Positions 1 to 64,000 of a stretch of 64,000 nucleotides of DNA are shown piece after piece. The translations under genes and the position numbers were made by a program. The stretch is from the NCBI GenBank assembly GCA_963804165.1, contig CAWDPO010000023.1, forward strand, positions 204,967 through 268,966, written 5' to 3'. Positions within the stretch are counted from its first letter, which is position 1, and each line of letters starts with the position of its first letter. The notes below the pieces were generated by a model, which had not been told where the DNA came from, did not search any database, and was given only the letters and a program-made list of their open reading frames with translations. The DNA comes from an uncultured delta proteobacterium. Its GTDB lineage: Bacteria; Desulfobacterota; Binatia; UBA9968.

Positions 1-303
1 TCTCCAACGTGCCGAGACACAGCGCGACGCTTTGGACCACCTACGATTTTCTAGAAAAATGGCAGGTCGGCGGTGGTCCGACCTATGTCGGCAGCCGCTA
101 CTCGAATAATGCGAACGCTAACCGTGTCCCTGGATTCGTCCGATGGGATTCAACGATCGCGTACCAGATCACTCAGGAATATTCAGTTGCGGATCAACGC
201 AATTAATCTCACGAACCAGCTTTACTTCGACAGCATCTCGGGATCGAAAGCCGTGCCGGCTGCCGGTCGCACATTCCTCGGCAGCGCGAGCTTTAAGTTC
301 TAA
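1..303 (+). CDS. TonB-dependent (siderophore) receptor, C-terminal part; 5' end outside window, one apparent frameshift near 180
   Basis: ORF 9..206 (VPRHSATLWTTYDF...GGGPTYVGSRY...VPGFVRWD) continues in ORF 73..303 (LRINAINLTNQLYF...AGRTFLGSASFKF). This is a typical TBDR beta-barrel end with terminal Phe, upstream of a piuC-like gene. Confidence 0.85.
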
Positions 304-317
304 GGAGTTTTACATAA

Positions 318-998
318 GTGATTGTCCAGGTTCCCAATGTATTGAATACCGAACAGGTCGCGCGTTGCCGGGAAGTGATGAACCACGCGAGCTGGATCGA
401 CGGCAGGGTGACCGCGGGTTATCAGTCGGCCGTCGTAAAGGACAATCGCCAGTTGCCGGAGAATAGTCCGGAAGCGCGGGAGCTGGGCGATATGATCGTG
501 ACGGCCCTGGAGCGCAGCCCGCTGTTTATCACCGCGGCGTTGCCGCTCCGGGTCTTCCCGCCGCTGTTTAACCGCTACGAAGGCGGCGAAGCCTTCGGCG
601 CACATTTAGATAATTCAATCCGCCAGATTCCCTTCACTCCTTACCGCATTCGCACCGATATTTCGGCGACCCTGTTTCTCAGCGCGCCGCAAGACTACGA
701 CGGCGGCGAGCTGGTGATCGACGACGTCTACGGCGCGCACGCCGCCAAACTACCCGCAGGCGACATGGTGGTCTACCCGGCGAGTAGCCTGCACCACGTG
801 AATCCGGTGACGCGCGGTGTGCGTCTCGCGGCGTTTTTCTGGGTCCAAAGTATGGTGCGAGACGACGGCGAGCGCACGCTTCTCTTTGATCTCGACATGG
901 CAATCAACAAGGTCAATCAAGTGATACCCAACAACGGCGCTGTGGTGGAACTGACCAACTGCTATCACAACTTGTTGCGGCGCTTCGCGGAGGTGTGA
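318..998 (+). CDS. piuC: PKHD-type Fe(II)/2-oxoglutarate hydroxylase (PiuC/YbiX family)
   Basis: [53 protein letters not shown] and YHNLLR family motifs. Confidence 0.92.
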
Positions 999-999
999 C

Positions 1000-1542
1000 G
1001 TGAATGTTGTTGCTTGTCGGCGATTATATAATTTCTCGGCGGCTGTCCTTCTGCTCGTCGTCGGCTGCGCCACCGCTGCGCCGGTGGACGAATCGGCCTC
1101 GCGGGTCTCTGTCACTTTCATCGAACCGGAGAAGTTCACCGACGCGCGCCGTGCCGAGCTGGAGGAGACGTCGACGGGCATCCTCGGCGAACTGAAAAAT
1201 TTTATCGTCTTGACCGGCGCGCGCTACGTGCCCGAGAACATGAAATTGAATATCCGAGTCACCAACGTCGATCTCGCGGGCGATTTCGAGTTGTTTCGCG
1301 GTCCGCAAGCGGATCAAGTGCGCATCACCAAAGGTCTCTACCCGCCGCACATCGTGCTTGAGTTCGAGGTCATCGATAGCGCGGAGAAGGTCATCAAATC
1401 CGGCAAGCGCGATCTAACGGATATCGATTACCAATCGCGCAGCGTTAACCCGCGGGAGGACTACCTACGCTACGAAAAAGATATCTTGCGCGATTGGCTG
1501 CGCGCCGAATTCGCCGATCTCAAGAATCGCGCGGCGAGCTAG
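1000..1542 (+). CDS. DUF3016-like exported protein/lipoprotein
   Basis: Signal/lipobox-like LLVVGC; VTFIEPEKFTD, VTNVDLAG, YPPHI and LRYEKDILRDW motifs. Confidence 0.75.
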   Translation: MNVVACRRLYNFSAAVLLLVVGCATAAPVDESASRVSVTFIEPEKFTDARRAELEETSTGILGELKNFIVLTGARYVPENMKLNIRVTNVDLAGDFELFRGPQADQVRITKGLYPPHIVLEFEVIDSAEKVIKSGKRDLTDIDYQSRSVNPREDYLRYEKDILRDWLRAEFADLKNRAAS

Positions 1543-1563
1543 ACGGGAGGAAGAGGGTCAGCG

Positions 1564-3384
1564 ATGAAACTCCTACACAAGGTCATTTTTTGGAGCCACC
1601 TGCTCGCCGGCGTGATCGGCGGAGTCGTCATCTTCATCATGTCCGCGACCGGCGTGATCCTCATGTACGAATCGCAGATCACCGAGTATATCGAGCGCGA
1701 CGCGCGGCGAGTGATTCCGTCCGCCGACGGCAAGCGCTTGAGGTACGACGACCTGATCGGCAAAGTCCGCGACGCCAACCCCGACGCGCGCCCCGCGGCG
1801 ATCATCGTCAAGTCCGATCCCACTGCGTCGGTGGCGGTCAATCTCGGCCGCGAGAATACTGTCTTCGTCAATCCCTACAACGGCCAGCTCTTGGGTGGAC
1901 TGTCAGCAACGCACGACTTTTTGCATGACGTCGTCGATTGGCATCGCTGGCTCGGCGCCGAAGGCGAAGGCCGCGTCACAGCGCGCGCGATCACCGGAGC
2001 CTGCAACCTGGCGTTTTTCTGGCTCGCCGTTACTGGAGTTTATCTCTGGTGGCCGCGCAGCTGGCAATGGCGCGGATTGAAAATGAGTCTCCTATTCAGT
2101 ACCCGCTTGCGCGGCAAAGCGCGCGACTGGAATTGGCACAACGTCATCGGCTTTTGGTCTTCGGCCGTGCTCGTCGTACTTACGTTGACCGCTGCAGTCA
2201 TGTCTTACCCCTGGGCCAATGATCTACTCTACACGATCACCGGCAGCGAACCGCCACCGCGCCGCACGGAAGGCCCCGCCAGCGAGCCCGTTCAGGGAGC
2301 ACGGGCACGCGCTCGTGGCGAAGCTCGGACCGCTGTTCAGACGGCGAGCTTCGATGTTCTATTGGCGCGAGCGCAAGAGCAAGTGCCCGGTTGGGTGATG
2401 ATCATGCTGCGCATGCCGCCACGCGGTGATGGACCGGTCACGGCTACCATCCAGGGACCCGATGCCTTTCATCGTTTTGAGCGCTCGCAGCTCACGCTCC
2501 AGCGCGCCAGCGGCGACGTCGTCAAGTGGGAGCCCTATTCCAACAACAGCACCGGGCGAAAACTGCGTACCTGGGTGCGCGCGCTGCACACTGGCGAAGC
2601 ATTCGGCTTCCCCGGCCAGACCGTCGCCGGCCTCGCCTCTCTCGGCGGCTGCTTTCTCGTCTGGACCGGATTCGCGATGGCCTGGCGCCGCTTTCGATCT
2701 TGGCGCCGTACACAGAAAGAGTTTACTGCAGAGGAGTTCGTGATGAATCTAGATAGTGAGCAAATCAATATTCCCGATCAACACCAGGCCGAGAGCGAGA
2801 GCGTCGACCCCAGCATAGCAACCTCGTTAAGCGAAGCCCCAATCAGCGCGCCTAACGGTGCCAACGGCCATGGCCGCGCCGTACAGGATCTCGCGCGCGA
2901 ACGAGTGACGGCGCCGTTCAACGGCGAGTCGGTGTTGATTCTTTTCGGCACCGTGACCGGCAACTCGGAGACACTCGCCAAAAAACTGGCCGACACGCTG
3001 CGCGCAACCGGTCTCACCGTGCGGGTGCGCGACATGGCGCACTGTCAACCGACCGTGCTGACGCAGGCGAACTGTGTGCTGGTCGTGGCGAGCACCTACG
3101 GTGACGGCGAACCGCCCGACGACGCCGCGCCGTTTTGCGAAGCAGTCGTGCACGGCAACGGCCTCGATCTGAGGGGCGTGAAATATTCCGTGCTGGCGCT
3201 CGGCAATACGACCTACGATCATTTTTGCAAATGTGGCCGCGAGCTCGATGCTTCCCTTGAGCGCCACGGCGCCGTGCGTCTTTATCCGCGCGTCGATTGC
3301 GATGTCGACTATGATGATCTCGCCAGACGCTGGATCGAAGGCGTGCTCGCTACTCTGCGGCAAAACCATTCCGCATCGGCCTAA
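1564..3384 (+). CDS. PepSY-associated TM-helix protein (PiuB-like) fused to a C-terminal flavodoxin domain
   Basis: HLLAG, WHRWL, WHNVIGFW and LHTGE His motifs; C-terminal ILFGTVTGNSETLA, STYGDGEPPD, LALGNTTYDHFC. Confidence 0.88.
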   Translation: MKLLHKVIFWSHLLAGVIGGVVIFIMSATGVILMYESQITEYIERDARRVIPSADGKRLRYDDLIGKVRDANPDARPAAIIVKSDPTASVAVNLGRENTVFVNPYNGQLLGGLSATHDFLHDVVDWHRWLGAEGEGRVTARAITGACNLAFFWLAVTGVYLWWPRSWQWRGLKMSLLFSTRLRGKARDWNWHNVIGFWSSAVLVVLTLTAAVMSYPWANDLLYTITGSEPPPRRTEGPASEPVQGARARARGEARTAVQTASFDVLLARAQEQVPGWVMIMLRMPPRGDGPVTATIQGPDAFHRFERSQLTLQRASGDVVKWEPYSNNSTGRKLRTWVRALHTGEAFGFPGQTVAGLASLGGCFLVWTGFAMAWRRFRSWRRTQKEFTAEEFVMNLDSEQINIPDQHQAESESVDPSIATSLSEAPISAPNGANGHGRAVQDLARERVTAPFNGESVLILFGTVTGNSETLAKKLADTLRATGLTVRVRDMAHCQPTVLTQANCVLVVASTYGDGEPPDDAAPFCEAVVHGNGLDLRGVKYSVLALGNTTYDHFCKCGRELDASLERHGAVRLYPRVDCDVDYDDLARRWIEGVLATLRQNHSASA

Positions 3385-3397
3385 AAGGAGAGCTGCG

Positions 3398-4072
3398 ATG
3401 GTGCAATTGATTGTCAGCGCGATCTTGCTTTTGGCGTTGAGCCAAACCGCTTATGCTCATTTCGTCTGGCTCGAACGCGACGGCGACGGTCCGGCACGCG
3501 TCTACTTTGGCGAATGGATCGACGACATTCGCGAAAAAACCGGCGGCCTGCTCGACCGCTTCAAAGCGCCGCGCGCCTTTCTCGGCACGAGCAGCGAAGC
3601 GCTGCCGGTGAAGCGCAATGACAACCATCTAGAGATCGGCGCGAAAGGGCGCGGCGATGTCCGTTTCGTCGACAGCGGCGTGCCGGCGCGCGAAGACAAA
3701 GAAAAAGGCGGCGTCACCAAAACGATTTATTACGCCAAAGCCGGGCGTGCGGAAACCGCTGCAAAGCTCGATTTAGAGCTGGTGCCTACTGCAACGAACG
3801 GTAACACGGTTGTTCTGGTTTTTCTCGGCGCGCCGCTGCCGAAGGCTGAACTCACGATCATCGGCCCCTCCAAGTGGGAAAAGCCTCTCGTCACCGACGA
3901 GCAAGGGCGGGTGACGCTGCCAACACCCTGGGCCGGACGCTACGTATTGGAAGTCACCCATTTCGACGAGAAGCCCGGCGGCAGCGGCGAGGAAAAGTTT
4001 AGCCGCACGCGTCACATATCGTCGCTCTCGTTCGTGCAGCAAAGTGGCATACGCTGGACCGATAAACGCTAA
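3398..4072 (+). CDS. DUF4198-like periplasmic metal-related protein
   Basis: AAGGAG RBS before ATG 3398; signal peptide followed by AHFVWLE; LELVP and TDEQGRVTLP...GRYVL motifs. Confidence 0.75.
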   Translation: MVQLIVSAILLLALSQTAYAHFVWLERDGDGPARVYFGEWIDDIREKTGGLLDRFKAPRAFLGTSSEALPVKRNDNHLEIGAKGRGDVRFVDSGVPAREDKEKGGVTKTIYYAKAGRAETAAKLDLELVPTATNGNTVVLVFLGAPLPKAELTIIGPSKWEKPLVTDEQGRVTLPTPWAGRYVLEVTHFDEKPGGSGEEKFSRTRHISSLSFVQQSGIRWTDKR

Positions 4073-4095
4073 CCCTAATGATCGGTAGGTGAGAA

Positions 4096-4386
4096 ATGGA
4101 TAGTCTCGTACAGAAAGCATGGGAAATTTATCAAGTTATGGCGCGTTTTCCCGTTGAAACCATTCTCGAGGCCGCGCTCTGGCTCGAAGAATTGTACCGA
4201 AAAGCGCCTAACACCAACGTCGCAACGGCGATCGCGTTCCACTACTCTTTGCTGGCGTTGCGTGAAGACACCACGCTGGACTCGAAGAGCGCCCAGGAAT
4301 ATTGCGCCCGCGCGGCGCGCTGGCAAGTGGTGGCGACCGAATGTCGTGGAGTCTCCCTGTTGGAAGCTGTTACAAGGCAGAGCTGA
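4096..4386 (+). CDS. hypothetical protein
   Basis: 96-aa ORF with plausible RBS (AGGTGAG), collinear with the operon; no family recognised. Confidence 0.5.
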   Translation: MDSLVQKAWEIYQVMARFPVETILEAALWLEELYRKAPNTNVATAIAFHYSLLALREDTTLDSKSAQEYCARAARWQVVATECRGVSLLEAVTRQS

Positions 4387-4460
4387 CGAAAGCTTATCAG
4401 AGGTGCTCGTTTACAGGATCGTCAGAAAGGGCACGCTGAGTCCTCTCCCAGGTTGTGGGT

Positions 4461-5231
4461 CTATATATGGAAGAGACTGTGAACGTTTTGTGTAGTGACG
4501 CGAGCGACCTCTTCGAAGTCGATCTCTTTGATCTTTGCAATAGTCGCCGCCACAAAGCGGACATAAGCCGGCTCATTGCGCTTGCCGCGATGCGGCACAG
4601 GCGTTAAGTAAGGCGAATCGGTTTCGATGAACATTCTCTCTAGCGGAATTTTGCGGACCACGTCCCTTAGCGGTTCGGCATTCTTGAAAGTGATAATGCC
4701 GGTGAAGGAAAGGTAAAAGCCCATATCCAAATATGCGCGGGCCGCTTCATAATTACCGGTGAAGCAGTGGATCACGCCGTGCAGCTTCCCTTCGCCCTCG
4801 GAGCGCAATAACTCTGCCGCGTCATGCGCCGCATCGCGCTCGTGTACCACGATTGGCAAATCGGTATCACGTGCCATGCGAATGAACTGAGTGAAAACTC
4901 GGCGCTGAACGTCGCGCGGCGAGTGATTGTAATAGTAATCGAGCCCCGTCTCACCGACCGCGACAACTCTTGGATGCGCAGTTAATTCACGCAGCGCCCG
5001 CAATTCGTCATCGCCCACGTGCTTGGCGTCGTGCGGATGCATTCCCACCGTTGCATAAACGTTCGGAAACGAATTGGCTAGCGCGATCGCCTCGGTGTTG
5101 CTCGACATATCGCCCGCGCCGCCGACGGCGATGATCTTCTCAACTCCAGCATCGCGAGCGCGCGCGACTACAGCGTCGCGTTCGCCGGCATATTCTTTGC
5201 CTTGGATGTGCGCGTGACTATCGATGAGCAT
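4461..5231 (-). CDS. tatD: TatD family DNase
   Basis: MLIDSHAH, GMHPH, VGETGLDY, IHCF, ETDSPYLTP, RGKRNEP; usual position next to metG. Confidence 0.95.
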   Translation of the reverse strand: MLIDSHAHIQGKEYAGERDAVVARARDAGVEKIIAVGGAGDMSSNTEAIALANSFPNVYATVGMHPHDAKHVGDDELRALRELTAHPRVVAVGETGLDYYYNHSPRDVQRRVFTQFIRMARDTDLPIVVHERDAAHDAAELLRSEGEGKLHGVIHCFTGNYEAARAYLDMGFYLSFTGIITFKNAEPLRDVVRKIPLERMFIETDSPYLTPVPHRGKRNEPAYVRFVAATIAKIKEIDFEEVARVTTQNVHSLFHI

Positions 5232-5245
5232 TGCATCAGGAAGAA

Positions 5246-6787
5246 TTAGTTCTTTGTCTCGGTCTCAATGCGGGGAAAGAGAACTTTTGGCCCGTTGACC
5301 TTATGTCCGGATTGAAAGCCCTGTCCCCACCGCGCGGGCGACGCTGCTCCATGATCAACAAGCCCGAGCAAAGCGCGCAACTCTATCGCGGTGTCCGGCA
5401 TAAACGGAGCGAGAAGACGGGAAAGAGTTCTCACGACCTCAAGCAAGTGATGCAGCACTTCGCCGACGCGGCCCTGTTTTGCCGGATCTTTGATCATCGT
5501 GAACGGCGCAGTTTGGACGATGTAGCGATTCGCATGATCGAGCGCCGACCAGAGGGACTCTAAGGCGCGATGGAATTGTAGCTCCGCGATGTAGCTATTC
5601 AGCTCGTTTTCAGCCTGAATAAACTTGTCCCGCAACTCGAAATCTTCGGTGGTCCAATCGGAACTTAACGGCTGAACCGCACCGGCGAAATACTTTTGCT
5701 GCATTGCCAATACGCGGCTCACCAGGTTGCCCAAATTGTTCGCCAGATCGGCGTTGATCCGGGTTACCAACGCCTCCTCGGAGAACTTTGCGTCCTGACC
5801 AAAAGCCATTTCACGCAGCAGAAAATAGCGAAACGCGTCCATGCCGAAGCGCGCTTTCATCTCCAACGGGCGAATGACGTTGCCCAAGCTTTTCGACATC
5901 TTGCCGGAGTCCATCACCCAATAGCCGTGAACGTTCAGATGATCATAGAGCGGCAGGCCTGCAGCCATCAGCATCGTCGGCCAATAAATCGCGTGAGGTT
6001 TTAAAATATCTTTGGCGATAAGATGTTGAGCCTTGGGCCAAAACGATTGCAGCGAATCCCCGCCCCTGTGTTCCAAAGCACTCACGTAATTGAGCAGCGC
6101 ATCGAACCAAACATAGGTGACGTAATTTGCGTCGAAGGGCATGGGTATGCCCCATTGCAAACGACTGGTCGGACGCGAAATACAAAGGTCTTCCAGCGGC
6201 TCGCGCAGAAAGGCCAAGACTTCGGTGCGATAACGTTCGGGCCGAATGAGATTGGGTTTGCTTTGAATCGTGTCTATGAGTTGCTGCTGATACTTACTCA
6301 TGCGAAAAAAATAGTTCTTCTCGCTAATGTAATCCGGCACCGTCTGATGGTCCGGACACTTGCCGTCGACCAGCTCCTTCTCCGTGTAAAAGCGCTCGCA
6401 ACCGTAACAGTAAAAGCCGCCGTATTCGCCGAAATAAATGTCTCCGCCGTCATAGATCTTTTGCAGCACGCTCTGAACAAATTCTTTGTGGTATGAGTCG
6501 GTCGTGCGAATGAAGTGGTCGTAGGCAATGCCGCAAGTATCCCATGTCGAGCGAAACAGATTACTGATCCTGTCCGCGTACTCCTTTGGGTTCGTCCCAT
6601 CGGCGGCAGCCGCTTGCGCGATCTTATCGCCGTGCTCGTCGGTACCAGTGAGCAAAAATGTTTCGTACCCAATCGATTGGTAATAACGTTTCAGGGTATC
6701 GGCTACGACGGTCGTGTACGTATGGCCCAGATGAGGCTCAGCGTTGACGTAGTACAGCGGCGTGGTGATGTAGATCCTTTCCATCAC
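5246..6787 (-). CDS. metG: methionine--tRNA ligase (short form)
   Basis: YITTPLYYVN..HLGH, GTDEHG, Zn knuckle CxxC...CPDH, YVWFDAL, KMSKS. Confidence 0.97.
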   Translation of the reverse strand: MMERIYITTPLYYVNAEPHLGHTYTTVVADTLKRYYQSIGYETFLLTGTDEHGDKIAQAAAADGTNPKEYADRISNLFRSTWDTCGIAYDHFIRTTDSYHKEFVQSVLQKIYDGGDIYFGEYGGFYCYGCERFYTEKELVDGKCPDHQTVPDYISEKNYFFRMSKYQQQLIDTIQSKPNLIRPERYRTEVLAFLREPLEDLCISRPTSRLQWGIPMPFDANYVTYVWFDALLNYVSALEHRGGDSLQSFWPKAQHLIAKDILKPHAIYWPTMLMAAGLPLYDHLNVHGYWVMDSGKMSKSLGNVIRPLEMKARFGMDAFRYFLLREMAFGQDAKFSEEALVTRINADLANNLGNLVSRVLAMQQKYFAGAVQPLSSDWTTEDFELRDKFIQAENELNSYIAELQFHRALESLWSALDHANRYIVQTAPFTMIKDPAKQGRVGEVLHHLLEVVRTLSRLLAPFMPDTAIELRALLGLVDHGAASPARWGQGFQSGHKVNGPKVLFPRIETETKN

Positions 6788-7770
6788 TGTTCCCCCGCTA
6801 CGCCGAACAAGAGTTTTTCCAAGACCATGCGGCGGTTAAAATTGCGCTGGATCGCCGCGGCAGCGCTGACGGTTTTACCGATCAATACAGGGAGTTGTTC
6901 AACGACGATTTTAGCCGCCTGCTGTTCGATTTGCGGTAGCATGTCCAAATTTACCAATTCGTCCGATTGGTTCGTGACCCTATAAACTAACAGATCCCGA
7001 TACCAGCTCTCCGCCCACTGCAGAAATTTAAGCGCCTCATCGCGATCTTCGGCGAGCGCGTCTGCGGCCGCCATCGCCGAATGATAATCTCCAACCTTAA
7101 GCGAACTCAACATGCCCATCCAGACTTGTCTTTTTTCAACGAGGTCATCCTTATCCAATTTGACCGCGACGCCGATGCTGCCCATGCTCATCGCCGCAAC
7201 CAGCTCGGCATCATCCGCAGCTTGCCCACGCTTCGAACTTAGGTAATCCGCAACCTCCTGCCGCGCCAAAGGCGCGAAGCTCAACCGCAGACAGCGCGAT
7301 CGCAACGTCGCCAATAGCGCGCCTGCGCTTGGAGCAATCAAAATGATTATCGAGTTTTGCGGCGGCTCTTCGAGTGTTTTCAGCAAGGCGTTTTGTGCGG
7401 CGGAGTTCAGCAGCGTCGCCGGATCGATAATCATGATTTTTCGCTTGCCGGTAAACGACCGATAGTTCAGCTCGCGTTCGAGTTCGCGGATTTGTTGAAT
7501 GCTGATTTCTTTCTTGTCTGGGAGAGGCTCAATCACGCGCACATCGGGATGGTTGCCGTTGGCGATACGAGCGCAGTTGGCGCATTGGCCGCAAAAATCA
7601 TTGTTGACCGCTTGGCAGTGAATCGCTTTAGCGTAAGCCACCGCGACCATGCGCTTGCCCACGCCCTCAGGTCCCACGAACAGGTAAGCGTGGTGCAGGC
7701 GATCGCCCGCCAATGCCGAGCGTAGGATCGCGAGTTGTCTTTGATGACCGACAAGCTCTGTGAAGCTCAT
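6784..7770 (-). CDS. holB: DNA polymerase III delta' subunit
   Basis: HAYLFVGPEGVGK, CGQCANC, HPD, AQNALLKTLEEPP, TLRSRC; start placed at MSFTELVGH, overlapping the tmk stop. Confidence 0.95.
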   Translation of the reverse strand: MSFTELVGHQRQLAILRSALAGDRLHHAYLFVGPEGVGKRMVAVAYAKAIHCQAVNNDFCGQCANCARIANGNHPDVRVIEPLPDKKEISIQQIRELERELNYRSFTGKRKIMIIDPATLLNSAAQNALLKTLEEPPQNSIIILIAPSAGALLATLRSRCLRLSFAPLARQEVADYLSSKRGQAADDAELVAAMSMGSIGVAVKLDKDDLVEKRQVWMGMLSSLKVGDYHSAMAAADALAEDRDEALKFLQWAESWYRDLLVYRVTNQSDELVNLDMLPQIEQQAAKIVVEQLPVLIGKTVSAAAAIQRNFNRRMVLEKLLFGVAGEQ

Positions 7771-8414
7771 GTAACCAATTCCTGATCGATAATGCCACGA
7801 ATCTCCGCAGAAATTACTTCCACGGGCTTGGCGGCATTGATGACGCGAAAGCGCGAAGGTTCGTTCTGTGCCAAGTCGAGAAACCCCGCGCGAACTTTTT
7901 CGTGAAACTCGATCTTCTCGCGCTCGAAACGATCTTCCTGCACTCTGCCGGTCACCCGCTCGGCTTGCCTGCGAACCGTTCGCGCCAAACCGATGTCGAC
8001 GGGGCAATCCAGCAAGAATGTTAGATCTGGGCGCACGGCGCCACTCGCCGCATCGTTAAGCTGGCGCAGCCAATTGAGATCAATGTCGCGGCCGTAGCCC
8101 TGATAAGCGAGAGTGGAATCCGTGAAACGATCGCACAGCACGATCTTGCCCGCATCGATAGCCGGCAGGATGACTTCGTGTACATGCTGGGACCGATCCG
8201 CCAGATACAAGAACATTTCGGTTGATGAGGCGATTTCGTGATCGCCGACCTCCAGCAATACTTTTCGGATCAGCTTCCCAAGCGCCGTGCCTCCCGGCTC
8301 CCTCGTCACTAGGCACGGTCGTCTTTGTTGTCGGAGGTAATTCTCTAGCGCGCGGACCTGTGTGGTCTTGCCGGTGCCGTCTCCTCCTTCGAACGTGATC
8401 AGGCGGATCATCAC
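7767..8414 (-). CDS. tmk: thymidylate kinase
   Basis: ITFEGGDGTGKTTQ, REPGGT, DRFTDSTLAYQG, DRFE. Confidence 0.97.
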   Translation of the reverse strand: MMIRLITFEGGDGTGKTTQVRALENYLRQQRRPCLVTREPGGTALGKLIRKVLLEVGDHEIASSTEMFLYLADRSQHVHEVILPAIDAGKIVLCDRFTDSTLAYQGYGRDIDLNWLRQLNDAASGAVRPDLTFLLDCPVDIGLARTVRRQAERVTGRVQEDRFEREKIEFHEKVRAGFLDLAQNEPSRFRVINAAKPVEVISAEIRGIIDQELVT

Positions 8415-8511
8415 TTAGAAGAATGTAGAAAACGCGGGAAAGATGCAAACAGCTGTATCGAGTCTGTGTCGACTCGATACAAAATTGGCGAGCGGATTGA
8501 GTTAGGCGGGC

Positions 8512-8895
8512 TTAGGCTTTGCCTTCGCCCAAGAGCAAATTGATACCGTTGACTAACTGGGTGCTCGTGAACGGCTTCGTGATATAATAGTCAGCTCCTA
8601 GTTTGTAGCCGCCCAGAACATCTTCGTATTGCACTTTCGCCGTTAGCAAGATTACCGGGATGGTAGCGGTTTCGCTTTTACCCTTTAACCGCGTCAGCAC
8701 TTCCAAACCATCCATCTCCGGCATCATGATATCCAATATGATCAAGTCGGGCTTTTGGTTCGGCAGCATGTTTAGTAATTCAGGGCCACTGGACGCACTG
8801 AAGACAGTATAACCGCGCCCTTCCAGAATGGTTTTGACGATCGTAATGATATCGGGGTTATCGTCAACCACCATTATGGTCTTCTTTGTTTCCAT
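8512..8895 (-). CDS. single-domain response regulator (CheY-like)
   Basis: VVDD, DLIILDIMMPEMDG, LTA, YITKPF. Confidence 0.92.
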   Translation of the reverse strand: METKKTIMVVDDNPDIITIVKTILEGRGYTVFSASSGPELLNMLPNQKPDLIILDIMMPEMDGLEVLTRLKGKSETATIPVILLTAKVQYEDVLGGYKLGADYYITKPFTSTQLVNGINLLLGEGKA

Positions 8896-9094
8896 GCTCG
8901 CTCCCTCTTGCGCCTCTCCCATGATTGCTCTTCACCCACCAGTCTCATGCCGCTATAAGAAGCATTCGAACCTGTAGCTGTGTTGTACCTTTAAAAACCC
9001 GTCACAAAGGCCTTATAGGCTTGCCAAACCGTTGCAGATTAATAATTTACCATCTTGCAGGATCATTGTAAATTTAAAAGTCGTGGCCATCAAA

Positions 9095-10279
9095 TTAGGG
9101 GCTGGAAGTGCGCCAGTAGTCTTGCGAAACGAAGGAAGGCAATGCAACGTAAGCATTGCTGAGCGTCGTACTAGGAATCAGCTGTGCGGCCCGCCGCAAT
9201 GCTCCGCGGCTAAAAAGTAGACGTAAATTCCCCTGAATATCGAGAATTGCGGTGCTGCTTCCGGGGCTGCCGGTTTCGTTAATCACCACCGCGCCAAAAA
9301 TTTCTTTGCTTGTCAACGTCGAAACTTTGAGGCCCAGTTCTTGACCAGAAACGATCACCAACCCCTCCCAGCGAAACGAGCCGCTCAGGATCAAATCCGC
9401 GTTTTTGACCACCAGAATTCCTACGCCACTCATATTCCCCGTGAAGCTCACTGCGTCACCCGGCGCTGACAGGCCCTCGATACAATGGAGCTGTGGCGAA
9501 AGTTGGGAACCCCAAAGCTGATTTTCAAAACTCAGGTTTCCGTCACTAGGAATCGAATGCAGCGAAACACCGGGAGCAACGCATAAGTCGTTGGCCAATT
9601 GCGTAATGAGGTTCGCTGGGACATGACTGCTCAGCGCGAGCGCCGGCACGTCGATCGCGCTCTCCAGTATACCTAGCGGCGGAGAACTTCCCAACGCTTG
9701 CATGAACAGATCGCGCGACGCATCGTCGGCAACGGTGACTGCGCTTCGTGACTTCGCCTCGGGCAGAGGATTCCCGATTGCCGGATCATGGTCAAGGCCT
9801 GAAATAAATGTTGCGCCACCACTGAGATTGACGCGCGCGACGCTACCCCGCAGCCCGAGTGCGCCGTCAGCGAGGTCATAGGCCTTGGTAAGTTGAGCTT
9901 GGAGAACTTGGGAAGACGTGCCGATTGTTCCGATGGAGCGGACCACGACCCTCGCCGTCAACGGATCCGTCACGGCAGGGGACAGGGAGGAAACGGCGAA
10001 ACTGCCAGTAGCGAAAGACTTCGACTGGTTTGGCGGAGCAGGCGGAAAAGCGATATCGCCAGCAATTTCATTCTTGCTCCATTCAAGGCCGGCTGTTGAA
10101 TAGTAAAAGGCCTCTGTACCGCCACGTAAATTGCTCAACACGCGATAGTCATTTTGCATCATTACGCGGATACCGATGCCGACGGCCAGCAAGATGGAGA
10201 GGATCGCGAGCGAGCTCATGAGCACCATTCCCCGTGAGTCCCGCAGTCGCTTCCCACTGATATTGATACGATTGAACAT
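9095..10279 (-). CDS. PilX-like minor pilin (cluster A)
   Basis: RG|MVLMSSLAIL prepilin-like N-terminus without E5; GVGILVVKN.DL...GSFRWEGLVIV C-terminal region similar to 12505..13644. Confidence 0.75.
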   Translation of the reverse strand: MFNRINISGKRLRDSRGMVLMSSLAILSILLAVGIGIRVMMQNDYRVLSNLRGGTEAFYYSTAGLEWSKNEIAGDIAFPPAPPNQSKSFATGSFAVSSLSPAVTDPLTARVVVRSIGTIGTSSQVLQAQLTKAYDLADGALGLRGSVARVNLSGGATFISGLDHDPAIGNPLPEAKSRSAVTVADDASRDLFMQALGSSPPLGILESAIDVPALALSSHVPANLITQLANDLCVAPGVSLHSIPSDGNLSFENQLWGSQLSPQLHCIEGLSAPGDAVSFTGNMSGVGILVVKNADLILSGSFRWEGLVIVSGQELGLKVSTLTSKEIFGAVVINETGSPGSSTAILDIQGNLRLLFSRGALRRAAQLIPSTTLSNAYVALPSFVSQDYWRTSSP

Positions 10280-10936
10280 CAGTTACGAAATTCAACGCTC
10301 GTCGAAAGCGCCGAAGTCACGCTGCCGGCGATTTTCGGATCGGGATTCTTCACTTGAACACTAAAAGCAACCTTAACTCGCTTGATGGCGTTCAACGACG
10401 GGGTGTTGCCGAGATCGGCGCCGCTCGAATCGTAAAATGTGAAGATTTTTCCCGAACGCCATAGGCACGACGTTGGCCACCAAGCAGTCACCGTTGCGTC
10501 GAATGATATGGGTGCCGGCGCAAGTGGCAGTCGGCCCTGTCAACTCATAGCGAATATTTTCTCGCGGATCGACATCGCCGCAATTACCGTTACCGTTCAG
10601 ATCCATTTGAACATGAATCATGCTTGTGCTCGCAGCATAGACGCGATTACAGACCGTATCGGCATCATCGTTGGGATCGTCGGTGCCACCGAACTCTGAC
10701 GGCACACTGCCACTTCCCCACGAGCCCGCCTCTCGCAGATCGCGAATCATGATATCAAAAGAGCCGCGGGCGTCTTCGAGCGTGGCGGTTTTCAACTCGA
10801 GCCTGAGCACGTGGTACAACTCGCTGCGAAAATAGCCGTACAGCGAGGTAATCAGGACCGATCCGATCAACAACGACGCCAGTTGTTCGATCAATGTTGC
10901 GCCGCGACTGTCGAGATGCATCCGAGCCATGTTCAA
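10279..10936 (-). CDS. PilW-like minor pilin (cluster A); frameshift near 10450
   Basis: RG|ATLIEQL N-terminus and DIMIRDLREAG in 10373..10936; C-terminus (IFTFYDSSG...IKRVKV...VEFRN) in 10279..10491. Confidence 0.75.
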
Positions 10937-11337
10937 TCACCTACAAATAAAAGCGTCGTAAGCGTGATCTCACGAGCCTCATAATCCCGCCATGAGACGA
11001 TGACATCAATTTGTTTGAGGTTCGTTCCGAGGGGTGACAGAGCAACTCTCCAGCATCGATCGAAAATTCCCGCGACGCCGGTTTTTGCAGAGATGCCCCG
11101 ATCGCCCCCGCTTGGGCATAAATCGATGTCGGCAAGCGAACGTAGCACTTGTAATTCTTCGATCTTGTCCTGTGCCAAGTGAATCGCGACGGTTGAGTGG
11201 TCACTCACAGTCTGCCGCTGAATGACAGTGACACTACTCAACGAGTAACCCATCACACCCAGGACCACGATACTCATCGCGGCGAGGATCTCATTGAATG
11301 TGAAGCCCGCTTCACGTCGAGATTGGATTGGGCTCAT
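10933..11337 (-). CDS. PilV-like minor pilin (cluster A)
   Basis: AG|FTFNEIL prepilin motif, AIHLAQDKIEEL, LKQIDVIVSW. Confidence 0.8.
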   Translation of the reverse strand: MSPIQSRREAGFTFNEILAAMSIVVLGVMGYSLSSVTVIQRQTVSDHSTVAIHLAQDKIEELQVLRSLADIDLCPSGGDRGISAKTGVAGIFDRCWRVALSPLGTNLKQIDVIVSWRDYEAREITLTTLLFVGD

Positions 11338-11347
11338 CGTCGCTAAC

Positions 11348-11797
11348 TCAGCAGTCCTCGATGCAGCTGTTCGGCGAGCAAATTCTAACTCTGCCCGTCG
11401 CGCTGACAATAACCTGTTTGCACACGCCGTCGCTGTTGCGCAATCGTACCCGATTTGCTCCTGCTGTGCCGCGCGGCGAAAACGAAATTATGCCGTCTTT
11501 AGTAATATTCGTTCCTTCCGCGATTGGCTTGGTCGCCAGCGCCTTGGAATCACGCTGAATCGTGTAAGCTTTCGCGCCCTCAAGATACGCTAACTGGAAT
11601 CCGACGTTTTCCGCCGCAGCGCGCATCTTGAGACTGTGGAGCTCCGATTGAAGCTGCCGAACAGAATTATTCAGCGCGTAGGTCGGCAACAACCTGTTCC
11701 AGTTGGGTAAGGCAATCGCGGTGAGAATTCCCATGACTGCCAGAACGAAGACCACTTCGATGATTGAGAAGCCGTTGCCTCTAAGCGCGAATCTCAT
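11348..11797 (-). CDS. FimT/FimU (GspH-like) minor pilin (cluster A)
   Basis: NG|FSIIEVV, ALPNW, ISFSPRGTA, VSATGRVR. Confidence 0.85.
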   Translation of the reverse strand: MRFALRGNGFSIIEVVFVLAVMGILTAIALPNWNRLLPTYALNNSVRQLQSELHSLKMRAAAENVGFQLAYLEGAKAYTIQRDSKALATKPIAEGTNITKDGIISFSPRGTAGANRVRLRNSDGVCKQVIVSATGRVRICSPNSCIEDC

Positions 11798-11945
11798 AGT
11801 TTCCTCCAAGACGCGGACAATACTGCCGCAGACTTGGAAGTGTCAAGAGGCGACAAACCGACCCATGGGATGCAAAATTAGACTTTTGCGATAACCCAAT
11901 AGGATGTTAAAATGGGGTAAATTTGGTTGGGAGGTTTGAGGTTTA

Positions 11946-12511
11946 ATGAGTAAACGGTTCGCCTGCTGGTCGGTTCTGGCCGTGTGCAGCGGGGTGTTGG
12001 CGTCGCTGACGCGGCCTACGTGATCAAACTGAAGAACGGCAACGAGTACGTCACCACCCGATATTGGCATGAAGGCGGGCAGGTGCTCTTCGATACCTAC
12101 GGGGGAATATTCGGGATTGAAAAGCGTTTTGTGGTCAAGATCGAGAAGACCGAACAAGTTGTAAAATTGGTTACCGTGTCGGATCGAGACCCATCGGAAA
12201 GAACTCAGACGGATTCTAAAAAGGAGTCCGATGAGCAGGGTAAGGTAAAAACCAAGGAGGACGCACCGCCTAAGAAGGACAAAGCGCCTGACGACCCGAT
12301 CGTCGGTGAGTTTAATCGTCTGAAAGAACTGTCTCAGCAAGTCGATGGAATGTTAACGAGTGAGATCCGCGAACTGCTAAATCGAATTACCGAGTTTAAG
12401 AGTAAACTATCAAGGGATAGTAAACTGTTTGTCGAATACGGTCGTGAATTCAACGATGCGCATGAAATCGGTGCTGTCGTCGAGACCGCTCTGGGCACGA
12501 GAACTCAATAG
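11946..12511 (+). CDS. exported hypothetical protein between the two pilin clusters; probable frameshift near the 5' end
   Basis: GAGG RBS and ATG 11946 encode a signal-like stretch that is out of frame with ORF 11984..12511 (ADAAYVIKLKNG...). Confidence 0.6.
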
Positions 12512-13644
12512 CTTTGCTTCCAATTGACAACTTTCAAAGGCTGACTGGATAGCGATTTTTTGACCTCGCAGCTGTTGTAACCAATAGTGACGCTTCCGCT
12601 TACTGCCGTATCGCCAAGCGAATAAGCGCCCGAATAAACCTGACCCTGGATATTCTTGGTATTGCTACCACCTCCACTGGCCGTCACGACTCCGGTGGCA
12701 ATGATGATTCCATGCCAATTGATATTGCCCGCAAGCTGCAAATTACCCTTCACTACGAGAATTCCGTAACCCGTAACATTGTTCAATCGCAGCTCTCCAT
12801 CAGCTTGCTGCGTAGCATCGGCGTAGACCGTTACGTAGTCCGTAGCACTTCCATAGCTCGTTGTACCATTCCCTGAGGCAGACACATCCGCCGTCAGAGT
12901 CACGGAGGCTCCTCCTTTTAAGGCGTCGACGTAGGATTGAAGGTCCAGGTTGGTGGTTCCGACGGCCGTCGCCGGATTGCCAGCGACTGATGGACTGCCA
13001 TTCGCGGTGTAAGTATGCGTATTGCTCGGCGGCTCGCTGTAGACGTATACCCCTCCGATATTCGAGCCACCGCAACTTCCCGCATCATTGCCACTAATAT
13101 TGATCGAAGATCCGTTTAGGGTCGTGTTATCCTGGGAGTAAAGGACCGCCGGACTGTTGTTGGAAAGTGAATACAGTTGAACTGTAGTAATCACGATCGC
13201 TTTGGTGTTATTCGGCCCAGTCGCGACGGACGTGATCACAGCTTTCCCGTTATTATCTGTCGTAGTCGTTTCGCCCACGGCCGAATCGTTCGTCAGGGAC
13301 GCGTTGTATGCATAACCGCTGACCAAAGTGCTTGACGACGCCAACGGTGTGCTCGCATAGGCGACCAGCTCTTCGCTGAAGTTGGTTGTGTTGGAGCTCG
13401 AGGCATTTGCTGCCCGAAGAGTCTGGCGTGCTTGCTCCGTGCCGGCCATCGCCAACTGCAGCGCGGTTTGATTGGTTCTGAAATTTCCGCCAATCTTAAC
13501 GTCGGTGGAAGACACGATGTAAGCAGTGGTTCCGACCAAGACAAGAGCCGCAATCAAACAAAGAACAGCGATCAGAACGATACCCCTCTCGTTCTCTAAT
13601 AAGCGCATCCCCGCAGGACGACGGGTTTGTTCATTGAACTTCAT
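12505..13644 (-). CDS. PilX-like minor pilin (cluster B)
   Basis: RG|IVLIAVL, ALQLAMAG.EQA, GYGILVVKGNL...WHGIII; Ser/Thr/Asn rich. Confidence 0.82.
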   Translation of the reverse strand: MKFNEQTRRPAGMRLLENERGIVLIAVLCLIAALVLVGTTAYIVSSTDVKIGGNFRTNQTALQLAMAGTEQARQTLRAANASSSNTTNFSEELVAYASTPLASSSTLVSGYAYNASLTNDSAVGETTTTDNNGKAVITSVATGPNNTKAIVITTVQLYSLSNNSPAVLYSQDNTTLNGSSINISGNDAGSCGGSNIGGVYVYSEPPSNTHTYTANGSPSVAGNPATAVGTTNLDLQSYVDALKGGASVTLTADVSASGNGTTSYGSATDYVTVYADATQQADGELRLNNVTGYGILVVKGNLQLAGNINWHGIIIATGVVTASGGGSNTKNIQGQVYSGAYSLGDTAVSGSVTIGYNSCEVKKSLSSQPLKVVNWKQSY

Positions 13645-13656
13645 AAATATTCCTCG

Positions 13657-14262
13657 TTACAGCGCTAGATTCGGCGGAGTCACATCGGCGCTTATCTGAT
13701 AGGTTCTATAGCCACCATTACTCGTATAACTGGGGTCTGGTTTAGCAGTCCGGGCAGTGATGTCGATGGTAACCCTTCTGACGGACGTATTCGTGGTGGT
13801 TGACGCGCCAGTGGCATCCAAATATGTAAACGTGAACGCCGTGATATTGTCGGCAACCGTGGCACTTGCTCCGCTATTATTGAGAGTTCTCGTGATGAGA
13901 CCGGTAGAACTATCAAAGGCATAGGAAATGTCGTCAGTCGACCCGTCCGTTTCAACGCCGCTGGAATCCAAATCAAGCTTTATACGCAGCGTTGTTGATG
14001 TCGAAGTTTGAATTCCATTGAATGTTCCACCTGCCGGTTTGTACCCTGCCATTTGGATCTCGCGCAACATCAAGTCCAGGGCTCCACGCACGTTTTGCTG
14101 CATCTGCCCAATCTGTTCCTCGGCACTGTTTTGTCGGCTCTGGGCGGTAAACGTCTTGGCGATCCCGCCCAGGACAACAAGCCCAATAGTCATGGCGACC
14201 AGCAGTTCCATGAGCGTAAAGCCCGAGGTGACCTTAAATTTTTGATTCGATAATTGGATCAT
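13657..14262 (-). CDS. PilW-like minor pilin (cluster B)
   Basis: SG|FTLMELLVAM, QQNVRGALDLMLREIQMAGY, VRRVTI. Confidence 0.85.
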   Translation of the reverse strand: MIQLSNQKFKVTSGFTLMELLVAMTIGLVVLGGIAKTFTAQSRQNSAEEQIGQMQQNVRGALDLMLREIQMAGYKPAGGTFNGIQTSTSTTLRIKLDLDSSGVETDGSTDDISYAFDSSTGLITRTLNNSGASATVADNITAFTFTYLDATGASTTTNTSVRRVTIDITARTAKPDPSYTSNGGYRTYQISADVTPPNLAL

Positions 14263-14690
14263 GATGCCGCCAAGATAGTCTTTAGCGTAACTGACTTAGA
14301 GCCCACGGCACCTTCGGACCATGTCACCGTAACTGTAAGCGTCTTTATCGTAGGCGAGATGGAGGGTGTTGGTGTTACCGTAAGCGCCCGTGTGAACGTG
14401 ACTGGGCCTTGGGTCACATTGACGCTGCCCGATAGGCAAGTACTAGAACCGGCGCCGGCATTGGTAAAGCCCACACGTCGATTTTCTTCTAAACAAGACT
14501 GCGCAATCGCAGTGGCGGTCGTCATGTTTCGGCTCCCCACGTTGCCGCGGACGACGCCGGTGGTAAGAGCGGCTGTCCCAAGCAATCCGACCGTAAGCAA
14601 CACGATCGCGATAAAAACCTCGATCAGAGTGAAACCATCCTGGTTACTGGCAATTGTCGACACCGATGAATTGAATCGCAGGTTCGCCAT
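14259..14690 (-). CDS. PilV-like minor pilin (cluster B)
   Basis: DG|FTLIEVFIA, ATAIAQ..LE, KTLTVTVTW. Confidence 0.85.
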   Translation of the reverse strand: MANLRFNSSVSTIASNQDGFTLIEVFIAIVLLTVGLLGTAALTTGVVRGNVGSRNMTTATAIAQSCLEENRRVGFTNAGAGSSTCLSGSVNVTQGPVTFTRALTVTPTPSISPTIKTLTVTVTWSEGAVGSKSVTLKTILAAS

Positions 14691-15133
14691 CAGCTGATAC
14701 TCGCCGTTCCGGTAATTCTAATTGTGACCGTTTTAGTTCCACCGGAGTTCGTTAACGTGATCGTCGGCGCGACATCCGTCGTACCCCGTGAGGAAAATGT
14801 AATCGTCGACGCAGTGGAGGTTAACGTTACATCCGAGTATTCCGTTTGAATGTTAACTGTTTTCGTTGTGGAGCCAGCAATTTGCATCGTCTGATTGGTC
14901 GGGAAGGTCACGGTGTACGCAGTATTGTCGTTGACCGCTTTTGACCGCGCCCACATAAGCTCGGCATAGACTTGACGCGCGGCGCCGTTGAGCCGATTCA
15001 TTGGGCGAAACGCTAGGAATTGAGGTGCCGCAGTTGCAGCGAGGATACCGAAAACCCCGATCGCCACCAATATTTCACCGAGGCTGAATCCCCGACGATC
15101 TGTCAGTATATATTTACAACGATGGATAACCAT
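14690..15133 (-). CDS. FimT/FimU-like minor pilin (cluster B)
   Basis: RG|FSLGEIL, LNGAARQVYAELMWARSKA, ITFSSRG. Confidence 0.85.
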   Translation of the reverse strand: MVIHRCKYILTDRRGFSLGEILVAIGVFGILAATAAPQFLAFRPMNRLNGAARQVYAELMWARSKAVNDNTAYTVTFPTNQTMQIAGSTTKTVNIQTEYSDVTLTSTASTITFSSRGTTDVAPTITLTNSGGTKTVTIRITGTASIS

Positions 15134-15385
15134 GACCTCTTTCAAATGAGCAATTCTGCAAAACTCCAAAAAGGCCTGCATTTGCCAGGATACAGCGATC
15201 CACAGCGCAAGATGATGCGCTGCAATACACGCACCAGGCAAATTGGCACTTCAGTTCGACTTAAAAGTCCGCAGTTGGCGCGAAATGAGGACGGAAGTTT
15301 CCGAAAATGCCCAGGATCAAAATGGTTAGAATGTCAAAGCGTGTAACGCTGGCAAAATTTTGTAAGGAAGGCCGGCCCTCCCTAT

Positions 15386-16171
15386 TTAACTGGGATAGAG
15401 ATAAAGCTGGATGAGATCGTCACCGAAGAAGATGAATAAGACCGCGCCGGAGCACAGAAAGGGCGCGAACGGTAATGCCAGCCTGCGTCCCGCGCCCGTC
15501 GCCACCATGCAGGCAATTCCGACGACCGAACCGACCAGGGAGGCGAAGAAAAGCGTTACCGGAATTGAGGGCCAACCGAGAAACGCACCGATCATCGCGA
15601 GCAATTTGATGTCGCCGCCGCCCATTCCTTCGACGCCTGTGATTTTTTCGTAGATCCACGCCGTCGCCAGCAGAAACCCGCCGCCGGCGAGTATGCCGAT
15701 CACAGAACTTAGCGGTGAGGGAACGATGCTGGACTGATTGCCAATCGCGAAATACCCAACAATCGATAAGACCAAACCTAATACAATCCCTGGCAAACTA
15801 ATCACATCAGGCACAATACGGACGTCCAAATCGATGAATGAAATCACAATTAGCGCCGCAACAAAAATAAACCCGACAATAAATTCAAACCCGAACCCGA
15901 AACGGTAATATAGGGCGACTGCCACTAGGCCCATTAATAACTCGACCAAAAAATAACGAGACGAAATCCGTTCCGAGCAGGAACGACAACGCGCTCTCAA
16001 CAGAACATAACTGACGAGCGGAACATTGTCGTAGAACGCGATCGGTGTCCGGCAATTCGGGCAACGCGACGGCGGTGTCACAACGGATTCTTCATTTGGA
16101 ATCCGTCCGATACAGACATTAAGAAAACTGCCGACCACCGCACCAAAAAGAAATTCGATTAAGTAAGCCAT
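15386..16171 (-). CDS. pilD: prepilin peptidase/N-methyltransferase
   Basis: GSFLNVCI, two CxxC pairs, FIDLD...PD, GMGGGDIKL, PFAPFL. Confidence 0.95.
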   Translation of the reverse strand: MAYLIEFLFGAVVGSFLNVCIGRIPNEESVVTPPSRCPNCRTPIAFYDNVPLVSYVLLRARCRSCSERISSRYFLVELLMGLVAVALYYRFGFGFEFIVGFIFVAALIVISFIDLDVRIVPDVISLPGIVLGLVLSIVGYFAIGNQSSIVPSPLSSVIGILAGGGFLLATAWIYEKITGVEGMGGGDIKLLAMIGAFLGWPSIPVTLFFASLVGSVVGIACMVATGAGRRLALPFAPFLCSGAVLFIFFGDDLIQLYLYPS

Positions 16172-16277
16172 CTTAATTCCGGTACAGTCTTACAATGTCT
16201 GATGATTTCAGGAGCCATTCAGAAACAGAATCTTCCGTTAGCTTCCCTTTTATTATAGCAAAACACCTTCAGATCCT

Positions 16278-17171
16278 TTATAACCAGTCGCGTAAGCACC
16301 AAGTGTACCCCACATCTTCCATAGTTTTGTGTGTAGCGCGCCACACTTTGAATTTCTCACGCACCGATAAGTCAGACTTCCAGGTATTGGGTCGAGCTTT
16401 GCGGACAAAACCTTGAGGCAGCTTTGCAGTTGGGCCCGTGTGTACCTCGACTTCGCCATAGACGGGAATGGGAGTTCCGCCCGATTCCATCACGTCCGCT
16501 CTGTTAGCTTCAATCGCTAGCTTAATGTCATCGTCGTTCCAGGACACATCAAGGAACAGTGCAAGGTCCTTTAATGTTTCCACTGGAAAGTTCCAGAGCC
16601 TTTCATAACTAAGCTCGTAGAACTCGTGAGTGGATAGATTCCTGGCAGAGGACTGAACTGCTTGAACATGTTGGACCCACATGGCCGCGGCAAGTCCAGG
16701 ATGGTTCGGCGCCCAGGTCGCTCCCCAGGTCCGAGAAGCTGCCATCAGTGAAGCTACCACATCTCTAGCATCTCGCAACAAATGTATAAAACGACTGTCA
16801 GGCAATAATTCTTTAATCTCAGGTATAAACAACGCATGAGATGGCGTTTTTTCTAAAAACAATTCTTCTGGTTGCAACCGATCGATCACCGGCTTGAGTA
16901 ATTCCAAGAGATAGTCTTTCAAAATCGCCAGAAATTCTTCTTCACGGAAATAGGCTGGTGGACCAGCCGCATGACCAATTCCGGCATTGAAATGGTGTGT
17001 TTTTTGGCTTTTCCATGCGCGCAATTGTGGACCCACATATAAGCTAAACAAATGTGACTCTTCACCAGAACGAACTCTTGGATGACTTGCCAATAGTTTT
17101 TGAAGCCAGGTCGTACCGCTACGCGGACAGCCTACGAGAAAGACCAAGTTTTTACCCGTGTACTCCATCAC
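16278..17171 (-). CDS. sulfotransferase
   Basis: PAPS-binding GCPRSGTTWL, EKTP, FIHLLRD.RDVVAS, SYE. Confidence 0.9.
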   Translation of the reverse strand: MMEYTGKNLVFLVGCPRSGTTWLQKLLASHPRVRSGEESHLFSLYVGPQLRAWKSQKTHHFNAGIGHAAGPPAYFREEEFLAILKDYLLELLKPVIDRLQPEELFLEKTPSHALFIPEIKELLPDSRFIHLLRDARDVVASLMAASRTWGATWAPNHPGLAAAMWVQHVQAVQSSARNLSTHEFYELSYERLWNFPVETLKDLALFLDVSWNDDDIKLAIEANRADVMESGGTPIPVYGEVEVHTGPTAKLPQGFVRKARPNTWKSDLSVREKFKVWRATHKTMEDVGYTWCLRDWL

Positions 17172-17257
17172 ATTATCTGCTCAAGAGATTCGGGTGCTCC
17201 CTTTCAGCGACCGCAACGACGCAAGCCGCTCACGCACATCAAAAGCAAGATGAGAAG

Positions 17258-18115
17258 TTAATGCGCAGGCTTTTCCGCCGGAGCATAAAGAAATCCTGGA
17301 TATCGTTCTTGCACACCGCCGGTTTTTTGTCCGACAGCGAAAATGGTATCTCCGCGCTCCCTTGCTTTTACTAAACCTAAACTAAGAACGTTGCCGATTT
17401 TGAGCAACGCTTTCATTTGGAGTGTCCATATCCATCCAAATTGCTGATCCTGGTAAACATCAACCGTTTTAAACACGCTAGGTGTATAGCCGCAAAGCTT
17501 GAGGAGCTCTCTTACTTCCCACGGAACATATTCATGGTTGTGACGATCTGTACTAGGCTGCCGTTGATACACCGGATAAATATTGGGATTGCCGCCGCGT
17601 AGAATCCTAAGGATCGATCGAGTCGATGCGCAATTTGGCGTGGACAGAATTAAACAGCCTCCCAACTTCGTGATACGATTGATCTCGGACATTGTTTGTA
17701 AGGGATCACGGCTCAGATGCTCTAAGACTTCGGTAAAAATTACGACATCGAATGAACCATCTTGATACGGGAAGGGTCCCTCGATGTCGAACCGATCAAC
17801 GTGAAAAGAATACCTCTCTCCATTCCGCGCATTTTGCAGGAAGTTATCCTCGCTTGCAGGTTTCCGCTCCTGAAAAGGCTCCGTTAAAGTAATATCGGTG
17901 GCCCCAAGAATGTCCCTAAGAGCGGGTACTAGGCTTCCGTAAGAGCCCACATCGACGATACGCGTCCCCGGCTGAATTATGGCGCGAAGCAAAGACACCG
18001 TCTCGGCAAAACGATTCATGTGAACTTTCACGTAATCGTTCACATACGCTATTGAATCATACTGTGGGGCCAGCAACGCGGTTTCAACGGCTCGTCGAAG
18101 TTCAAAAAAATCCAT
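17258..18115 (-). CDS. class I SAM-dependent methyltransferase
   Basis: IVDVGS, FPY...FDVVIFTEVLEHL, LILSTPN, HNHEY. Confidence 0.88.
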   Translation of the reverse strand: MDFFELRRAVETALLAPQYDSIAYVNDYVKVHMNRFAETVSLLRAIIQPGTRIVDVGSYGSLVPALRDILGATDITLTEPFQERKPASEDNFLQNARNGERYSFHVDRFDIEGPFPYQDGSFDVVIFTEVLEHLSRDPLQTMSEINRITKLGGCLILSTPNCASTRSILRILRGGNPNIYPVYQRQPSTDRHNHEYVPWEVRELLKLCGYTPSVFKTVDVYQDQQFGWIWTLQMKALLKIGNVLSLGLVKARERGDTIFAVGQKTGGVQERYPGFLYAPAEKPAH

Positions 18116-18410
18116 TGAATTGAACGGTAATGGAGGTTATGAGATCGGCTGTGGATTAGGTGTCCAAGGAATCATTTTTTCAAAAAATAGTTGCCCTTGC
18201 CGTCTATTGAATTCAAGGATTCGGTCGATTGTGCTATACCAATCAACATTCCAATTTATGCAAATATAGCATAACCGCCTAGTTCCAGACACGACTTTCC
18301 ATGGGAGATACCAAATCTTTTACATCTAAGCAGCGCCCATCGTTTTTAAATTCGTTGGGAGTTGTCATGCTACAGGCACAGCAGAACCGCGGAGACTTCG
18401 ACATTAGATC

Positions 18411-19694
18411 TTGAAAGCACCCTCTATGTCACCCTTGCCGCATCTGCCCGGCGCTCAATCTAGTCGGCAAATCGCCATTATCTGCGATACCGTCCCATAT
18501 CCAACGCGATCTGGCGACAATCAGCGTATCGCCGAACTTATTAGTGTTTTAAGGGAACAAGGATGGTATGTGCATCTTGTGCTTTGCGGCCTGATCGAGC
18601 GCAGATTTAGAAACATTTGTCGCTCGCACGTGGACGCCTTGCATATCTACAGCGGCAGGGGACTGAGAACTCGTGTTCGAAATGCCTTGCGCCGCGCCGT
18701 CCGGTTGCTTGATCGCGCCGGAAAAATCGTCAGCATACCGCCCATGGAAACAATTGCTAATCGACTGCTTGGTCGTTCTGTTTCGCCGTTCATTATTGAC
18801 TATTGGCAACGTTACCCAAGAGGGGCTAAGCGATTTTGTCGCGGAACTAGAGGCGCGTTTCCTGTGGAGGGCCGTGATCGTTGAATATATTTGGCTATAC
18901 CAATCCAACAGACAAACTGAAGAATGGCATCATCCGGCTGCTTGACACACACGACATCCAGCACAAACGAGTTGAGGAATTCGCATCCCGAGGCATGATG
19001 TTTCCTCTGCAGATTACCCGAGACGAAGAACGCCGAATCTTCAACCAGTTCGACGCCGTAATCGCCATTCAAGCTGTGGAAGCGGAAGTAATAAGAGAAA
19101 TGTGCCCGCAATTGAGGGGTGCTGACTGTAGGTTCGTCGGGATCTTCCGCGAGTGTTGCATCGATCCGCCCGGTGGAAGGGCGCATACTCTATGTAGGCG
19201 GTTATAACGGCGCCAACATTGACGGACTGCGCCGCTTTTTTCACTTTGTGTGGCCTAAGATTCTCCGACAAATTCCACATGCGAAACTGCACGTCTGCGG
19301 TCATATTTATCGAGCATTTCCCGGGCAGCGATTCGAAAATGTGAAGTTTCTCGGACACAAAGAGCGTATCGAAGAAGAATATGGCGAGGCTGCCGTGGTC
19401 ATCAATCCTGCATGGATCGGCACCGGACTAAAGATCAAAACGATCGAGGCGCTAACTCGTGGCAAGGCACTGGTGACAACCCCGAAGGGAATCGAAGGAT
19501 TACCCAGTGGTGCCGAGCAAAGCGCGTTGATAGCGGAAGACGACGAGAAGTTTGCTGTTGACCTTATCCGGCTTCTGACCGATCGGGAATCGCGACAATC
19601 CTTGTCACAGTCGGCATTCGCTTTTGCCAATACTCACCTGAATAAGCGCGCTGTTTACAAAGAACTCTTTCATTTTCTAGATCATTTAAGGTAA
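18411..19694 (+). CDS. GT4-like glycosyltransferase split by ~3 frameshifts
   Basis: Fragments 18411..18884 (PYPTRSGD..RI), 18881..19207 (LDTHD) and 19119..19694 (NIDGL, INP..GTGLKIKTIEAL) read as one GT-B protein. Confidence 0.72.
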
Positions 19695-19885
19695 ATATCG
19701 AGGTCTGAGCAAGCGCCAATACAAGGAACCCAATCTCTTCTTCACCGGCGGACATAATCAAGGCTGTATCACGAGAAAATGAAATTGAATGCGCATTCCG
19801 AACCACGATAATGAGCTGCAAGTCGAGGTCATGCCCTGACCTCGTGGAGCTGGGCACAGACCGAGTTATACATTCTGATTGGCGG

Positions 19886-21109
19886 TCAATCTGCCGCGAT
19901 CCATTCCGCAGGCATGGCGAACACTCCGCCGCCATCGACCATTTTGCTCTCTAAATGAATTCCGATGGAAGTGGTCATCTGATGAATAGGCAATTCGTCG
20001 TACTGCGACGAATACGGCAACGCATACCCAATAATCACCGCTGAGCAGACTGAGATCAGGATATCGTAAAACAATCGTTCCTTCGCCGGAGATTTCACCG
20101 CATTCGATACCATGTCGTTCTGTGTTCATTCCGTGGCAGAACAATCCGTCATTTCGATAAATTTGAACACGAAACACGGGATTCAATATTGGCCGATAAG
20201 CTTTGAATCCAATGATCACCCGCAGTTCGTCGTGAGTGTGAAAATAACTCTTCCTTGCCCCGTCGCCCCCACATACTTCAACTTCGACAATCTCGATCAC
20301 TGGTTCATGAGCTGCTTCACTGAACTCTTTACGCTGTAGTTTCCTGGTGTTCAGCAGATTCATGTAACTCGCGATGACTTGATCCGCGCGTCCATTAGCT
20401 CGAATTAGCCCGTGATCTAATAGAAGCATCCTTTGGGCGATTTTCTCAATCTCTTGCAGGTTATGGGTCACAACGATAATCGTCTTCCCCGCTTTGATAA
20501 AAGTGTCAATTTGATCCAAGCAACGTTTTCTGAACGCACCGTCCCCGACCGCCATGGACTCATCGACAATCAGGATATCTGGGTTAGTGCTTACGGCCAC
20601 CGCAAAACCCAGTCGTACATACATTCCCGGAAGAATATTGCTTCACCGGGCTATCGATAAATTCTTCTAACCCGGCGAAGTCGACGATGGAGTCAAATTT
20701 TTTCGTCATGTCGATCTTTACTAAACCCTAAAATCGCTCCACTCAGATGAATATTCTCTCGGCCGGTGAGCGTGGGATGAAATCCGGCTCCCAACTCTAA
20801 TAAAGCCCCAATGCGGCCGCTTATCCGAATTGATCCCTTATCGGGCAATGTGACGCCATTCATTAACTTTAACAACGTGCTCTTGCCGGCGCCGTTTGGG
20901 CCGATCAGGCCAACACACTCACCGCGTTTCACTTCAAACGAAACATCGTTCAAGGCCCAAAACTCATCTCGACGTAAACGGCTCAAGCGCCGAGTTAGAC
21001 CCAACATGTCGCATGCTACGTCCCTCACACCGTAAAACATGGTGCGTTTTAGCGAGCGGCAAAACTTCTTGCTCACGCCTTCTATGCTAATGATCGTATC
21101 TGTAGACAT
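19886..21109 (-). CDS. wzt: Wzt-type polysaccharide ABC exporter ATPase with C-terminal Wzt_C domain; frameshifted
   Basis: FWALNDVSF, Walker A GPNGAGKST, LELGAGFHP.LTGREN; second part MYVRLGFAVA...ILIVDE. Confidence 0.85.
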
Positions 21110-21124
21110 GACGCGACACGGGGC

Positions 21125-22025
21125 TTAAGCGTACCCTGCCACGCGGGGAATCGTTACTCGAAAGGCACGCCAACCGCCGAGCGCCAATGCCAGCGATAAA
21201 ACATATGCTGCAGCGAACATTTCCGGTCTGGTTAAAAATCCTGCGGCGATGAGATCCTGGCTTGCGGTCAGAAGCGGGCTGAGTGGATTCAAGAGATTAA
21301 CTAAGAAGAATGGCCACCGGACGGGCGGTGGATAAAGTACTGGCGTGAGAAACATGCCGATCGTGAGGGCTGTTCCAAGCGCATTTCCCGTATCCCGGAT
21401 CACCAGATTGGCGATGGATAGGACAAAACCCAACCCCAGGGCCAAGAGTATGACTGGTATTAACACGAGAGGGCACAAAAACGACTCCCCATGAGGGAGT
21501 GACGCCGTACCAGATAAAGACTGCAACGACCGGCACAAGCCGCACAAAAAAATCAAAGACGGGCTGTCCTAGAGCCGCTATCACCAGAGCTTCCCGCGGA
21601 AAATTCACTTTGGTTACCAAAGATCCCGATGACACCAAGCTCGTTGTGCAGCTAGAAAGACAACCGGCAAAGAGCTGCCATACACTTATCCCCCACAATG
21701 CGTATGCGACATAGGCGATCCGAGTCCCGCCAATCGGCAAAACCCGTGATGCGTGAAGAAAGGCAAATACCCCGACAGTCGCGATTTGTGGGATGACGGC
21801 CCAGACATATCCCAGGATCGATTGGCGATAGCGCACGGAAATGTCGCGGCGTATCAAGAGCCATATCAATCGGCGACTCTCGACCAATTCAGCAAACATT
21901 ATCCTCCAACCGGAGACGCCATTACGTCGCATTCCATTGGGAGAATATACGATCTCCACTTCTTCACGACGCGAAGCAGCGCGTGGAACGATCTCGGGTT
22001 GATCCGAATTAATAGCGTCTTCCAT
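21125..22025 (-). CDS. wzm: Wzm-type ABC-2 permease; frameshift near 21480, start uncertain
   Basis: RRDISVRYRQSILGYVW, LVTKVNFPRE, FLTPVLYP...LNPL. Confidence 0.82.
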
Positions 22026-22297
22026 GACAAATAACTGCGCCTGGTACTGCAGCTTTAAAGAAGCCAATGCGCGAAAACGCCAGTGATTATACTTCGCTGC
22101 GGTGATTTTTGCCATTTTTTTGTGTTTAGCGTGATTCATGGGGAAACCTTGGGAGTCCTTCGACCAAGCTCGGGACGAACGGCAGGGGATTTGATTATCA
22201 TTCATGCCTCTCCGGTCTGCTGAGCGTGTCGAAGCATGAGGCACTCGAAGTCGATTGCCCCCATTGATTCGAGAGAAAACTGAGAATTTGAGATGGG

Positions 22298-22606
22298 GTG
22301 AGATCGGCTCAACGAGCGGGTAAGATGGACCCGCAGAAGATGTCGATCGATGGGAAAACAACGACGAAATTTGAAACAGGGTTTAAGCATCCGATTGTCC
22401 AAGAAGTGGAATCGGGGCTGTTCTCAGTCAGCGCCGCCAGCCGCAAGCACCAGATCTACAGTAGCTGTTGTGATAATCAACTCGCCGATATTCAGGAGGA
22501 GCCTCAAAAGCGTTTGCGAGCCAAGGAAGAGGAAATTGTCCAGCGCATCCACGAACGAGACATGAAGCGCGGTGAACGAAAACCATTGACGCATCTCGTC
22601 GATTAA
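22298..22606 (+). mobile_element. degenerate IS3-like transposase remnant
   Basis: KFETGFKHPIVQEVESG..SVSAASRKHQI resembles an HTH_Tnp_1 OrfA start, followed by an OrfB-like fragment; no DDE domain. Confidence 0.45.
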
Positions 22607-22724
22607 GCGTACGCCTTCAGGCGCCTACAATGCTTTGAAAATCCTGCGCTGCATGGCATAGTGGAAACCGTTTGCTATAGCTTGCTTGAGAATGGGGCCG
22701 CGCGGTTTAAAAGATCTATAAAGT

Positions 22725-23612
22725 TTGCGTGATCCCGATGCTCCAAAATTTATCATGCCTCCGCCTCCCAGGGAACCGGCCATGTTTGATCGCTTGGTAT
22801 GGCAACGTGACCGCATGTTGCTGGATGACCTCGTCTTCCGGCTCGAGCACTACCGGTCCGCAGATTGGGATGGAGGCGACCATTTTCGATTCTACAAGAT
22901 CAAGGGACTGGTCGACCAATACGCAAATTACTTCTCCAGCCGCTCTGATTTCCGCCCCGAGCGAGTGATGGAGTTGGGCATATATGACGGTGGTAGCACC
23001 GCGTTCTGGTATGAACTGTTCCGTCCCCAAAAGATGGTGGCCCTGGACATTCAGGATCAGACAGACACCCCTTATTTCCGCCGCTATGTCGAATCTCGCG
23101 GGGCGGGTGGGCGGATCAAGACTTACTGGAAGACCAACCAAGCAGACAAAGCCCGGCTCCGAACGATTGTTGAAACAGAATTCGATGCCCCTCTCGATCT
23201 GGTGGTCGATGATGCCTCGCACTTGTATGGGCAGACCCGAGCCAGCTTCGAAGCCTTATTCCCGTTATTTGTACCGGGCGGGCTGTACATCATCGAGGAT
23301 TGGGCCTGGGGCCACTGGCCCGAGTTCATTTCACCGAGCCACCCGTGGGCGGGCGAGGAGTCGTTGACACGACTCGTCGTCGAACTAATCGAAGCCGCTG
23401 GGACATCGATTCAACTGATCTCAAGCATCGTAGTGTATCGGGGTTTCGTAGTAGTCGAACGTGGCCCACAGCAGCTCAATAAAGCCACACATTTCAACCT
23501 CGAACATCACATTATCCGTCGCCCGGCTCGTCGGCTGACGAGTTTGTTCTTTCAGCTGGCAAGGAAGCTGAAGCGCGCGTTGGGAAAGCTCGTAAACCGA
23601 TTCAACCGTTGA
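22725..23612 (+). CDS. SAM-dependent methyltransferase (CmcI/Methyltransf_24-like)
   Basis: MELGIYDGGS, DLVVDDASH, GGLYIIEDW. Confidence 0.85.
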   Translation: MRDPDAPKFIMPPPPREPAMFDRLVWQRDRMLLDDLVFRLEHYRSADWDGGDHFRFYKIKGLVDQYANYFSSRSDFRPERVMELGIYDGGSTAFWYELFRPQKMVALDIQDQTDTPYFRRYVESRGAGGRIKTYWKTNQADKARLRTIVETEFDAPLDLVVDDASHLYGQTRASFEALFPLFVPGGLYIIEDWAWGHWPEFISPSHPWAGEESLTRLVVELIEAAGTSIQLISSIVVYRGFVVVERGPQQLNKATHFNLEHHIIRRPARRLTSLFFQLARKLKRALGKLVNRFNR

Positions 23613-23880
23613 TCCGCGACCGCGAGCGACAGCTCAGACTCAACGTTCGCCACTAGGACGCAAATCAGATGTTGTGCGACCGTCGCTAAATCACCTTATT
23701 CATATCGGTGGAGAATTTAGCGACCTTCAGTTCTTTAGCTAAGTGAAGCCGGAAGACAAGCCCTATTTAGCAGTTTTGATGAAGTAGCATTTCGCGAGCG
23801 AGAAAAGCAGGTGATCTTCCGCCCGCGCCTCACTCCAAACTATAAACACCGGGGAAAGATCAAATTCTTTGTGCCGTAGG

Positions 23881-25043
23881 ATGCGCATTCTCGTTCTCAC
23901 CAAACGTCAGTACATGGGAAAGGATCTCCTTGACGACCATTTCGGCCGATTCCGGGAGTTGCCTTTGGAACTGGCACGCCTCGGACACGAAGTGCAGGGG
24001 CTCTGTTTCAGTTACCACGGCAATACGAGGGTAAATTCGTCGATGGAGACGGCTCATCCAGCAGCGGAGTGACATGGGATTCGGTCAATTTGTTGAACGG
24101 CTATCTGCCACAAATCGAACGATATACGAGACGCGCACTGCAAATATGCCGGGGATTTTGTCCTGATATAATCTGGGCCTGCTCCGACGCTTATCACGCC
24201 ATCTTCGGCAACTGGCTTGCCAAGCGCGTACAATCGAAATGCGTGATCGATCTTTACGACAACTTTGAAGCGTTCAAAGCCAGCCAATTTCCCGGTGTCG
24301 TACCGCTGTTCCGCCGGGCCGTCAGGGCCGCCGACGGAATCACTGCTTTCAGCAAGCGCTTGGCCGATCACGTCGCGCGAACGTATATGCGGACGAAACC
24401 GATATCGGTCATTGAGAGTGGCGCTGGGCCGAACCTTTTTTTCCCGCGAGAGCGAACGGAATGCCGGCGGCATTTTGGCTTGCCGCAAGACGCCAAAATC
24501 ATCGGCACGGCCGGCGCGCTGTACCGTAGTCGGGGCATTGAAACTCTATTTAAAGCGTTCGAACAGCTGTCTGCTGAAGGCGATGATCTGCATTTGCTGC
24601 TCGCCGGCCCGCGCGATCGAGAAATGTCAATCCCCGCCGGGCGGCGAGTTCACGACCTTGCCGAATTACCGCACGCGGAAGTGCCATTACTTTACAATTC
24701 GCTGGATGTCGCCGTGGTTTGTTACCGCCACTCGGCCCAAGGCGAATACAGTTTCCCGCAAAAAGCCTACGAGATCATCGCCTGCCGTGTGCCACTCGTT
24801 GCGGCAGCAGTGGGGTCTATGAACGAATTGTTACTGAATTATCCCGACTGCTTGTACGAACCCGAAAATCCGTCCGCCCTTGCGACCGCCATCCGTGGTC
24901 AATTACAGACAAGGAAAGTGATCGATATACCGGCTCCCTCCTGGGCGGATTCGGCGAAGCACCTGAGCAATTTTTTTCTGCAGGTCAACGATGGCATTGC
25001 CGCGACGGCTGTGCAGGACGCAAAGAATCAGTCGCCAGGTTAA
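23881..25043 (+). CDS. GT4 glycosyltransferase; frameshift near 24060
   Basis: MRILVLTKRQY N-terminus in 23869..24072; C-terminal DVAVV...FPQKAYEIIACRVPLVA. Confidence 0.8.
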
Positions 25044-26191
25044 CTCGCTGCGCGTGTTGCCGCATCAAACACACCTTCATAAAGAACTGAAACGCGACGC
25101 CATGCGAAATCTTTGTTTACCCGACACCGCCCATAGGAACCCATAGAGAAACGCAACTCACGGTCTTTCAAGAGTGAAATAATGATTTGGCTGAGCCCTA
25201 GGTAATCGCCCGGATCGACCAGGACTCCGCTTTTCCCCTCTTCCACCGCATCCGGTATCCCGCCGGCCCGGGTAGCGACAACCGGTTTTCCGGCAGCCGC
25301 CGCTTCGAGGACAACGATTCCGAATCCTTCGACATCGTCGTCCACGTCCAACACCGGCAAAACCACCAAATCGCACGCCTGATACAACTTGATTACATCC
25401 TCGTCGCTGACCGAGCCAAGCAAGCGAACATGATTTTCCAGACCGAGACTCGAAACGGCGTCTTTGATTTCGCTGATAACGTCATCTCGATGGGCCAGCG
25501 ATGCGGTCGGATTATCGCCGGCGATCAAAAACACAGTTTCCGGAACGGCTTGAACCACACTCGCGAGAGAACGTTCAATAAATTCTTTCACACCCTTGCG
25601 CCTTGCCAACCGCCCGACAAAAAGGATGATCTTTTTTCCTTCTACTGCCCAGGCTCGCTTGTCCGCGGCGATATCCGTTCGCTGATCAAACCGTTCACAA
25701 TCCACTCCCGGCGGAATTACGGCGGTCCGTTCTCGTAGAACTCCCTTGGTTTGCGCCAGCTGTGCCGTGCATCGACTGTTGGCCACGACCCGATCGCACC
25801 ATTTCAACCAGCGCACGCACAGCAGCTGATAGATCACGCGACGATAAATTACATCGAGGCCATGAATCTGCATGACCGCGCGACGCGCGAAGACACGGGC
25901 GAGAATCACAACCAGAGGTGTCACGACCGCGCTGCCACCGAGCACGATGCGAATTTTTCGATCGCGCGCCAGGAGAGTGGCGCCGCGCCAAACGGCATAG
26001 AGAGCGAAGGCCACTAACCCGGGCAACGGCGCGCGAAAAACATTTTGGTCACCGGGCGCCGCAATAGGCGCATGCGCCGTAATGACCCGGACGGTGTGGC
26101 TCTTCTTGACTTCCGCACAGAGGCTACCGATCAGATTTTCGATACCGCCCCGGCGCGGCGGGTAGTTCCAGGTGATGACGAGGACGTCCAT
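25040..26191 (-). CDS. GT4 glycosyltransferase
   Basis: YPPRRGGIE, FVGRLARRKG, EGFGIVVLEAAAAGKPVV. Confidence 0.92.
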   Translation of the reverse strand: MDVLVITWNYPPRRGGIENLIGSLCAEVKKSHTVRVITAHAPIAAPGDQNVFRAPLPGLVAFALYAVWRGATLLARDRKIRIVLGGSAVVTPLVVILARVFARRAVMQIHGLDVIYRRVIYQLLCVRWLKWCDRVVANSRCTAQLAQTKGVLRERTAVIPPGVDCERFDQRTDIAADKRAWAVEGKKIILFVGRLARRKGVKEFIERSLASVVQAVPETVFLIAGDNPTASLAHRDDVISEIKDAVSSLGLENHVRLLGSVSDEDVIKLYQACDLVVLPVLDVDDDVEGFGIVVLEAAAAGKPVVATRAGGIPDAVEEGKSGVLVDPGDYLGLSQIIISLLKDRELRFSMGSYGRCRVNKDFAWRRVSVLYEGVFDAATRAAS

Positions 26192-26200
26192 TTGATGAGC

Positions 26201-26977
26201 TTACTGCCTGCGCGTGACACACAGATGGTAGACTTGGTATTGCCAGGATAGAGGCCACAGAGGCAACGCTATTGCCTGTGCGGCGCGAAGCGGCCATCCG
26301 TACTTGGGTCCGCGAAGGATCCACGATTTCGACAGCACGTGCAGATCTCTCCAACGGTGGAGAACAATGAGGCCGGCGGACTCGAAGAGTTCTCTCCACT
26401 CGCGCAACGAGCGAACATCTTCTTTCAGATCCGCCTGATGCGTACCGGAATAGAACCCCAAGCGTCGGGTTAAGAACCCGGAGTTTGGAACCAGGAGCAA
26501 GTACATTGCATTCGGCTTGGCTACCCGAACCATCTCGCGAAGCGCGCCTCGAGCATCTAAGAAATGTTCAAGAGCCCCGAGGCAAGAGATGAAATCAAAC
26601 TCACGATCGCCGAAGGGAAGTATCTCCGCGGAGCCACAGCGGAGCTGCGCCTCGGGCAACACTCGACGGCAAACTTCCACCGCCTTTTGCGAGATATCAA
26701 TCCCGGCTGGGGTGGCGCCAAGCGCAACGGCAGCCATAAGCCAATCACCGGTTCCGCAAGCTACGTCGAGTAGCCGTCGGCCATTCCAGGGTCCAAGTTT
26801 TTTTGCCAACTGCCGTAGGTGACGGGAGACAATAGGCGCCTCACCCGCATCCTTATAATAAATTTGATCGTAGAAGCGCCGGACTTCTGGATCGGCCTGA
26901 AGCGATGGATCGTCGTGGCGGTTTTCTTGCAATACCATTTGCGGTCGCCGCGCGGCGACAGGCCGTTCGGAGCCCAA
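26201..26977 (-). CDS. class I SAM-dependent methyltransferase
   Basis: LLDVACGTG, AEILPF, LGALEHF, LREMVRV. Confidence 0.9.
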   Translation of the reverse strand: MGSERPVAARRPQMVLQENRHDDPSLQADPEVRRFYDQIYYKDAGEAPIVSRHLRQLAKKLGPWNGRRLLDVACGTGDWLMAAVALGATPAGIDISQKAVEVCRRVLPEAQLRCGSAEILPFGDREFDFISCLGALEHFLDARGALREMVRVAKPNAMYLLLVPNSGFLTRRLGFYSGTHQADLKEDVRSLREWRELFESAGLIVLHRWRDLHVLSKSWILRGPKYGWPLRAAQAIALPLWPLSWQYQVYHLCVTRRQ

Positions 26978-26984
26978 TCAGCGG

Positions 26985-27881
26985 TCAATCTTCCGCGTCA
27001 CTCCGAAAATCTACAACGTGGCCGTGCCGTTCCATGCGCAACAACGCGATCTGTTCGGAGACTAATCCGAGCATAAATATAATTACCGCGGTGGTGAACA
27101 TGAATACTGACATGTTCGTGAACCGACCCTCGGTAAAATACGTATATACGTAGTTCGACATGCCGGCGAGGAAGAAAAAAATACTGACGGGCAGGAACAC
27201 GCGAAACGGTGAAAATAGCGTTGCGATCTTGGTAATGATGAGTAAGAAGCGAACGCCGTCGGTGACCAGACTGATCTTGCTTTGGCCGGCGCGGTAAAGT
27301 GTCTGGATGGGAACATATTTAACGGTGAATCCGGAGCGCAAAAAAGCCAACGTCAACGTCGTCGGATAGGAAAAAGTATTGGGCAAAAGATCGATAAACC
27401 GCAAAGCATCGCGGCGCGACAAGACTCGAAACCCGGACGTGAGGTCTTGCACTTTGAATTGGGTGACATAAGACGCGAGAAAATTATAGAGCAGGTTCGC
27501 CGCGTAGCGGTGAAATCTCAACTTCGATCCCTTGGCGCGCGCACCGACGACCATATGATAGCTGGAGGCCTGCGAGAGCAATTTGGGGATATCTTCCGGT
27601 GGATGTTGTCCGTCTCCGTCTAACAAGACGATGATTTTCCCACGCGCCGCGCGGATGCCGCTTTTCACGGCGGCACCGTTGCCGATGTTGTAAGGATGAC
27701 GAATCACGCTGGCGCCCGCGCTGAGGGCAATCTCCGCACTGTCATCGGTGGAACCGTCGTCGACTACGATGATTTCCGTACGTGAGAGTCTGAGCGACTG
27801 CACTTTGCCGAGGAGCGTCGCCAAGGTCGCCGCCTCGTTAAAGACCGGAATCACGACTGAGATATCGCAACCGCTAGCCAT
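26985..27881 (-). CDS. GT2 glycosyltransferase (polyprenol-phosphate sugar synthase-like)
   Basis: SVVIPVFNE, VDDGSTD, DGDGQH, DLTSGFR, two C-terminal TM helices. Confidence 0.9.
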   Translation of the reverse strand: MASGCDISVVIPVFNEAATLATLLGKVQSLRLSRTEIIVVDDGSTDDSAEIALSAGASVIRHPYNIGNGAAVKSGIRAARGKIIVLLDGDGQHPPEDIPKLLSQASSYHMVVGARAKGSKLRFHRYAANLLYNFLASYVTQFKVQDLTSGFRVLSRRDALRFIDLLPNTFSYPTTLTLAFLRSGFTVKYVPIQTLYRAGQSKISLVTDGVRFLLIITKIATLFSPFRVFLPVSIFFFLAGMSNYVYTYFTEGRFTNMSVFMFTTAVIIFMLGLVSEQIALLRMERHGHVVDFRSDAED

Positions 27882-29655
27882 GGACTTGATAGACGGCATG
27901 GCCGCGGTCGCGAAAATTTAATATGAGCCGGTTTTGTGCGAACTGGTTCCACACCGCCGCTTGATTCGGCGTCAAATTATGACTCAAAAAATTTGCCAGA
28001 AGATCCTCGCGGATCATGAGATGAGTAATTTGTTTTCGCTTCAATGCGTGTTCGATTTGATCTGGGGTCTTAGATTCACGCAGGACTCCCAATAGATATC
28101 CCGGCAGATCGCCGCCGTCGTGAAAGTATTCTCGTTGGCAATAATACGCTCTTCGGCCTATAAAGAGAAGATAAATTTTCGCAGCCGGCGGAGTTCTGCG
28201 GTTGATGTATTCGAAAGAACTATACTCGGGCAACACCCGTGTGAGATAAACGTGACGGCTTTCGTCTCCGGCCAGGTACCTGAGCGGAGCCGCCTCCCGG
28301 AAATAGCCCCAAAGATAGATACCGTGCCACGCCGAGAACAAAACAATGCCCGCGAATAGATAGACCGGCCGCGTGATGCGCAAATAGACATTGAAGATGC
28401 CGTAGACCGCCAGAATCACGAGAGGAGGGACGATCGAAAGAATATAACGAATACGCAGGTCGACGAGAAATAGAGCATACGATAGAAACAGAAACGCATA
28501 AGCCGCTAAACACTTTTTTTCTTCCAGCCATTTACCTTTGAAGGCCCACGGTAAAAGGACGATCAATATCGGCGTCAGCACGCCGTCGAATAGTTGCGGA
28601 TTGTCGTCTTGACCGGACAAAAAAATTCGCAGCGGCAGGCCAAGAATCTGCCAACTGTTCTCGCCGTAAAGCAACGCTCGTCTTTCTAGAATGGCGAGTC
28701 CGCCGAAATTTACCCCGGTGATTATTTCGACGTGGGTGGAAGGAAACCAACGGCCCAAAAGTGGATAGAATGGATTGCTGGTCTGAAACCAACTCTTAAG
28801 GAGCCAGGGCAAAAACGGCAGCAACGTCAATCCGCCGAACAGAAACAGCTCGCGGCCGATCTCAGTTAGGCGCTTTAGCGGTGGCTTCACGATGACGAGC
28901 AAGAACAGAAAAGAAATCAGCAGAGCCGCCACCAAGCCGTTGGGTTTGGTGGCAAGGGCAAATCCCAACGACAGCGCCGCAAGGCATAACCAACTAACGC
29001 TCTGGCGATCTTCGCGCCAGCGTAACAAAAACAGAAGGGAAGCCGTTATGTAGAACGTAATACCAAGATCGATGTAGCCCCAGTGACTCAGACGAGCGAT
29101 CGCCGGCGTCGATAAATAGATAAAAAAACCGAGCAAACCATATACCGCATTCATGCGTCGGCCGAGATAGGCGAACAACAACAAACCCGTGAGATAGGCA
29201 AAAAGCCCATGAATCAACTTGGGAACGAAATCATATCCCCAATACACCCACGGGACGTACAGCATGTCGAGCAGCATCGGGTAGTAAGCGTACGGCGCCA
29301 TCGGGACTTCGATGATCCGGCCGGCTTTAGCATAGAGTTTTGGGATTGCCAAGTGATGGGTGAGCTCGTCACGGCTGATCGGCGGCAGCAGACCTAGAAT
29401 AACTTCAGTGATGATTAAAATTAAAATTGCCACCCAGAGGACACAGCCGACCCAGTTTGTCCGTCTTGGAATAGCGAGGAAAGTGGAAACAAAGAAACTC
29501 GCACTGAGGAGAAGAACTACGGCAACGCTGAAGTTGAGCGCTGAACTGCGAACGTAGCCTGCCAAACCGAATAGGAAGTAAACCGTTGCCGTGGAACCGA
29601 GCAGGCAGCCGATCCAACCAGTCCGCCTTAACAGGGGCGAAAAACGCTCTGGCAT
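27874..29655 (-). CDS. GT-C fold (ArnT/PMT-like) polytopic glycosyltransferase
   Basis: Many TM segments, PPISRDELTHHL.IPK, ALATK, NPFYP; adjacent to GT2. Confidence 0.72.
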   Translation of the reverse strand: MPERFSPLLRRTGWIGCLLGSTATVYFLFGLAGYVRSSALNFSVAVVLLLSASFFVSTFLAIPRRTNWVGCVLWVAILILIITEVILGLLPPISRDELTHHLAIPKLYAKAGRIIEVPMAPYAYYPMLLDMLYVPWVYWGYDFVPKLIHGLFAYLTGLLLFAYLGRRMNAVYGLLGFFIYLSTPAIARLSHWGYIDLGITFYITASLLFLLRWREDRQSVSWLCLAALSLGFALATKPNGLVAALLISFLFLLVIVKPPLKRLTEIGRELFLFGGLTLLPFLPWLLKSWFQTSNPFYPLLGRWFPSTHVEIITGVNFGGLAILERRALLYGENSWQILGLPLRIFLSGQDDNPQLFDGVLTPILIVLLPWAFKGKWLEEKKCLAAYAFLFLSYALFLVDLRIRYILSIVPPLVILAVYGIFNVYLRITRPVYLFAGIVLFSAWHGIYLWGYFREAAPLRYLAGDESRHVYLTRVLPEYSSFEYINRRTPPAAKIYLLFIGRRAYYCQREYFHDGGDLPGYLLGVLRESKTPDQIEHALKRKQITHLMIREDLLANFLSHNLTPNQAAVWNQFAQNRLILNFRDRGHAVYQVHG

Positions 29656-29794
29656 CAGCGTGCCGGGACCCGCATCGAAAAGATCGAGTTGATCACCGCG
29701 GATTGAGCGGCCACCCGACCATCCCGCCATGCTTGAATCTGCCGGGCGAGCAATAGATCAAGTTTTGACACCAAGGTTGGGATTATCGTCATTG

Positions 29795-29831
29795 TCGCAG
29801 TCGAGGCGTGCGTTGCACGCCTCGACTGCGA
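29795..29831. repeat. perfect 17-bp hairpin (REP-like element or terminator)
   Basis: TCGCAGTCGAGGCGTGC-gtt-GCACGCCTCGACTGCGA. Confidence 0.75.
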
Positions 29832-29841
29832 TTCAGAGTGA

Positions 29842-30132
29842 TTAAACGAGCACTGGGATCAACCGATTCGTTGAGAATCGAATCAATTCGCCCTTGTCGA
29901 TGATAGCGACAACGGAGCCAAACTTGACGAAGTCCCCTTCGTTGGCGCTGATTTCTCCCAGCGTGCCGTCCTCCGGCGCTTCGACTTCGACGTTGACTTT
30001 GTCGGTCTCGACTTCGAGTAGCGCCTCGCCTTTTTTCACGCTGGCGCCTGGGCTCGCGATCCAGCGTAGAATTCTTACTTCATCGCTCTCATCGCTCGAA
30101 CCCAAGCGCGGAATGATCACGTTTTTCTTCAT
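29842..30132 (-). CDS. stand-alone lipoyl-domain protein
   Basis: LEVETDKVNVEVEAP lipoyl-lysine motif. Confidence 0.85.
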   Translation of the reverse strand: MKKNVIIPRLGSSDESDEVRILRWIASPGASVKKGEALLEVETDKVNVEVEAPEDGTLGEISANEGDFVKFGSVVAIIDKGELIRFSTNRLIPVLV

Positions 30133-30140
30133 GCCAAATT

Positions 30141-30740
30141 CTAGAGCGAGGGCGCTTCAAAACTGTCGGCAAGGGAATTGAGCTTGAGCATCTGGCGCAT
30201 GTTTTCCAGAAAGGCATGGACGTTCTTATACTGCGCCGGCACATCGTATTTCACCGCCGTGTATAAATAGTGCAATTGCGAGAAGATCGAGATGTCGGCA
30301 AGGGTCAACTTATCGAAGATGAACTTCTTACCGGCGTAGATCTGGTCAAGAGTTTTGAAATGGCTATCCCACTCCGCTTGCGCTTTCTGTTTCGCCTCCG
30401 GATTATCCGCCCGCCGCATGGCGTGGTTGGCGTGGATCAATACTTCATCGGACCAGTCTTCCAAGGCCAAGCAAAGCCCTTTGTTCGCGGCGCCGTCAGG
30501 GTAGATACTGTTCTGCGGATAATCCTTCTCCAGCCGCGCCGAGATCACCGTAGAGTCGATGACACACTCGCCGTTGTAGTTAAGCGTCGGCACCTTGCGC
30601 TGATTGGTATACTCGAGCAACGATTTGCGCTCGTCGGCGCGCACGTCGATGACTTCATAGGGCACCTTCTTCATCGCGAAGACCATCCGGACCTTTTCGC
30701 AAAACATCGAAGTTTGGGAATTGAACAGTTTGATCGCCAT
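30141..30740 (-). CDS. glutathione S-transferase family protein
   Basis: SMFCEKVR, KVPTL, IDSTVI, LTLADI. Confidence 0.85.
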   Translation of the reverse strand: MAIKLFNSQTSMFCEKVRMVFAMKKVPYEVIDVRADERKSLLEYTNQRKVPTLNYNGECVIDSTVISARLEKDYPQNSIYPDGAANKGLCLALEDWSDEVLIHANHAMRRADNPEAKQKAQAEWDSHFKTLDQIYAGKKFIFDKLTLADISIFSQLHYLYTAVKYDVPAQYKNVHAFLENMRQMLKLNSLADSFEAPSL

Positions 30741-30949
30741 AGTTATGTCCTCCTGCTAATTGCCTAATGTTATCATTGGCTATGCCAACTTTGTTCACAT
30801 CTCATATCCCATGCAACAAAATCGCGCATTTCTCAACCCTGCGATCCTGTCAAGCCATCTCAAAATCTAACCGGAGCTAGGATTGACCTTGCCAGGGTTC
30901 GTGAGTATTCTCTCCGACACGATAAACCGAACGACGCACAGAGGAAACT

Positions 30950-31162
30950 ATGGCGAAATATTTACAATGCAGTGAGTGCGGCAAGCTAGCATTCTACTAC
31001 GACGACTTCGTCGGCACCGAGAAGCCCTTTTACCGGCGCTTCATGCGTTACCCGGAAGGCGAAACCAAACATGAACCGCCGCGCTGCTTTAGCTGCGGCG
31101 GCGTACCGCGCATGATCCATGAGAATATCAAGGAAGAAAAAGCCGCGGCGGCGAAGCATTGA
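30950..31162 (+). CDS. small Cys-rich (Zn-binding-like) hypothetical protein
   Basis: GAGG RBS, CSECG and CFSCG; sigma70-like TTGACC...TATTCT upstream (~30883-30911). Confidence 0.6.
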   Translation: MAKYLQCSECGKLAFYYDDFVGTEKPFYRRFMRYPEGETKHEPPRCFSCGGVPRMIHENIKEEKAAAAKH

Positions 31163-31171
31163 TCAGCCCAA

Positions 31172-33230
31172 TCAAACTGTCAGCTCACGGCCACCCCCCG
31201 CCCGCGATTTCGCTAGTAAACTCGCCAGATAGAACATCAGGACGACCAAGAGCAGGGCTTTTGTCCCTGCGATCATGCCGAGATACTCGACAAATCCTCC
31301 GACCATAGCGCCAAGCAGGTTGCTACCGAAGGCAAAGGTAGGATCTGGGCTCCCCTTAAGGCTTAACGAAAAGATCAATCCGGCAAAGAAGATCGGCAAA
31401 GGGATCAACAAGACGCTGTAAAACAATCTCGCGTAGGGGGACGAGCCGAGCACGAGAGAATTTGGGAAAAAATACAGGAATGCCAGGGAAACCACGAGCG
31501 GCAAATAAAACCATCGATGGAATGATTTCAGCCGGGCCGCAACGACGTTTGCCAGCAGTACCATGATCAAAACGCCGAGGATGACTACCATGCTGACGAA
31601 CCAGGTGGCGCCGAAGAACAACGATATTGTCGTGATGCTCTTGGTCTCCAAGAGGAGAAACGCCGCGCCGAGAAAAAAGAAATGGAGTTCGATACCGCGG
31701 CGCTCCTTATCAAAGGTCGCGGCGATGAACAAAGTCGAAATCAGCAGCAGAGAACCGATCGTAAAAAGATAATCGACAGGTATCGATCGGCTGCGCAGGT
31801 AGAGATAGGGCCAATCGTCCAAGGCTTCTTCGGTCTCGCGCGGGGTTTTCTGGATCCTCCGGTAGGATTGCATTTCACTGGTCACCGGCGGTGAATAGCC
31901 TTTTGCTGCGAGGATAATGACTTGTCCGGTTGGTTTTGTAAAGATTAGCGGTAGGGATCCGGTGGCGGATCTAACCATCGCAATCAATCGGTCGAGCAGC
32001 CATAGATGACGGCCCGAAAAGAAGGACACGCTCATCAGACCGCCTGGTCTGACGAGCTTGAATGCTTCCTCGAAACTCTCCCGTGTATAAACATATCCGT
32101 CTAAACGGATGCTCGACATGTGGCTCAATAGGCTTTGCGAATCCAAGAATCCGAAAACAATCATGTCGTAGGTCTTATCGTTGCGGCGGAAAAATGGTCG
32201 AGCGTCGGTATTGATCACCGTTACACGCGGGTCATTGTATGACTGCGAGGGATTGAACTGCCTGCCTAAGTGAACAATCACCGGGTCGATTTCTAAAGCA
32301 TCCACGTGAACCGCGCCTGCAAGTAGTGCCGCTTCAACGTCGACGCCGCCGCCAGAACCTACGACGAGGACGTCTCTCGCCGCCGGACGAAATTTATAGG
32401 GCAGCATATATTGCTCGTTGAGCTCGGTTGCCTTAGCCCGGTTTGCGTATCGGCGCAAATCGATCGTCCCGTTCCTCATGTAAAAATCGCCATTCACTTG
32501 GACGATATAAGATGGTGGATCGCGCAACGCGCCGATGTTTTCCGGCGGTACAGACACGGACTTAAGCGATCCGTTGGTCTCCAACTCTTGTATCGTGATG
32601 AAATTATACGGCGACCAGATGGCGCCGTTCTCAACTCGAGCCGTCAAAACCGCGAGGGTTACCGCGAAAAAAAGCGCGCTCCGGATCAGCTGGCGTCTAT
32701 CAGCGCAAAAAAATAAGGATCCAACCATGACGAGGGAGAACCCTAAGATCGGTGAAAACCACGAATATGAGAACAGTCCAAAAAGTACAGTCCCCGCAAT
32801 TGCACCGCCGATGTCCCACGTGTATGCCCGCAAGGGCGTGATCCGCGAAAAGTAATTCCCGATGATCTCACCGAGCGGCAAGAACAACAAACCGTTGAGC
32901 GCGAAGATCGCTAGGATCGGTAGCGTGGTCGAACTCGTTCCGGCGGTAAACAAGAAACGAAATTCATCCGGGCCTTGTTGAAAGCTGACCCCTTTCAACG
33001 TGGCGATTACAGCCACAAGTCCGCACAGAAACGGCGCGAACAATCGACTGAGGCGAAGTCCTCGTTTGGCCAGCAGCGCTCCACTCCCGAGCCCGAGAAA
33101 CGACGAGAGCAGCATCAGATTCCCGTAGTACGCGACCACACGAACTTGGGACAGGAACCCATCGAATCAACAGGAGTTCAAGGAACAGAGAAAGAAACGA
33201 AGCCAGAAACAGATACAGTTTGGGCGACAA
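31172..33230 (-). CDS. polytopic membrane protein with central spermidine-synthase-like SAM domain; frameshift near 33155
   Basis: LFLELLLIRW N-terminus in 32964..33230; WSPY, VLVVGSGGGVDV, EIDPVI, DAR.F, DDWPYLYL, GSNLLGA.VGG..EY. Confidence 0.8.
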
Positions 33231-33618
33231 GAGCCGGACCCCTAGTGTCGGATGATCAATGGCGGGAGGTGCAGTTATTGGCCGTGGACAAAGTTTTGTT
33301 TGCTCGCGGCCACTACACGAAGTCGCTTATTCCTCTACGGCTTAGAATTTTACTTCGACCGCCGGATCGCCATTCCCTAATATGAAGTTTCAAACGGCAG
33401 CACCCCACCGCCGCGGATGTTCTATTTTACATTCAATTCACGTGAAGCTGATAGATAAATAATTTGGAACTCAGGGGAGTAACTTACGAAGCGACAACCC
33501 ATTCCACAATCTTAGCTTCCATCTTAGCTTCCATGCGTACCCGACCTAAAGAGTGTCGAGAATTGTTCCGGGTTTTTGGCGGCTGTTTCGGCTTTTGCGC
33601 AATCCTTGCTATCGCCCC

Positions 33619-33927
33619 TCAGAGATCGCACGTAAGATGTTCCTGCACGACCTCCGGCGGGCAGAGCCGAAGAAAAAGTTTCAGCCCAGCCAGCATGACG
33701 GCTAGGTCGTCCATTTGCCCAACGCCGATGAGAAAATCAGGCAGCAAATCCGTCGGCAAAATTACGTAGGCCAGAATTCCCACGATGATCAGCTTGGGAC
33801 TCGCCGATACCCGTGGGTCTTTGATCAAGCGCGAGAAGAGTTTGGTGAAACTCGGTAGGTGGGTGAGCAGCTGAAAGAAGCCGCGCCAGCCAAACTGGCG
33901 GATGATCCCCGTCGGTTTCAATGCCAT
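33619..33927 (-). CDS. YkvA/DUF1232 family protein (3' end possibly altered)
   Basis: DPRV...K...LAYVILPTDLLPDF..GVGQMDD. Confidence 0.85.
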   Translation of the reverse strand: MALKPTGIIRQFGWRGFFQLLTHLPSFTKLFSRLIKDPRVSASPKLIIVGILAYVILPTDLLPDFLIGVGQMDDLAVMLAGLKLFLRLCPPEVVQEHLTCDL

Positions 33928-34007
33928 ACTTCTGACCTCCGTCAGTGAACAGGCACTGGCGAACGCCACCCTTTCACACGAAAGCTGGCATGAACATCGA
34001 TGCGAGT

Positions 34008-35201
34008 CTAGTGTTTCTCCAAAACTCCCACCGGATTGCCGCGCGAAAACAGCCCAATCACGCCCGCGCGGCAATCTTTCTTTGCTATGACCAAAGCCAT
34101 CGCGAGGAAAATATAGAGGAAAGAATAGTAGAAACGGAATTGCGGGTCGGGAAATAGCAATTGCGTCGAGAACAGCAGAAAAATAACCGCCGCTTCGAAA
34201 AGCGAAAAGGACAGATTGGCGAGAATTGCCACGGCGAACAAAGACTGCGCCGCGGTCAAAAACATCTCTTCAATTTGGCGTTGATCCATGACCATAGGTG
34301 CCATGCTTCCGCCGGAGATCATGAAAACCACCGGCAGCATGCCGATCAGCAACGTCCATTGATTGACCTTCGACGACAGCAAAGCTCCCATGGCCGTGCC
34401 GGGTTGCGCTTTCAGCGCGAACAAGATCGCGACAATGAACTCCGGAGACTCGGAGGCCAATGGCGCTAGCCACTGAACCAGGACGAATTCCTCGATGCCG
34501 AACGTACGGCCGGTAGCCAAGAGTCCTTCGGCGAAAGGTTCCGCCGCGATAAAAATCGTAAATCCGGAATACAAGAAGAACAGCACGGTGAACAGCCGTC
34601 GTGCACCTTCACCCCAGCCTTCGATCATCGCCGGCGGCCCTTCTAGCTCAGTCTCCACATGCTCGGCCTTGGACGCGGCGCGCATGTAGAGAACGAAAAT
34701 CGCGATGAAGACGACCGCATCCATCAAATCGAGACGCCCTCTGATGGGAATCAGAAACGAGTAAACCGTCGCCAGGCCCAAATATAAAATTTCACTCCTA
34801 TGGCCAGGTTCGAGTTGGATGGATTTTTTTCCGGTCTTAAGAAAATAAGTCAGCACCACGGCCGCCCAACCGACACCGATCAACAAGCGGTTGGCGCCGG
34901 TCATGTTCGCCATCGCGAATGCCGTGTATTTCGGGTCTTTACCGGCCTGCCAAGCGAAATACATATCGACTGCGTACTCAGGAAGTACCGCGATCAACGC
35001 GAGCAGCGCGATCGCTAAAGCTTGGGGATATCTTTCTGCGCCAGTTCGGCGGCCCATGAAAGCATGAACGCCGCGCCAAAAATCGCCACGCCGGAGCTAA
35101 GCGCCATCCAATGCGGCGGCGGATGTCCGCCTGACAAAGTGGATAACTATCCATTGTAAGCAGAGTAATGCCGATGAACCGATCCAGAGCCAATTCGCCA
35201 T
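34008..35201 (-). CDS. Na+/Ca2+ (CaCA) exchanger family protein; frameshifts near the 5' end
   Basis: AVLPEYAVD, ANMTGANRLL, PLASESPE and SSKVNQWTLL alpha-repeats; MANWLW start at 35201. Confidence 0.82.
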
Positions 35202-35281
35202 CCGTTCCTCCGCGCGACAATCACATGATCGACAATAACTCCCGTCCCTATTTTCATAGCCAATAGTGGAAGTCAATGCCC

Positions 35282-35313
35282 AAATAAAAAGGGCGGGGTG
35301 ATGCCCGCCCTTT
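35282..35313 (-). terminator. rho-independent terminator (possibly bidirectional)
   Basis: AAAGGGCGGG-gtgatg-CCCGCCCTTT stem; T-tract on the minus strand. Confidence 0.8.
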
Positions 35314-35321
35314 CTTGAATT

Positions 35322-35335
35322 TGGTGGAGGCAGCG
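35322..35335 (-). other. tmRNA-like 3'-end fragment (candidate att site, island boundary)
   Basis: Minus strand reads CGCTGCCTCCACCA directly before the terminator; no canonical T-arm or RNA-gene body upstream. Confidence 0.5.
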
Positions 35336-35659
35336 ACACAGTGTAAAGAACCACTGTGCACTCTTTCCTTCCGCTTCTTATAATGTGGCGGCATCAATCC
35401 TGTTTAGAATGGAAACTTTCCGGAAACAGCCATACCACGTTGGCGAAAATGCAGCGATTCCGTTGGGGCAAATAACGGCCAATCAGTAGGTCCGGGGTCG
35501 CAAATCACAGCGCAATTTCTTAAAATTCTCCTCGCTTTAATCCACGGGCACATCTGATTACGAATCGCGGTCAGCCTGCGAAACCAACCAAGAAGACCCA
35601 AACATTCCCGAAGGAATCGGTTGATATAGTGACTCGGTTTCCGGGTCTGTTTGGGTCTC

Positions 35660-35730
35660 TTGGGAAGCACTTCACGGACAAAAGGCGGACATTCCTTCCG
35701 TTTGATTGAAGGAGAATTCAATTCAATCCT
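35660..35730. repeat. palindromic-site right half with extended leader (near copy of 62801..62870)
   Basis: TTGGGAAGCAC...CGGACAAAAGGCGGACA...TTTGATTGAAGGAGAATTCAATTCAATCCT. Confidence 0.85.
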
Positions 35731-35744
35731 AGCGTCGCAACCGG

Positions 35745-36445
35745 TTACTTGATCACTCTATCTGCTCGCGCGAGCACGTTCGGCGGAATCGTCAGGCCGA
35801 TTTGCTTGGCAGCTTTGAGATTTATGATGAACTCGAACTTCTTCGGCTGTTCGCTTAGCGCCTTTCTTGTCGACGTAGGTTGCGGAGCGGCGAAACAAGT
35901 CGCTAACGTTCACGCCGTAGGTCATGAGCCCACCAGCTTCCACATAGTCCGCCACGTTGTATATCGCTGGAAGCCGAGTCCTTACTGCAAGTTCGACAAC
36001 CTGTTTTCGCTCAGAATTGAGCACAGGACCCCCCAGCGCGAGGACAGCCTCAGCACGCCCCTTGCTTGCGGCCCGGAAGGCAGCCTCAATATCCCTGCCA
36101 TCTAGTACGTCTAGGTATTGAAGCTTCACCTTGAACGCCCCTGCGGCGAATTCCGTTTCTTTCAACGACTGTGCTTGGCCTGGGATGGTTGAAGTCCCGA
36201 GGATGGCCACGCGGGAGAGGCTGGGAACAGTCTCCTTCAAAAGCTCCAGTTGTTTTCCGCTTATCTCTGGGCGAAGAGTTGACAGTCCAGTGATGTTCCC
36301 ACCAGGACGTCATGACGATGGGAATCGTAACAGTCGCTTCCTTGGCAGCACGGGTTACTGACGGAGCAGCCGTGACGATGACATCCACCTTGAGACGCAC
36401 TAGCTCCGCCGCGAGCGCGGGGAAGCGATCGAGTTTTTCCCCTGC
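35745..36445 (-). pseudogene. ABC transporter substrate-binding protein (ABC_sub_bind type), 5'-truncated with internal deletions
   Basis: [35 protein letters not shown] fragments in several frames. Confidence 0.8.
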
Positions 36446-36570
36446 AGTCGGTACGCTTGGCAGTCGCCTCTTTTTGCAACTGATAGCGCAAGAGGCTTAG
36501 CCTCGATAACTCGGTTTTGAATGTTCTCAGCCCGGGGGTTGGCGGCCTGTTCGCGCGCAAGCGCTTGTTA

Positions 36571-36942
36571 TTATAGCTCAGCGCGAATAAATTTATCGAT
36601 TTTTGCTTTAATTATCTCTAACGAGATCGGCTTTTCCAAGTAATCGACCATTCCCGCGTCTAAAGCCTCTTCCCGAGCGTGGCATCCAAGAAAATCGCTG
36701 CAACCAATGATCGGTATGTGAGTGGTTATTGAATTGCTTCTCACTGCGCGGGCTACGTCGGCGCCTTTCATATCCGGAAGATCAATATCCAACAAGATAA
36801 GCGTTGGCTTACCGGAAATAGCTAGTTTCATTGCCTCTGCGCCGCTCGCGGCTTGTGCGACTTCGTAGCCACAACCATGGAGCATCAACGTCAGGATTTC
36901 TCTTAGATGTAGATTGCCGTCGACGATAAGGATCTTCGGCAT
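36571..36942 (-). CDS. single-domain response regulator
   Basis: ILIVD, LILLDIDLPDM.G, DYLEKP. Confidence 0.88.
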   Translation of the reverse strand: MPKILIVDGNLHLREILTLMLHGCGYEVAQAASGAEAMKLAISGKPTLILLDIDLPDMKGADVARAVRSNSITTHIPIIGCSDFLGCHAREEALDAGMVDYLEKPISLEIIKAKIDKFIRAEL

Positions 36943-37153
36943 ATTGTGGCGGAGTCAAGTTTAGAGAAAGATCCATTGGGGCGCAACGCGGAAATTTTCT
37001 CATAATCACAGCACTGCAAAAGGGCGTTTCCAATTTTGCTCTCTAGGAAACTCAAAGGCGCAATTACGGATTTAATGGAGCGGAAGCGATCTAGTTAAAG
37101 AATCATCGGCAACGCCAGTGCGCTGAATCGCCGGGCCGCCCGGAGCACTGTTT

Positions 37154-37696
37154 TTAACGAAGAGATCGCCCCGGCCGAATAGCAGGATTGGTCGACGAGC
37201 TTCGGTGTGATCGATGAAATCTGTTAAGCAATCCGAACTCTTGCAGCTTTCTAGAAGTGAAGGTTCGGGACTCGCTCTGCCCGTCCGCTTGCTGGTAATC
37301 CACCGCGACGGAATCGGGAGTCCAGAAAATATGAAATGCGTTGGCCCCCGCTCTATCAAAGTGATCGCCTAAGCTACGCATGAGTTGCGACAGCTTACTT
37401 GAGACCTGGGTTTGTGAAGAAGAATGGTTTCGTCTTTGCTTTTGCCATTGCGCCTCCAGTCGGGAAATAACAGCGGAGCTGAAGCGGAAGGCGCTGCCAC
37501 TCGACGAGGAGCGATGACCAAAGTTTTCGCTCAAAAAGCCTTCGCTCGTTGCGTTTCGTAAAATCCACTCACTCGACGGGCTCAGAGCATCGCTACTAAC
37601 AAGGTAGTCGTGGCCATCTTTCTCAAGTTCAAAGGTTGCAATCCTGGCAGCTTCTAGCGACTGGCCAATGACTCTCAACGATCTAGCATGGGTCAT
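37154..37696 (-). CDS. hypothetical protein (paralog of 37821..38228)
   Basis: HARSLRVIGQSLEAAR...LSQLMRSLGDHFD...ESRTF shared with its neighbour. Confidence 0.7.
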   Translation of the reverse strand: MTHARSLRVIGQSLEAARIATFELEKDGHDYLVSSDALSPSSEWILRNATSEGFLSENFGHRSSSSGSAFRFSSAVISRLEAQWQKQRRNHSSSQTQVSSKLSQLMRSLGDHFDRAGANAFHIFWTPDSVAVDYQQADGQSESRTFTSRKLQEFGLLNRFHRSHRSSSTNPAIRPGRSLR

Positions 37697-37820
37697 ATAT
37701 GAGTTTTATTTGAATTGTAGGGGTCAGTGCAACAGCTATCGCGTCCGGAAAGACGCTGCAAGCAACTTAGGTGATTCTTATTCTTTGTTATCGTCTCTAG
37801 GCGACATTTATGCAAGGGGA

Positions 37821-38228
37821 TTAGACTGTGGCTGATGGGATTGTCCAACCGAGCTCCTGCAGCTCTTTAGCCTTGAATGTTCGGCTCTCGCTTGGTCCAA
37901 CGGGTCTTTGGTAATTCACTAAAACCGAGTGAGACATCCAGGAAATGTGAAAGGCGCGTGTTCCGGCGTCGTCAAGATGATCGCCTAAATTGCGAAGCAT
38001 TTGAGAGAGTCTATTCGCTTGCGTGCGTGAAAGAGAATGACGTTCTCTTTGTTTTTGCCCCTGGGTATCAAGCCGCGAGATATGGGCTGAACTGAGACGC
38101 ACCAACCGATGAGTCAACGAATTGCTGAGCACAAGATAATTGTCGCCGCTATTCTCGATCTGAAAGTTCGTGACCCGAGCTGCCTCAAGTGATTGTCCGA
38201 TTGCTCTCAGTGACTTTGCGTGATGCAT
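37821..38228 (-). CDS. hypothetical protein (paralog of 37154..37696)
   Basis: GAGG RBS; HAKSLRAIGQSLEAAR...LSQMLRNLGDHLD...ESRTF. Confidence 0.7.
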   Translation of the reverse strand: MHHAKSLRAIGQSLEAARVTNFQIENSGDNYLVLSNSLTHRLVRLSSAHISRLDTQGQKQRERHSLSRTQANRLSQMLRNLGDHLDDAGTRAFHISWMSHSVLVNYQRPVGPSESRTFKAKELQELGWTIPSATV

Positions 38229-38588
38229 TTTCGATCCCCCTCGTGTGCGTGATGGCAAATTTCTGCGTGACCGCCAATCGCGCCTCCCCGACGGTAGTCA
38301 AAGCGAGTGAACCAATCGAATACCAGGTGTAAGAAACCATGTCGACAACTTTGTCCATCTTGTGAATATATTCTCCAACTTTTCTCAAAATGAGCGGATT
38401 ATCCGAGCGCACGTGGCATGTTTTGAGTGTCCCATCCAGCATTTGCCTATCGATGTAAGTCAAAACCAGCGAATTAGGACGCGAAACAGGGGTAGTATGC
38501 TGTTATGAGAATAAAGACTGAGACGAGGCTGTCATGAAGCAGTGAAAGAATTGTTTAGGCGAAAAACGTGCAGCCGGAGGGATCAGTC

Positions 38589-38855
38589 CTAGAAACGTTG
38601 ACTTCGGTCGGAGCGCAGGAGAGCGCCACAGTGATGGCACTTAGATGTTCGGTAGTTGATTCGCTCGGAACAACGCGGACATTTAAATGCTTTTGGCGCG
38701 CGCCTCATCGCCCATGCCGCGAAAACGAAAATTGCACCCGCCGAGAACAGGACCGGACGGACTTCCTCGTGGTCGGCGATCACCGAGGCGGCGAAAACCA
38801 TCAAGATTCCCAGGACAACGAAGACCCACGGGACAAGAGTTGGAATCGTATGCAC
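38589..38855 (-). CDS. small two-TM protein with C-terminal zinc ribbon
   Basis: Two hydrophobic helices, then CPRC-x10-CHHC. Confidence 0.6.
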   Translation of the reverse strand: MHTIPTLVPWVFVVLGILMVFAASVIADHEEVRPVLFSAGAIFVFAAWAMRRAPKAFKCPRCSERINYRTSKCHHCGALLRSDRSQRF

Positions 38856-39349
38856 CGAGGTCTTTGTACTAACGCGATTTGTTGTTTACAACTGTTTTCT
38901 TCCAAGCAGCCGCCCACCGATGACGATCACCAGAAAAGCCGCACTCACCGCGAATAGTAGATTGACGCCTAGGCCGAATGGCGCTAGCCAACCAACGATG
39001 AATACCACGACGCAGGCGACGAAAAGTAGCAGGTAAAATCGAAGCGCGTAGGGCATGAGGCTGGCTCATATCGCTGACCACATCGGACTGCAATCTCACG
39101 CTGTTCAAATCCGATGAGGTTTTCTAACTCGCCGACAACCCTTTGGCGATTTTTCCCTCTATCACGAAAAACGCCTGTGGTTAGGGAAAGCCGTCTTACG
39201 CGTCTGAGTCTTTCGTTCACTAAATGCTTGATTCAGCCGTTTTGCTCCGCCCACGCTACCGCAAAGGGGCACGCGTTTCCTTACTTTATCCCGAAAATCC
39301 TTCTGGCATATCTATTGCGCTTTTGAAGGGACAAGGAGAGACATCATAG

Positions 39350-40312
39350 ATGCGAAAATCGGCGGAGAAAACTATCTTCCTGGAACCGATGTACGCCCTC
39401 GCGGTTCGCAATCTCCCCGAAGGAGAGGACTGGCAGTACGAGATAAAACTTGACGGCTATCGGTGTATCGCCGCCCATGACTCCACCGGAGTAAAGTTGT
39501 GGTCGCGCAGCGGGAATTTATTAACAGCTCAATTCCCGGCGATCGCACAAGTCTGCCAGGTGCTTCCCCGGGGCACGGTCGTCGACGGCGAGATCGTCTC
39601 CCTCGACGAGAACGGCCTGACGTCATTCAATCTATTACAGCGCCACCGCTCGGAGGCATCGGCGATTCGTTACTATTTGTTCGATTTGCTTGTTGACCGC
39701 AGCGAAAGCTGGCTAAATGTCCCGCTCGCGGATCGGCGCGCCGCACTCGCCACAAAAGTCCGCCGGACCCTGCAACCTCCTTTATTAATCTCGGAAACGA
39801 TCGAGGCGCCCGGCGATCAACTGATTCAGTCGGCGAAAACCCTCGGCTTCGAGGGCATTATCGCAAAGCGTTTGAACTCCCTATACGAATCGGGAAAGCG
39901 CAGCGGAGCCTGGGTCAAATATAAGATCAACAAAGGACAAGAGTTCGTGATCGGCGGCTTTACACCCGGCAATCCGTTCGACGCCGTCATCGTCGGATAT
40001 TACCAGGACGGTAAGTTATTCTACGCGGGAAAAGTTCGTGCCGGCTTTGTGCCGCACGTCAGGCGCGAGGTGATGGCGAAGATGAAAGCATTGAGAATCG
40101 ACACTTGCCCTTTTGCCAATCTACCGGAGAAACGACGTACGCAGTGGGCGCTCACCCGCGAGGAAATGAAAGACTGCGTATGGCTCGAGCCGGAACTCGT
40201 CGCCCAGATTGAGTTCACCGAATGGACTCCAGACGGGCATCTGAGACACGCGAGTTTCATCGGCCTTCGCACCGACAAGCGCGCGCGGGAAATTGTACGA
40301 GAGCCCGGTTAA
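39350..40312 (+). CDS. ATP-dependent DNA ligase (stand-alone LigD ligase domain)
   Basis: YEIKLDGYR, VDGEIV, FDLL, EGIIAKR, YESGKRSGAWVK, QEFVIGG, EWT.DG.LRH. Confidence 0.92.
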   Translation: MRKSAEKTIFLEPMYALAVRNLPEGEDWQYEIKLDGYRCIAAHDSTGVKLWSRSGNLLTAQFPAIAQVCQVLPRGTVVDGEIVSLDENGLTSFNLLQRHRSEASAIRYYLFDLLVDRSESWLNVPLADRRAALATKVRRTLQPPLLISETIEAPGDQLIQSAKTLGFEGIIAKRLNSLYESGKRSGAWVKYKINKGQEFVIGGFTPGNPFDAVIVGYYQDGKLFYAGKVRAGFVPHVRREVMAKMKALRIDTCPFANLPEKRRTQWALTREEMKDCVWLEPELVAQIEFTEWTPDGHLRHASFIGLRTDKRAREIVREPG

Positions 40313-40388
40313 ACTCGATGCAATCTCATCCCGAATTTCCTCGTTCTGGCAAATTGCCGGAACCACGCGCTTTCTGCATGTCGGATTT

Positions 40389-40787
40389 TTACCTCGATCT
40401 AAACTCCCAGGGCGCCGGTATCCTCGCAACCTCGGCATTCAAGCGGTCGATCTCTGCCTTGATCTTTTCATCCTTGGTTCGGAGGTATTGCGTGCCAAGC
40501 CGGCCAAGGCGTTGATCGATTGCATAGCGGACGGCGTCATGAATGCCGCCAAAGTTAACGCGGAGATTCTGCTGCTGGCCCTCGCCATCGTCATTGAGGC
40601 CAAAGGGTTGCGGGATGCGATCAAGGTGATGTCGAAACGCTTCCGCGTCCCATCGTGTATCGATGTAGCGCTCGATCGTGTCTGCCGCCTCGTTAACCTC
40701 GGGTGTATCGATGCGGCGCTCATTGCAACCGAGCGTAGCGTCTTCAAGTATCTTGAGGGCTTCAAGGACTCGCACACACGATTGCAT
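40389..40787 (-). CDS. hypothetical protein
   Basis: 132-aa ORF convergent with the ligase, coiled-coil-like end; strand choice uncertain. Confidence 0.35.
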   Translation of the reverse strand: MQSCVRVLEALKILEDATLGCNERRIDTPEVNEAADTIERYIDTRWDAEAFRHHLDRIPQPFGLNDDGEGQQQNLRVNFGGIHDAVRYAIDQRLGRLGTQYLRTKDEKIKAEIDRLNAEVARIPAPWEFRSR

Positions 40788-41352
40788 GCACTGAAATACA
40801 TTCAGGTGTCAAATCCTGAATGAGTTCAGACGGTGCATGCGACGACGACGCACCCGCGGGCGCTGCGTTGTCTGGAGTCGCGCGTAACGCCGGCAACGTC
40901 CGTCGTCGCCTGAATCAGAACGCCAAGCCAAAGCGCCTTTTCTTCCACAATTTATCGCCTTTCCGACAAGTGCCAGGGCTATTGACAAGGGCATCGTAAA
41001 TAAATATTTTCGCACCGCCATGAATCTACGCAATCACCCTGAATAAGCACCTGGCCGCCTAGCTGGCTTGCACTGTCGGGAACGCGGGGAAAAAATCGCC
41101 CGGTGAATCCGCCATCCTCATAAACGTTGGCCTCTCCAATATTGACCCGGTAACGATTTGTTATCTAACCGTGCAATTTGAGAATGAGGAATACTTGGGA
41201 ACTCTGCTATGCAAAGAGCCTCACACTTGCCGCGCTGCGTTACCAAATCCTGCAAAACCATATCGGAAAACCGATGAGTGAGATTGGCGATTTAGACTTG
41301 CTCTACCCACAAACATGAGACCCAAGTCAGGGCTTAGAAGTAAAGGTTTTTT

Positions 41353-41565
41353 ATGCCGAATCGCGCGACCAAGCATACGTTTTCATTTAGCGTTAAATTT
41401 GAAGGCAAGAAATGCGAAGCGAACTACTCTATACAGTCTGGCGTCGTCACTGTTACTTCCGACTACGGCTCTAAATCAGCTCTTGCTGGCGGAAAAGCTG
41501 ATTTAACTGCGCGCATGTTGCTGCGCGAAATTCTTCGAGAAGCGAAAAGCCGTGGCAAACGATAA
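41353..41565 (+). CDS. small hypothetical protein
   Basis: 70-aa ORF with AAGG RBS and protein-like composition. Confidence 0.45.
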   Translation: MPNRATKHTFSFSVKFEGKKCEANYSIQSGVVTVTSDYGSKSALAGGKADLTARMLLREILREAKSRGKR

Positions 41566-42005
41566 TTGAGCGCACCCGCTAACTCTCTCCCTCATGAGAG
41601 TTAAAAATTGAGAGAGCCGGGTGAAAGGATAGGCTCCGGCCCTCTCTCACTGGCCAACCCACGCCACACCTTTTATTTTGTGTGCGATTCAAGCGCGGCC
41701 AAGCCATAGCCCAAGCGATGATTTTCCCCCCTGCCCCGGCAGGCGGGCGCCCCCTCTTTTACTTGTAGAATCTAGCACGCGCGCTGGAATTTCGGTTAAC
41801 TTTTGGCGTGGTCACTAGCAGATGACAAACCAGATTACCGCGAGGGACGACCGTCTTTCCTGCTCGCGTCGTTAAAACCGCTTCATACACGACAACCGAG
41901 TTGGATTCCTAATCCGGTGCGGCGCTGCAACATGCCAAAGCGAAAAGATAATTTTGATGCTGTGCCCGACTTGTGCCCGCCCTGACAGCCCATCCGAGTT
42001 TCAAT

Positions 42006-42029
42006 CGTAGGAGAATTCAGTTCAATCGT
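42006..42029. repeat. palindromic-site right half
   Basis: CGTAGGAGAATTCAGTTCAATCGT, preceded by the TGTGCCCG direct repeat at 41961/41972. Confidence 0.8.
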
Positions 42030-42203
42030 AACGTTTCGGGTGGGCGGTGCTTCGAGCGTCGGTCTCAACCCGAGGAGTTGGTGAAGCGGCAGCACAATCG
42101 CCTGTGATTGAGAAACGTGATGACCGCACATCAATTGTTTCTCTCGGAAGGTCTTGCCTCAGCGTTTCTTCTTTCCAGTTTTTGCTTTGGTGGCCAGGTC
42201 ATG

Positions 42204-43118
42204 CTAGGCGGAAAGCGCTTTCGCGGCGCCCTTGATCTTTTCCGGTCCTTCTGTCGTCAACTCGTTGACGAGTTTGACAAAGTTGGGATGCTCCAATCCC
42301 GATACCAGGAAAGTCCATCTCCAGGCGCGATGGGTCTTTGTCGAAATCTCCTCTTTCTCGGCTTCCGTGAACTTGCGGCCGGTCACGTTCTGCAGAGTCT
42401 CTATGTTCAGCTGGATCTGCTGCAACAGTAACCCGTCGATAGCTCCCCCAAGTTCGAGGAGCTCATCGACAGCAGTTTCTCGCTCCTTGAGGGTCGCCGT
42501 CTCCGCAATCTCGTCGATTAGCATGGTGTCAAGTTTGGCGTGTTGTGCCTCTTCCATCCAATGAAATCTCAAAAGATCGCGGAACAGCTCATCGAGACCC
42601 GAGGCATCACGCACGTGTTCGACGTAATGGAGCTGGGTAAACCATTCGATTACCGTGGTCAAGTACAGCGCGGCCAGCACCGACTTGCTCAGGACGACCT
42701 TCGCCACATCCTCCCGACCGGGGATTAAGCCGCACTGCGCGCCGAAACCTTGGTCGAACAAGACCACCGCGCGGCGAAAGAGCTCCTGATGCTTGAGCTC
42801 CTCCTCTGCGAACCGCAGCAGCGAACGGAGCCTGACTTTCTCCCCGTAGGCGTCCTTCAACGCCGCTTGCGTCACCATGGGAATAATAAATTCCTCCACG
42901 AAAGCGAAGATATGGCAGTAGGCGTTGCCCATGATCTGGTTCAACTGGCGCTTCTCGTTGTCGTTCAGACATGTGATGTTGTCAACACCGCTCAATCGAT
43001 TCGGCAGGAAACGCTTCGAGAAATCGAAATTCTTCCCTGCAAAAACATCGTCCTCTTTCCACGCTACCTTCTTGGAATTGTCGAGACATTCCTGGTAGGA
43101 GTAATTGTGCGAAAGCAT
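42204..43118 (-). CDS. ferritin-like diiron protein (AurF-like oxygenase family)
   Basis: FVEEF, EELKH, IEW...HY and EEAQH diiron ligand pattern. Confidence 0.75.
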   Translation of the reverse strand: MLSHNYSYQECLDNSKKVAWKEDDVFAGKNFDFSKRFLPNRLSGVDNITCLNDNEKRQLNQIMGNAYCHIFAFVEEFIIPMVTQAALKDAYGEKVRLRSLLRFAEEELKHQELFRRAVVLFDQGFGAQCGLIPGREDVAKVVLSKSVLAALYLTTVIEWFTQLHYVEHVRDASGLDELFRDLLRFHWMEEAQHAKLDTMLIDEIAETATLKERETAVDELLELGGAIDGLLLQQIQLNIETLQNVTGRKFTEAEKEEISTKTHRAWRWTFLVSGLEHPNFVKLVNELTTEGPEKIKGAAKALSA

Positions 43119-43240
43119 CGCGCACCTCTTCAACGTAAAGAGATTTTAGGCTTCGTCGAATGATTCTGAAAAACCCAACACACTCTGGCTAGCCCACGCT
43201 ATTTTATCAGTTCGATCAAAGTCAAGCTTATTATCGCCGC

Positions 43241-43308
43241 AGGATTGAACTGGAACGCAACAGTCGCGTCTTGTAGGATTAAGTCGTTGGAGAATACAAT
43301 TCAATCCT
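43241..43308. repeat. full palindromic site (degenerate)
   Basis: AGGATTGAACTGGAACG...GGAGAATACAATTCAATCCT. Confidence 0.82.
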
Positions 43309-43332
43309 AGCTCGCCGCGTCGCTTTGTTCGG

Positions 43333-44318
43333 TTACTTGATCACCTGATTCGCCCGCTCGAGCACGCGGGGCGGAATTGTCAGACCGATCTGCTTCGCCG
43401 TTTTCAGATTGATCACAAACTCAAACTTCGTTGCCTGCTGCACCGGCAAATCAGCCGGTTTGGCGCCTTTTAAAATCTTGTCGACGTAAACCGCCGCGCG
43501 CCGATAGAGGTCATCGTATTCCGTCCCGTAGAACATGAGGCCGCCCTCTTCGACAAACCCCTTATCAAAGTAAATAGCCGGCAACCGATATTTGTCGGCA
43601 AGCTCCACGATCCGCTTTCTTTCGGCGAAAAATCTGCGATTGGAGGTCGTCATAATCGCGCCAACCTGTTTTTGCTTTGCGGTTTGAAAGGCGCGCTCTA
43701 AATCTTTGGGGTCGGCTTGAGCCTCGATCTCGTCCAATTTGAGCTTCAGCGCCAGAGCCGCAGGCTTGATCTCTTTCAATTGAAAGTTTCCTGGTCCGGC
43801 TGCCGGAGTCCACAGAAGTCCAACTCGGCCGAGCTTGGGCACCGCGTCGTTGAGTATCTCTAGTCTTTTGGTATTCAGTTCTACTGATTGAGCAGTAAAA
43901 CCCGTCACATTCCCACCCGGCCGGGCTAGACTGGCAACCAATCCTGCGCCTATAGGGTTCGCAGCGCTCGTCATTACGATGGGAATGGTAGCGGTGGCGC
44001 TCTGGCCGCTAACGCCGCTACTGTCCCGGTAACCACAATCAGATCGATCTTAAGACGAACCAGCTCCCCCGCAAGCTCAGTTAGTCTTTCAGTCTTTTGC
44101 TCGGCAAACCGGTACTCGATGGTGAGATTCTTTCCTTCATTCCATCCAAACTTGCTCAGCTCTTGCCGGAACGCGTCCACGAGGACTGCATTGCCAGAAG
44201 CAGTGCTTGGATCCAGCAAACCTATGCGGAAGATTTTCCCTGTCGGCTGCGCCTCGACTATGGCCACAAAAGCAAGCAGGACCACTACAAACAGGATTGA
44301 GAAAATGGCTTTCCTCAT
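43333..44318 (-). CDS. ABC transporter substrate-binding protein (ABC_sub_bind type); one frameshift near 44000
   Basis: Signal peptide, ELVRLKIDLIV, GLVASLARPGGNVTG, GGLMFYG, YVDKILKGAKPADLPV. Confidence 0.88.
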
Positions 44319-45135
44319 TGCACATACCATTACCCGTCATGTGTATCACGTGGAACGGTAGTAGAGAACAGTGAAATTTACGACGGGAAGACGGCAGTTT
44401 TTCGTCGCATGGGAAGACCGAAGTGAGTCGTGGCGTAGGGAGTCAATCGAATGTCGCCGAAGGTCAAGAAAAAGACGCTTGAGGGCCTTTATAGAAGTGC
44501 GGGTCTGGATCATTGTGGATAAGACACACTTAGGGGAGCGAGTACTATGCACATCACCGCCGGACCTTGGCCACGTTTCTCTATCGCAACTTTGGTTATT
44601 GGCCTGTGGATGCTGTGGCGGAGAAAGCAGAATTAACTTTGAGCCCGCGATGGTTTTGCGTGCAATCCTAATTTTGGTCACCGAGTTGCGACTAATTCGT
44701 CGAAACAAAACTGCGCCCCTGGGTGAGCGTCTGGCGTTTTTCGGTACGCGCGCCCATCCCATATGACCGTGAAGCTATTGGCCGCATCATGGATGATCTC
44801 GCAAGGCTATCGCTTCATTGAAGACGCAGAAGTCAAAGCCGCGATTCTCGAAGTGCTGATCGACTTGGGTCGTCAATTGGGCGAGCTTGGGACACCCAAC
44901 TATCATTGACCGTGGTTTCTGCACCTGTTCAAACAAATTTGAAAGAAAGGCAAAACAATGAAAGCGGAGAAGGACGATGGGTATAAGTGCCCACGATGTG
45001 ACGACCACATTCCGGAGCAGTTCTACTGCCGCGACTGCGGCTACGTGCCGAACTGGAGGCAGATTGAAACGACAAGACCCACAGAGAAGCGGCATAACTC
45101 ATGGAGCTGAGATGTCCTATCTAAATTCGACTGTG

Positions 45136-45544
45136 ATGACTTTCGTCTCCCTGCCAACGGCCTTGAACAACCGAAAACCGCTGATTGCCATCGTTGATGA
45201 CGATGAGCCTGTCTGCCGTGCAGTGAGACGACTGGTGCGATCGGTGGCGATGGACGCGGAAACATTCAACTTCAGGACAACAGTTTCTCGATCTGCTTGA
45301 AGCGATGCCTTCGTTTCAACCCAAATGTTTGATTCTGGATGTGCAAATGCCGGAGATGAATGGTCTTGAAGTCCAAGATTGGCTCGTGAAAAACGGCAAC
45401 ACGGTTCCCGTGATTTTTATCACGGCGCACGATGAGGTCGGCGTCCGTGACAAGGCGCTAGCCGCTGGCGCAGTTGCGTTTTTGCGTAAGCCTTTCAACG
45501 ACGAGCTTTTGATCAAGACGCTTCGCGAGGCGCTGAAGGACTGA
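45136..45544 (+). CDS. single-domain response regulator; frameshift near 45275
   Basis: IAIVDDD in 44977..45300; CLILDVQMPEMNG...ITAH...LRKPF in 45305..45544; stop lies 2 nt before a palindrome half-site. Confidence 0.8.
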
Positions 45545-45546
45545 TT

Positions 45547-45570
45547 TGAAGGAGAATTCAGTTCAATCCT
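45547..45570. repeat. palindromic-site right half
   Basis: TGAAGGAGAATTCAGTTCAATCCT. Confidence 0.9.
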
Positions 45571-45603
45571 GGCGTCGCAGTTTGTTTTCCCGGCATCATC
45601 GAA

Positions 45604-46558
45604 TCACTTTATCCGACCTGGCCAATACATTCCGCGGAATCGTCAGGCCGACCTGCTTTGCGGCTAACTAAAGTCGATCCATCCCACCAGCGCGGTGCCG
45701 AAATGCTCGCCATCAACGACCCGGAACGAGCATTCAAGTGACCTGCACGTAGCGACCCTTCTCGATCTCATAACCACGCACAAGGTGATGGCGCTCTAAG
45801 ACTTCGTTACAGACTGCACAGAGATGGCGGTGTTTGAGGCGTGACCCGCATTGGGCGTGTAAAAGATTGAAGAATGGTCGCTGTGTGGAGCTCGACCGGG
45901 ATGGCACCAAGCCAAATGGCCAGGAGGTCTTCGATGGCTCGATGCGGCGCGGGGCATCGGCTACCGGGCACCAAGCGATGAAGGCTTAAAGAAACAGATT
46001 GCACTGCCCTATCTTGATGGCGCTCTGGATCGTGCGCGAAAGCTCGAATAAAACTCCATTACGACGGACGGTGCATCTTTCCATCTGCTACTCTTAAATC
46101 CATGGCTCGCCCCATTGCCCGGAGCGTTCTGCGCTTTCAGAGCAGCGATGAACCTCCGGGCATACTCCAGTGATCGAACCCGCTGGCAACAGGATCGCCG
46201 TCCTGCGCAAAGACAATGGGAATCGTGGTCGTCGCTTTCTTGGCGGCACGGGTTACCGACGGACCAGCCGTTACGATGACATCGACCTTGAGACGCACCA
46301 GCTCGGCCGCAAGCTCACGCTCGCGATCCGCTTTTCCCTCTGCGTATCGATACTCAACGTCGATGTTTTCCCCCTCCACGTACGCCAGCTCGCGCAGCCC
46401 TGCCGGAATGCCGCGACGCGAGCGACAACGGCGGCGGGTTTGGTGTCAGCTAGGAATCCTATCCGTGAGACCTTCTTCGGCTGTTGCGCACCGGCTCTGA
46501 CTGCGAAAGCAAGCAGTACCACTACAAACAGGATTGATAAGGCACCCGCTTTCTTCAT
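45604..46558 (-). pseudogene. ABC substrate-binding protein gene with its middle replaced (3' stub ~45604-45665, 5' part ~46170-46558)
   Basis: MKKAG...ELVRLKVDVIVT...DGDPVASG at the 5' end; AAKQVGLTIPRNVLARSD at the 3' end; unrelated DNA between. Confidence 0.75.
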
Positions 46559-46659
46559 TGCACACACATGTATCACGCGGGACGCTACCAGAGAGAAAGT
46601 AACATTTAGGACGGAGGGCGACAGCGATTCTTCGGGTGAGAAAACCAGATTTTAAGCGT

Positions 46660-46722
46660 GAGATTGAACTGAACGACGCTTCAATGTAGATGCTGGCGGA
46701 GATTAAGCATTGAAGGAGAATT
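46660..46722. repeat. palindromic site, left part (interrupted; remainder at 49249..49263)
   Basis: GAGATTGAACTGAACGACGCTTCAATG...CATTGAAGGAGAATT| then element then |ATTCAGTTCAATCCT. Confidence 0.9.
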
Positions 46723-46869
46723 GGACTAAACCGCTTCGCGGTAGGCCGGAGGGCCGGAGTCCCTGCCATGACGTTCTTCCTGCTTTAGTTTTGCAGTTAT
46801 CATTTTTTTGACGGTGTGTCGTGTCGCAGTGATAGCCTCAGTGAAAATTTTTCACTCAAGGAGGCTGTC

Positions 46870-47715
46870 ATGGGAGCATTACGAGACCGGATGATCGAGG
46901 AGATGAAGCTGCGGAACTTTTCGGCTGCAACACAGAAGACGTACGTCTACGCGGTGACACGGCTAGCGAAATATCATGGCAAAGCGCCGGACCAGCTCGG
47001 TAAGGAGGAGATCCGAGCCTTTCTTGTGCATCTGATAGTGGAGCGGAAGTTATCGCCCAATGGTCTGACCGGCTACTGCTCGGGGCTGCGGTTTTTCTAT
47101 AACGAGACTCTGGGATGGGACGAGAACAAGCTGTTCATTCCACCGCGCAAGCAATCGTCACCTCTGGCGGAGGTCTTCAGTCCCGAGGAAATCGTGCGTC
47201 TGATCCGCGCGGCCCGAGGTCTCAAGCAGCGTGTGCTGTTAATGACCGCCTACTCGGCTGGACTGCGAGTCAGCGAGTTAGTCAATCTCAAGGTCAACGA
47301 CATCGATCCGGCGCGCATGACGCTACGTATCAGGCAAGGTAAAGGCGGCAAAGACCGTTACGCGATTTTGTCGCAGAACCTCCTTGCGGAACTGCGTGTG
47401 TATTGGAAACGCTACCGGTCCGCGGTCTGGCTTTTCCCCAACCGAGCCAAGAACGGCCCTTTGAGTCGAAACGAAGCGTGGCACATCTTCAATTCGGTCA
47501 AGAGAAGAGCGGGCCTTAAAAAGGGCCGTGGCATACACAGCCTGCGGGCATGTTTTGCCACTCATCTGTTGGAAGCGGGTGTGGACCTACGCTCGATCCA
47601 GTTGTTGATGGGGCACACCTCGCTTATGTCTACCCAGCGCTACTTGAGGCTATCGCCACAGAGCGTCAACCGTGCCCTTAGTCCGCTCGACCGATTACCG
47701 TTAACGACGGTCTAA
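46870..47715 (+). CDS. tyrosine recombinase (N-terminal SAM-like domain + catalytic domain)
   Basis: GGAGG RBS; GLRVSE, GKGGKDR, HSLR, LMGH and TQRY catalytic residues. Confidence 0.95.
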   Translation: MGALRDRMIEEMKLRNFSAATQKTYVYAVTRLAKYHGKAPDQLGKEEIRAFLVHLIVERKLSPNGLTGYCSGLRFFYNETLGWDENKLFIPPRKQSSPLAEVFSPEEIVRLIRAARGLKQRVLLMTAYSAGLRVSELVNLKVNDIDPARMTLRIRQGKGGKDRYAILSQNLLAELRVYWKRYRSAVWLFPNRAKNGPLSRNEAWHIFNSVKRRAGLKKGRGIHSLRACFATHLLEAGVDLRSIQLLMGHTSLMSTQRYLRLSPQSVNRALSPLDRLPLTTV

Positions 47716-47718
47716 GCC

Positions 47719-48909
47719 GTGGGCGCCGGCTCTGGACAGCCGGCAGCAAGAGGCGGCGTTGAACTGGCCGATATTTTTCGCGCCTATGGCGAGTCGTATC
47801 GCCGCCACCATCCGTTGCCGGTCTCCCATCTTAAGGTTATGCAGGCCGTGGAGCGCTGTCGCACTGCAGCTCTCGGAGGCCACCTCCAGCAGTGTGATGC
47901 CTGTGGCTTCGAGCGTCCCGCCTACAACTCCTGCCGCAATCGACACTGCCCTAAATGCCAATCGTTGGCGAAGGTCAAATGGCTCGATAAACAAAAGTCA
48001 GAACTGTTGCCGACCGGATATTTTCATCTGGTCTTTACCTTGCCGCACGAATTGAACCCGTTGATCCTGATCAACAAGAAACCTCTCATCAATATCCTGT
48101 TTCAATCGGTCTGGCAGACCTTGGCGCAGTTTGCCCGGAGTCATCTCGGTGGGAGCTTGGGGATCACCGCAGTTCTGCACACCTGGGACCAGACCCTGTT
48201 GGATCATTTTCATCTGCACTGTCTGGTTCCCGCCGGCGCGTTGTCCTTTGATCGAAACCGCTGGGTCCCGGCGCGTCAGGACTTTCTCTTTCCAGTCAAA
48301 GCCCTGAGCCGGGTCTTCCGCGCTAAGTTTCTCGACTCGCTCAAAAAGAGCTTCGATCAAAGCAAGTTGCTCTTCGTCGGACAGATCGCGCCCTTGGCCG
48401 ACGCCGACAGCTTTGGTGTACTTCTCAATGGATTGCGGAAAAAACCGTGGGTGGTCTATGCCAAAAAACCATTTGGCTCTCCCGTCTATGTCCTTGATTA
48501 CTTAGCTCGCTACACTCATCGTGTAGCACTCTCCAACGATCGCATCTGCTCGCTCCACAACCGGGAGGTCACCTTCACGTACCGCGATCGGAAAAATGAA
48601 GATCGACGTAAATTGATGACGCTGGGGGCCGAGGAGTTCATTCGACGCTTTTTGCTCCACGTCATCCCCAAGGGTTTCATGCGGGTGCGCCACTACGGCT
48701 TTTTAGCCAACCACCGCAAAGATTGTCTGTCGAAGTGTCGTCAACTCGTGGGACTTTCACCTGCACTCATCCCACCTCCTCAACGCTCTCCTGACGAGTT
48801 GATGCTGGCACTGAGGGGCATCGATATCCATCGCTGCCCCCGCTGCCAGACCGGAACGCTGATGTGGGTCTTCGACTTGGCGGTCTCCCGACCGTGGGAT
48901 TCGTCGTGA
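47719..48909 (+). CDS. IS91-family Y2 (HUH) transposase with Zn-binding N-terminus
   Basis: CDAC...SCRNRHCPKC, HLVFTLP, HTW...HFHLH, YLARY, RRFLLHV.P.GF.RVRHYG. Confidence 0.95.
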   Translation: MGAGSGQPAARGGVELADIFRAYGESYRRHHPLPVSHLKVMQAVERCRTAALGGHLQQCDACGFERPAYNSCRNRHCPKCQSLAKVKWLDKQKSELLPTGYFHLVFTLPHELNPLILINKKPLINILFQSVWQTLAQFARSHLGGSLGITAVLHTWDQTLLDHFHLHCLVPAGALSFDRNRWVPARQDFLFPVKALSRVFRAKFLDSLKKSFDQSKLLFVGQIAPLADADSFGVLLNGLRKKPWVVYAKKPFGSPVYVLDYLARYTHRVALSNDRICSLHNREVTFTYRDRKNEDRRKLMTLGAEEFIRRFLLHVIPKGFMRVRHYGFLANHRKDCLSKCRQLVGLSPALIPPPQRSPDELMLALRGIDIHRCPRCQTGTLMWVFDLAVSRPWDSS

Positions 48910-49267
48910 AGATCGCTCGATCAAATCAAAACCAGAGTCTTGCTGTTGCTCAGTGCCGGAGCCAATGCAGCGCTGTATTCTGTTCCGCCATTTTCCCTGC
49001 TACTAGCCCGCGCTACAGTGCGCGCAGCTCCCTGCTCGCCGCTACAAACCACATCCCATACCGCCCCATCATCTTGTTGCTCACCACTCAGCAGCGTCCG
49101 TTTACCTCATCCTTTCCTGTTCAATCCCCATAGGCAACGACTCTTGCCTCTCCCAGCGCTTTAGTCCAATGGGTTTTAACCTGAATGCGCCCGTTCTTCC
49201 CAGCTATCACCGATCGTTCTGCGCTCGCATTCAGGTTAAAACCTGTACATTCAGTTCAATCCTGGCG

Positions 49268-50242
49268 TTACTTAATCACCTTGTCAGCCCGTGCCAGCAC
49301 ATTTGGCGGAATCGTGAGACCGATCTGCTTCGCCGTCTTCAGATTGATCACCAGCTCGAACTTCGTCGGGGCTTCAACGGGCAAGTCCGCAGGCTTGGTC
49401 CCTTTCAGAATCTTATCCACATAGGTTGCGGCGCGGCGGTACAAGGTAGTGTAGTCCGACCCGTAGGACATAAGGCCGCCCGCCTCCACAAACTCTTTCT
49501 CCCAGTACATCGCTGGCAGTCGATGCTTAGCGACGAGTTCAACAATGCGCTTCCTGTTCGCGCTCGGGACAGGACCTTGGATCACGAGCAGCGCGTCGGC
49601 GCGCCTCTGGCTCAAGGCGCCGAACGACGGTTCGAGATCCTCCCGTCGTCTTATCTCAAGGGATAACGGCGTTAACCCCAGCGATGGTGCCACCGCCTCG
49701 GTCTCCTTGAATGCGACGACGGACGCTGTACCTTCTGGATTCCAGAGGATCGCCACCCGAGATGCCTTCGGCAAAACCTCCTTGATCAGTTCAAGCCCTT
49801 TAGTGCTCAACTCTGGAGAGAGGGTCGTGTTTCCAGTCACGTTGCCTCCGGGGCGTGCAAGGCTCGCGACAAGACCGATTCTCACAGGGTCGCCGCCCGC
49901 TGCGATCACGATCGGGATTGTCTTGGTTGCTTTGGCCGCCGCTCTCGCGGCCGTTAGGCCTCCCGTAACGATGACATCCATTTTGAGCCGTACTAGTTCA
50001 GTGGCTAGCTCAGGGTATTTCTCTGTTCGTCCTTCTGGATCTCGCTGTTCGATTATGATGCTCTTCCCCTCGATGTACCCGAGTTCGCGCAGACCCTGTT
50101 GAAAGGCATCGACGCGCTGCTGACCACCGCTCACGAGCATGCCTACTCGCGGAACTTTCGCCGGCTGCTGCGCCTCGACTATAACTGCAACAGCAAGCAG
50201 TATCACGGCAACCAACGCCGACGCCCAGCCCGCTTTTTTCAT
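49268..50242 (-). CDS. ABC transporter substrate-binding protein (ABC_sub_bind type), intact
   Basis: 324 aa, signal peptide, GDPV..GLVASLARPGGNVTG, GGLMSYG, YVDKILKG.KPADLPVE. Confidence 0.93.
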   Translation of the reverse strand: MKKAGWASALVAVILLAVAVIVEAQQPAKVPRVGMLVSGGQQRVDAFQQGLRELGYIEGKSIIIEQRDPEGRTEKYPELATELVRLKMDVIVTGGLTAARAAAKATKTIPIVIAAGGDPVRIGLVASLARPGGNVTGNTTLSPELSTKGLELIKEVLPKASRVAILWNPEGTASVVAFKETEAVAPSLGLTPLSLEIRRREDLEPSFGALSQRRADALLVIQGPVPSANRKRIVELVAKHRLPAMYWEKEFVEAGGLMSYGSDYTTLYRRAATYVDKILKGTKPADLPVEAPTKFELVINLKTAKQIGLTIPPNVLARADKVIK

Positions 50243-50340
50243 GGCCGCTACATTACCACGCGGAGCCTAGCGATGAAAAGTGTGATTTGCCGCAATAGAA
50301 GAACCAGAGTCTTCGAGGGGAAGAAGACCAATTTCGACGT

Positions 50341-50407
50341 AGGATTGAACTGAACGACGCTTCAGTCAAATCTCATAGGATTTAGTCGTAGGAGAAATCA
50401 GTTCAAT
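50341..50407. repeat. full palindromic site
   Basis: AGGATTGAACTGAACGACGCTTCA...CGTAGGAGAAATCAGTTCAAT. Confidence 0.88.
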
Positions 50408-50608
50408 TACAGCCTTAGCGTTGGCGTTGAGGGAGTGCTGAGGATCCGAAGCGATAAGGGAATCCAGCGGCAGGACTGCTGCGTTCCCCTCCACCGCTTT
50501 GTTAGTTAAGTTAGATAGTGTCATTTCACGCAATCGAGCAGTTGAAAGCGAGCCGAGAGCCGCTTGCAACGAACCGAGCCGAGGCGCTAAACGTCGAATC
50601 AACTGAAA

Positions 50609-51256
50609 TTGATGGAACCGATGAAGTTAATTAAACAGTTACCCGTTTGGCTGTTCGTCTCGCTGCTTCTGCTGGGAGCCGTCCCTACTTCAGCAATGGA
50701 GATGAGCGTCAGCGGCTCTCAGCTCATCCTCAGCGGTTTCATTAACGAGTTGGATTACGACAAATTCCTTTCGCACCTAACCCCAGCCATACGAACTGTC
50801 GTCTTCACCAACAGCCCGGGCGGGGTACATTTGATCGGGTTAGCCCTTGCTCACGAGATTCGACGCCGAGGGCTGTCGACCGTTGCCTTGGGGTACTGTA
50901 ACTCAGCCTGCGCCAATGCGTTCCTTGGTGGAGCGGATCGCCGGTTGGCCAATGACCGTAGCTACGTTGCGTTTCACGGCAATTACTCGTACCGGATCGG
51001 CAGACCTTTAACCGGACACTTCGGCGAGCTATCTGCCTTCTACAGCGAGATGACCAATGGACGGTTAAACGACCAGATGATTCAACTGTTCCTGAGCAAA
51101 GGGGAGCGCGGATTCGTCGGTTACTACCAGCGGGTGACGCGAAATTGTGAAGGCACAGAGCCCAAACGGCCCTCGGGCTGTCCGACGCTTCCAATCACGG
51201 CCTTGGAGCTCGGTATTCTTACGGCTCTCGACGACGTTGAGGTTAGCGAACAGTGA
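50609..51256 (+). CDS. exported ClpP/crotonase-like protein
   Basis: Signal peptide, LSGFI, NSPGG, CNSACANAFLGG..R, VAFH. Confidence 0.7.
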   Translation: MMEPMKLIKQLPVWLFVSLLLLGAVPTSAMEMSVSGSQLILSGFINELDYDKFLSHLTPAIRTVVFTNSPGGVHLIGLALAHEIRRRGLSTVALGYCNSACANAFLGGADRRLANDRSYVAFHGNYSYRIGRPLTGHFGELSAFYSEMTNGRLNDQMIQLFLSKGERGFVGYYQRVTRNCEGTEPKRPSGCPTLPITALELGILTALDDVEVSEQ

Positions 51257-51361
51257 ACATTACAGAATCCCTAAAGACGCAAATGGCCTGAAAGCGTTTT
51301 TACTCGCATAACGCGTTCGTGGATAGTCCTCAAACCTACAGTCAAATTCTGTAATCGACGT

Positions 51362-51385
51362 GAGATTGAACTTAACGACGCTTCA
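51362..51385. repeat. palindromic-site left half
   Basis: GAGATTGAACTTAACGACGCTTCA. Confidence 0.85.
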
Positions 51386-51454
51386 ACGCGATGCTAGCCT
51401 AATCCAAAACCAACAGCGGGTTTTCTTAGTTCCCCGCCGAGTTAGATCCAATGG

Positions 51455-51688
51455 TTAGCGGCTTATGCGCCTCGCCTCACTGTTTTCGCTGGTAGGCGTG
51501 CGAGCAAGTCTCCACAACCAAAGACTCAGACCGCCGAAAACGATAACAGCCAAAACGCTTGGCCACAATGGCATCGGATAACCACCTACAAGCACTTCTG
51601 GCCGTATTACAAGCCGCGCCAGCTGCGCAATGGCCAGCGAAGCGAACACCACGCTCGACACTAGCAATCCTGTAGTTTGGGAGTTCAT
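51455..51688 (-). CDS. small two-TM membrane protein
   Basis: GGAGG RBS; VFASLAIAQLARL...PLWPSVLAV. Confidence 0.65.
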   Translation of the reverse strand: MNSQTTGLLVSSVVFASLAIAQLARLVIRPEVLVGGYPMPLWPSVLAVIVFGGLSLWLWRLARTPTSENSEARRISR

Positions 51689-51850
51689 GCTGTCATGCCC
51701 TCCTAATCAATTAGGTGCCTTCAACGATAAGCGTGTCACCGCTGAAACAGGAGCGCAACATTGCAATTCTGGCGTCACGTTGCTGCGAGCAGCTGCTATC
51801 GGTGCGCATTTCCAGCACGGGTTGCGCGGAAGAACCAGATTTTTAGCCTA

Positions 51851-51883
51851 AGATTGACCTGAAGGAGAATTCAGTTCAACTCC
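51851..51883. repeat. collapsed palindromic site (left arm fused to right half)
   Basis: AGATTGACCTGAAGGAGAATTCAGTTCAACTCC. Confidence 0.75.
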
Positions 51884-51885
51884 AT

Positions 51886-51966
51886 GGTTAACGAATCAGG
51901 CTGAGAGGGCGAGGCCAGCGAGCGGAGCGAGCGGGTCGAAGATCCTTCTCAAGCCAATTGTTAGAC
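51886..51966 (-). other. integron attC site
   Basis: Minus strand: R'' GTCTAAC, 5-nt spacer, L'' GCTTGAGA (extra base), central loop, L' TCTCAGC, then R' G|TTAACC; 6 nt after the stop of 51973..52731. Confidence 0.75.
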
Positions 51967-51972
51967 CCCGTC

Positions 51973-52731
51973 TTATTCGAGATCCTCAGCGTATGAAAAC
52001 TGGACACCCATGCTTTGAAGGGCTTCCGTAACAGCAGCTCGCGCAAGTGCCTTGCCGAACGGCAGATAGTAACTGATCTTCTCCGAAAAATCTTTTCCCT
52101 CCTGTATCTGAACAATTTGAGCTGGAATTAAGTGACGCTCAACATTCGCAACAGTCATTCCCACGACTGCAATGCTCTTCTTCGAAGGAGTGCCCGAGAG
52201 GAGCGGTGCACCGCTCGCGCCCTGGAGCGCCGGAAATGAGACGAGAAATGTCGGTGTCTTGATTTTCTCAGGATACGTACTGTCGTACGAACGCACGATA
52301 TTTCCCTTGTGCGTATACGGCTCGAACGCAATGTGGGTTTGTCCGGGTGTTGGTTTTTCGATTTGCGTTCCGCTGTACTCGAACGTGAATACATCCGCAT
52401 TGAGTGCCGGATCGGATTTACCCAATGTAAGCGGCATAACCGTCGGAATATGTTCCAGCGGGACATCTGCAACGGCCAGGTCAAAATCCGGTGACGCTAG
52501 AACGCGCGAGATCGCGATAACCGGAATTCCTGTTTCACCGCGAAACGCAATGGCGTACTTTTCGTCGGCAGCTAATTGACATGATTCAAACACATGTTTC
52601 GCGGTTACAAGCCGAATGCTGTTCGCCTGTCCTACAAAGAATCCCGTCCCGAGCAATTCAGCAATGGGAACGGTTTTACTCGCCCTTACAATTGGTACGA
52701 TGGACAGCTCGGGACGAAGCTCTGCAGGCAT
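51973..52731 (-). CDS. trypsin-like serine peptidase domain protein (integron cassette gene)
   Basis: GTGFFV, VTAKHV, DLAV and GASGAP triad motifs; preceded on the minus strand by GTTAGAC (52754..52748). Confidence 0.78.
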   Translation of the reverse strand: MPAELRPELSIVPIVRASKTVPIAELLGTGFFVGQANSIRLVTAKHVFESCQLAADEKYAIAFRGETGIPVIAISRVLASPDFDLAVADVPLEHIPTVMPLTLGKSDPALNADVFTFEYSGTQIEKPTPGQTHIAFEPYTHKGNIVRSYDSTYPEKIKTPTFLVSFPALQGASGAPLLSGTPSKKSIAVVGMTVANVERHLIPAQIVQIQEGKDFSEKISYYLPFGKALARAAVTEALQSMGVQFSYAEDLE

Positions 52732-52832
52732 ATTGCGGCTATCGTGGGTCTAACGCGAAGCTAACCGTCGCGCCTTCCAAGGAGCGCCCCGCATGGTCTT
52801 CCACGCCTTTCGTGCCGCCTCACTTTGCCTAG

Positions 52833-54320
52833 CAGTCCGTGGTGAAAGTCCGTGTTGGCTTCAACAAATAACAGAAAATTGATTGGATCATTGGTCACAC
52901 CAGCTAAGGCATAGTACAGTCGAGTGCATGGCGATGGGAAAACGTAAGCAGAGGTTGAGGCAATCGACGATATGGATCGCCACGAGCGATCTGCCGACGA
53001 CGGCCGCACATCCATTCTATGAGCGGATCAATCAGATTTTGGATAAAGCCGGGTTCGATGCGCATGTGGAGAAGTTGTGCGCGCCGTTTTACGCCGAGCG
53101 GATGGGCCGGCCGAGTCTGGCACCGGGTCGCTATTTTCGCCTGCTCGTTGTCGGGTACTTTGAAGGGCTCGATTCCGAGCGCGCGATAGCCTGGCGCGCC
53201 GCCGATTCGTTTGCGTTGCGCCAATTTTTGGATTTGGAGTTGCCGGAGGCACCGCCCGACCATTCGACGATTTCGCGCACACGTCGGTTGATCGACTTGG
53301 AGACGCACCGGGAGGTTTTCACTTGGATTCTCAATCAGCTCGCTGAAGCGGGCTTGGTCAAGGGCAAAACGATCGGCATGGACGCGACCACGCTCGAAGC
53401 CAATGCGGCGCTGCGCAGTATCGTGCGACGCGATACGGGTGAAAACTATCAGGAGTTTCTCACCCAGCTGGCCAAGGCCTCCGGCATTGAGACGCCCACA
53501 CGCGAGGACTTGGCGCGCCTTGACCGCAAGCGCAAGAACAAGGGCTCCAACGATGACTGGACCCATCCCCATGACCCGGACGCCAAAATCACCAAGATGA
53601 AGGATGGACGCACGCACTTGGCGCACAAGGCCGAGGACGCGGTCGATCTGGAGACGGGGGCGGTGGTGGGCGTGACCGTGCAGGGCGCCGATCAAGGGGA
53701 TCCCACCACGAGTATCAAGACGCTGATTGAGGCCGCCGAGCAGATCGAGGCGGTCATCCCTGAGAGCGATGGGCCAAAAGAGGTCGTCGCCGACAAGGGG
53801 TATCATAGCAATCAAGCGCTGGTGGCCCTGGAAGCGGTGGGCGTGCGCAGCTACATTTCGGAGCCCGATCGCGGGCGGCGAAACTGGAAGGATAACCCCG
53901 AGGCGCGCAACGCCGTATATCGCAACCGCCGACGGATTAGCGGCGTACGCGGCAAGCGGCTGCTCCGTCAGCGGGGGGAACTCCTCGAGCGGCCGTTTGC
54001 CCATCTGTATGAAACTGGAGCGATGCGACGTGTCTACCTGCGGGGTCATCAGAACATCCTCAAACGCATACTGCTACATGCCGCGGCGTTGAATCTTGGA
54101 TTGTTGATGCGAACACTGTTCGGTGTGGGCACGCCGCGCAGCCTGCAGGGCCGCCTGGCGGCGCTTTTTGCAGTTGTATGGTCATTCGTAAGGTCCTCAG
54201 AAACGCTTTGGGAGCGTCTTCGAAGCTGGTATCGACCGATAACACGACGATCGCCTTTCACATGTCTACCAAAGTGGAGCGAATCAAATTCCCGCTCGTG
54301 AGCTCTTTTGCCACGGGCTG
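52833..54320 (+). mobile_element. IS1182/IS5-like insertion sequence with CTAG target duplication
   Basis: CTAG at 52829..52832 and 54321..54324; terminal IRs CAGTCCGTGGTGAAAG / CAGCCCGTGGCAAAAG (13 of 16 match). Confidence 0.88.
52928..54301 (+). CDS. DDE transposase (DUF772 + DDE)
   Basis: GRPSLAP, PDHSTISR, MDATTLEANA, VADKGY, LERPFAH. Confidence 0.92.
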   Translation: MAMGKRKQRLRQSTIWIATSDLPTTAAHPFYERINQILDKAGFDAHVEKLCAPFYAERMGRPSLAPGRYFRLLVVGYFEGLDSERAIAWRAADSFALRQFLDLELPEAPPDHSTISRTRRLIDLETHREVFTWILNQLAEAGLVKGKTIGMDATTLEANAALRSIVRRDTGENYQEFLTQLAKASGIETPTREDLARLDRKRKNKGSNDDWTHPHDPDAKITKMKDGRTHLAHKAEDAVDLETGAVVGVTVQGADQGDPTTSIKTLIEAAEQIEAVIPESDGPKEVVADKGYHSNQALVALEAVGVRSYISEPDRGRRNWKDNPEARNAVYRNRRRISGVRGKRLLRQRGELLERPFAHLYETGAMRRVYLRGHQNILKRILLHAAALNLGLLMRTLFGVGTPRSLQGRLAALFAVVWSFVRSSETLWERLRSWYRPITRRSPFTCLPKWSESNSRS

Positions 54321-54555
54321 CTAGATGCCACTGGCCCTCCGTCTGACACCGCTGTCTGCCCAACTATTAAGTGAACTGCCGGCTCTTCCGGCGGGTTATC
54401 CGGGAACCCGAAATCTGAGAAGAGCAAAATGAGCTGCAATATCCGTCAACAAGCCGTGCTTTGTCAATCGTTTCACCCGACAAACGCTGCCCGCAGAGCG
54501 GTATATCCAGATATCAGCCCGCGGTGTATCTTGGCGGATCAACCGAAATCGCCGT

Positions 54556-54613
54556 AGGATTGAACTGAACGACGCTTCAAAGAAATCTGGCGGGATTAAG
54601 CAGAAGGAGAATT
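54556..54613. repeat. palindromic site, left part (interrupted; remainder at 57140..57154)
   Basis: AGGATTGAACTGAACGACGCTTCA...GAAGGAGAATT| then element then |ATTCAGTTCAATCCT. Confidence 0.9.
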
Positions 54614-54760
54614 GGACTAAACCGCTTCGCGGTAGGCCGGAGGGCCGGAGTCCCTGCCATGACGTTCTTCCTGCTTTAGTTTTGCAGTTATCATTTTTTT
54701 GACGGTGTGTCGTGTCGCAGTGATAGCCTCAGTGAAAATTTTTCACTCAAGGAGGCTGTC

Positions 54761-55606
54761 ATGGGAGCATTACGAGACCGGATGATCGAGGAGATGAAGC
54801 TGCGGAACTTTTCGGCTGCAACACAGAAGACGTACGTCTACGCGGTGACACGGCTAGCGAAATATCATGGCAAAGCGCCGGACCAGCTCGGTAAGGAGGA
54901 GATCCGAGCCTTTCTTGTGCATCTGATAGTGGAGCGGAAGTTATCGCCCAATGGTCTGACCGGCTACTGCTCGGGGCTGCGGTTTTTCTATAACGAGACT
55001 CTGGGATGGGACGAGAACAAGCTGTTCATTCCACCGCGCAAGCAATCGTCACCTCTGGCGGAGGTCTTCAGTCCCGAGGAAATCGTGCGTCTGATCCGCG
55101 CGGCCCGAGGTCTCAAGCAGCGTGTGCTGTTAATGACCGCCTACTCGGCTGGACTGCGAGTCAGCGAGTTAGTCAATCTCAAGGTCAACGACATCGATCC
55201 GGCGCGCATGACGCTACGTATCAGGCAAGGTAAAGGCGGCAAAGACCGTTACGCGATTTTGTCGCAGAACCTCCTTGCGGAACTGCGTGTGTATTGGAAA
55301 CGCTACCGGTCCGCGGTCTGGCTTTTCCCCAACCGAGCCAAGAACGGCCCTTTGAGTCGAAACGAAGCGTGGCACATCTTCAATTCGGTCAAGAGAAGAG
55401 CGGGCCTTAAAAAGGGCCGTGGCATACACAGCCTGCGGGCATGTTTTGCCACTCATCTGTTGGAAGCGGGTGTGGACCTACGCTCGATCCAGTTGTTGAT
55501 GGGGCACACCTCGCTTATGTCTACCCAGCGCTACTTGAGGCTATCGCCACAGAGCGTCAACCGTGCCCTTAGTCCGCTCGACCGATTACCGTTAACGACG
55601 GTCTAA
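54761..55606 (+). CDS. tyrosine recombinase
   Basis: Identical to 46870..47715. Confidence 0.95.
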   Translation: MGALRDRMIEEMKLRNFSAATQKTYVYAVTRLAKYHGKAPDQLGKEEIRAFLVHLIVERKLSPNGLTGYCSGLRFFYNETLGWDENKLFIPPRKQSSPLAEVFSPEEIVRLIRAARGLKQRVLLMTAYSAGLRVSELVNLKVNDIDPARMTLRIRQGKGGKDRYAILSQNLLAELRVYWKRYRSAVWLFPNRAKNGPLSRNEAWHIFNSVKRRAGLKKGRGIHSLRACFATHLLEAGVDLRSIQLLMGHTSLMSTQRYLRLSPQSVNRALSPLDRLPLTTV

Positions 55607-55609
55607 GCC

Positions 55610-56800
55610 GTGGGCGCCGGCTCTGGACAGCCGGCAGCAAGAGGCGGCGTTGAACTGGCCGATATTTTTCGCGCCTATGGCGAGTCGTATCGCCGCCACC
55701 ATCCGTTGCCGGTCTCCCATCTTAAGGTTATGCAGGCCGTGGAGCGCTGTCGCACTGCAGCTCTCGGAGGCCACCTCCAGCAGTGTGATGCCTGTGGCTT
55801 CGAGCGTCCCGCCTACAACTCCTGCCGCAATCGACACTGCCCTAAATGCCAATCGTTGGCGAAGGTCAAATGGCTCGATAAACAAAAGTCAGAACTGTTG
55901 CCGACCGGATATTTTCATCTGGTCTTTACCTTGCCGCACGAATTGAACCCGTTGATCCTGATCAACAAGAAACCTCTCATCAATATCCTGTTTCAATCGG
56001 TCTGGCAGACCTTGGCGCAGTTTGCCCGGAGTCATCTCGGTGGGAGCTTGGGGATCACCGCAGTTCTGCACACCTGGGACCAGACCCTGTTGGATCATTT
56101 TCATCTGCACTGTCTGGTTCCCGCCGGCGCGTTGTCCTTTGATCGAAACCGCTGGGTCCCGGCGCGTCAGGACTTTCTCTTTCCAGTCAAAGCCCTGAGC
56201 CGGGTCTTCCGCGCTAAGTTTCTCGACTCGCTCAAAAAGAGCTTCGATCAAAGCAAGTTGCTCTTCGTCGGACAGATCGCGCCCTTGGCCGACGCCGACA
56301 GCTTTGGTGTACTTCTCAATGGATTGCGGAAAAAACCGTGGGTGGTCTATGCCAAAAAACCATTTGGCTCTCCCGTCTATGTCCTTGATTACTTAGCTCG
56401 CTACACTCATCGTGTAGCACTCTCCAACGATCGCATCTGCTCGCTCCACAACCGGGAGGTCACCTTCACGTACCGCGATCGGAAAAATGAAGATCGACGT
56501 AAATTGATGACGCTGGGGGCCGAGGAGTTCATTCGACGCTTTTTGCTCCACGTCATCCCCAAGGGTTTCATGCGGGTGCGCCACTACGGCTTTTTAGCCA
56601 ACCACCGCAAAGATTGTCTGTCGAAGTGTCGTCAACTCGTGGGACTTTCACCTGCACTCATCCCACCTCCTCAACGCTCTCCTGACGAGTTGATGCTGGC
56701 ACTGAGGGGCATCGATATCCATCGCTGCCCCCGCTGCCAGACCGGAACGCTGATGTGGGTCTTCGACTTGGCGGTCTCCCGACCGTGGGATTCGTCGTGA
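55610..56800 (+). CDS. IS91-family Y2 (HUH) transposase
   Basis: Identical to 47719..48909. Confidence 0.95.
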   Translation: MGAGSGQPAARGGVELADIFRAYGESYRRHHPLPVSHLKVMQAVERCRTAALGGHLQQCDACGFERPAYNSCRNRHCPKCQSLAKVKWLDKQKSELLPTGYFHLVFTLPHELNPLILINKKPLINILFQSVWQTLAQFARSHLGGSLGITAVLHTWDQTLLDHFHLHCLVPAGALSFDRNRWVPARQDFLFPVKALSRVFRAKFLDSLKKSFDQSKLLFVGQIAPLADADSFGVLLNGLRKKPWVVYAKKPFGSPVYVLDYLARYTHRVALSNDRICSLHNREVTFTYRDRKNEDRRKLMTLGAEEFIRRFLLHVIPKGFMRVRHYGFLANHRKDCLSKCRQLVGLSPALIPPPQRSPDELMLALRGIDIHRCPRCQTGTLMWVFDLAVSRPWDSS

Positions 56801-57146
56801 AGATCGCTCGATCAAATCAAAACCAGAGTCTTGCTGTTGCTCAGTGCCGGAGCCAATGCAGCGCTGTATTCTGTTCCGCCATTTTCCCTGCTACTAGCCC
56901 GCGCTACAGTGCGCGCAGCTCCCTGCTCGCCGCTACAAACCACATCCCATACCGCCCCATCATCTTGTTGCTCACCACTCAGCAGCGTCCGTTTACCTCA
57001 TCCTTTCCTGTTCAATCCCCATAGGCAACGACTCTTGCCTCTCCCAGCGCTTTAGTCCAATGGGTTTTAACCTGAATGCGCCCGTTCTTCCCAGCTATCA
57101 CCGATCGTTCTGCGCTCGCATTCAGGTTAAAACCTATACATTCAGT

Positions 57147-57407
57147 TCAATCCTGCGCTTTCTGTTGGCCTGAAACGTTCACTTGATTACCTTGTCCGCT
57201 CTCAGCCGCGACGCCGGAAAAGAGCAACAGTGGGGTGAGCAATCCCAGGTGCTTGATCACCACAAGAATAATCACGCTCGCCAGCACTCCGACCGATAGA
57301 CTTGTATTCGACGAAATGTAGTACAGGACGATTCCGTGACCGATCAGAATGGCCGCTGCCACCAGGAGTATCCAAGGCCGCGTAAGCAGACGCCTGTGTC
57401 CCATCAT
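57147..57407 (-). CDS. small two-TM membrane protein
   Basis: ATG overlaps the methyltransferase stop; two hydrophobic helices; stop codon falls inside the palindrome arm. Confidence 0.55.
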   Translation of the reverse strand: MMGHRRLLTRPWILLVAAAILIGHGIVLYYISSNTSLSVGVLASVIILVVIKHLGLLTPLLLFSGVAAESGQGNQVNVSGQQKAQD

Positions 57408-58079
57408 GGTATCGGCCTGTTCGTTGCGGTGTTCGTAATTGCGTGCGGCGATGGGGCCATCGCGAGAACAAAATGCAAGTCGCGGAGTCCCACCGCACCG
57501 CTCTCGGCAATGTTTAAACCCGCTTCGCTTAGCGTGCCAATGATGTCGCGCAGCTTGACGTAACCATGGCGGTGAAAGTGCGCGAGGAAGCCTTTTTTTC
57601 CTCGCCGGCGCCTCCGAAATCAACGACAAGGACGCGTCCACGCGGCTTCAGCACCCTGCGCATCTCGCAGGCGCATTCCAGACGTGCTTTGCGCGGCAAA
57701 TGATGAAGCATCACCGAGCTTAGCACAGCGTCGAATTGAGCGTTGGGAAACGGCAGCGCCTGAGCAAGCCCATTCTTGAAGAAAACCTCGACGCCGGCTT
57801 TTCTCGCCTTGTTGCTTGCTCTCGCAAGCATCTCCGGCGACGCATCGATCCCATACACCGTGCCGGTCGGCCAGACATGCCGTTTGGCCGCGATCGCAAG
57901 GGTTCCGGTCCCGCAGCCCACGTCCAGGACCGACTCGCCAGGCTCCAGGCGCGCCAGTCGGAGAACTTTCTCACAAACGCCCCCTCCCGGCCGAGCATGA
58001 CCAGCCTGACCATGAGATCATAGGCACCCGCCGCGTGCAGCACCTGGCCGATTGGACCGGACTTGTGATTCTGTTCCAT
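57404..58079 (-). CDS. class I SAM methyltransferase (UbiE-like), frameshifted
   Basis: DVGCGTG, GIDASPEML, ALPFP..FDAV.SS.MLHH, EMRRVLKP across three frames. Confidence 0.78.
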
Positions 58080-58247
58080 CGTTATCCTCACTTGGCATTC
58101 CTGAATAAAAGTATCAAAGTGGAAATCGAATTCAGTTTCGAGTGTAGCTGAAAAGCCAACCGAGTGAAGGGACAGCAAACGTAGACGTGTCCGATAGCGG
58201 ACAAAAACACTCACGTTGTTCATCTCCTGCGGAGGCTCAGAGGAAAA

Positions 58248-58840
58248 GTGACGCTAACAGCAAACCCAGCTAAGGATCGGCGGATTCAAAAGACGCAACG
58301 CCTCTTGCGTGAGGCGCTCGCTTCTTTGATTCGCGAAAAGCCCTATAACTCCATCGTTGTGAAACAGATTCTCGATCACGCCAACGTCGGCAGATCGACC
58401 TTCTATACGCACTTTCGCGACAAAGACGATCTGCTCGTCAGTTGCATACATGATATGCTTCACTCCGTTGACGCGATGGGCTGGCGTCCGCGGGAAAAGG
58501 TTACGAAACAATGATTGGGTTCAGCCTTCCCATCTTCGAGCATATACATCGGCACATGCATACCGGCGAGGCAAAAATGGGCAGCAAGAGTCGAGAGGTC
58601 ATTCATGAACGCCTTCGCAAGGTGCTCGCTGAGCTGATTGCCGATGACATTCGAAAAGATTTTCAAGGCCGGCGAAAAACGGCGGGCCAGATTTCACTGG
58701 ACCTTCTTGCTCAATACGTGACTTCGACATTCATTCTCGTGCTCAATTGGTGGGTGGAGTGTGGTCGGCTTCCTCCGAAGGAAGCCAATGACTTGTTTCG
58801 TGCGCTGATCTTGCCGACGCTGGCTGCCAACTTGGAGTGA
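58248..58840 (+). CDS. TetR family regulator, frameshift near 58490
   Basis: DRRIQKT...ANVGRSTFYTHFRDK HTH; C-terminal half in 58511..58840; divergent from the methyltransferase. Confidence 0.82.
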
Positions 58841-58896
58841 ATGAAATAGAGCGCTGGACATTCAATGGGACAAAACGTGCGGAGGAGAACACCAAC

Positions 58897-59140
58897 ATGG
58901 CATACTTTACACGGCGCTCATTGTGCCGCGGGTTTGCTGCAATGGCCGTTCTCCCCCTGGCGGCGCGGTGCGGAGCGATGGCGCAGACTTATCCGGAGCG
59001 CAAGATCCAAACGAGTATCCTCGAAGTTCCCGGCGCTCGATCTATGAGACTCACGGCAGGGCCCGGTCATGCTCATGGTTCCGGGGGCCAGCGGCACAGC
59101 CGAAAGCTCCAGCGGTGTAGTAAGCCGCCAGATGTTCCGT
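58897..59140 (+). pseudogene. 5' fragment of a Tat-exported (alpha/beta hydrolase-like) gene
   Basis: GGAG RBS, TRRSL twin-Arg signal, LEVPGAR, then frame break and truncation. Confidence 0.4.
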
Positions 59141-59328
59141 GACGTGGTGCGCAGATTCTATGTCCGAGATCCGTTCGGAAAGCTGATAAACATTTTACAA
59201 CATGAGTGAGATGTTGCGCGGCTAACAGCCGGCGCGGCGTGCTTGGATTATTCCACAACTGATTGCTCCCAGGCTTTGAGGAATAAAACGCTATACGTTA
59301 GGCCGCCCCTCACGCGGATGACAAAAGA

Positions 59329-60787
59329 ATGTCTGTACACTCAGTGATGAACCGGTCGCCATATCACTTGGGTTTCTGCACCCTGGATACGGAAACTAGC
59401 TTGGACGACCTGCCCGTCCGAGGCACGGTTCCGCCCTGGCTCACCGGCACCTTGGTGCGGACCGCTCCAGCGAAGTTCGAGGTGGGTGACCGGAGCTACA
59501 ATCATTGGTTCGACGGGCTGGCCATGCTGCACAAGTTCGCCTTCACGGGCGGTCGCGTCGCGTATGCGAACCGCTATCTCCGTAGCCGGTCGTATCTTGA
59601 GGCGACGACAACGGGTAAGATCAGTCGGGGCGAGTTCGCCACCGACCCATGCCGGACCCTGTTCCACCGCGTGGCCGCCTGGTTCTGGCCGAAGTTCACT
59701 GATAACTGCAACGTCAGCGTCAATAAATTGGCCAGCGAGGTCGTCGCCTACACCGAAACGCGGATGCCGATTCGCTTCGATCCGGACACGTTGAACACGC
59801 TCGGTGGGTACGACTATGACGAGCGGATCAAGGGGCCGGTCTCCACTGCGACCCGCACCTCGACCACGCGCGAGGTCGGCACTACACCTACATGTTGGAA
59901 TTTGGTCGGAGGAGCAAGTATCACCTCTTTGGCATCGATCAGGGGACGGGACGAGAGGTGGTCGTCGCCACGCTCTCTGCCGACCGACCCGCGTACATGC
60001 ACTCGTTTGGGATGAGTGAACGGTATCTTGTCCTGGTGGAATTCCCTCTCGTGGTCAACCCGCTTCGGCTCAAGTTCAGTGGCAAGCCGTTCATCCGGAA
60101 TTACCAATGGGAACCGGATCGCGGGGCCCGGTTCCACGTCGTCGATAAGGAGAGCGGGCAAGTGGTGCGGACAGCGCGGAGCGGGGCGGTCTTTGCCTTC
60201 CATCACGTCAACGCCTTCGAAGAGGGCGACGAGATTGTAGTGGACATCGTAGCCTTCCCGGATTCAGGCGTCATCGATCAGCTTTACCTCGAGCATCTGC
60301 GGTCGGCCGAGCCGGTGATGACGACAGGGAAGCTTACCCGCTTCCGTATCGGCTCGAGTGGCGACGCCCCTGACGAGAGGCGTTGGAGGCCCCGATCTAG
60401 TTTCCCCGCATTAACTACCGCTGCCGCGCCGGACGGCGGTACAGCTACGTGTACGGAGCTGGGAATGAGGTGCAGGGAAACTTCATCGACAACCTCGTGA
60501 AGTTGGACCTAGAGCATAATACGACCTCGTCTTGGTACCAGGAGGGCTGTTACCCCGGAGAGCCTGTATTCGTGGCGAGACCGGATGCGGCGGACGAGGA
60601 CGACGGGTCATACTCTCGGTTGTGCTGGATGCTAAGAAGGCCGCGTCCTTTCTGCTGATCCTGGACGCCTCGAGCTTTCGGGAGTTGGCCCGCGCGGGAG
60701 GTGTCACACCACATCCCGTTTGGGTTCCACGGGAATTACTTCGCGGAGACGAGCGGGCCGGAGTCGTTTCGAGACCTCCACCGATAA
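59329..60787 (+). CDS. carotenoid oxygenase (RPE65/LSD) family protein, several frameshifts
   Basis: V.G.VP.WL.G, HWFDGLAM, YMHSF, FHHVNAFE and GEPVFV motifs in successive frames. Confidence 0.82.
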
Positions 60788-61057
60788 CGCATTGCCCCAA
60801 AGACCTACACCCAATAACCCCACACCTCCCCCCCTGAACTCACGCCCCGAAATGCGGGGCGCCCAGCGGGGCTAGGAAGGCGGCCCAACAATCATGGTTG
60901 CTCGCGTCCCACCAGCACCAGAATTCTGGTGTGCGGTTTTGCCTGTATCGCGCGTCTTTTCTCCCCAGGAGGATCTGTCATACTTCTGTAGGGGATGTCG
61001 AATGCGCTCACCCGGTTCGACAATAGGGGAGTGAGTTGCAACGCAAAGGAGAAGACC

Positions 61058-61816
61058 ATGAGTGTGACTTTCCCGAACGAAACGCTGAACTATAGGAGCG
61101 CGCGTACTGCCCTGTTAGAGCGCGAGGTGGCGCTCCGGCGGCAAATGGAGGCCGTCGCAACTGAACTGCGGGCGCTGCCGCCGGGCGGCGAAGTGCCGGA
61201 AGACTATTCATTCGACTGCATCGGCGCGGACGGCGCGCCTTCGACGGTGCGCTTGTCCGAGCTGTTCCGCGGCGGCGACACGCTGACGCTCTACCACTAC
61301 ATGTTCCCCCGCCATGCCCAGGACACGCGGCCGGGGCCGACGGCCGGAGCCATGGCGCAGGTACCACTCGCCGAGGGGCCGTGCCCTTCGTGCACCGCGC
61401 TCATCGACATGTGGGAGGGAACGATGCCCCATTTCGAGGGGCTCGGCGGCAACCTCGCCGTCGTCGCAAAGGCCCCGATCGAGCGGGTCGTGGCGTTCGC
61501 GCGCGACAAGGGATGGAAGCACATCAGGTTGTTGTCAGCTGCGAACAACACCTTCAAGCGGGATTATCATGGCGAGGACGCGGAGGGTCAGCAGGTCCCG
61601 ATCATGACCGTATTCAAGCGATGGCCTGACGGGGCGATCCGGCTGCATTGGGCGTCCGAGCTCATATTCGAGCCGACCGATCCGGGTCAGGACATGCGGC
61701 ACTTGGGCACTGTCGAGCCGCTTTGGACGCTGTTCGACCTGACGCCCGGGGGGCGGCCGAACGCGGACGAGCAGATCCAGTATGATTGCTGCCATTCAAA
61801 CGGCCGGTCAGCTTGA
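61058..61816 (+). CDS. DUF899 thioredoxin-like protein
   Basis: R..LL..E..L, LPPGG, LSELF, YHYMF, CPSC. Confidence 0.85.
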   Translation: MSVTFPNETLNYRSARTALLEREVALRRQMEAVATELRALPPGGEVPEDYSFDCIGADGAPSTVRLSELFRGGDTLTLYHYMFPRHAQDTRPGPTAGAMAQVPLAEGPCPSCTALIDMWEGTMPHFEGLGGNLAVVAKAPIERVVAFARDKGWKHIRLLSAANNTFKRDYHGEDAEGQQVPIMTVFKRWPDGAIRLHWASELIFEPTDPGQDMRHLGTVEPLWTLFDLTPGGRPNADEQIQYDCCHSNGRSA

Positions 61817-61991
61817 GGGCTAAATTGGCTTTCTAGTATCTTAGCGATTAGGGATGCTCGGTGGATTTGTTGCTCGGGTTTTTATTTCTGCTTACCTCCT
61901 GGAGTGACCGCCAATCCGAAAGGCGTTCATGAATGCAAGGTTCTTCCAGGAGATGGCGGTGCGATTCCGACCGTGGCGCTCTACATTTGAG

Positions 61992-62810
61992 TTATGTGGA
62001 AACTGTTCTGAGCTTCATCTGCTCCAACACCGCTCGACCGAGCAGACCGCAGGGATTGCCGAGTGTCTCGAACATTTCGAAGTGGTTATACCCTTCGCCG
62101 AGGAGGAATTTTATCGGCTTGCCTGCTTCTTTCACCGCCGCCGCGAACTCTCGGTTCTGGCGCTGGAACTCAGGCGTCTCCAGTGTCCCGTGCGCGACAA
62201 TCACTGGGGCAACCAACTTCTCAAGATGACCTTTGGGCGAGAGCTTCTCGATGACCTCTGGAGTAAATTTCACGTAGCTGGAGCGCTTCGAGAGACTGAC
62301 GGGATACAAATCATACAAACCGCTACAACAGAGTCCTCCCTTCAATACATCGGCAGGCAACCCAAAATCCTTCTCCCAGTCGGTCGTGAGCGCAACGGCA
62401 GCGAGATACCCTCCCGACGAGGTGCCTGATATATAGATCCGATTAGAATCGCCGCCAAATGTCGCGGCATTTTTGTAGATCCAGGCTATCGATCTCCGCA
62501 CCTGATCTGCCATAACCATGAGATTGCCGCCAACCTCAGGCGCATTATTGAAGTCCACGGAGATGAAATGAGCCCCCGCATCGACGAAAGTCTCGGACAT
62601 GTAAGCCGCGCCCTTGGCATTTCCACTCCGCCAAGCACCGCCATGAATAAAGATATTGATCGGAGCGTTGGATTGCTTTGTTACGTAGATGTCGACTTTC
62701 TCGATCTCAGCCGAGCCATAGGCAACACGACGTGGCTGGCCGAGACGAGCTAATGCGGCAGCGCTCTTGTGTGCATTGCGTTTACTAATTTGTGGTGCAT
62801 TTGGGAAGCA
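61992..62810 (-). pseudogene. arylformamidase-like alpha/beta hydrolase, probably 5'-truncated
   Basis: FIHGGAW, GTSSGG, SGLYDL, NHFE; reading frame runs into the repeat at 62801 with no RBS/ATG. Confidence 0.72.
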
Positions 62811-62870
62811 CCTCTCGGACAAAAGGCGGACACCATGCGATTTGATTGAAGGAGAATTCAGTTCAATCCT
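62801..62870. repeat. palindromic-site right half with extended leader (near copy of 35660..35730)
   Basis: TTGGGAAGCAC...CGGACAAAAGGCGGACA...TTTGATTGAAGGAGAATTCAGTTCAATCCT. Confidence 0.88.
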
Positions 62871-62885
62871 GCGATTGCCGCGTGG

Positions 62886-63838
62886 TTATTTGATCACCCT
62901 GTCCGCTCTCGCCAGCACGTTCGGCGGGATCGTTAAGCCAATCTCCTTAGCCGCTTTCAAATTGATAACGAACTCGAATTTTTTCGGCTGTTTCACCGGA
63001 AGATTGCCAGGCTTTCCACCCTTCAGAATTTTGTCCACGTACGTAGCCGCGCGGCGGTCCAAATCGGCGCGGTTTGCCGCATAGGTCATCAGCCCGCCCT
63101 CTTCCACAAACTCGCTCCGGGGTAAGCCGCCGGGAGCCGGTTCTTTACGGCATATTGAGGCAACAGTGCTGGCTGAGGGTTAAACACAGGACCTGCAAGT
63201 ACGAAAACCGCTTCAGCCCGCGCCTTGCTCGCCTCTCGGAACGCAGTCTCAAAATCCTTAACACTTAGTATGTCCAAGTATTGAAGCTGCACCCCGAGTG
63301 TTGCTGCAGCGCGTTCGGTCTCTCTTAACTGTATACCGTTCCCCGCGTTGGCCGATTGCCCAAGCACCGCCATACGGGAGAGCTTGGGTAGAATTTCTCT
63401 GAGCAACTCAAGCCGCTTTCCAGCCAAGTCCGCAGTCATTGACGATAAGCCGGTGATATTTCCCGCAGGTCGGGCCAGAGTGGTCACGGGTCCGTTTCCA
63501 ACCGGATCGGGATCCTGCAAAAACACTATGGGAATCGTGGTCGTCGCTTCTTTGGCGGCGCGTGTTGCTGTCGCGCCACCGGTGACGATCACGTCCACCT
63601 TGAGACGCACGAGCTCGGCCACGCGGGTAACGAAAGTTTTCTCCGCGCTTGGATATATAATCACTAAGTTTTTTCCTTCTACGTAACCGAGATCGCGCAG
63701 GCCCTGGCCGAATGCGCCCGACTTGGTGGAGCTAAGGTAGCCTATCCGGTAGACTTTTGGCTGCTGCGCCTCGGCGATCATCGCAACAGCCAGCAGCATC
63801 ACCGCAAACAGGATTGATGTCGCCGCAGCTTTCTTCAT
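62886..63838 (-). CDS. ABC transporter substrate-binding protein (ABC_sub_bind type); frameshift near 63115
   Basis: Signal peptide, ELVRLKVDVIVT, DPDPV, LARPAGNITG, GGLMTY, YVDKILKG. Confidence 0.88.
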
Positions 63839-63949
63839 TGCGCTCCTCATCCTTGCGGCTTTTATCACGGATACGGAAGCTGAGAAAGGTGTTGTTTACG
63901 ACAGAAAGAAAACCAGAGTCATCGAGGGGAAAAAGGCTAATTTCGACGT

Positions 63950-64000
63950 AGGATTGAACTGAACGACGCTTCAATGCGATGTTGGGGAAGATTGGATTGA
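63950..64000. repeat. palindromic site, cut by the window edge
   Basis: AGGATTGAACTGAACGACGCTTCAATG...GATTGA; the last bases match the start of the right half. Confidence 0.88.

Follow-up and report, generated by a model that had tools for sequence, protein, structure and literature searches.

The 70-base palindromes of the window, by which we mean the whole 64-kb stretch of DNA analysed, are a real repeat family. Rather than classical integron sites, they appear to be a novel type of DNA recombination site. The reading that we prefer, and in which we place about as much trust as doubt, is that they serve a small tyrosine-recombinase element and its gene-less miniatures as ends or as sites of recombination, and that they bound gene units. 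In relatives and in soil metagenomes, a XerD-like recombinase gene lies inside the palindrome and is distinct from the recombinase gene of an IS91-family element that has inserted into the sites of the window; this nesting is a new finding.

Allowing at most two mismatches to the arm AGGATTGAACTGAA, we found 13 matches in the window; shuffled sequences give an expectation of 0.42, and none of 100 shuffles reached 13. A sequence-only reading of the same DNA had proposed the family, listed 11 sites and seen no copy in the first 35 kb; it was right on all three points, the sites being present where it had placed them and every arm match lying at 35717 or beyond (Table 1). The contigs of the host assembly, which is 81% complete, hold 85 arm matches, and the clustering that the same reading had proposed as a check is clear: another arm lies no more than 5 kb away for 65 of the 85, whereas 200 random placements gave 9.4 on average and never more than 20. 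The palindromes thus form islands and are not dispersed in the manner of REPs. Within a cluster, the sites all point the same way, which is always that of the genes, and the resulting co-oriented arrays have a spacing of 0.6-4.5 kb and diverse small genes, often one per interval. A long-read congener has 56 arm matches, against 2 for a control pattern, and carries 16 co-oriented sites within 21 kb. Across the genus, the distribution is patchy, six genomes having 32, 28, 13, 8, 7 and 7 copies and the remaining ones, among them genomes that are 98-100% complete, having 0-2. A search of Rfam with the palindromes matched no family.

Table 1. Palindromic sites, inserted elements and associated genes in the window (SBP, substrate-binding protein)
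Feature	Position	Strand	Remarks
B' site (X-TTCTCC-x' on the minus strand)	35697-35730	-	just downstream of a broken SBP gene
B' site	41996-42029	-	downstream of AurF-like gene (42204-43133)
Composite palindrome (B'+A')	43241-43308	-	68 nt
B' site	45537-45570	-	downstream of a truncated SBP gene
Split composite palindrome, left part	46660-46722	-	ends GGAGAA-TT; split by insertion element
IS91-family element, copy 1	46721-49249	+	junction ambiguous by shared TT; tyrosine recombinase 46816-47715; Y2 transposase 47719-48909
Arm TTCAGTTCAATCCT	49250-49263	-	remaining part of the first split palindrome
SBP gene, PF04392	49268-50242	-	324 aa; palindrome-flanked
Type-1 leader	50243-50340	-	between arm and SBP start codon
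Composite palindrome	50341-50410	-	70 nt
Lone A' site (X-CGACGC-x' on the plus strand)	51362-51394	-	
Collapsed palindrome X-GGAGAA-X'	51850-51883	-	34 nt
Second split composite palindrome, left part	54556-54613	-	split by insertion element
IS91-family element, copy 2	54612-57140	+	99.7% identical to copy 1; recombinase 54707-55606; transposase 55610-56800
Arm completing the second split palindrome	57141-57154	-	
Remnant of SBP 3' end	57179-57199		near the arm at 57141-57154
B' site	62835-62870	-	downstream of a broken SBP gene (62889-63868)
A' site, probably composite	63950-64000	-	truncated where both window and contig end

In a full site, the outer stem (14 bp) and the bubble are conserved, and they enclose an inner stem with a variable centre; on the gene-sense strand the bubble sets TTCTCC opposite GCGTCG. 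Such a composite can fold as one bubbled hairpin; it can also be read as two sites in direct succession, with the same arms and different spacers: B', made of arm X (AGGATTGAACTGAA), spacer TTCTCC and a degenerate arm x', and then A', made of a degenerate arm x, spacer GCGTCG and arm X' (TTCAGTTCAATCCT). The "halves" of the earlier reading turn out to be no torn fragments: they are A' and B' sites standing alone, self-contained 14-6-14 palindromes of ~34 nt with the spacer GCGTCG or TTCTCC. Collapsed copies likewise read 14-6-14, and the collapsed site of the window corresponds to a full site of 72 nt in the C21 copy of the segment. Judged by their letters, A', B' and the collapsed copies have the Xer/dif-type layout, in which two inverted arms, here putative binding arms, flank a 6-8 bp spacer. 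An alignment of 60 distinct full copies bore out the consensus and the stem-bubble-stem-loop geometry of the earlier reading. Pairing in register holds for 84.6% of cells, whereas sliding the partner gives no more than 47.3%; in the outer helix it reaches 91.7%, and neither bulged columns nor extrahelical bases occur. The stems also covary, a further check proposed at the outset, with changes on both sides of a pair in 45 cells, a number equalled in none of 500 shuffles, and with compensatory changes in the inner stem.

The gene units between sites are ordered A', leader, gene, B', and their genes are mostly orphan SBP genes of family PF04392; in the window, only that at 49268-50242, one of five, is a single full-length open frame. 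B' sites come after stop codons, and A' sites before conserved leaders in which promoter-like and Shine-Dalgarno motifs occur; from A' to the SBP start codon, the distance varies rather little (~100-120 nt). To judge from these motifs, each unit appears to carry a promoter-like leader of its own. The type-1 leader motif has an A' site upstream in 16 of its 44 matches; the other 28, read by eye, are mostly chance, and about four of them seem to be genuine leaders, of which two follow a collapsed site and two have no site. Among the leaders examined, there was no clear empty site. SBP gene bodies undergo gene conversion, and remnants of SBP 3' ends precede sites even where the site follows a gene of another kind. 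The host assembly has two window segments on a second contig in another arrangement, with breakpoints immediately after X-TTCTCC and immediately before X'; breakpoints bordering these conserved 20-nt blocks would, however, also be expected from homologous recombination inside the blocks. The AurF-like gene is common to the host and a congener, with 93% identity over 975 nt only, that is, the gene plus 16 and 29 nt, and no palindrome lies within 1.5 kb on either side of the congener's copy.

Both interrupted palindromes, reported as such by the sequence-only reading, hold copies of one 2.5-kb IS91-family element with an IntI-like tyrosine recombinase. Its transposase scores 430.6 bits against NF033538 (cut-off 125), matches PF04986 and PF14319 as well, and is of the IS91-type Y2 HUH kind; the IS91 family, as described in ISfinder, includes members with an upstream tyrosine-recombinase gene, and its elements have GTTC or CTTG adjoining the ori end. 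The element integrates exactly at the spacer/X' junction, that is, where the bubble meets the 3' arm, at R/TTCAGTTCAATCC (the slash marking the junction), in all 10 left and all 6 right junctions seen. The left junctions, eight of them outside the window, read spacer/TTGGACTAAACC (one with AT for TT), seven after GCGTC(G) and three after GGAGAA, and the right junctions read /TTCAGTTCAATCC. The element makes no target duplication beyond the shared TT. A'-type insertions show the junction CCTATCC/GTTC, and the two window copies, which are B-type, show TGTAC/ATTC. In its geometry, the insertion point corresponds to the G/TT point of attC.

The nested recombinase gene holds a regular position within its palindrome. 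GCGTCG-X' follows 9-10 nt past its last codon in 45 of 50 loci, and X-TTCTCC lies 74-88 nt upstream of its ATG in 33 of 59 loci or, in a longer variant, a further 660-800 nt upstream (12 of 19 loci). The end of the ORF adjoins the right repeat, and a hairpin covers the ribosome-binding site. The order at locus L004 is SBP gene, X-TTCTCC, a 274-aa recombinase, GCGTCA-X', type-1 leader and SBP gene, and an intact 301-aa recombinase at L067:929-1834 has Phage_integrase and SAM-like domains and scores 197 bits against XerD, under the cut-off of 329.6. At least 35 X...X' pairs lie 900-2100 nt apart with distinct flanks; among the 35 listed, 20 are 1015-1024 bp long and 8 are 1664-1803 bp, the remaining ones (941 and 1902-2102 bp) including pairings with a neighbouring site. 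Identical elements have differing flanks, an identical left flank occurring with differing right flanks and vice versa, and no target duplication was seen among these 35 flank pairs. Homologues of the recombinase at E<=1e-20 form 247 protein clusters, and among the 120 of these listed, many are on contigs of 1.0-1.3 kb. The recombinase-bearing copies are homologous to one another in their arms and inner ends, which means that X...X' has descended as one unit. The nested recombinase shares 32-37% identity with the one Xer-like gene that each of 25 other genus genomes has. Its gene was not found in the contigs of the incomplete host assembly, was found once, in broken form, in 30 other genus genomes, and is absent from a 99%-complete congener with 7 sites; the five genomes that have it hold only 2-11 copies of the 18-mer, below the host's 32, and there is therefore no dosage link.

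If the preferred reading holds, autonomous copies would be those with ~1 kb between B' and A', holding the XerD-like gene, and the far more numerous 70-nt copies, with nothing between B' and A', would be gene-less miniatures, the sites sitting at gene-unit boundaries in co-oriented clusters of mostly orphan SBP genes. We infer that the nested recombinase acts on the palindromes; the 70-nt copies may derive from, or be served by, the autonomous element, and recombination at the spacers may reshuffle the gene units. Given that the site is tied to the leader and that empty sites did not turn up, the site could also have spread by duplication of the whole intergenic module, not by transposition.

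A less probable alternative is that the palindromes are host intergenic hairpins of REP/BIME or Correia type, which would be transcribed between genes of the same direction and have a part in mRNA 3'-end protection, in processing or in insulation; they would then merely offer safe landing sites to the mobile elements, both the IS91-type one and the Xer-like gene, as BIME loops do to IS1397. The position of B' and A' relative to stop codons and to leaders, the tie of the site to the leader module and the orientation that always follows the genes would all suit such hairpins, and the covariation of the inner stem and the excess of G-U pairs fit a transcribed hairpin equally. On the gene-sense strand, G-U exceeds A-C by 67 to 29 among the core pairs, and pair 10/75, with a frequent C-to-U variant, is U-G in 22 of the 60 copies and A-C in none. 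Over all pairs together, however, there are 78 G-U and 81 A-C, and folding energies do not favour the sense strand (-21.0 against -22.3 kcal/mol for the antisense, with sense lower in 22 of 60 copies). The AT-rich stem, with no U tract after it in the site sequences, a sequence conservation of arm and bubble that far exceeds the needs of pairing while adjoining proteins are only ~50% identical, the descent of the recombinase-bearing unit as a whole, and the patchy distribution in one genus with no Rfam match also speak against host hairpins. A very improbable alternative is that the 14-nt inverted arms are operators at which a transcription factor, binding as a dimer, would control the SBP genes jointly: the spacing of A' from SBP start codons and the conserved leaders would agree with it, but B' sites lie at gene 3' ends, sites stand behind unrelated genes, a recombinase gene is nested at a fixed register, the sites are IS insertion points, and ~100 SBP genes in other arrays of the genome have no sites.

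The earlier reading had gone further and seen in the sites the folded recombination sites of a tyrosine recombinase within an integron-like cassette array. Its links to tyrosine recombinases and to recombination at a fixed point agree with the fixed IS junction, with the nested gene in relatives and with the clustered, co-oriented sites, often with one gene per interval; the DNA may act either folded or as duplex. No IntI is linked to the sites, and the cassette array, a non-canonical integron whose attC-like single-stranded sites travel with cassettes and are recombined by the IS-borne or the nested recombinase, we consider improbable. It has in its favour the fitting geometry, the insertion at spacer/TTCAG, in the same relative place as G/TT, the co-oriented arrays of diverse small genes, and the standing of IS91-borne recombinases, called the closest relatives of IntI in a preprint (bioRxiv 10.1101/542381). 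Against it, the host genome has no TIGR02249 match above the 265-bit cut-off, the best ones skipping model positions 182-247 (the IS-borne recombinase matches at 4-181 and 248-315 only), and no site or repeat of this kind lies within ~17 kb of a congener's true IntI (445 bits). The core boxes of attC are RYYYAAC (R'') and GTTRRRY (R'), from which the ACTGAAT and GTTCAGT of the gene-sense strand deviate: as read from the alignment of full copies, they match these boxes at 5 of 7 and 6 of 7 positions. The outer helix is without extrahelical bases, the wobble bias in the core pairs would point to the sense (top) strand and not the bottom one, units appear to carry promoter leaders of their own, and the halves stand alone, which attC sites are not known to do. 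The AurF-like gene is shared with a congener without sites, so the site does not travel with the gene, and the SBP remnants before sites behind other genes also count against cassettes.

Among known systems, integrons share with the present sites the imperfect palindrome of outer stem, unpaired spacer, inner stem and variable loop, the co-oriented arrays, and an element with an IntI-like recombinase joining at the spacer/outer-arm boundary, with a purine and then TT; here, however, the arms are 14 bp instead of 7, the bubble sequence is conserved, extrahelical bases, IntI, attI and Pc are missing, the units have apparent leaders of their own, the 14-6-14 halves occur separately, and a gene is common to genomes without the site. 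The 2.5-kb element resembles the IS91 family in its Y2 transposase and in the lack of a target duplication beyond the shared TT, and differs in targeting a specific palindrome junction; its ori-side junction may be of the family type, with GTTC at A'-type insertions but ATTC at B-type ones. REPs and REPINs with their RAYTs are likewise abundant short palindromes, where one recombinase gene stands between the repeat's two halves, and BIMEs are likewise targeted by other IS elements (IS1397, ISKpn1), but the gene flanked here codes for a Xer-like tyrosine recombinase instead of a Y1 HUH transposase, and the sites form islands; of 18 PF01797 matches in the host genome, one is within 2 kb of an arm. 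GTAG- and CGTC-tagged REPs, as described in PMC3733652, have stems of 8-9 bp, loops of 4-5 nt and a terminal unpaired tag, which the sites here, with 14-bp stems and 6-nt spacers, do not fit. CGTC occurs within the spacer and again at one base beyond X', in neither place as the tag so defined. With pdif modules, the gene units share their boundaries, short core sites of arm, 6 bp and arm, and their occurrence in different contexts. The pdif sites of Acinetobacter plasmids are 11-6-11, rely on the host's XerC/XerD and alternate in orientation, whereas here identical 14-mer arms flank two types of spacer that alternate in one orientation, and some sites contain a dedicated recombinase gene. In the vpma/vsp loci of mycoplasmas, Xer1 inverts DNA between oppositely oriented genes that share one promoter; arrays of paralogous exported-protein genes, a conserved site before each and a Xer-like recombinase gene in the locus are common to both systems, while here the units all point one way, each apparently with its own leader. 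IS elements and their MITEs differ in that the enzyme here is a tyrosine recombinase, that the miniatures keep one orientation relative to genes, and that target-site duplications and empty sites were not found here. What they share is the combination of autonomous copies of 1.0 or 1.7-1.8 kb with 70-nt gene-less copies that have the same 14-bp terminal inverted repeats and sub-terminal sequence, an ORF ending at the right repeat, a hairpin over the ribosome-binding site, and many contigs of about the element's length; as in that class, the short copies have their terminal repeats in common with a longer, enzyme-coding one.

The palindromic sites share one anatomy. A search of the window with the 14-mer AGGATTGAACTGAA, allowing up to two mismatches, gave 13 matches, all at or beyond position 35717, against 0.42 expected from shuffled sequences, and none of 100 shuffles reached 13. 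The window, positions 204967–268966 of contig C23, stops where the contig does. Every site listed in the sequence-only reading was found again on reading the window sequence, and the two copies it had described as interrupted are real, each being split by one of two copies, 99.7% identical, of a single element. A full site, on the gene-sense (minus) strand, consists of the conserved arm X (AGGATTGAAYTGAA), TTCTCC, a degenerate inner arm x', a short variable centre, a second inner arm x, GCGTCG and the conserved arm X' (TTCAGTTCAATCCT); we call X-TTCTCC-x' the B' part and x-GCGTCG-X' the A' part. Among 60 distinct full copies, aligned from the source genome and its relatives, most fold as one long hairpin with an outer stem of 14–15 bp, a small bubble and an inner stem. 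Since RNAalifold returned no structure for this alignment, the pairs were set by hand; with the resulting 24 pairs, 84.6% of the cells are paired, and sliding the partner leaves no more than 47.3%. Covariation is present in the stems: both sides of a pair have changed in 45 cells, a number reached in 0 of 500 shuffles, and pair 22/56 is U-A in 31 copies and A-U in 11. The outermost three bases of X and X' gave no signal of covariation, whether tested inside one palindrome or across a gene (on average 2.19 and 2.09 paired of three, random pairs giving 2.08). Each inner arm is a degenerate copy of an outer one, x' of X' and x of X, so that the "halves" of the sequence-only reading, lone A' or B' parts, are palindromes themselves. 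The tally for the source genome plus 82 loci is 67 full sites, 65 lone B' and 104 lone A'; this last number is inflated, as an A'-type 18-mer served to fetch the loci, some of which are chance matches. In the source genome, there are also six collapsed copies of 34 nt that have the form X-6-X', with either spacer.

The sites are clustered, as the sequence-only reading had proposed to check: of 85 arm matches in the source genome (at most one mismatch), 65 lie within 5 kb of another, whereas random placement, done 200 times, gave 9.4 on average and never more than 20, and orientation is uniform inside each cluster. A long-read congener (G019) has 56 arm matches, against two for a control pattern, in about nine places, one of which holds 16 co-oriented sites in 21 kb. 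Within the genus, for which our tallies cover 31 genomes (the unpublished G006 among them, on which no separate claim is based), the 18-mer occurs 32, 28, 13, 8, 7 and 7 times in six genomes and zero to two times in the rest, including genomes that are 98–100% complete; of 12 genomes from two other families of the order, one has it. By our arithmetic, chance alone should yield about 17 matches to the 18-mer across the collection. Spread across phyla was considered and rejected: contigs labelled Pyrinomonadaceae, Verrucomicrobiia and Blastocatellia are 75–82% identical to the source genome over 42–84% of their length, matching it as closely as contigs of accepted relatives do, and are probably mis-binned. 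For an isolated copy on contig C46 of the source genome, no orthologous region that could show the empty site was found in 30 congeners.

Some palindromes contain a gene, which came to light through three lone A' sites from different genomes with a common upstream coding sequence. It encodes an XerD-like tyrosine recombinase, 29% identical to the one borne by the inserted element, and its setting is fixed, being, in order, X-TTCTCC, x' (nCCAGTAy..), some 85 nt that include a hairpin over the ribosome-binding site, the open reading frame, 9–10 nt and GCGTCG-X'. At locus L004, the recombinase element lies in the exact place of a 70-nt palindrome between two intact genes for PF04392 substrate-binding proteins (SBPs). 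The ends were counted at loci from genomes (6) and metagenomes (80): the right end was present in 45 of 50, and in 33 of 59 the left end stood 74–88 nt upstream of the ATG. The remaining 26 represent a longer variant, and in 12 of the 19 of these examined, X-TTCTCC lies 660–800 nt further upstream. The longer variant has an additional conserved reverse-strand frame of 131–134 aa without a Pfam match, and the elements are 1015–1024 bp or 1664–1803 bp long. Comparison of flanks revealed no target duplication, and some elements have one flank in common and the other different. The protein, annotated in public data only as XerC/XerD, falls in 247 clusters at E<=1e-20, many on contigs of about the length of the element. 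In the genus, the gene occurs only in G019, where it is broken, and it was not found in the contigs of the source genome; the five genomes carrying it have 2–11 copies of the 18-mer, and the number of palindromes is no higher where it is present.

The same sites are the target of a second element, of the IS91 family, which encodes a 299-aa tyrosine recombinase (SAM_4 and Phage_integrase domains) and a Y2 transposase matching the IS91 model at 430.6 bits (cut-off 125). Its recombinase reaches 156 bits against the IntI model, under the 265-bit cut-off, the match being limited to positions 4–181 and 248–315; a preprint places IS91-borne recombinases beside IntI, without its insertion (10.1101/542381). 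At both window copies, the left flank ends with GGAGAA-TT and the right flank starts with TTCAGTTCAATCC, and the same junction recurs in relatives of the element on contigs C18, C24 and C30 of the source genome (the last with the right junction only) and at loci L016, L038, L139, L143, L186 and L188; L167 is an additional, atypical locus. GCGTC(G) precedes seven of the left junctions and GGAGAA the other three, and all six right junctions seen adjoin TTCAGTTCAATCC; from these junctions, the insertion point is the boundary between spacer and X', always after a purine. This fixed point offers a concrete, testable target for IS91-family elements with an IntI-like recombinase. A second subfamily, with about 57% identity, has a fixed site of its own, ..CTCACTTAATAG|TTAGAC, unoccupied at L018:4300-4345; a hairpin and a promoter-like leader, TTGACA-17-GATATT, stand upstream of that site. 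The left-end 20-mer of the element was matched in at least 117 stretches, spread over many phyla, and the left flanks at L114–L192 are often a complete perfect palindrome (e.g., L114, L120, L128 and L177) or end with GATAA-N6-TT, which hints that the whole IS91-plus-recombinase family may target hairpins; a right end was found by pattern for 4 of 82 left ends in other phyla, two of the four not of the palindrome type. The resemblance of the left end to X plus bubble (TTGGACTAAAC--CGCTTC against TTGAACTGAACGACGCTTC) is suggestive only, 9–20 of 1000 shuffles scoring as high. Only about a quarter of a 10-kb stretch was found in soil metagenome contigs of 12 studies, a share roughly the size of the element, though not confirmed as such for every run. 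Contigs joining 46680–46687 to 49249–49253 carry about 30 other letters and thus represent other intact palindromes, not excision products.

The genes flanked by the palindromes encode SBPs, for which tblastn gave 218 matching pieces in the source genome, including large tandem arrays on four contigs. Only one of the five SBP genes in the window has a single full-length open frame. B' stands about 4–25 nt after the SBP stop, and A' precedes a conserved leader, some 120 nt long and bearing promoter-like and Shine-Dalgarno motifs, or, ahead of non-SBP genes, another type of leader that contains a TTGACA-(16–18)-GATATT motif. Remnants of SBP 3' ends precede the sites even behind unrelated genes. 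The palindrome is absent from the intergenic DNA read in the C6 array, where other sequence is found; stretches there (e.g., 16617–16731 and 27750–27862) carry short tandem motifs of 7–8 nt directly upstream of the ribosome-binding site, such as CAGTGAG/CAGTAAG and GGCAATA/GGCATTA, some complementary to the following signal-peptide coding region. On a quick SBP tree, the 14 of 68 intact genes with palindromes are scattered (12 changes against a shuffled mean of 13.0), and we dropped this as evidence. Two paralogues, C5:20367-21278 and C37:133716-134627, are near-identical over some 770 nt of the mature-protein region (95.5% over a 916-nt match), with unrelated signal peptides, 3' ends and flanks, and look like a gene-conversion tract from the signal-peptide cleavage motif onward. 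For the 3' part of an SBP gene at window 49312–49415, contig depths add up to thousands in four soil metagenomes, and this coding segment is therefore extremely common in soils. The island also contains a response regulator.

Coordinates of features in the window, the source genome (G000) and loci from relatives or metagenomes
Feature	Location	Strand	Remarks
IS91-family element, two copies	window 46721-49249, 54612-57140		two proteins encoded by each
Second IS91-plus-recombinase subfamily	G000 C5:2906-4932, C10:35714-37739, C37:1304-2623, C41:1232-3166, C41:58820-60853, C9:5009-6327
Reverse frame of longer recombinase element	L067:264-659, L275:821-1225	-
SBP tandem arrays	G000 C6:1-33400, C37:120000-151700, C38:1-30100, C16:154800-173100		tblastn; ~15-30 genes each, many frameshifted
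ATP-dependent DNA ligase (adenylation + C-terminal domains)	window 39350-40312	+	in island; opposite to array strand
IS5/IS1182-like DDE transposase (DUF772 + DDE_Tnp_1)	window 52883-54301	+	overlapped by opposite-strand 381-aa ORF, no family
TetR regulator	window 58511-58840		C-terminal domain only
RPE65-type carotenoid oxygenase	window 59329-60500	+	two overlapping frames; probably a frameshifted pseudogene

It is, in our judgment, an even call whether the sites are recombination or end sites of an Xer-like recombinase element family, bounding gene units in a decaying SBP array, with a second mobile element integrating precisely there. If the nested recombinase does act on the sites, they would make up a small module for movement or recombination that is both new and common in soil metagenomes. 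The sites mark the borders of a fast-changing island and account for the assembly breaks there. Reshuffling at the sites is suggested by contig C21 of the same assembly, which carries window 42010–43489 (98.4% identical) and 50343–51863 (99.4%) in another arrangement: homology ends directly after X-TTCTCC and begins exactly at X', and a full site stands where the window has a collapsed one. Homologous exchange within the conserved blocks would have the same appearance, and the repetition of these parts on the short contigs C21 and C22, at 98–99% identity and in other order, could reflect a second locus or a co-assembled strain variant. That the palindromes originated as RNA hairpins of the host is doubtful, though worth weighing: the core pairs favour the sense strand by 67 to 29, yet G-U and A-C are balanced over all pairs (78 vs. 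81), folding energies do not favour the sense strand, and an Rfam search of the sites found no family match. The integron-like system of the sequence-only reading we consider improbable; the IntI-like recombinase of the inserted element is in keeping with it, and an AurF-like gene speaks against attC-like cassettes: what the window and G019 have in common there is limited to the gene with 16 and 29 nt at its sides and includes no sites.

A more specific possibility, which we hold to be rather unlikely, is that the sites form an integron-independent system for the exchange of gene units. Heterospecific 14-6-14 sites, A' (GCGTCG) and B' (TTCTCC), would alternate along co-oriented arrays, and by this alternation each promoter-bearing gene unit would be bracketed A'...B'; a dedicated Xer-like recombinase, lodged between B' and A', would serve to excise or integrate units or to swap them between arrays, and the IS91-type element would enter via the same crossover point. 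If true, recombinase-mediated cassette exchange would have a counterpart in nature, and the presence of unrelated genes in former SBP slots, with SBP 3' remnants left in them, would be explained.

Known short palindrome families with a dedicated enzyme include those of HUH Y1 transposases (REP/RAYT) and of DDE transposases (IS/MITE), and our literature search found no such family with an autonomous member encoding an Xer-like tyrosine recombinase. The source genome has, in 18 places, about a dozen copies of an ORF of some 320 aa with a Y1_Tnp domain, which look like a multicopy IS200/IS605-like family unrelated to the palindromes. By the tests for each system, the sites fall outside integron attC, REP/RAYT and tagged REPs. 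From insertion sequences with miniature derivatives, they differ in that the enzyme is a tyrosine recombinase and in that no duplication or empty site has been seen, but the two are alike in their basic plan, an enzyme-bearing element accompanied by its miniatures.

Follow-up and report, generated by a model that had tools for sequence, protein, structure and literature searches.

Large orphan expansions of periplasmic binding proteins are known from the Bug/TctC family of Bordetella, and IS elements that target palindromes of the REP type are also known. The gene cassettes of classical integrons mostly lack promoters of their own. Integron crossover takes place between the first and second base of GTTRRRY, according to the excerpted text of PMC8876359, and by the definition in excerpts of Cury et al. 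2016 (PMC4889954), a CALIN has at least two attC sites and no integron integrase (IntI). In the excerpted part of a preprint (Smyshlyaev et al., 10.1101/542381), tyrosine recombinases borne by IS91 elements appear as the closest relatives of IntI and lack the IntI-specific insertion.

Here, we analysed a stretch of 64,000 nucleotides, called the window below, which ends together with contig C23 of a 7.5-Mb Binatia-type metagenome-assembled genome, 81% complete, from a soil bacterium. We lean towards a joint reading in which everything in the window beyond about 35.3 kb makes up the left portion of an accessory island, at least 29 kb long and inserted at a tRNA-Ala 3′ end, and in which this island probably carries an array of integron-type gene cassettes that lacks an integron integrase, CALIN-like and of a non-canonical kind. 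Similarity to the closest relative, G029, ends at about 35280, and an intact tRNA-Ala(CGC) gene forms the start of contig C45. Another relative, G023, has the empty arrangement, in which a Na/Ca-exchanger gene is followed directly by tRNA-Ala and then by the genes that lie on C45 in the host. The features of this part of the window, including genes for substrate-binding proteins (SBPs), are as follows.

35322..35329, no strand: left junction of the island, an 8-nt copy, TGGTGGAG, of the tRNA-Ala(CGC) 3′ end
35711..35729, minus: half-site, 5′ arm only, downstream of a truncated SBP gene (19-mer, 1 mismatch)
35748..36430, minus: SBP (PF04392) fragment, N-terminally truncated (query residues 74-324, two frame changes)
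42010..42028, minus: half-site, 5′ arm only, closing the AurF-like cassette; identity to contig C21 stops exactly here
42204..43133, minus: non-SBP cassette gene of 309 aa whose AurF-like match is weak, scoring below the Pfam cut-off
43241..43308, minus: full palindromic site (covariance model 72.7 bits)
43336..44318, minus: SBP gene (PF04392), one frame change
44319-44422: conserved leader of the preceding SBP gene, with a decayed 3′ arm at about 44425-44450
45551..45569, minus: half-site, 5′ arm only, 0 mismatches
45599..46558, minus: degraded SBP gene, detectable only over query residues 1-134 and 304-324
46553-46659: leader of the degraded SBP gene
46656..46722, minus: split site (3′ arm, loop and start of the 5′ arm), with the arm remainder at 49249-49263 and an IS91-type element between
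46723..49248, plus: IS91-type element, copy 1
46816-47715: Xer/IntI-like tyrosine recombinase in copy 1
47719-48909: IS91-family Y2 transposase in copy 1
49161-49248: terminal attC-like hairpin of copy 1
49268..50242, minus: SBP gene, 324 aa, the only intact one of the window, with its leader at 50239-50340
50341..50410, minus: full palindromic site (covariance model 81 bits)
50343..51863, minus: module shared with contigs C21 and C22 (99.4%), upstream context different
51845..51888, minus: short site form, 5′ arm fused to TTCAG, inner hairpin deleted between TTCA repeats
51973..52731, minus: trypsin-like peptidase cassette gene
52883-54301, plus: DDE transposase beside the peptidase cassette
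54551..54613, minus: second split site (3′ arm, loop and start of the 5′ arm), remainder at 57140-57154
54614..57139, plus: IS91-type element, copy 2, 99.96% identical to copy 1
57147..62822, no strand: multi-gene stretch without sites
62851..62869, minus: half-site, 5′ arm only, 0 mismatches
62889..63838, minus: SBP gene, one frame change, leader at 63839-63949
63951..64000, minus: 3′ arm and loop of a site cut by the window end, which is the contig end

Five SBP loci of one family, PF04392, lie in the window, all on the minus strand and each followed by one palindrome arm, as the earlier note had described from the letters and as profile matches and a motif scan now bear out. Of the five genes, the one at 49268-50242 alone is intact (182.7 bits, where the cut-off is 25.9); the other four are broken, and their fragments match the family too. 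The solved structures closest to the family are 3LKV, 3LFT and 6HNI. The observation that no permease or ATPase gene accompanies them also holds: ABC components are absent from the 29 ORFs scanned in 31-64 kb, and the permease family PF02653 has no match anywhere on contig C23. The three site-to-site units of 1.08-1.09 kb are reproduced exactly: each runs from a motif end (45570, 49263, 62870) to a motif start (in the same order, 46660, 50341, 63950). The distances from gene to arm, likewise noted before, turned out to be real and more regular than had been claimed. Genome-wide, the downstream arm starts 6-55 nt after the projected SBP stop (108 nt in one case) and the upstream arm ends 100-115 nt ahead of the projected start (189 nt in one case), a spacing that is fixed in 29 of 29 correctly oriented cases although the genes are only 40-60% identical.

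The motif AGGATTGAACTGAA, with up to two mismatches, has 13 matches in the window against 0.42 expected, all between 35717 and 63963. The site around it is an oriented imperfect palindrome of ~72 nt with two stems around an unpaired spacer, which on the gene strand reads AGGATTGAACTGAA-TTCTCC-inner stem and loop-GCGTCG-TTCAGTTCAATCCT. The outer stem (91% pairing) is of R type and the inner stem (72%) of L type, with the unpaired spacer on both sides, compared to 20-47% pairing in slid controls. Order and length conform to the R''-L''...L'-R' arrangement of attC and its range of roughly 57-141 nt, and the spacers TTCTC(C) and (G)CGTCG, which face each other, are invariant or nearly so and non-complementary, as in attC. 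The core-site consensus is not matched: R' is GTTCAGT, 6/7 against GTTRRRY with C in place of R, and R'' is ACTGAAT, 5/7 against RYYYAAC with two deviations. The conserved stem also reaches 7 nt past the R boxes, which counts against the cassette reading. The wobble pairs in the stems, 41 G-T and 34 A-C, are without strand bias and thus give no sign of one particular strand as the folded substrate, and for the extra-helical bases that mark the bottom strand of attC, single-sequence folds vary. A search of Rfam with the site returned no match.

Three features of the window had escaped the earlier note: non-SBP genes are bounded by these sites too, two sites are split by IS91-type elements, and several sites are half-sites or short deleted forms. 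At the half-site 35711..35729, a 32-nt stretch stands in place of the inner side; it has just one other copy, at 62801-62832. Within the module at 50343..51863, the plus strand has an ORF of 215 aa that belongs to no known family; the module also includes a 77-aa ORF and, at 51363-51381, an internal 3′ arm. The site-free stretch 57147..62822 carries a split RPE65-type oxygenase, DUF899, an alpha/beta hydrolase and two ORFs without a known family.

In the host genome, a covariance model of the site gives 34 matches at E < 1e-11, all inside about 15 accessory clusters, and a half-site search gives 188 matches against 19 for reversed control motifs. Each cluster has a single polarity (15/15 on C5, 18/18 on C12, 12/12 on C21 and 12/12 on C23). 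The short units, defined as site-to-site intervals of at most 1.9 kb (n=38), have a median length of 1,100 nt, and in 28 of them the longest ORF is co-oriented with the site. SBPs had been proposed as the main cargo; they are indeed the most frequent single cargo (11 of the 38), which amounts to about a third and not a majority. The remaining cargo is unrelated and includes SAM methyltransferases, cupin, TENA, lipocalin-like, MBL-fold, SnoaL-like and GNAT proteins, a TIR-methyltransferase fusion, and ArdC-like and AurF-like proteins. A conserved leader of ~100 nt accompanies the 3′ arm in 25 copies, seven of them before non-SBP genes; it looks promoter-like and precedes many cassettes, which counts against a classical-cassette reading. 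The spacing below 4 kb, the common strand and the absence of IntI that characterise CALINs are all found here, and the arrays would be CALINs if these attC-like sites count as attC.

Modules 96-99% identical recur in two or three contexts (C12/C20/C12, C21/C23 and C5/C8), among them the AurF-like module of the window, which is also present at C21:6241-7718 with 98.4% identity. Identity stops inside or just past GCGTCG^TTCAG, and the variant TTCAGG travels with the downstream module. Both these module ends and the element insertions at (G/A)^TT described below agree with a crossover at G^TT; the conserved flanks leave the exact base uncertain, and the pattern could also arise by other mechanisms, including homologous recombination between the 72-nt repeats, which could also set module boundaries at sites. 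Under the favoured CALIN-like reading, we infer site-specific recombination on folded DNA, in which a tyrosine recombinase would exchange strands at N^TT of GCGTCG^TTCAGT, and a cassette would consist of TTCAGTTCAATCC, the conserved leader of ~100 nt, a single gene and the portion of the next site that ends with its G. The candidate enzymes would be a classical IntI absent from the 81%-complete assembly or the IntI-like recombinase of the IS91-type elements.

A possible but unlikely alternative is that palindrome and leader form a REP/BIME-, REPIN- or MITE-like repeat of ~175 nt, which spreads into gaps and perhaps provides a promoter, while homologous recombination shuffles the cargo and no dedicated recombinase takes part. 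Such a repeat would fit the lack of any integrase linked to the arrays in the genomes examined, the leader that moves with the 3′ arm before unrelated genes, and the short and half forms, which indicate slippage and decay. The sites, with a mean column identity of 76% and arms at 90% or above, are also far more conserved than the genes that they bound, a likeness that would also follow from recent repeat spread or concerted evolution, and the targeting of REP-type palindromes by IS elements fits as well. However, the copies are limited to about 15 accessory clusters and not dispersed over the 7.5-Mb genome, their polarity is uniform in every cluster, the start and stop distances are fixed in all 29 oriented SBP cases, none of the 123 tandem-array SBP genes has gained the repeat, and the informative module boundaries lie at the 3′ arm and not elsewhere in the repeat. 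A Y1 (IS200-like) transposase gene in the C12 array could point to this mechanism, but no site arm lies within about 1.3 kb on either side of it, so that the dispersed palindromes flanking a Y1 transposase gene that characterise REPs and REPINs with RAYT are not seen.

Two window sites are split at the same position by IS91-type elements of 2,526 bp. Their Y2 HUH transposase, with a zinc-binding N-terminal domain, belongs to the IS91 family (PF04986 and PF14319; NF033538 at 430.6 bits, cut-off 125). Both copies lie at GGAGAA^TT of the other arm, whereas the elements with recombinase and IS91 transposase in the relatives G025 and G014 and on contigs C18 and C30 of the host lie at GCGTCG^TT, and a third sub-family lies at T(A/G)G^TT targets outside sites. 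At the element ends, the canonical boxes R''=GTCCAAC and R'=GTTGGAC enclose an inner hairpin. IS91 elements typically insert with GTTC or CTTG beside one end, a target rule that could explain the junctions without any tyrosine recombinase.

The recombinase of these elements offers a second alternative, also judged unlikely, in which it, and not a classical integrase, makes and moves the units, its own gene being a cassette. The host has eight or nine copies, of which two are intact and identical inside the window array; their catalytic motifs look intact, and the match to IntI4 (PDB 2A3V) skips residues 179-255, within which the IntI-specific insertion lies. The placement of such recombinases nearest to IntI in the excerpted preprint (10.1101/542381), the canonical boxes, the (G/A)^TT position in resident sites in at least six insertions and the presence of sites in seven of eight recombinase-bearing relatives all argue for it. 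Against it, 15 of 22 site-bearing relatives, such as G018 (22 sites) and G017 (10 sites), lack the recombinase at E up to 1e-50, the association may only reflect an element that uses the sites as targets, and a Y2 transposase with its own target preference could yield equal junctions; action in trans on other cassettes is conjecture. A fuller version, which we regard as rather improbable, is gene capture of an integron-like but platform-free type: an IntI-like recombinase riding as a cassette with the IS91 transposase would use (G/A)^TT exchange at folded sites of 72 nt both for its own insertion and for moving other cassettes, those with SBP genes included, in trans. If this were true, the system might be similar to the state that gave rise to classical integrons and would show new cassettes made from the host's own tandem gene family.

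A classical integrase was sought in the host and its relatives. The best TIGR02249 score in the 81%-complete host genome is 105 bits against a cut-off of 265, and no complete integron, with intI beside attI and an array, was found there, nor IntI beside sites in the relatives. Among the seven relatives with both IntI above the cut-off and site matches listed, none has the two on one contig; 91 kb around the IntI genes of nine relatives contain no site by the covariance model at E up to 5 with filters off; and 32 exact-match site loci in public genomes have no IntI within 10 kb. G029 (99% complete, 20 contigs) and G004 have sites, and IntI is absent from both.

The earlier note had further proposed that the sites drive the expansion of orphan SBP genes, and this is contradicted by the genome-wide count. 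Among 153 SBP loci, 30 are close to a site, and the other 123 (80%) lie away from any site half, an outcome that the note itself had named beforehand as speaking against its proposal; the tandem arrays on C6, C38, C37 and C16, with 32, 25, 20 and 13 copies, have no site by the covariance model. Rough first counts in relatives gave 77 SBP candidates and no site in G019, and 100 candidates and one site in G021. The expansion is ordinary tandem duplication outside the sites, and about a fifth of the loci are packaged as cassettes. Site-linked copies do not form one group in the SBP tree but are scattered, with 11 label changes for 15 rows, at least eight of them forced by well-supported branches, and gene conversion exchanges sequence between site-linked and tandem copies. 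The proposal is partly supported where it concerns modular units bounded by the palindromes, which recur in other contexts with the site as their boundary. SBP cassettes of equal geometry were also seen in the arrays of the relatives G018 and G025. The cassette SBPs were probably recruited from the host's own very large family, with which they are still in gene conversion through the tandem copies. That the palindrome is only a terminator or UTR co-duplicated with SBP genes is very improbable: the fixed distances to SBP stop and start and the conserved leader before SBP genes would suit it, but many unrelated genes are bounded by an equal site, there is no T run after the site and no terminator was called at sites in a consensus scan of 49-51 kb, 123 of 153 family members lack the site, site-linked SBPs are not one clade, and inserted elements split sites at one fixed position. 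The non-SBP cargo in itself contradicts a terminator or an SBP-specific UTR.

Compared to the CALINs and sedentary chromosomal integron arrays in the excerpted text of Cury et al. 2016 (PMC4889954), the island shares imperfect palindromes that point the same way on one strand at spacings below 4 kb, units of ~1 kb that mostly hold a single gene, sites that are very similar within the lineage, a diverse cargo of small enzymes, IS elements in the array, no integrase nearby and module boundaries compatible with a G^TT crossover. Unlike what is described there, its R boxes depart from the RYYYAAC and GTTRRRY consensus, stem conservation continues for another 7 nt beyond them, a conserved leader of ~100 nt follows many sites, and no IntI was found beside the site family in the genus. 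The IS91 elements with an integron-like tyrosine recombinase of the excerpted preprint (10.1101/542381) likewise carry the recombinase followed by the Y2 transposase, the recombinase being without the IntI insertion. In contrast to those elements as the excerpts present them, the ends here make up an attC-like hairpin whose R''/R' boxes are canonical, and copies are located at the crossover position of attC-like sites; a literature search found, in the excerpts retrieved, no description of IS91-type ends as an attC-like hairpin inserted at an attC-like crossover. REP, BIME and REPIN sequences are similarly short palindromic extragenic repeats after genes and are IS-targeted, whereas those here are clustered, of single polarity and at the bounds of mobile modules, and flank no RAYT-type gene.

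Cassette birth and the origin of integrons are open questions, and the commonest cargo here is a paralog of the most expanded gene family of its host. Because the cassette SBPs are still in gene conversion with tandem copies, the island is a natural case in which cassette genesis can be sought, and because elements with a recombinase of the group that the preprint places nearest to IntI lie at the site crossover point, the role of such recombinases becomes testable. As in the Bug/TctC family of Bordetella, binding proteins have expanded as orphans, with about 150 SBP loci for about five permease systems. Unlike that family, the proteins here belong to PF04392, and roughly one copy in five is packaged as a cassette. 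The orphan repertoire arose mainly by tandem duplication, and the packaging for exchange is limited to this fifth of the loci.

All 13 matches to AGGATTGAACTGAA (up to two mismatches) in the window scan, compared to 0.42 expected from shuffles, lie on both strands within 35717-63963, and the window ends where the contig (C23) ends. On the gene strand, which is the minus strand of the window, the complete site of ~72 nt reads AGGATTGAACTGAA-TTCTCC-(A/T)TCAA...loop...TTGAA-GCGTCG-TTCAGTTCAATCCT; the terms 5′ arm and 3′ arm refer here to its two halves, in that order. Pairing reaches 91% in the outer stem (14 pairs) and 72% in the inner one (6 pairs), against 20-47% in slid controls, and the two inter-stem spacers of 5-6 nt are conserved and non-complementary. 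Wobble counts are 41 G-T and 34 A-C, without strand bias. Three 'short' sites have lost the inner hairpin by deletion between TTCA repeats. A 32-nt stretch (TTGGGAAGCAC...GGACAAAAGGCGGACA), found just twice in the genome, at window 35660-35700 and 62801-62840, takes in both places the position of the inner half and 3′ arm of a site beside a solute-binding protein (SBP) cassette.

Across the metagenome-assembled genome (MAG), half-sites, defined as a 19-mer with up to three mismatches, gave 122 matches; at up to four mismatches there were 188, compared to 19 for reversed control motifs. A covariance model, R1, was built on 26 sites of this genome and six of the relative G018, so that its matches to these sequences are by construction. 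R1 matches fall into ~15 clusters, frequently at contig ends, with a single polarity in every cluster, which rules out a dispersed repeat; a terminator is ruled out because no T run follows the sites. A conserved leader of ~100 nt comes after the 3′ arm at 25 positions, 18 ahead of site-linked SBPs and seven ahead of other cassettes, and precedes none of the 123 site-free SBPs. It has no Rfam match, and RNAalifold returned no consensus structure for 23 leaders. Rfam searches of 42-64 kb at E up to 1 gave just one chance-level viral match, and a promoter and terminator scan of 49-51 kb gave counts not above those of shuffles.

The earlier note had reported five loci of one SBP family on the minus strand, and all five are confirmed as PF04392 (ABC_sub_bind) loci.

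PF04392 loci in the window
35748-36430, minus strand: SBP locus, truncated
43336-44318, minus strand: SBP locus with one frame change
45599-46558, minus strand: SBP locus, largely unrecognisable
49268-50242, minus strand: SBP locus, the sole intact one of the five
62889-63838, minus strand: SBP locus with one frame change

The three site-to-site units that it had delineated, 45570-46660, 49263-50341 and 62870-63950, also hold. Its view of SBP genes as the main cargo stands in part: they are the commonest cargo of site-bounded units, present in 11 of the 38 intervals of up to 1.9 kb tallied in this genome (median 1,100 nt; six of the 38 duplicate other intervals), but most intervals contain no SBP and carry many unrelated families. 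Between consecutive sites lie genes for SAM methyltransferases, cupin, TENA/THI-4, lipocalin-like, MBL-fold, SnoaL-like, GNAT, ArdC-like and AurF-like proteins, a TIR-methyltransferase fusion, a trypsin-like peptidase and several family-less proteins; a SBP-specific site is ruled out by this variety of unrelated genes. The fusion, a 557-aa TIR and SAM methyltransferase protein, occupies a site-bounded segment of contig C5 (L033:13199-14872) beside a GNAT/FeeM-like gene and may be defence-related cargo. A gene for an RPE65-type carotenoid oxygenase (window 59329-60500) is split into two overlapping ORFs, by either a frameshift or a sequencing error. A DDE transposase gene (DUF772 and DDE_Tnp_1; window 52883-54301) adjoins the trypsin-like cassette and represents a second kind of insertion sequence in the array.

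Segments more than 96% identical recur in different arrays of the genome, and their identity stops at sites.

Recurring modules
C12:70827-71830, C12:58397-59222 and C20:5958-6957: 1.0-kb module in three contexts
Window 50343-51863: module also on C21 and C22, with another upstream neighbour
C5:21532-22722: module also on C8

At base level, the identity boundary lies within or just after GCGTCG^TTCAG in every inspected junction, and a variant TTCAGG accompanies its downstream module in both contexts. A REP/MITE-like repeat shuffled through homologous recombination seems unlikely, and site-specific, attC-type recombination at the sites is in our judgement reasonably probable. Contigs C21 and C22 repeat parts of window 42010-43489 and 50343-51863 at 98-99% identity with different neighbours; they may represent array paralogs, or else come from a second strain caught in the bin (contamination of the MAG is estimated at 5%). 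Among public sequencing runs, the best contain at most 28% of the words sampled from 42-52 kb. Assembly of four soil runs against the window yielded just short contigs over the AurF-like module, the IS91-type element and conserved SBP parts; most of the apparent joints in these runs had sides shorter than 30 nt, or were full sites of other cassettes split by the mapper, and they are uninformative on excision or habitat.

The earlier note had also offered the sites as the mechanism by which the SBP family expanded, which the genome-wide distribution contradicts. A tblastn search with the intact SBP protein gave 219 pieces, chained into 153 loci, and the PF04392 profile 156 matches, compared to just 11 matches for PF02653 permeases (about five systems, none on C23); the family is therefore largely orphan. 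A half-site lies near 30 of the 153 loci, in the expected place and orientation in 29 of them, and near none of the remaining 123. The big tandem arrays, on C6 (32 loci), C38 (25), C37 (20) and C16 (13), are site-free, and R1 found no site in them. The expansion of the family is thus not explained by the sites. Intact ORFs of 290-380 aa are present at about half of the loci (77/152), in equal shares among site-linked (15/30) and site-free (62/123) loci; the frame breaks in about half of the 153 reflect either sequencing errors in a long-read MAG or massive pseudogenisation. When the 77 intact SBPs are placed in a quick maximum-likelihood tree, the 15 site-linked members need 11 label changes, at least eight of them forced by well-supported branches. 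The site-linked C5:20364 and the tandem-array C37:133713 share 96% DNA identity confined to the coding region, ~100% in mid-gene and dropping at either end, which is a gene-conversion pattern; because of such conversion, any SBP tree is limited as a record of cassette history. At L063:3792-5896 (C14 of G018) and, in the genome under study, at C5:17153-20177 and C14:160632-163743, a pair of sites encloses two or three tandem SBP genes that no site separates, an arrangement that may link cassette arrays to the tandem arrays devoid of sites.

The relative G023 has tRNA-Ala(CGC) within ~200 nt downstream of the Na/Ca-exchanger gene (window 34008-35057), and then genes that open contig C45 of the genome under study. 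In the genome under study, the tRNA end is duplicated as 8 nt at 35322-35329, and both island ends bear imperfect terminal inverted repeats; the array thus belongs to an insertion that spans at least 29 kb and lies at a tRNA gene. Resemblance to G029, the closest relative, likewise breaks off at ~35280. At the island ends, a 14-nt inverted repeat, ACAGTGTAAAGAAC / GTTCTTTACACTGT, lies at window 35330-35345 and C45:215-237, a few bases inward from the duplicated tRNA end.

An integron integrase (IntI) above cut-off was found in 11 of 61 genomes (60 relatives and the MAG under study), and none in this MAG, which is 81% complete. With E up to 1e-5, 22 of the 60 relatives have sites, and 18 of these 22 belong to the 30 same-genus genomes; the relatives' tallies for IntI, sites, the IS91-borne recombinase and SBP candidates include the unpublished G005 and/or G035, from neither of which any sequence was used. 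The arrays of G018 and G025 contain SBP cassettes of the same geometry. None of the seven genomes with both IntI over cut-off and site matches has the two on one contig, R1 at E up to 5 had no match in the 91 kb that surround IntI genes in nine relatives, and the regions adjoining the IntI genes of G018, G014 and G015 hold no copy of the site. Likewise, 32 public loci with the exact 3′ arm have no IntI within 10 kb; most of these records are soil MAGs assigned to Binatia or labelled 'uncultured delta proteobacterium'. Public contigs of 3.6-5.4 kb (L065, L076 and L077) binned as Verrucomicrobiia, Pyrinomonadaceae and Actibacterium carry the exact 21-nt 3′ arm too, which could reflect mis-binning or cross-phylum cassette transfer. 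Around small genes adjoining the IntI genes of G014 and G015, one of them LexA-like by eye, there are blocks of three to four GTTCAA copies with a 9-nt period, together with the inverse TTGAAC.

GTTCAA/TTGAAC blocks
L030: 283-336, 773-830 and 1482-1600
L031: 1426-1464, 1905-1963, 2227-2283 and 9041-9154

These blocks share GTTCAA with the studied site, are not matched by the site model, and may be the attI/attC sites of the genus's classical integrons. Literature searches found no paper on integrons in Binatia and nothing relevant on integron cassettes with substrate-binding proteins and attC.

Two copies of a 2,526-bp IS91-type element (46723-49248 and 54614-57139), 99.96% identical to each other, each encode a Xer/IntI-like tyrosine recombinase and an IS91-family transposase. 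The site that each of them interrupts is broken at GGAGAA^TTCAG, the 5′ arm as seen on the other strand. In related copies, from G025, from G014 and from C18 and C30 of the genome under study, the break in the site is at GCGTCG^TTCAG, and a third sub-family occupies targets outside sites, with the pattern T(A/G)G^TT. Joined across the circle junction, the element ends make up R′′ (GTCCAAC) and R′ (GTTGGAC) with an inner hairpin between them; this pair is altered on both sides in the window copies, to GTCCAAT and ATTGGAC. IS91 prefers GTTC or CTTG beside one end, and this preference is a rival origin of the element junctions. Integron recombination takes place after the first base of GTTRRRY and before the second, according to PMC8876359, and the junctions therefore fit integron-type exchange. 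The recombinase matches TIGR02249 only at positions 4-181 and 246-315 and aligns to IntI4 (PDB 2A3V) in two pieces, skipping residues 179-255, the location of the IntI-specific insertion. IS91-borne recombinases are described as the closest IntI relatives, without the IntI insertion, in a preprint (10.1101/542381). Such a recombinase is present in eight of the 60 relatives, seven of which have sites, and 15 site-bearing genomes are without it. A literature search on IS91, tyrosine recombinase and attC, judged from its results alone, returned no description of such insertions. Given the site-specific reading, the IS91-borne recombinase is a doubtful candidate for the enzyme.

The units are genuine; their best reading is as non-canonical integron-type cassettes that lack an integrase, similar to CALINs, the clusters of attC sites without an integron integrase. 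The R boxes deviate from the attC consensus, with GTTCAGT in place of GTTRRRY and ACTGAAT in place of RYYYAAC. The layout of the site matches the plan of a folded attC, with R box, unpaired central spacer, L box and variable end, as set out in PMC4889954.

What the first reader, a model, noticed from the sequence alone, without database searches (positions are those of the whole stretch)
46660..57154. Tyrosine-recombinase + IS91-like element inserted twice at the identical base of the palindrome
Seen: uninterrupted sites read GAAGGAGA-ATT-CAGTTCAATCCT. Both 2526-bp elements sit as GGAGA-ATT|GGACTAAA...ACCT(G/A)TAC|ATT-CAGTTCAATCCT, in the same orientation, at the bubble/stem junction. The two host sites have different loops and flanks, so these look like independent insertions rather than a segmental duplication. 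Established: IS91-family Y2 HUH transposases make ssDNA/circular intermediates without target duplication, and tyrosine recombinases cross over within a short shared core. Two-ORF integrase+IS91 elements are known. Inference: HUH-generated circles are integrated site-specifically, with ATT as the shared core, into this hairpin family. The element either parasitises the cassette sites or supplies their recombinase.
Basis: partly seen in the sequence, partly recalled or inferred. Interest (0 to 1): 0.85.

Follow-up and report, generated by a model that had tools for sequence, protein, structure and literature searches.

The report
IS91-type element targeting cassette hairpin sites
Two copies of a small mobile element carrying a tyrosine recombinase and a rolling-circle transposase sit at exactly the same spot in two hairpin sites of a gene-cassette array, and dozens of related copies from soil bacteria do the same, so this is a site-specific parasite of such sites.

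Summary
Two 2526-bp copies (46723-49248 and 54614-57139) differ at one base. Each is bracketed by ATT at the bubble/stem junction of two different about 72-bp palindromes.

Each copy encodes a Xer/IntI-like tyrosine recombinase and an IS91-family Y2 HUH transposase. The ends match the IS91 layout: a left end with a subterminal palindrome, a right-end hairpin, and a flanking (A/G)TTC.

The targeting is general. In 67 of 77 de-duplicated right flanks of related copies, from this genome, its relatives and metagenomes, the same palindrome arm follows the element. These cover 63 distinct downstream contexts.

Sub-lineages choose one arm or the other. GGAGA-ATT sites go with the end TGTAC, and GCGTC-GTT sites go with TATCC-like ends.

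The palindromes behave as cassette recombination sites. Homology between shuffled cassettes breaks at GCGTCG|TTCAG.

Arrays occur in relatives where no element was found, so the element is a guest and does not supply the arrays' recombinase.

Which enzyme performs the insertion is unresolved. I favour the Y2 transposase (about 0.55) over the element's integrase (about 0.3). The integrase keeps all its catalytic residues.

I rate it a new variant of a known kind.

The parts
46658..46722 (.). Host palindrome 1, left part: arm GAGATTGAACTGAA, spacer CGACGC, inner stem-loop, spacer GGAGA, then ATT (46720-46722).
   Evidence: The arm is matched (46660-46673).
46723..49248 (+). Element copy 1, 2526 bp.
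46723..46760 (+). Left (terIS-like) end: GGACTAAACC followed by the subterminal palindrome ACCGC-TTC-GCGGT (46730-46742). Together with the preceding ATT it is the inverted partner of TTTAGTCCAAT at 49160-49170.
   Evidence: The same left end is conserved in relatives.
46867..47715 (+). Tyrosine recombinase, 282 aa from the ATG that follows AAGGAGG (the listed ORF starts at a GTG at 46816). It is Xer/IntI-like and lacks the IntI-specific insert.
47719..48909 (+). IS91-family Y2 HUH transposase, 396 aa, with an N-terminal zinc ribbon, HFHLH and YLARY. It lies in the same frame as the integrase, one stop codon and one codon downstream.
49160..49248 (+). Right (oriIS-like) end: TTTAGTCCAAT (49160-49170), an 18-bp-stem hairpin (49172-49189 paired with 49226-49243), then TGTAC.
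49249..49263 (.). Host palindrome 1, right part: ATT plus the arm CAGTTCAATCCT.
54554..54613 (.). Host palindrome 2, left part, with a different loop from site 1. It ends GGAGA-ATT.
54614..57139 (+). Element copy 2, 2526 bp, with one difference from copy 1 (57136 A, which makes the end TATAC). ORFs at 54707/54758-55606 and 55610-56800.
57140..57154 (.). Host palindrome 2, right part: ATT plus the arm CAGTTCAATCCT.
35717..64000 (-). Cassette-like array in which both copies sit. Palindromes or half-sites lie at about 35717, 42016, 43241-43308, 45537-45570, 50338-50410, 51362, 51850-51883, 62857 and 63950 (which runs off the contig end). Most genes are on the minus strand and each is followed by a site in the orientation TTCTCC...GCGTCG-TTCAG.
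   Evidence: The same layout is seen on G000 C21.

Best explanation
The element is an autonomous member of the IS91 family, from the subgroup that carries a Xer/IntI-like tyrosine recombinase gene directly upstream of the Y2 HUH transposase gene.

I propose that it moves as IS91 does. The Y2 transposase nicks next to the right-end hairpin (oriIS). Rolling-circle replication displaces one strand up to the left end (terIS, xTT|GGACTAAACC). The resulting single-stranded circle is then inserted next to an (A/G)TTC in the target, without duplication. The xTT on the left belongs to the element, and the xTTC on the right belongs to the target.

What is special in this lineage is the choice of target. 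It does not use any GTTC. It uses the one (A/G)TTC at the junction between the unpaired spacer and the outer stem of an about 72-bp attC-like cassette recombination site. When that site folds as a single strand it has the same geometry as the element's own end: a hairpin, 5-6 unpaired bases, the cut, then xTT and a stem.

Sub-lineages with an ATT left end use the GGAGA-ATT arm, as both window copies do. Sub-lineages with a GTT left end use the GCGTC-GTT arm on the other strand, which is the point where cassettes themselves recombine.

The element is therefore a guest or parasite of the cassette sites. The integrase is catalytically intact and must act somewhere in the cycle, for example in circle or multimer resolution, in end or target choice, or in the insertion itself. 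That step is not identified.

What is shown: the anatomy, the family membership, and the site and arm specificity. What is inferred: rolling-circle movement, the folded target, and which enzyme makes the insertion.
For: Family membership:
- NF033538 IS91 transposase scores 430.6 bits against a cut-off of 125, with PF04986 and PF14319.
- In 18 aligned members H163, H165, H167 and Y261 are invariant, and Y265 is at least 90% conserved.

Ends match published IS91 rules:
- IS91-family elements make no duplication. Their target tetranucleotide next to oriIS is CTTG, GTTC or GTCC. terIS has one subterminal palindrome beside a cleavage tetranucleotide, which is GTTC in IS801 and IS1294. TnpA alone inserts the bottom-strand single-stranded circle (PMC13181058, passages).
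- Here the left end is xTT|GGACTAAACC plus the palindrome ACCGCTTCGCGGT. The right end is an 18-bp hairpin plus 5 nt, followed by |ATTC or |GTTC.

Specificity:
- 67 of 77 de-duplicated right flanks have the arm CAGTTCAATCC (up to 3 mismatches of 11) directly after the triplet. In three more (L179, L185, L192) the arm is displaced by one base.
- These insertions cover 63 distinct downstream contexts and 45 distinct site bodies.
- In G000, arm-like sites are at most 476 of 120,900 [GA]TTC sites.

Heritable arm choice:
- All 11 copies with the end TGTAC and both flanks readable sit in GGAGA arms. None of the 35 copies in GCGTC arms has TGTAC.
- Users of the GGAGA/ATT arm form two separate clades on the tree of 60 copies.

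Head-to-tail junctions ...CCTATCC-GTT-GGACTAAACC occur in L195 and L221. The same arrangement is seen in a Bacteroidota relative, where tandem copies share TGTT.

Guest status:
- Arrays are found without the element in G018, G017, G003, G024 and G004.
- Cassette homology breakpoints fall at GCGTCG|TTCAG.
Against: - The integrase keeps R, K, HxxR, H and Y in 24 of 24 members, down to about 30% identity (20-row alignment). It is always adjacent to the transposase: 62 of 72 genome loci have it, and the other 10 lack upstream sequence or are truncated. So a recombination step exists that the plain IS91 model does not need.
- Its nearest solved or curated relatives are XerA and IntI. That clade integrates folded single strands. 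The point that integron cassettes and phage CTX use tyrosine recombinases with replication was read in a passage of PMC9345347. The detail on folded strands is recalled.
- The predicted circle junction folds into a long bulged hairpin (-31 to -36 kcal/mol). Its outer stem reads GTCCAAC...GTTGGAC, which matches the integron R''/R' consensus (consensus recalled). The GTT lineage inserts exactly at the cassette crossover.
- If the left triplet were simply inherited it should rarely vary. Yet it differs from GTT in 10 of the 35 GCGTC-arm events (GTA, GAT, ATT, TTA). Left and right triplets disagree in 11 of 49 events. Neither the rolling-circle model nor a duplication model explains this.
- No circle junction was seen in public contigs, but contigs cannot show rare forms.
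Confidence: 0.55

Rival explanations
1. Two-enzyme cycle. The Y2 transposase only copies the element out as a single-stranded circle. The circle junction folds into an attC-like hairpin. The element's own Xer/IntI-like integrase then recombines that hairpin with the host site at xTT, as integron cassettes and phage CTX are integrated.
For: - The integrase catalytic residues are invariant in 24 of 24 members, and the gene pair is conserved across phyla.
- The best curated and solved matches are XerA and IntI4.
- The junction hairpin scores -31 to -36 kcal/mol, and the cut lies at the bulge/outer-stem boundary. The host site has the same geometry.
- The insertion point of the GTT lineage coincides with the cassette crossover.
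- More distant relatives abut GTTAGAC, GTTGGGC, GTTAGGC (twice), GTTAGGG and similar sequences. Four of 7 distinct flanks fit GTTRRRY.
- A 700-aa integrase-transposase fusion ORF exists in L033.
Against: - IS91 TnpA alone suffices for insertion of the single-stranded circle at GTTC or CTTG (PMC13181058, passages). The junction anatomy here needs nothing more.
- The integrase lacks the IntI-specific insert. It matches the TIGR02249 profile over positions 4-181 and roughly 246-315 and scores 156 bits against a cut-off of 265.
- Bacteroidota relatives insert at unrelated, non-palindromic flanks that share only TGTT.
- No arm-like sequence shared between the element junction and the host site rises above chance. 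The best local match is reached by 31 of 300 shuffles.
Confidence: 0.3
2. The element is a passenger. It behaves as an integron cassette, starting TTGGAC and ending in its own attC-like hairpin, and is moved between sites by a host integron integrase.
For: - Integron integrases above the curated cut-off occur in 9 of 41 relatives. One of those is the unpublished G005.
- The GTT-lineage boundaries equal cassette boundaries.
Against: - No IntI was found in G000, which is 81% complete.
- The regions beside IntI in 6 relatives, covered by 13 loci, lack this palindrome family. The only exception is a stretch 36 kb from the intI of G018.
- Arm choice and the flanking triplet are inherited with the element lineage.
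- Tandem copies and non-site insertions occur.
- Both window copies lie in the arm and orientation opposite to cassettes.
Confidence: 0.07
3. The palindrome arrays are serviced by the element's integrase, so the element supplies the cassette recombinase.
For: - No IntI was found next to these arrays.
- The integrase is Xer/IntI-like and intact.
- G000 has the most arms (61) and the most elements.
Against: - G018 (41 arms, 92% complete), G017 (15), G003 (14), G024 (12) and G004 (10) have arrays but gave no match to the Y2 protein at E <= 1e-30.
- The tyrosine recombinases of G018 include none of this type beside its arrays. The one exception is a frameshifted Xer-like gene only 35% identical to the element's integrase.
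Confidence: 0.05
4. The second copy is a segmental duplication or an assembly artefact.
For: The copies are 2525 of 2526 identical and 7.9 kb apart.
Against: - Identity ends at the conserved parts of the palindrome, and the loops and flanks differ.
- One base differs between the copies.
- The same insertion geometry recurs in 63 other contexts.
- Public contigs from four soil and sediment runs break at the element's ends (table 8).
Confidence: 0.01

Closest known systems
IS91 family (IS91, IS801, IS1294)
   Same: It has a Y2 HUH transposase with an N-terminal zinc ribbon. The two ends are different: terIS with a subterminal palindrome and oriIS with a hairpin. There is no target duplication. 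An xTTC tetranucleotide abuts oriIS, and a similar tetranucleotide sits at terIS. Tandem or circle-type oriIS-terIS junctions occur.
   Different: It carries a catalytic tyrosine recombinase where IS91 has orf121. The target is one particular (A/G)TTC inside a structured 72-bp palindrome, not any GTTC or CTTG. The window copies use ATTC.
Integrase plus IS91 two-gene elements annotated in rhizobial and other plasmids (ISShvi3-type members of ISfinder are recalled, not checked)
   Same: The gene order and the end anatomy are the same. For example, S. meliloti pSmeRU11d has CTT|GGACTAACCCGC on the left and a subterminal repeat plus hairpin on the right. 426 plasmid records match the transposase, and the pair is annotated in several of the 25 rows listed.
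   Different: I found no description of their target choice. The Binatia-type lineage here is specific for a cassette palindrome. Other lineages have other targets.
attC-targeting elements: IS1111-attC insertion sequences and group IIC-attC introns
   Same: They are mobile elements that home to the recombination sites of gene cassettes. This was read in a passage of PMC9229058.
   Different: The enzymes are different: a DEDD transposase in one case and a ribozyme with reverse transcriptase in the other. Here the element has a HUH transposase plus a tyrosine recombinase, and sub-lineages choose opposite arms.
Integron gene cassettes and CTX-phage-type integration by Xer recombinases
   Same: A circular single strand whose junction folds into a bulged hairpin, with the cut at the edge of the unpaired spacer. 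The recombinase clade is Xer/IntI (PMC9345347 passage; further detail recalled).
   Different: The element carries its own HUH replication and transposition enzyme. Its integrase lacks the IntI insert. That the integrase integrates anything is not shown.
IS200/IS605 and REP/RAYT systems
   Same: These are HUH enzymes that act on hairpin-bearing single strands and insert next to a short motif that resembles the element's own cleavage site (recalled).
   Different: They use Y1 enzymes from unrelated families, and they have no recombinase partner.

Membership tests
IS91 family | Y2 HUH transposase (Y2_Tnp plus zinc-binding domain) above curated cut-offs. | tested here: met
   NF033538 scores 430.6 bits (cut-off 125), PF04986 200.3 bits and PF14319 111.9 bits.
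IS91 family | HUH motif and two catalytic tyrosines. | tested here: met
   HFHLH and YLARY are seen. H163, H165, H167 and Y261 are invariant, and Y265 is at least 90% conserved, in 18 members.
IS91 family | Distinct oriIS and terIS ends with subterminal palindromes, and no terminal inverted repeats of the classical kind. | tested here: met
   The left end has the palindrome at 46730-46742. The right end has the hairpin 49172-49189 paired with 49226-49243. One difference: the left end also pairs with 49160-49170.
IS91 family | Insertion next to a GTTC/CTTG-type tetranucleotide at oriIS, without duplication. | tested here: met
   GTTC follows the element in most GCGTC-arm copies. The window copies have ATTC. 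Empty sites have one triplet and occupied sites have one on each side, as expected if the left one is the terIS tetranucleotide.
IS91 family | Rolling-circle transposition through a single-stranded circle. | not testable with these tools
   Only head-to-tail junctions in two metagenome contigs bear on this. No circle junction was seen in contigs of four runs.
Tyrosine recombinases (Xer/IntI clade) | Catalytic R-K-HxxR-H/W-Y. | tested here: met
   All are present, and invariant in 24 of 24 members. R134, K159, H224, R227, H250 and Y259 are invariant in alignment A2.
Integron integrase (IntI) | Score above the TIGR02249 cut-off, including the IntI-specific additional domain. | tested here: not met
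   156.3 bits against a cut-off of 265. The match comes in two stretches that skip profile positions of about 182-245.
Integron attC site (for the host palindrome) | An imperfect palindrome of 55-140 bp made of two simple sites, each a pair of inverted arms around a 5-6 nt spacer. | tested here: met
   The layout is arm, TTCTCC, arm ... arm, GCGTCG, arm, with a length of 70-76 bp. 53 regex pairings were found in G000, some of them nested sub-matches. Folds show an outer stem, a bubble and an inner stem.
Integron attC site (for the host palindrome) | R'' RYYYAAC and R' GTTRRRY consensus (recalled). | tested here: inconclusive
   R' reads GTTCAGT and R'' reads ACTGAAT, each with one or two departures from the consensus.
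Integron attC site (for the host palindrome) | Cassettes recombine at G|TT of R'. | tested here: met
   12 pairs of sites share only the upstream or only the downstream side. Homology ends within the conserved block GCGTCG|TTCAGTTCAATC. The resolution is limited by that conserved block.
Integron attC site (for the host palindrome) | The array is adjacent to intI and attI. | tested here: not met
   No IntI was found in G000. The IntI flanks in 6 relatives lack the family. G000 is 81% complete and the array runs off the contig end.

The most novel reading that the evidence does not exclude
The element is a self-integrating cassette that joins three known systems. A HUH transposase copies it out as a single-stranded circle. 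The circle junction folds into an attC-like hairpin. The element's own Xer/IntI-like recombinase then pastes it into the folded recombination sites of host cassette arrays, at the cassette crossover point. Arm choice is set by a matching ATT or GTT triplet. This would be an integron- and CTX-like single-strand integration pathway carried by an insertion sequence, and possibly an evolutionary link between IS91-type elements and cassette systems.
Probability: 0.3. Interest if true: 0.85.

Novelty: new variant of a known kind. Interest (0 to 1): 0.6.

Why it matters
IS91-type elements and their ISCR relatives are important gene movers, yet they are poorly understood. The role of the tyrosine recombinase that a large subgroup carries has, as far as my searches show, not been described.

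This lineage offers a clean natural experiment:
- a defined 72-bp structured target;
- dozens of independent insertions;
- two arm preferences that track small changes at the element's ends.

That makes it directly testable how a HUH transposase and a Xer-like recombinase share the work, and how single-strand hairpins guide insertion. It also adds a third kind of mobile element that homes to cassette recombination sites, which bears on how cassette arrays are disrupted, rearranged and spread in soil bacteria.

Tried and rejected
- **Host IntI next to the arrays.** I fetched 13 stretches beside IntI genes of 6 relatives. The palindrome family was found only 36 kb from one intI, on the wrong side. 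My own hairpin scan near IntI gave nothing clear.
- **A dedicated array recombinase.** A Xer-like gene ends in a half-site at the edge of an array in G018. It is frameshifted and has no close homologue in G000. I dropped this lead.
- **Similarity between the host arm and the element's last hairpin arm.** They match at 14 of 16 positions with one gap, but 31 of 300 shuffles reach the same score. I do not count this as evidence.
- **The ATT/GTT triplet as a target duplication.** Rejected, because among events with non-GTT triplets the discordant ones outnumber the concordant ones.
- **Circle junction in public data.** All 24 runs found are kept as contigs. Four were laid and no junction was listed. 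Contigs cannot show rare forms, so this says nothing either way.
- **Complex prediction of transposase with integrase.** The result was no verdict (score 0.00). This is no evidence for or against binding.
- **Literature searches**. I found no paper describing the target choice or the integrase function of integrase-bearing IS91 elements. The nearest is one sentence on ISShvi3. ISfinder and TnPedia are not in the library.

Full report
**Observation**

The window is G000:C23:204967-268966 and ends at the contig end.

Two 2526-bp copies lie at 46723-49248 and 54614-57139, in the same orientation. They differ only at 49245 versus 57136 (G versus A).

Both copies read GAAGGAGA-ATT|GGACTAAACC...AAAACCT(G/A)TAC|ATT-CAGTTCAATCCTG. 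Identity between the two regions stops inside the conserved parts of the host palindrome, and the loops and outer flanks differ. Uninterrupted sites carry a single ATT.

The assembly holds only these two near-identical copies.

**The element's genes**

- ORF 46867-47715 is a tyrosine recombinase (PF00589 128 bits, PF13495 73 bits). Its best curated matches are archaeal XerA (180.6 bits, below the cut-off of 220) and integron integrase (156.3 bits, below 265; the match skips the IntI-specific part). Its best solved relatives are a XerA-like protein (4a8e) and IntI4 (2a3v).
- ORF 47719-48909 is an IS91-family transposase (NF033538 430.6 bits, cut-off 125), with a zinc ribbon, HFHLH and YLARY.
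- The two genes are in the same frame, separated by one stop codon and one further codon.

**The element's ends**

- The left end carries a subterminal palindrome at 46730-46742.
- The right end carries TTTAGTCCAAT (49160-49170), which is the inverted partner of the left end ATTGGACTAAA. After it comes an 18-bp-stem hairpin, and then TGTAC.

**This is an old, widespread two-gene unit**

- Of 72 related loci in one-genome-per-species contigs, 62 have an integrase match. It lies directly upstream of the transposase wherever the locus is intact. Of the other 10, seven begin within about 130 bases of the transposase match and three are truncated copies.
- Hosts named by the records include Binatia and 'delta proteobacterium' MAGs, Pyrinomonadaceae, Verrucomicrobia, Brocadia, Bacteroidota, Gemmatimonadota and sphingomonads.
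- In plasmids, 426 records match the transposase, and several of the listed rows are annotated 'IS91 family transposase | tyrosine-type recombinase/integrase'. A Sinorhizobium example has the same end anatomy.
- The integrase's catalytic R, K, HxxR, H and Y are invariant in 24 of 24 diverse members.
- The transposase's HUH histidines and Y261 are invariant in 18 of 18 members.

**Other copies in the same genome**

G000 holds further, diverged pairs.

- Two belong to the window's lineage (C18 and C30). Both abut GTTCAGTTCAATCCT on the right. The left flank of C18 is the reverse complement of the other arm's spacer. So they sit at the mirror position on the other strand of a palindrome.
- A second lineage (C10, C41, C5, C37, C9) is not in palindromes.

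**Generality of the target**

I collected lineage-A copies from genome contigs, relatives and metagenome contigs and located their ends by conserved motifs.

- There were 108 end records, reduced to 101 after removing identical flank pairs.
- Of 77 right flanks with at least 11 bases, 67 have the arm CAGTTCAATCC (up to 3 mismatches) directly after a 3-base triplet.
- The 10 exceptions are:
  - three with the arm shifted by one base (L179, L185, L192);
  - two that abut the left end of another copy (L195, L221);
  - one spurious motif hit (L129);
  - one more distant clade with a duplicated end (L028);
  - three at other sequences (L019, L023, L173).
- L023 abuts a GTTC that lies 57 bases beyond the arm in the homologous flank of L022.
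- The arm-associated insertions cover 63 distinct downstream contexts and 45 distinct site bodies.
- In G000, arm-like sites are at most 476 of 120,900 [GA]TTC sites.

**Arm choice is inherited**

- Among events with both flanks readable, 35 lie after a GCGTC-like spacer and 14 after a GGAGA-like spacer.
- All 11 copies ending in TGTAC are in GGAGA arms, and none of the 35 in GCGTC arms ends in TGTAC. The three other GGAGA events end in TATAC (window copy 2), TAAAC and TATTC.
- Triplets are ATT in GGAGA arms and mostly GTT in GCGTC arms.
- Left and right triplets agree in 38 of 49 events. Disagreements involve GTA and GAT variants on either side.
- On a tree of 60 full-length copies, users of the GGAGA/ATT arm form two separate clades, each next to GCGTC users. 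This suggests the switch happened at least twice.

**What the palindromes are**

In gene-sense orientation they read: arm (AGGATTGAACTGAA), TTCTCC, arm ... arm, GCGTCG, arm (TTCAGTTCAATCCT). They are 70-76 bp long. This is the two-simple-site layout of integron attC sites (the layout itself is recalled).

They occur in clusters spaced about 0.9-2.2 kb apart, with mostly co-oriented single genes.

Twelve pairs of sites share only the upstream or only the downstream side at 80-100% identity. In these pairs homology ends inside GCGTCG|TTCAGTTCAATC. So cassettes recombine there, at the same place where the GTT lineage inserts.

Links to integron integrases are weak:
- Integron integrases above the cut-off occur in 9 of 41 relatives (one of them the unpublished G005), but not in G000, which is 81% complete.
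- The stretches beside those integrases do not carry this palindrome family.

I therefore call the sites attC-like cassette recombination sites whose recombinase is not identified.

Relatives G018 (41 arms), G017 (15), G003 (14), G024 (12) and G004 (10) gave no match to the transposase at E <= 1e-30. So the arrays do not depend on the element.

**Mechanism**

Published work on IS91 (PMC13181058, passages only) states the following:
- there is no duplication;
- a target tetranucleotide lies next to oriIS (CTTG, GTTC or GTCC);
- terIS has a subterminal palindrome beside a cleavage tetranucleotide (GTTC in IS801 and IS1294);
- circles have oriIS and terIS joined;
- TnpA inserts the bottom-strand single-stranded circle;
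- the upstream overlapping orf121 sharpens terIS cleavage.

The anatomy here fits these rules point by point. It explains the xTT on both sides without a recombinase core.

Head-to-tail junctions also fit:
- L195 and L221 carry such junctions.
- Tandem copies sharing TGTT occur in a Sunxiuqinia MAG.

The folded host site presents the cut at the edge of its unpaired spacer. The element's own predicted junction hairpin does the same (-31 to -36 kcal/mol).

On this basis I favour insertion by the Y2 transposase into the folded site.

**Points against this reading**

- The integrase is intact everywhere.
- Its clade is the one known to integrate folded single strands.
- The junction's outer stem fits the integron R''/R' consensus.
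- The triplet disagreements fit neither model.

I put the integrase-integration rival at about 0.3.

**Other data**

- The element occurs in contigs of soil and sediment runs from 13 studies. Contigs from four of those runs break at its ends and show empty sites with a single ATT.
- The complex prediction gave no verdict.

**Novelty**

Two-gene integrase plus IS91 elements are annotated in public records. One paper notes such an element beside an attC site (PMC9229058, passage).

My six literature searches found no description of site-specific targeting of cassette recombination sites by this family, of the lineage-specific arm choice, or of the integrase's role.

I rate it a new variant of a known kind.

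Noticed in passing
G000 C10:35.1-38.4 kb, C41:57.3-61.5 kb and 0.9-4.7 kb, C5:1.4-5.6 kb, C37:1-3.3 kb, C9:3.5-7 kb; also L119 and L125: A second integrase plus Y2 lineage (left end GTT|GAACTAAACC, right end ...GGGATAAAACGCTATAC|GTT) is not in the palindromes. Four of its five distinct left flanks carry (T/A)GTATA(T/C)T 4-5 bases before the insertion point. Several right flanks read GTTAGAC, GTTGGGC or GTTAGGC, which fit GTTRRRY.
   Followed up: partly
L046-L059, L073, L075, L083 (one Sunxiuqinia MAG): At least 14 copies of a 2467-bp relative have TGTT at both ends and unrelated flanks. Head-to-tail tandem copies share one TGTT. The left flanks often carry TATAC or TGTAC a few bases upstream.
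   Followed up: partly
L033:2119-4218 (Sphingobium isolate record): The integrase and the Y2 transposase are read as one 700-aa open frame with no stop between them. This is one of two such cases among about 146 pairs.
   Followed up: no
window 51850-51883; G000 C5:22618, C8:28309: Minimal 36-bp sites consist of only arm, 6-base spacer, arm. They look like a full site whose inner part has been deleted.
   Followed up: no
window 35660-35730 and 62800-62870: Two half-sites (only ...GATTGAAGGAGAATTCA(A/G)TTCAATCCT) are preceded by a shared block of about 40 bases, TTGGGAAGCAC.TC.CGGACAAAAGGCGGACA. This may be the end of another inserted element or a cassette type.
   Followed up: no
window 35758-36240, 43333-43974, 49268-50242, 63089-63868 (all minus strand): Four cassettes encode paralogues or fragments of the ABC transporter substrate-binding family PF04392. 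This is an unusually repetitive cargo for a cassette array.
   Followed up: no
window 52883-54301 (+): A DDE transposase (DUF772 plus DDE_Tnp_1) lies between the two copies, so the array holds a second kind of insertion sequence.
   Followed up: no
L143:9974-10876 (G018:C11, at the edge of an array): A frameshifted Xer-like recombinase gene ends directly in a half-site, GCCGTCG-TTCAGTTCAATTCT. It is 35% identical to the element's integrase.
   Followed up: partly
L028:4543-4580: A more distant relative has its terminal AAAACCCTGTAC-GTTA duplicated in tandem before GTTAGGC.
   Followed up: no
window 49117-49133 and 57008-57024: About 130 bases from its right end, the element contains CTGTTCAATCCCCATAG, which includes the host arm's GTTCAATCC. 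Relatives have TTACAATCCCCATAG there, so the match to the arm is probably chance.
   Followed up: partly
L096:18048-18169; flanks in L019 and L021; G000 C5 upstream flank: Palindromes of the type GTATATTGGATATAC recur near cassettes and near lineage-B insertions. They may be operators or another target family.
   Followed up: no
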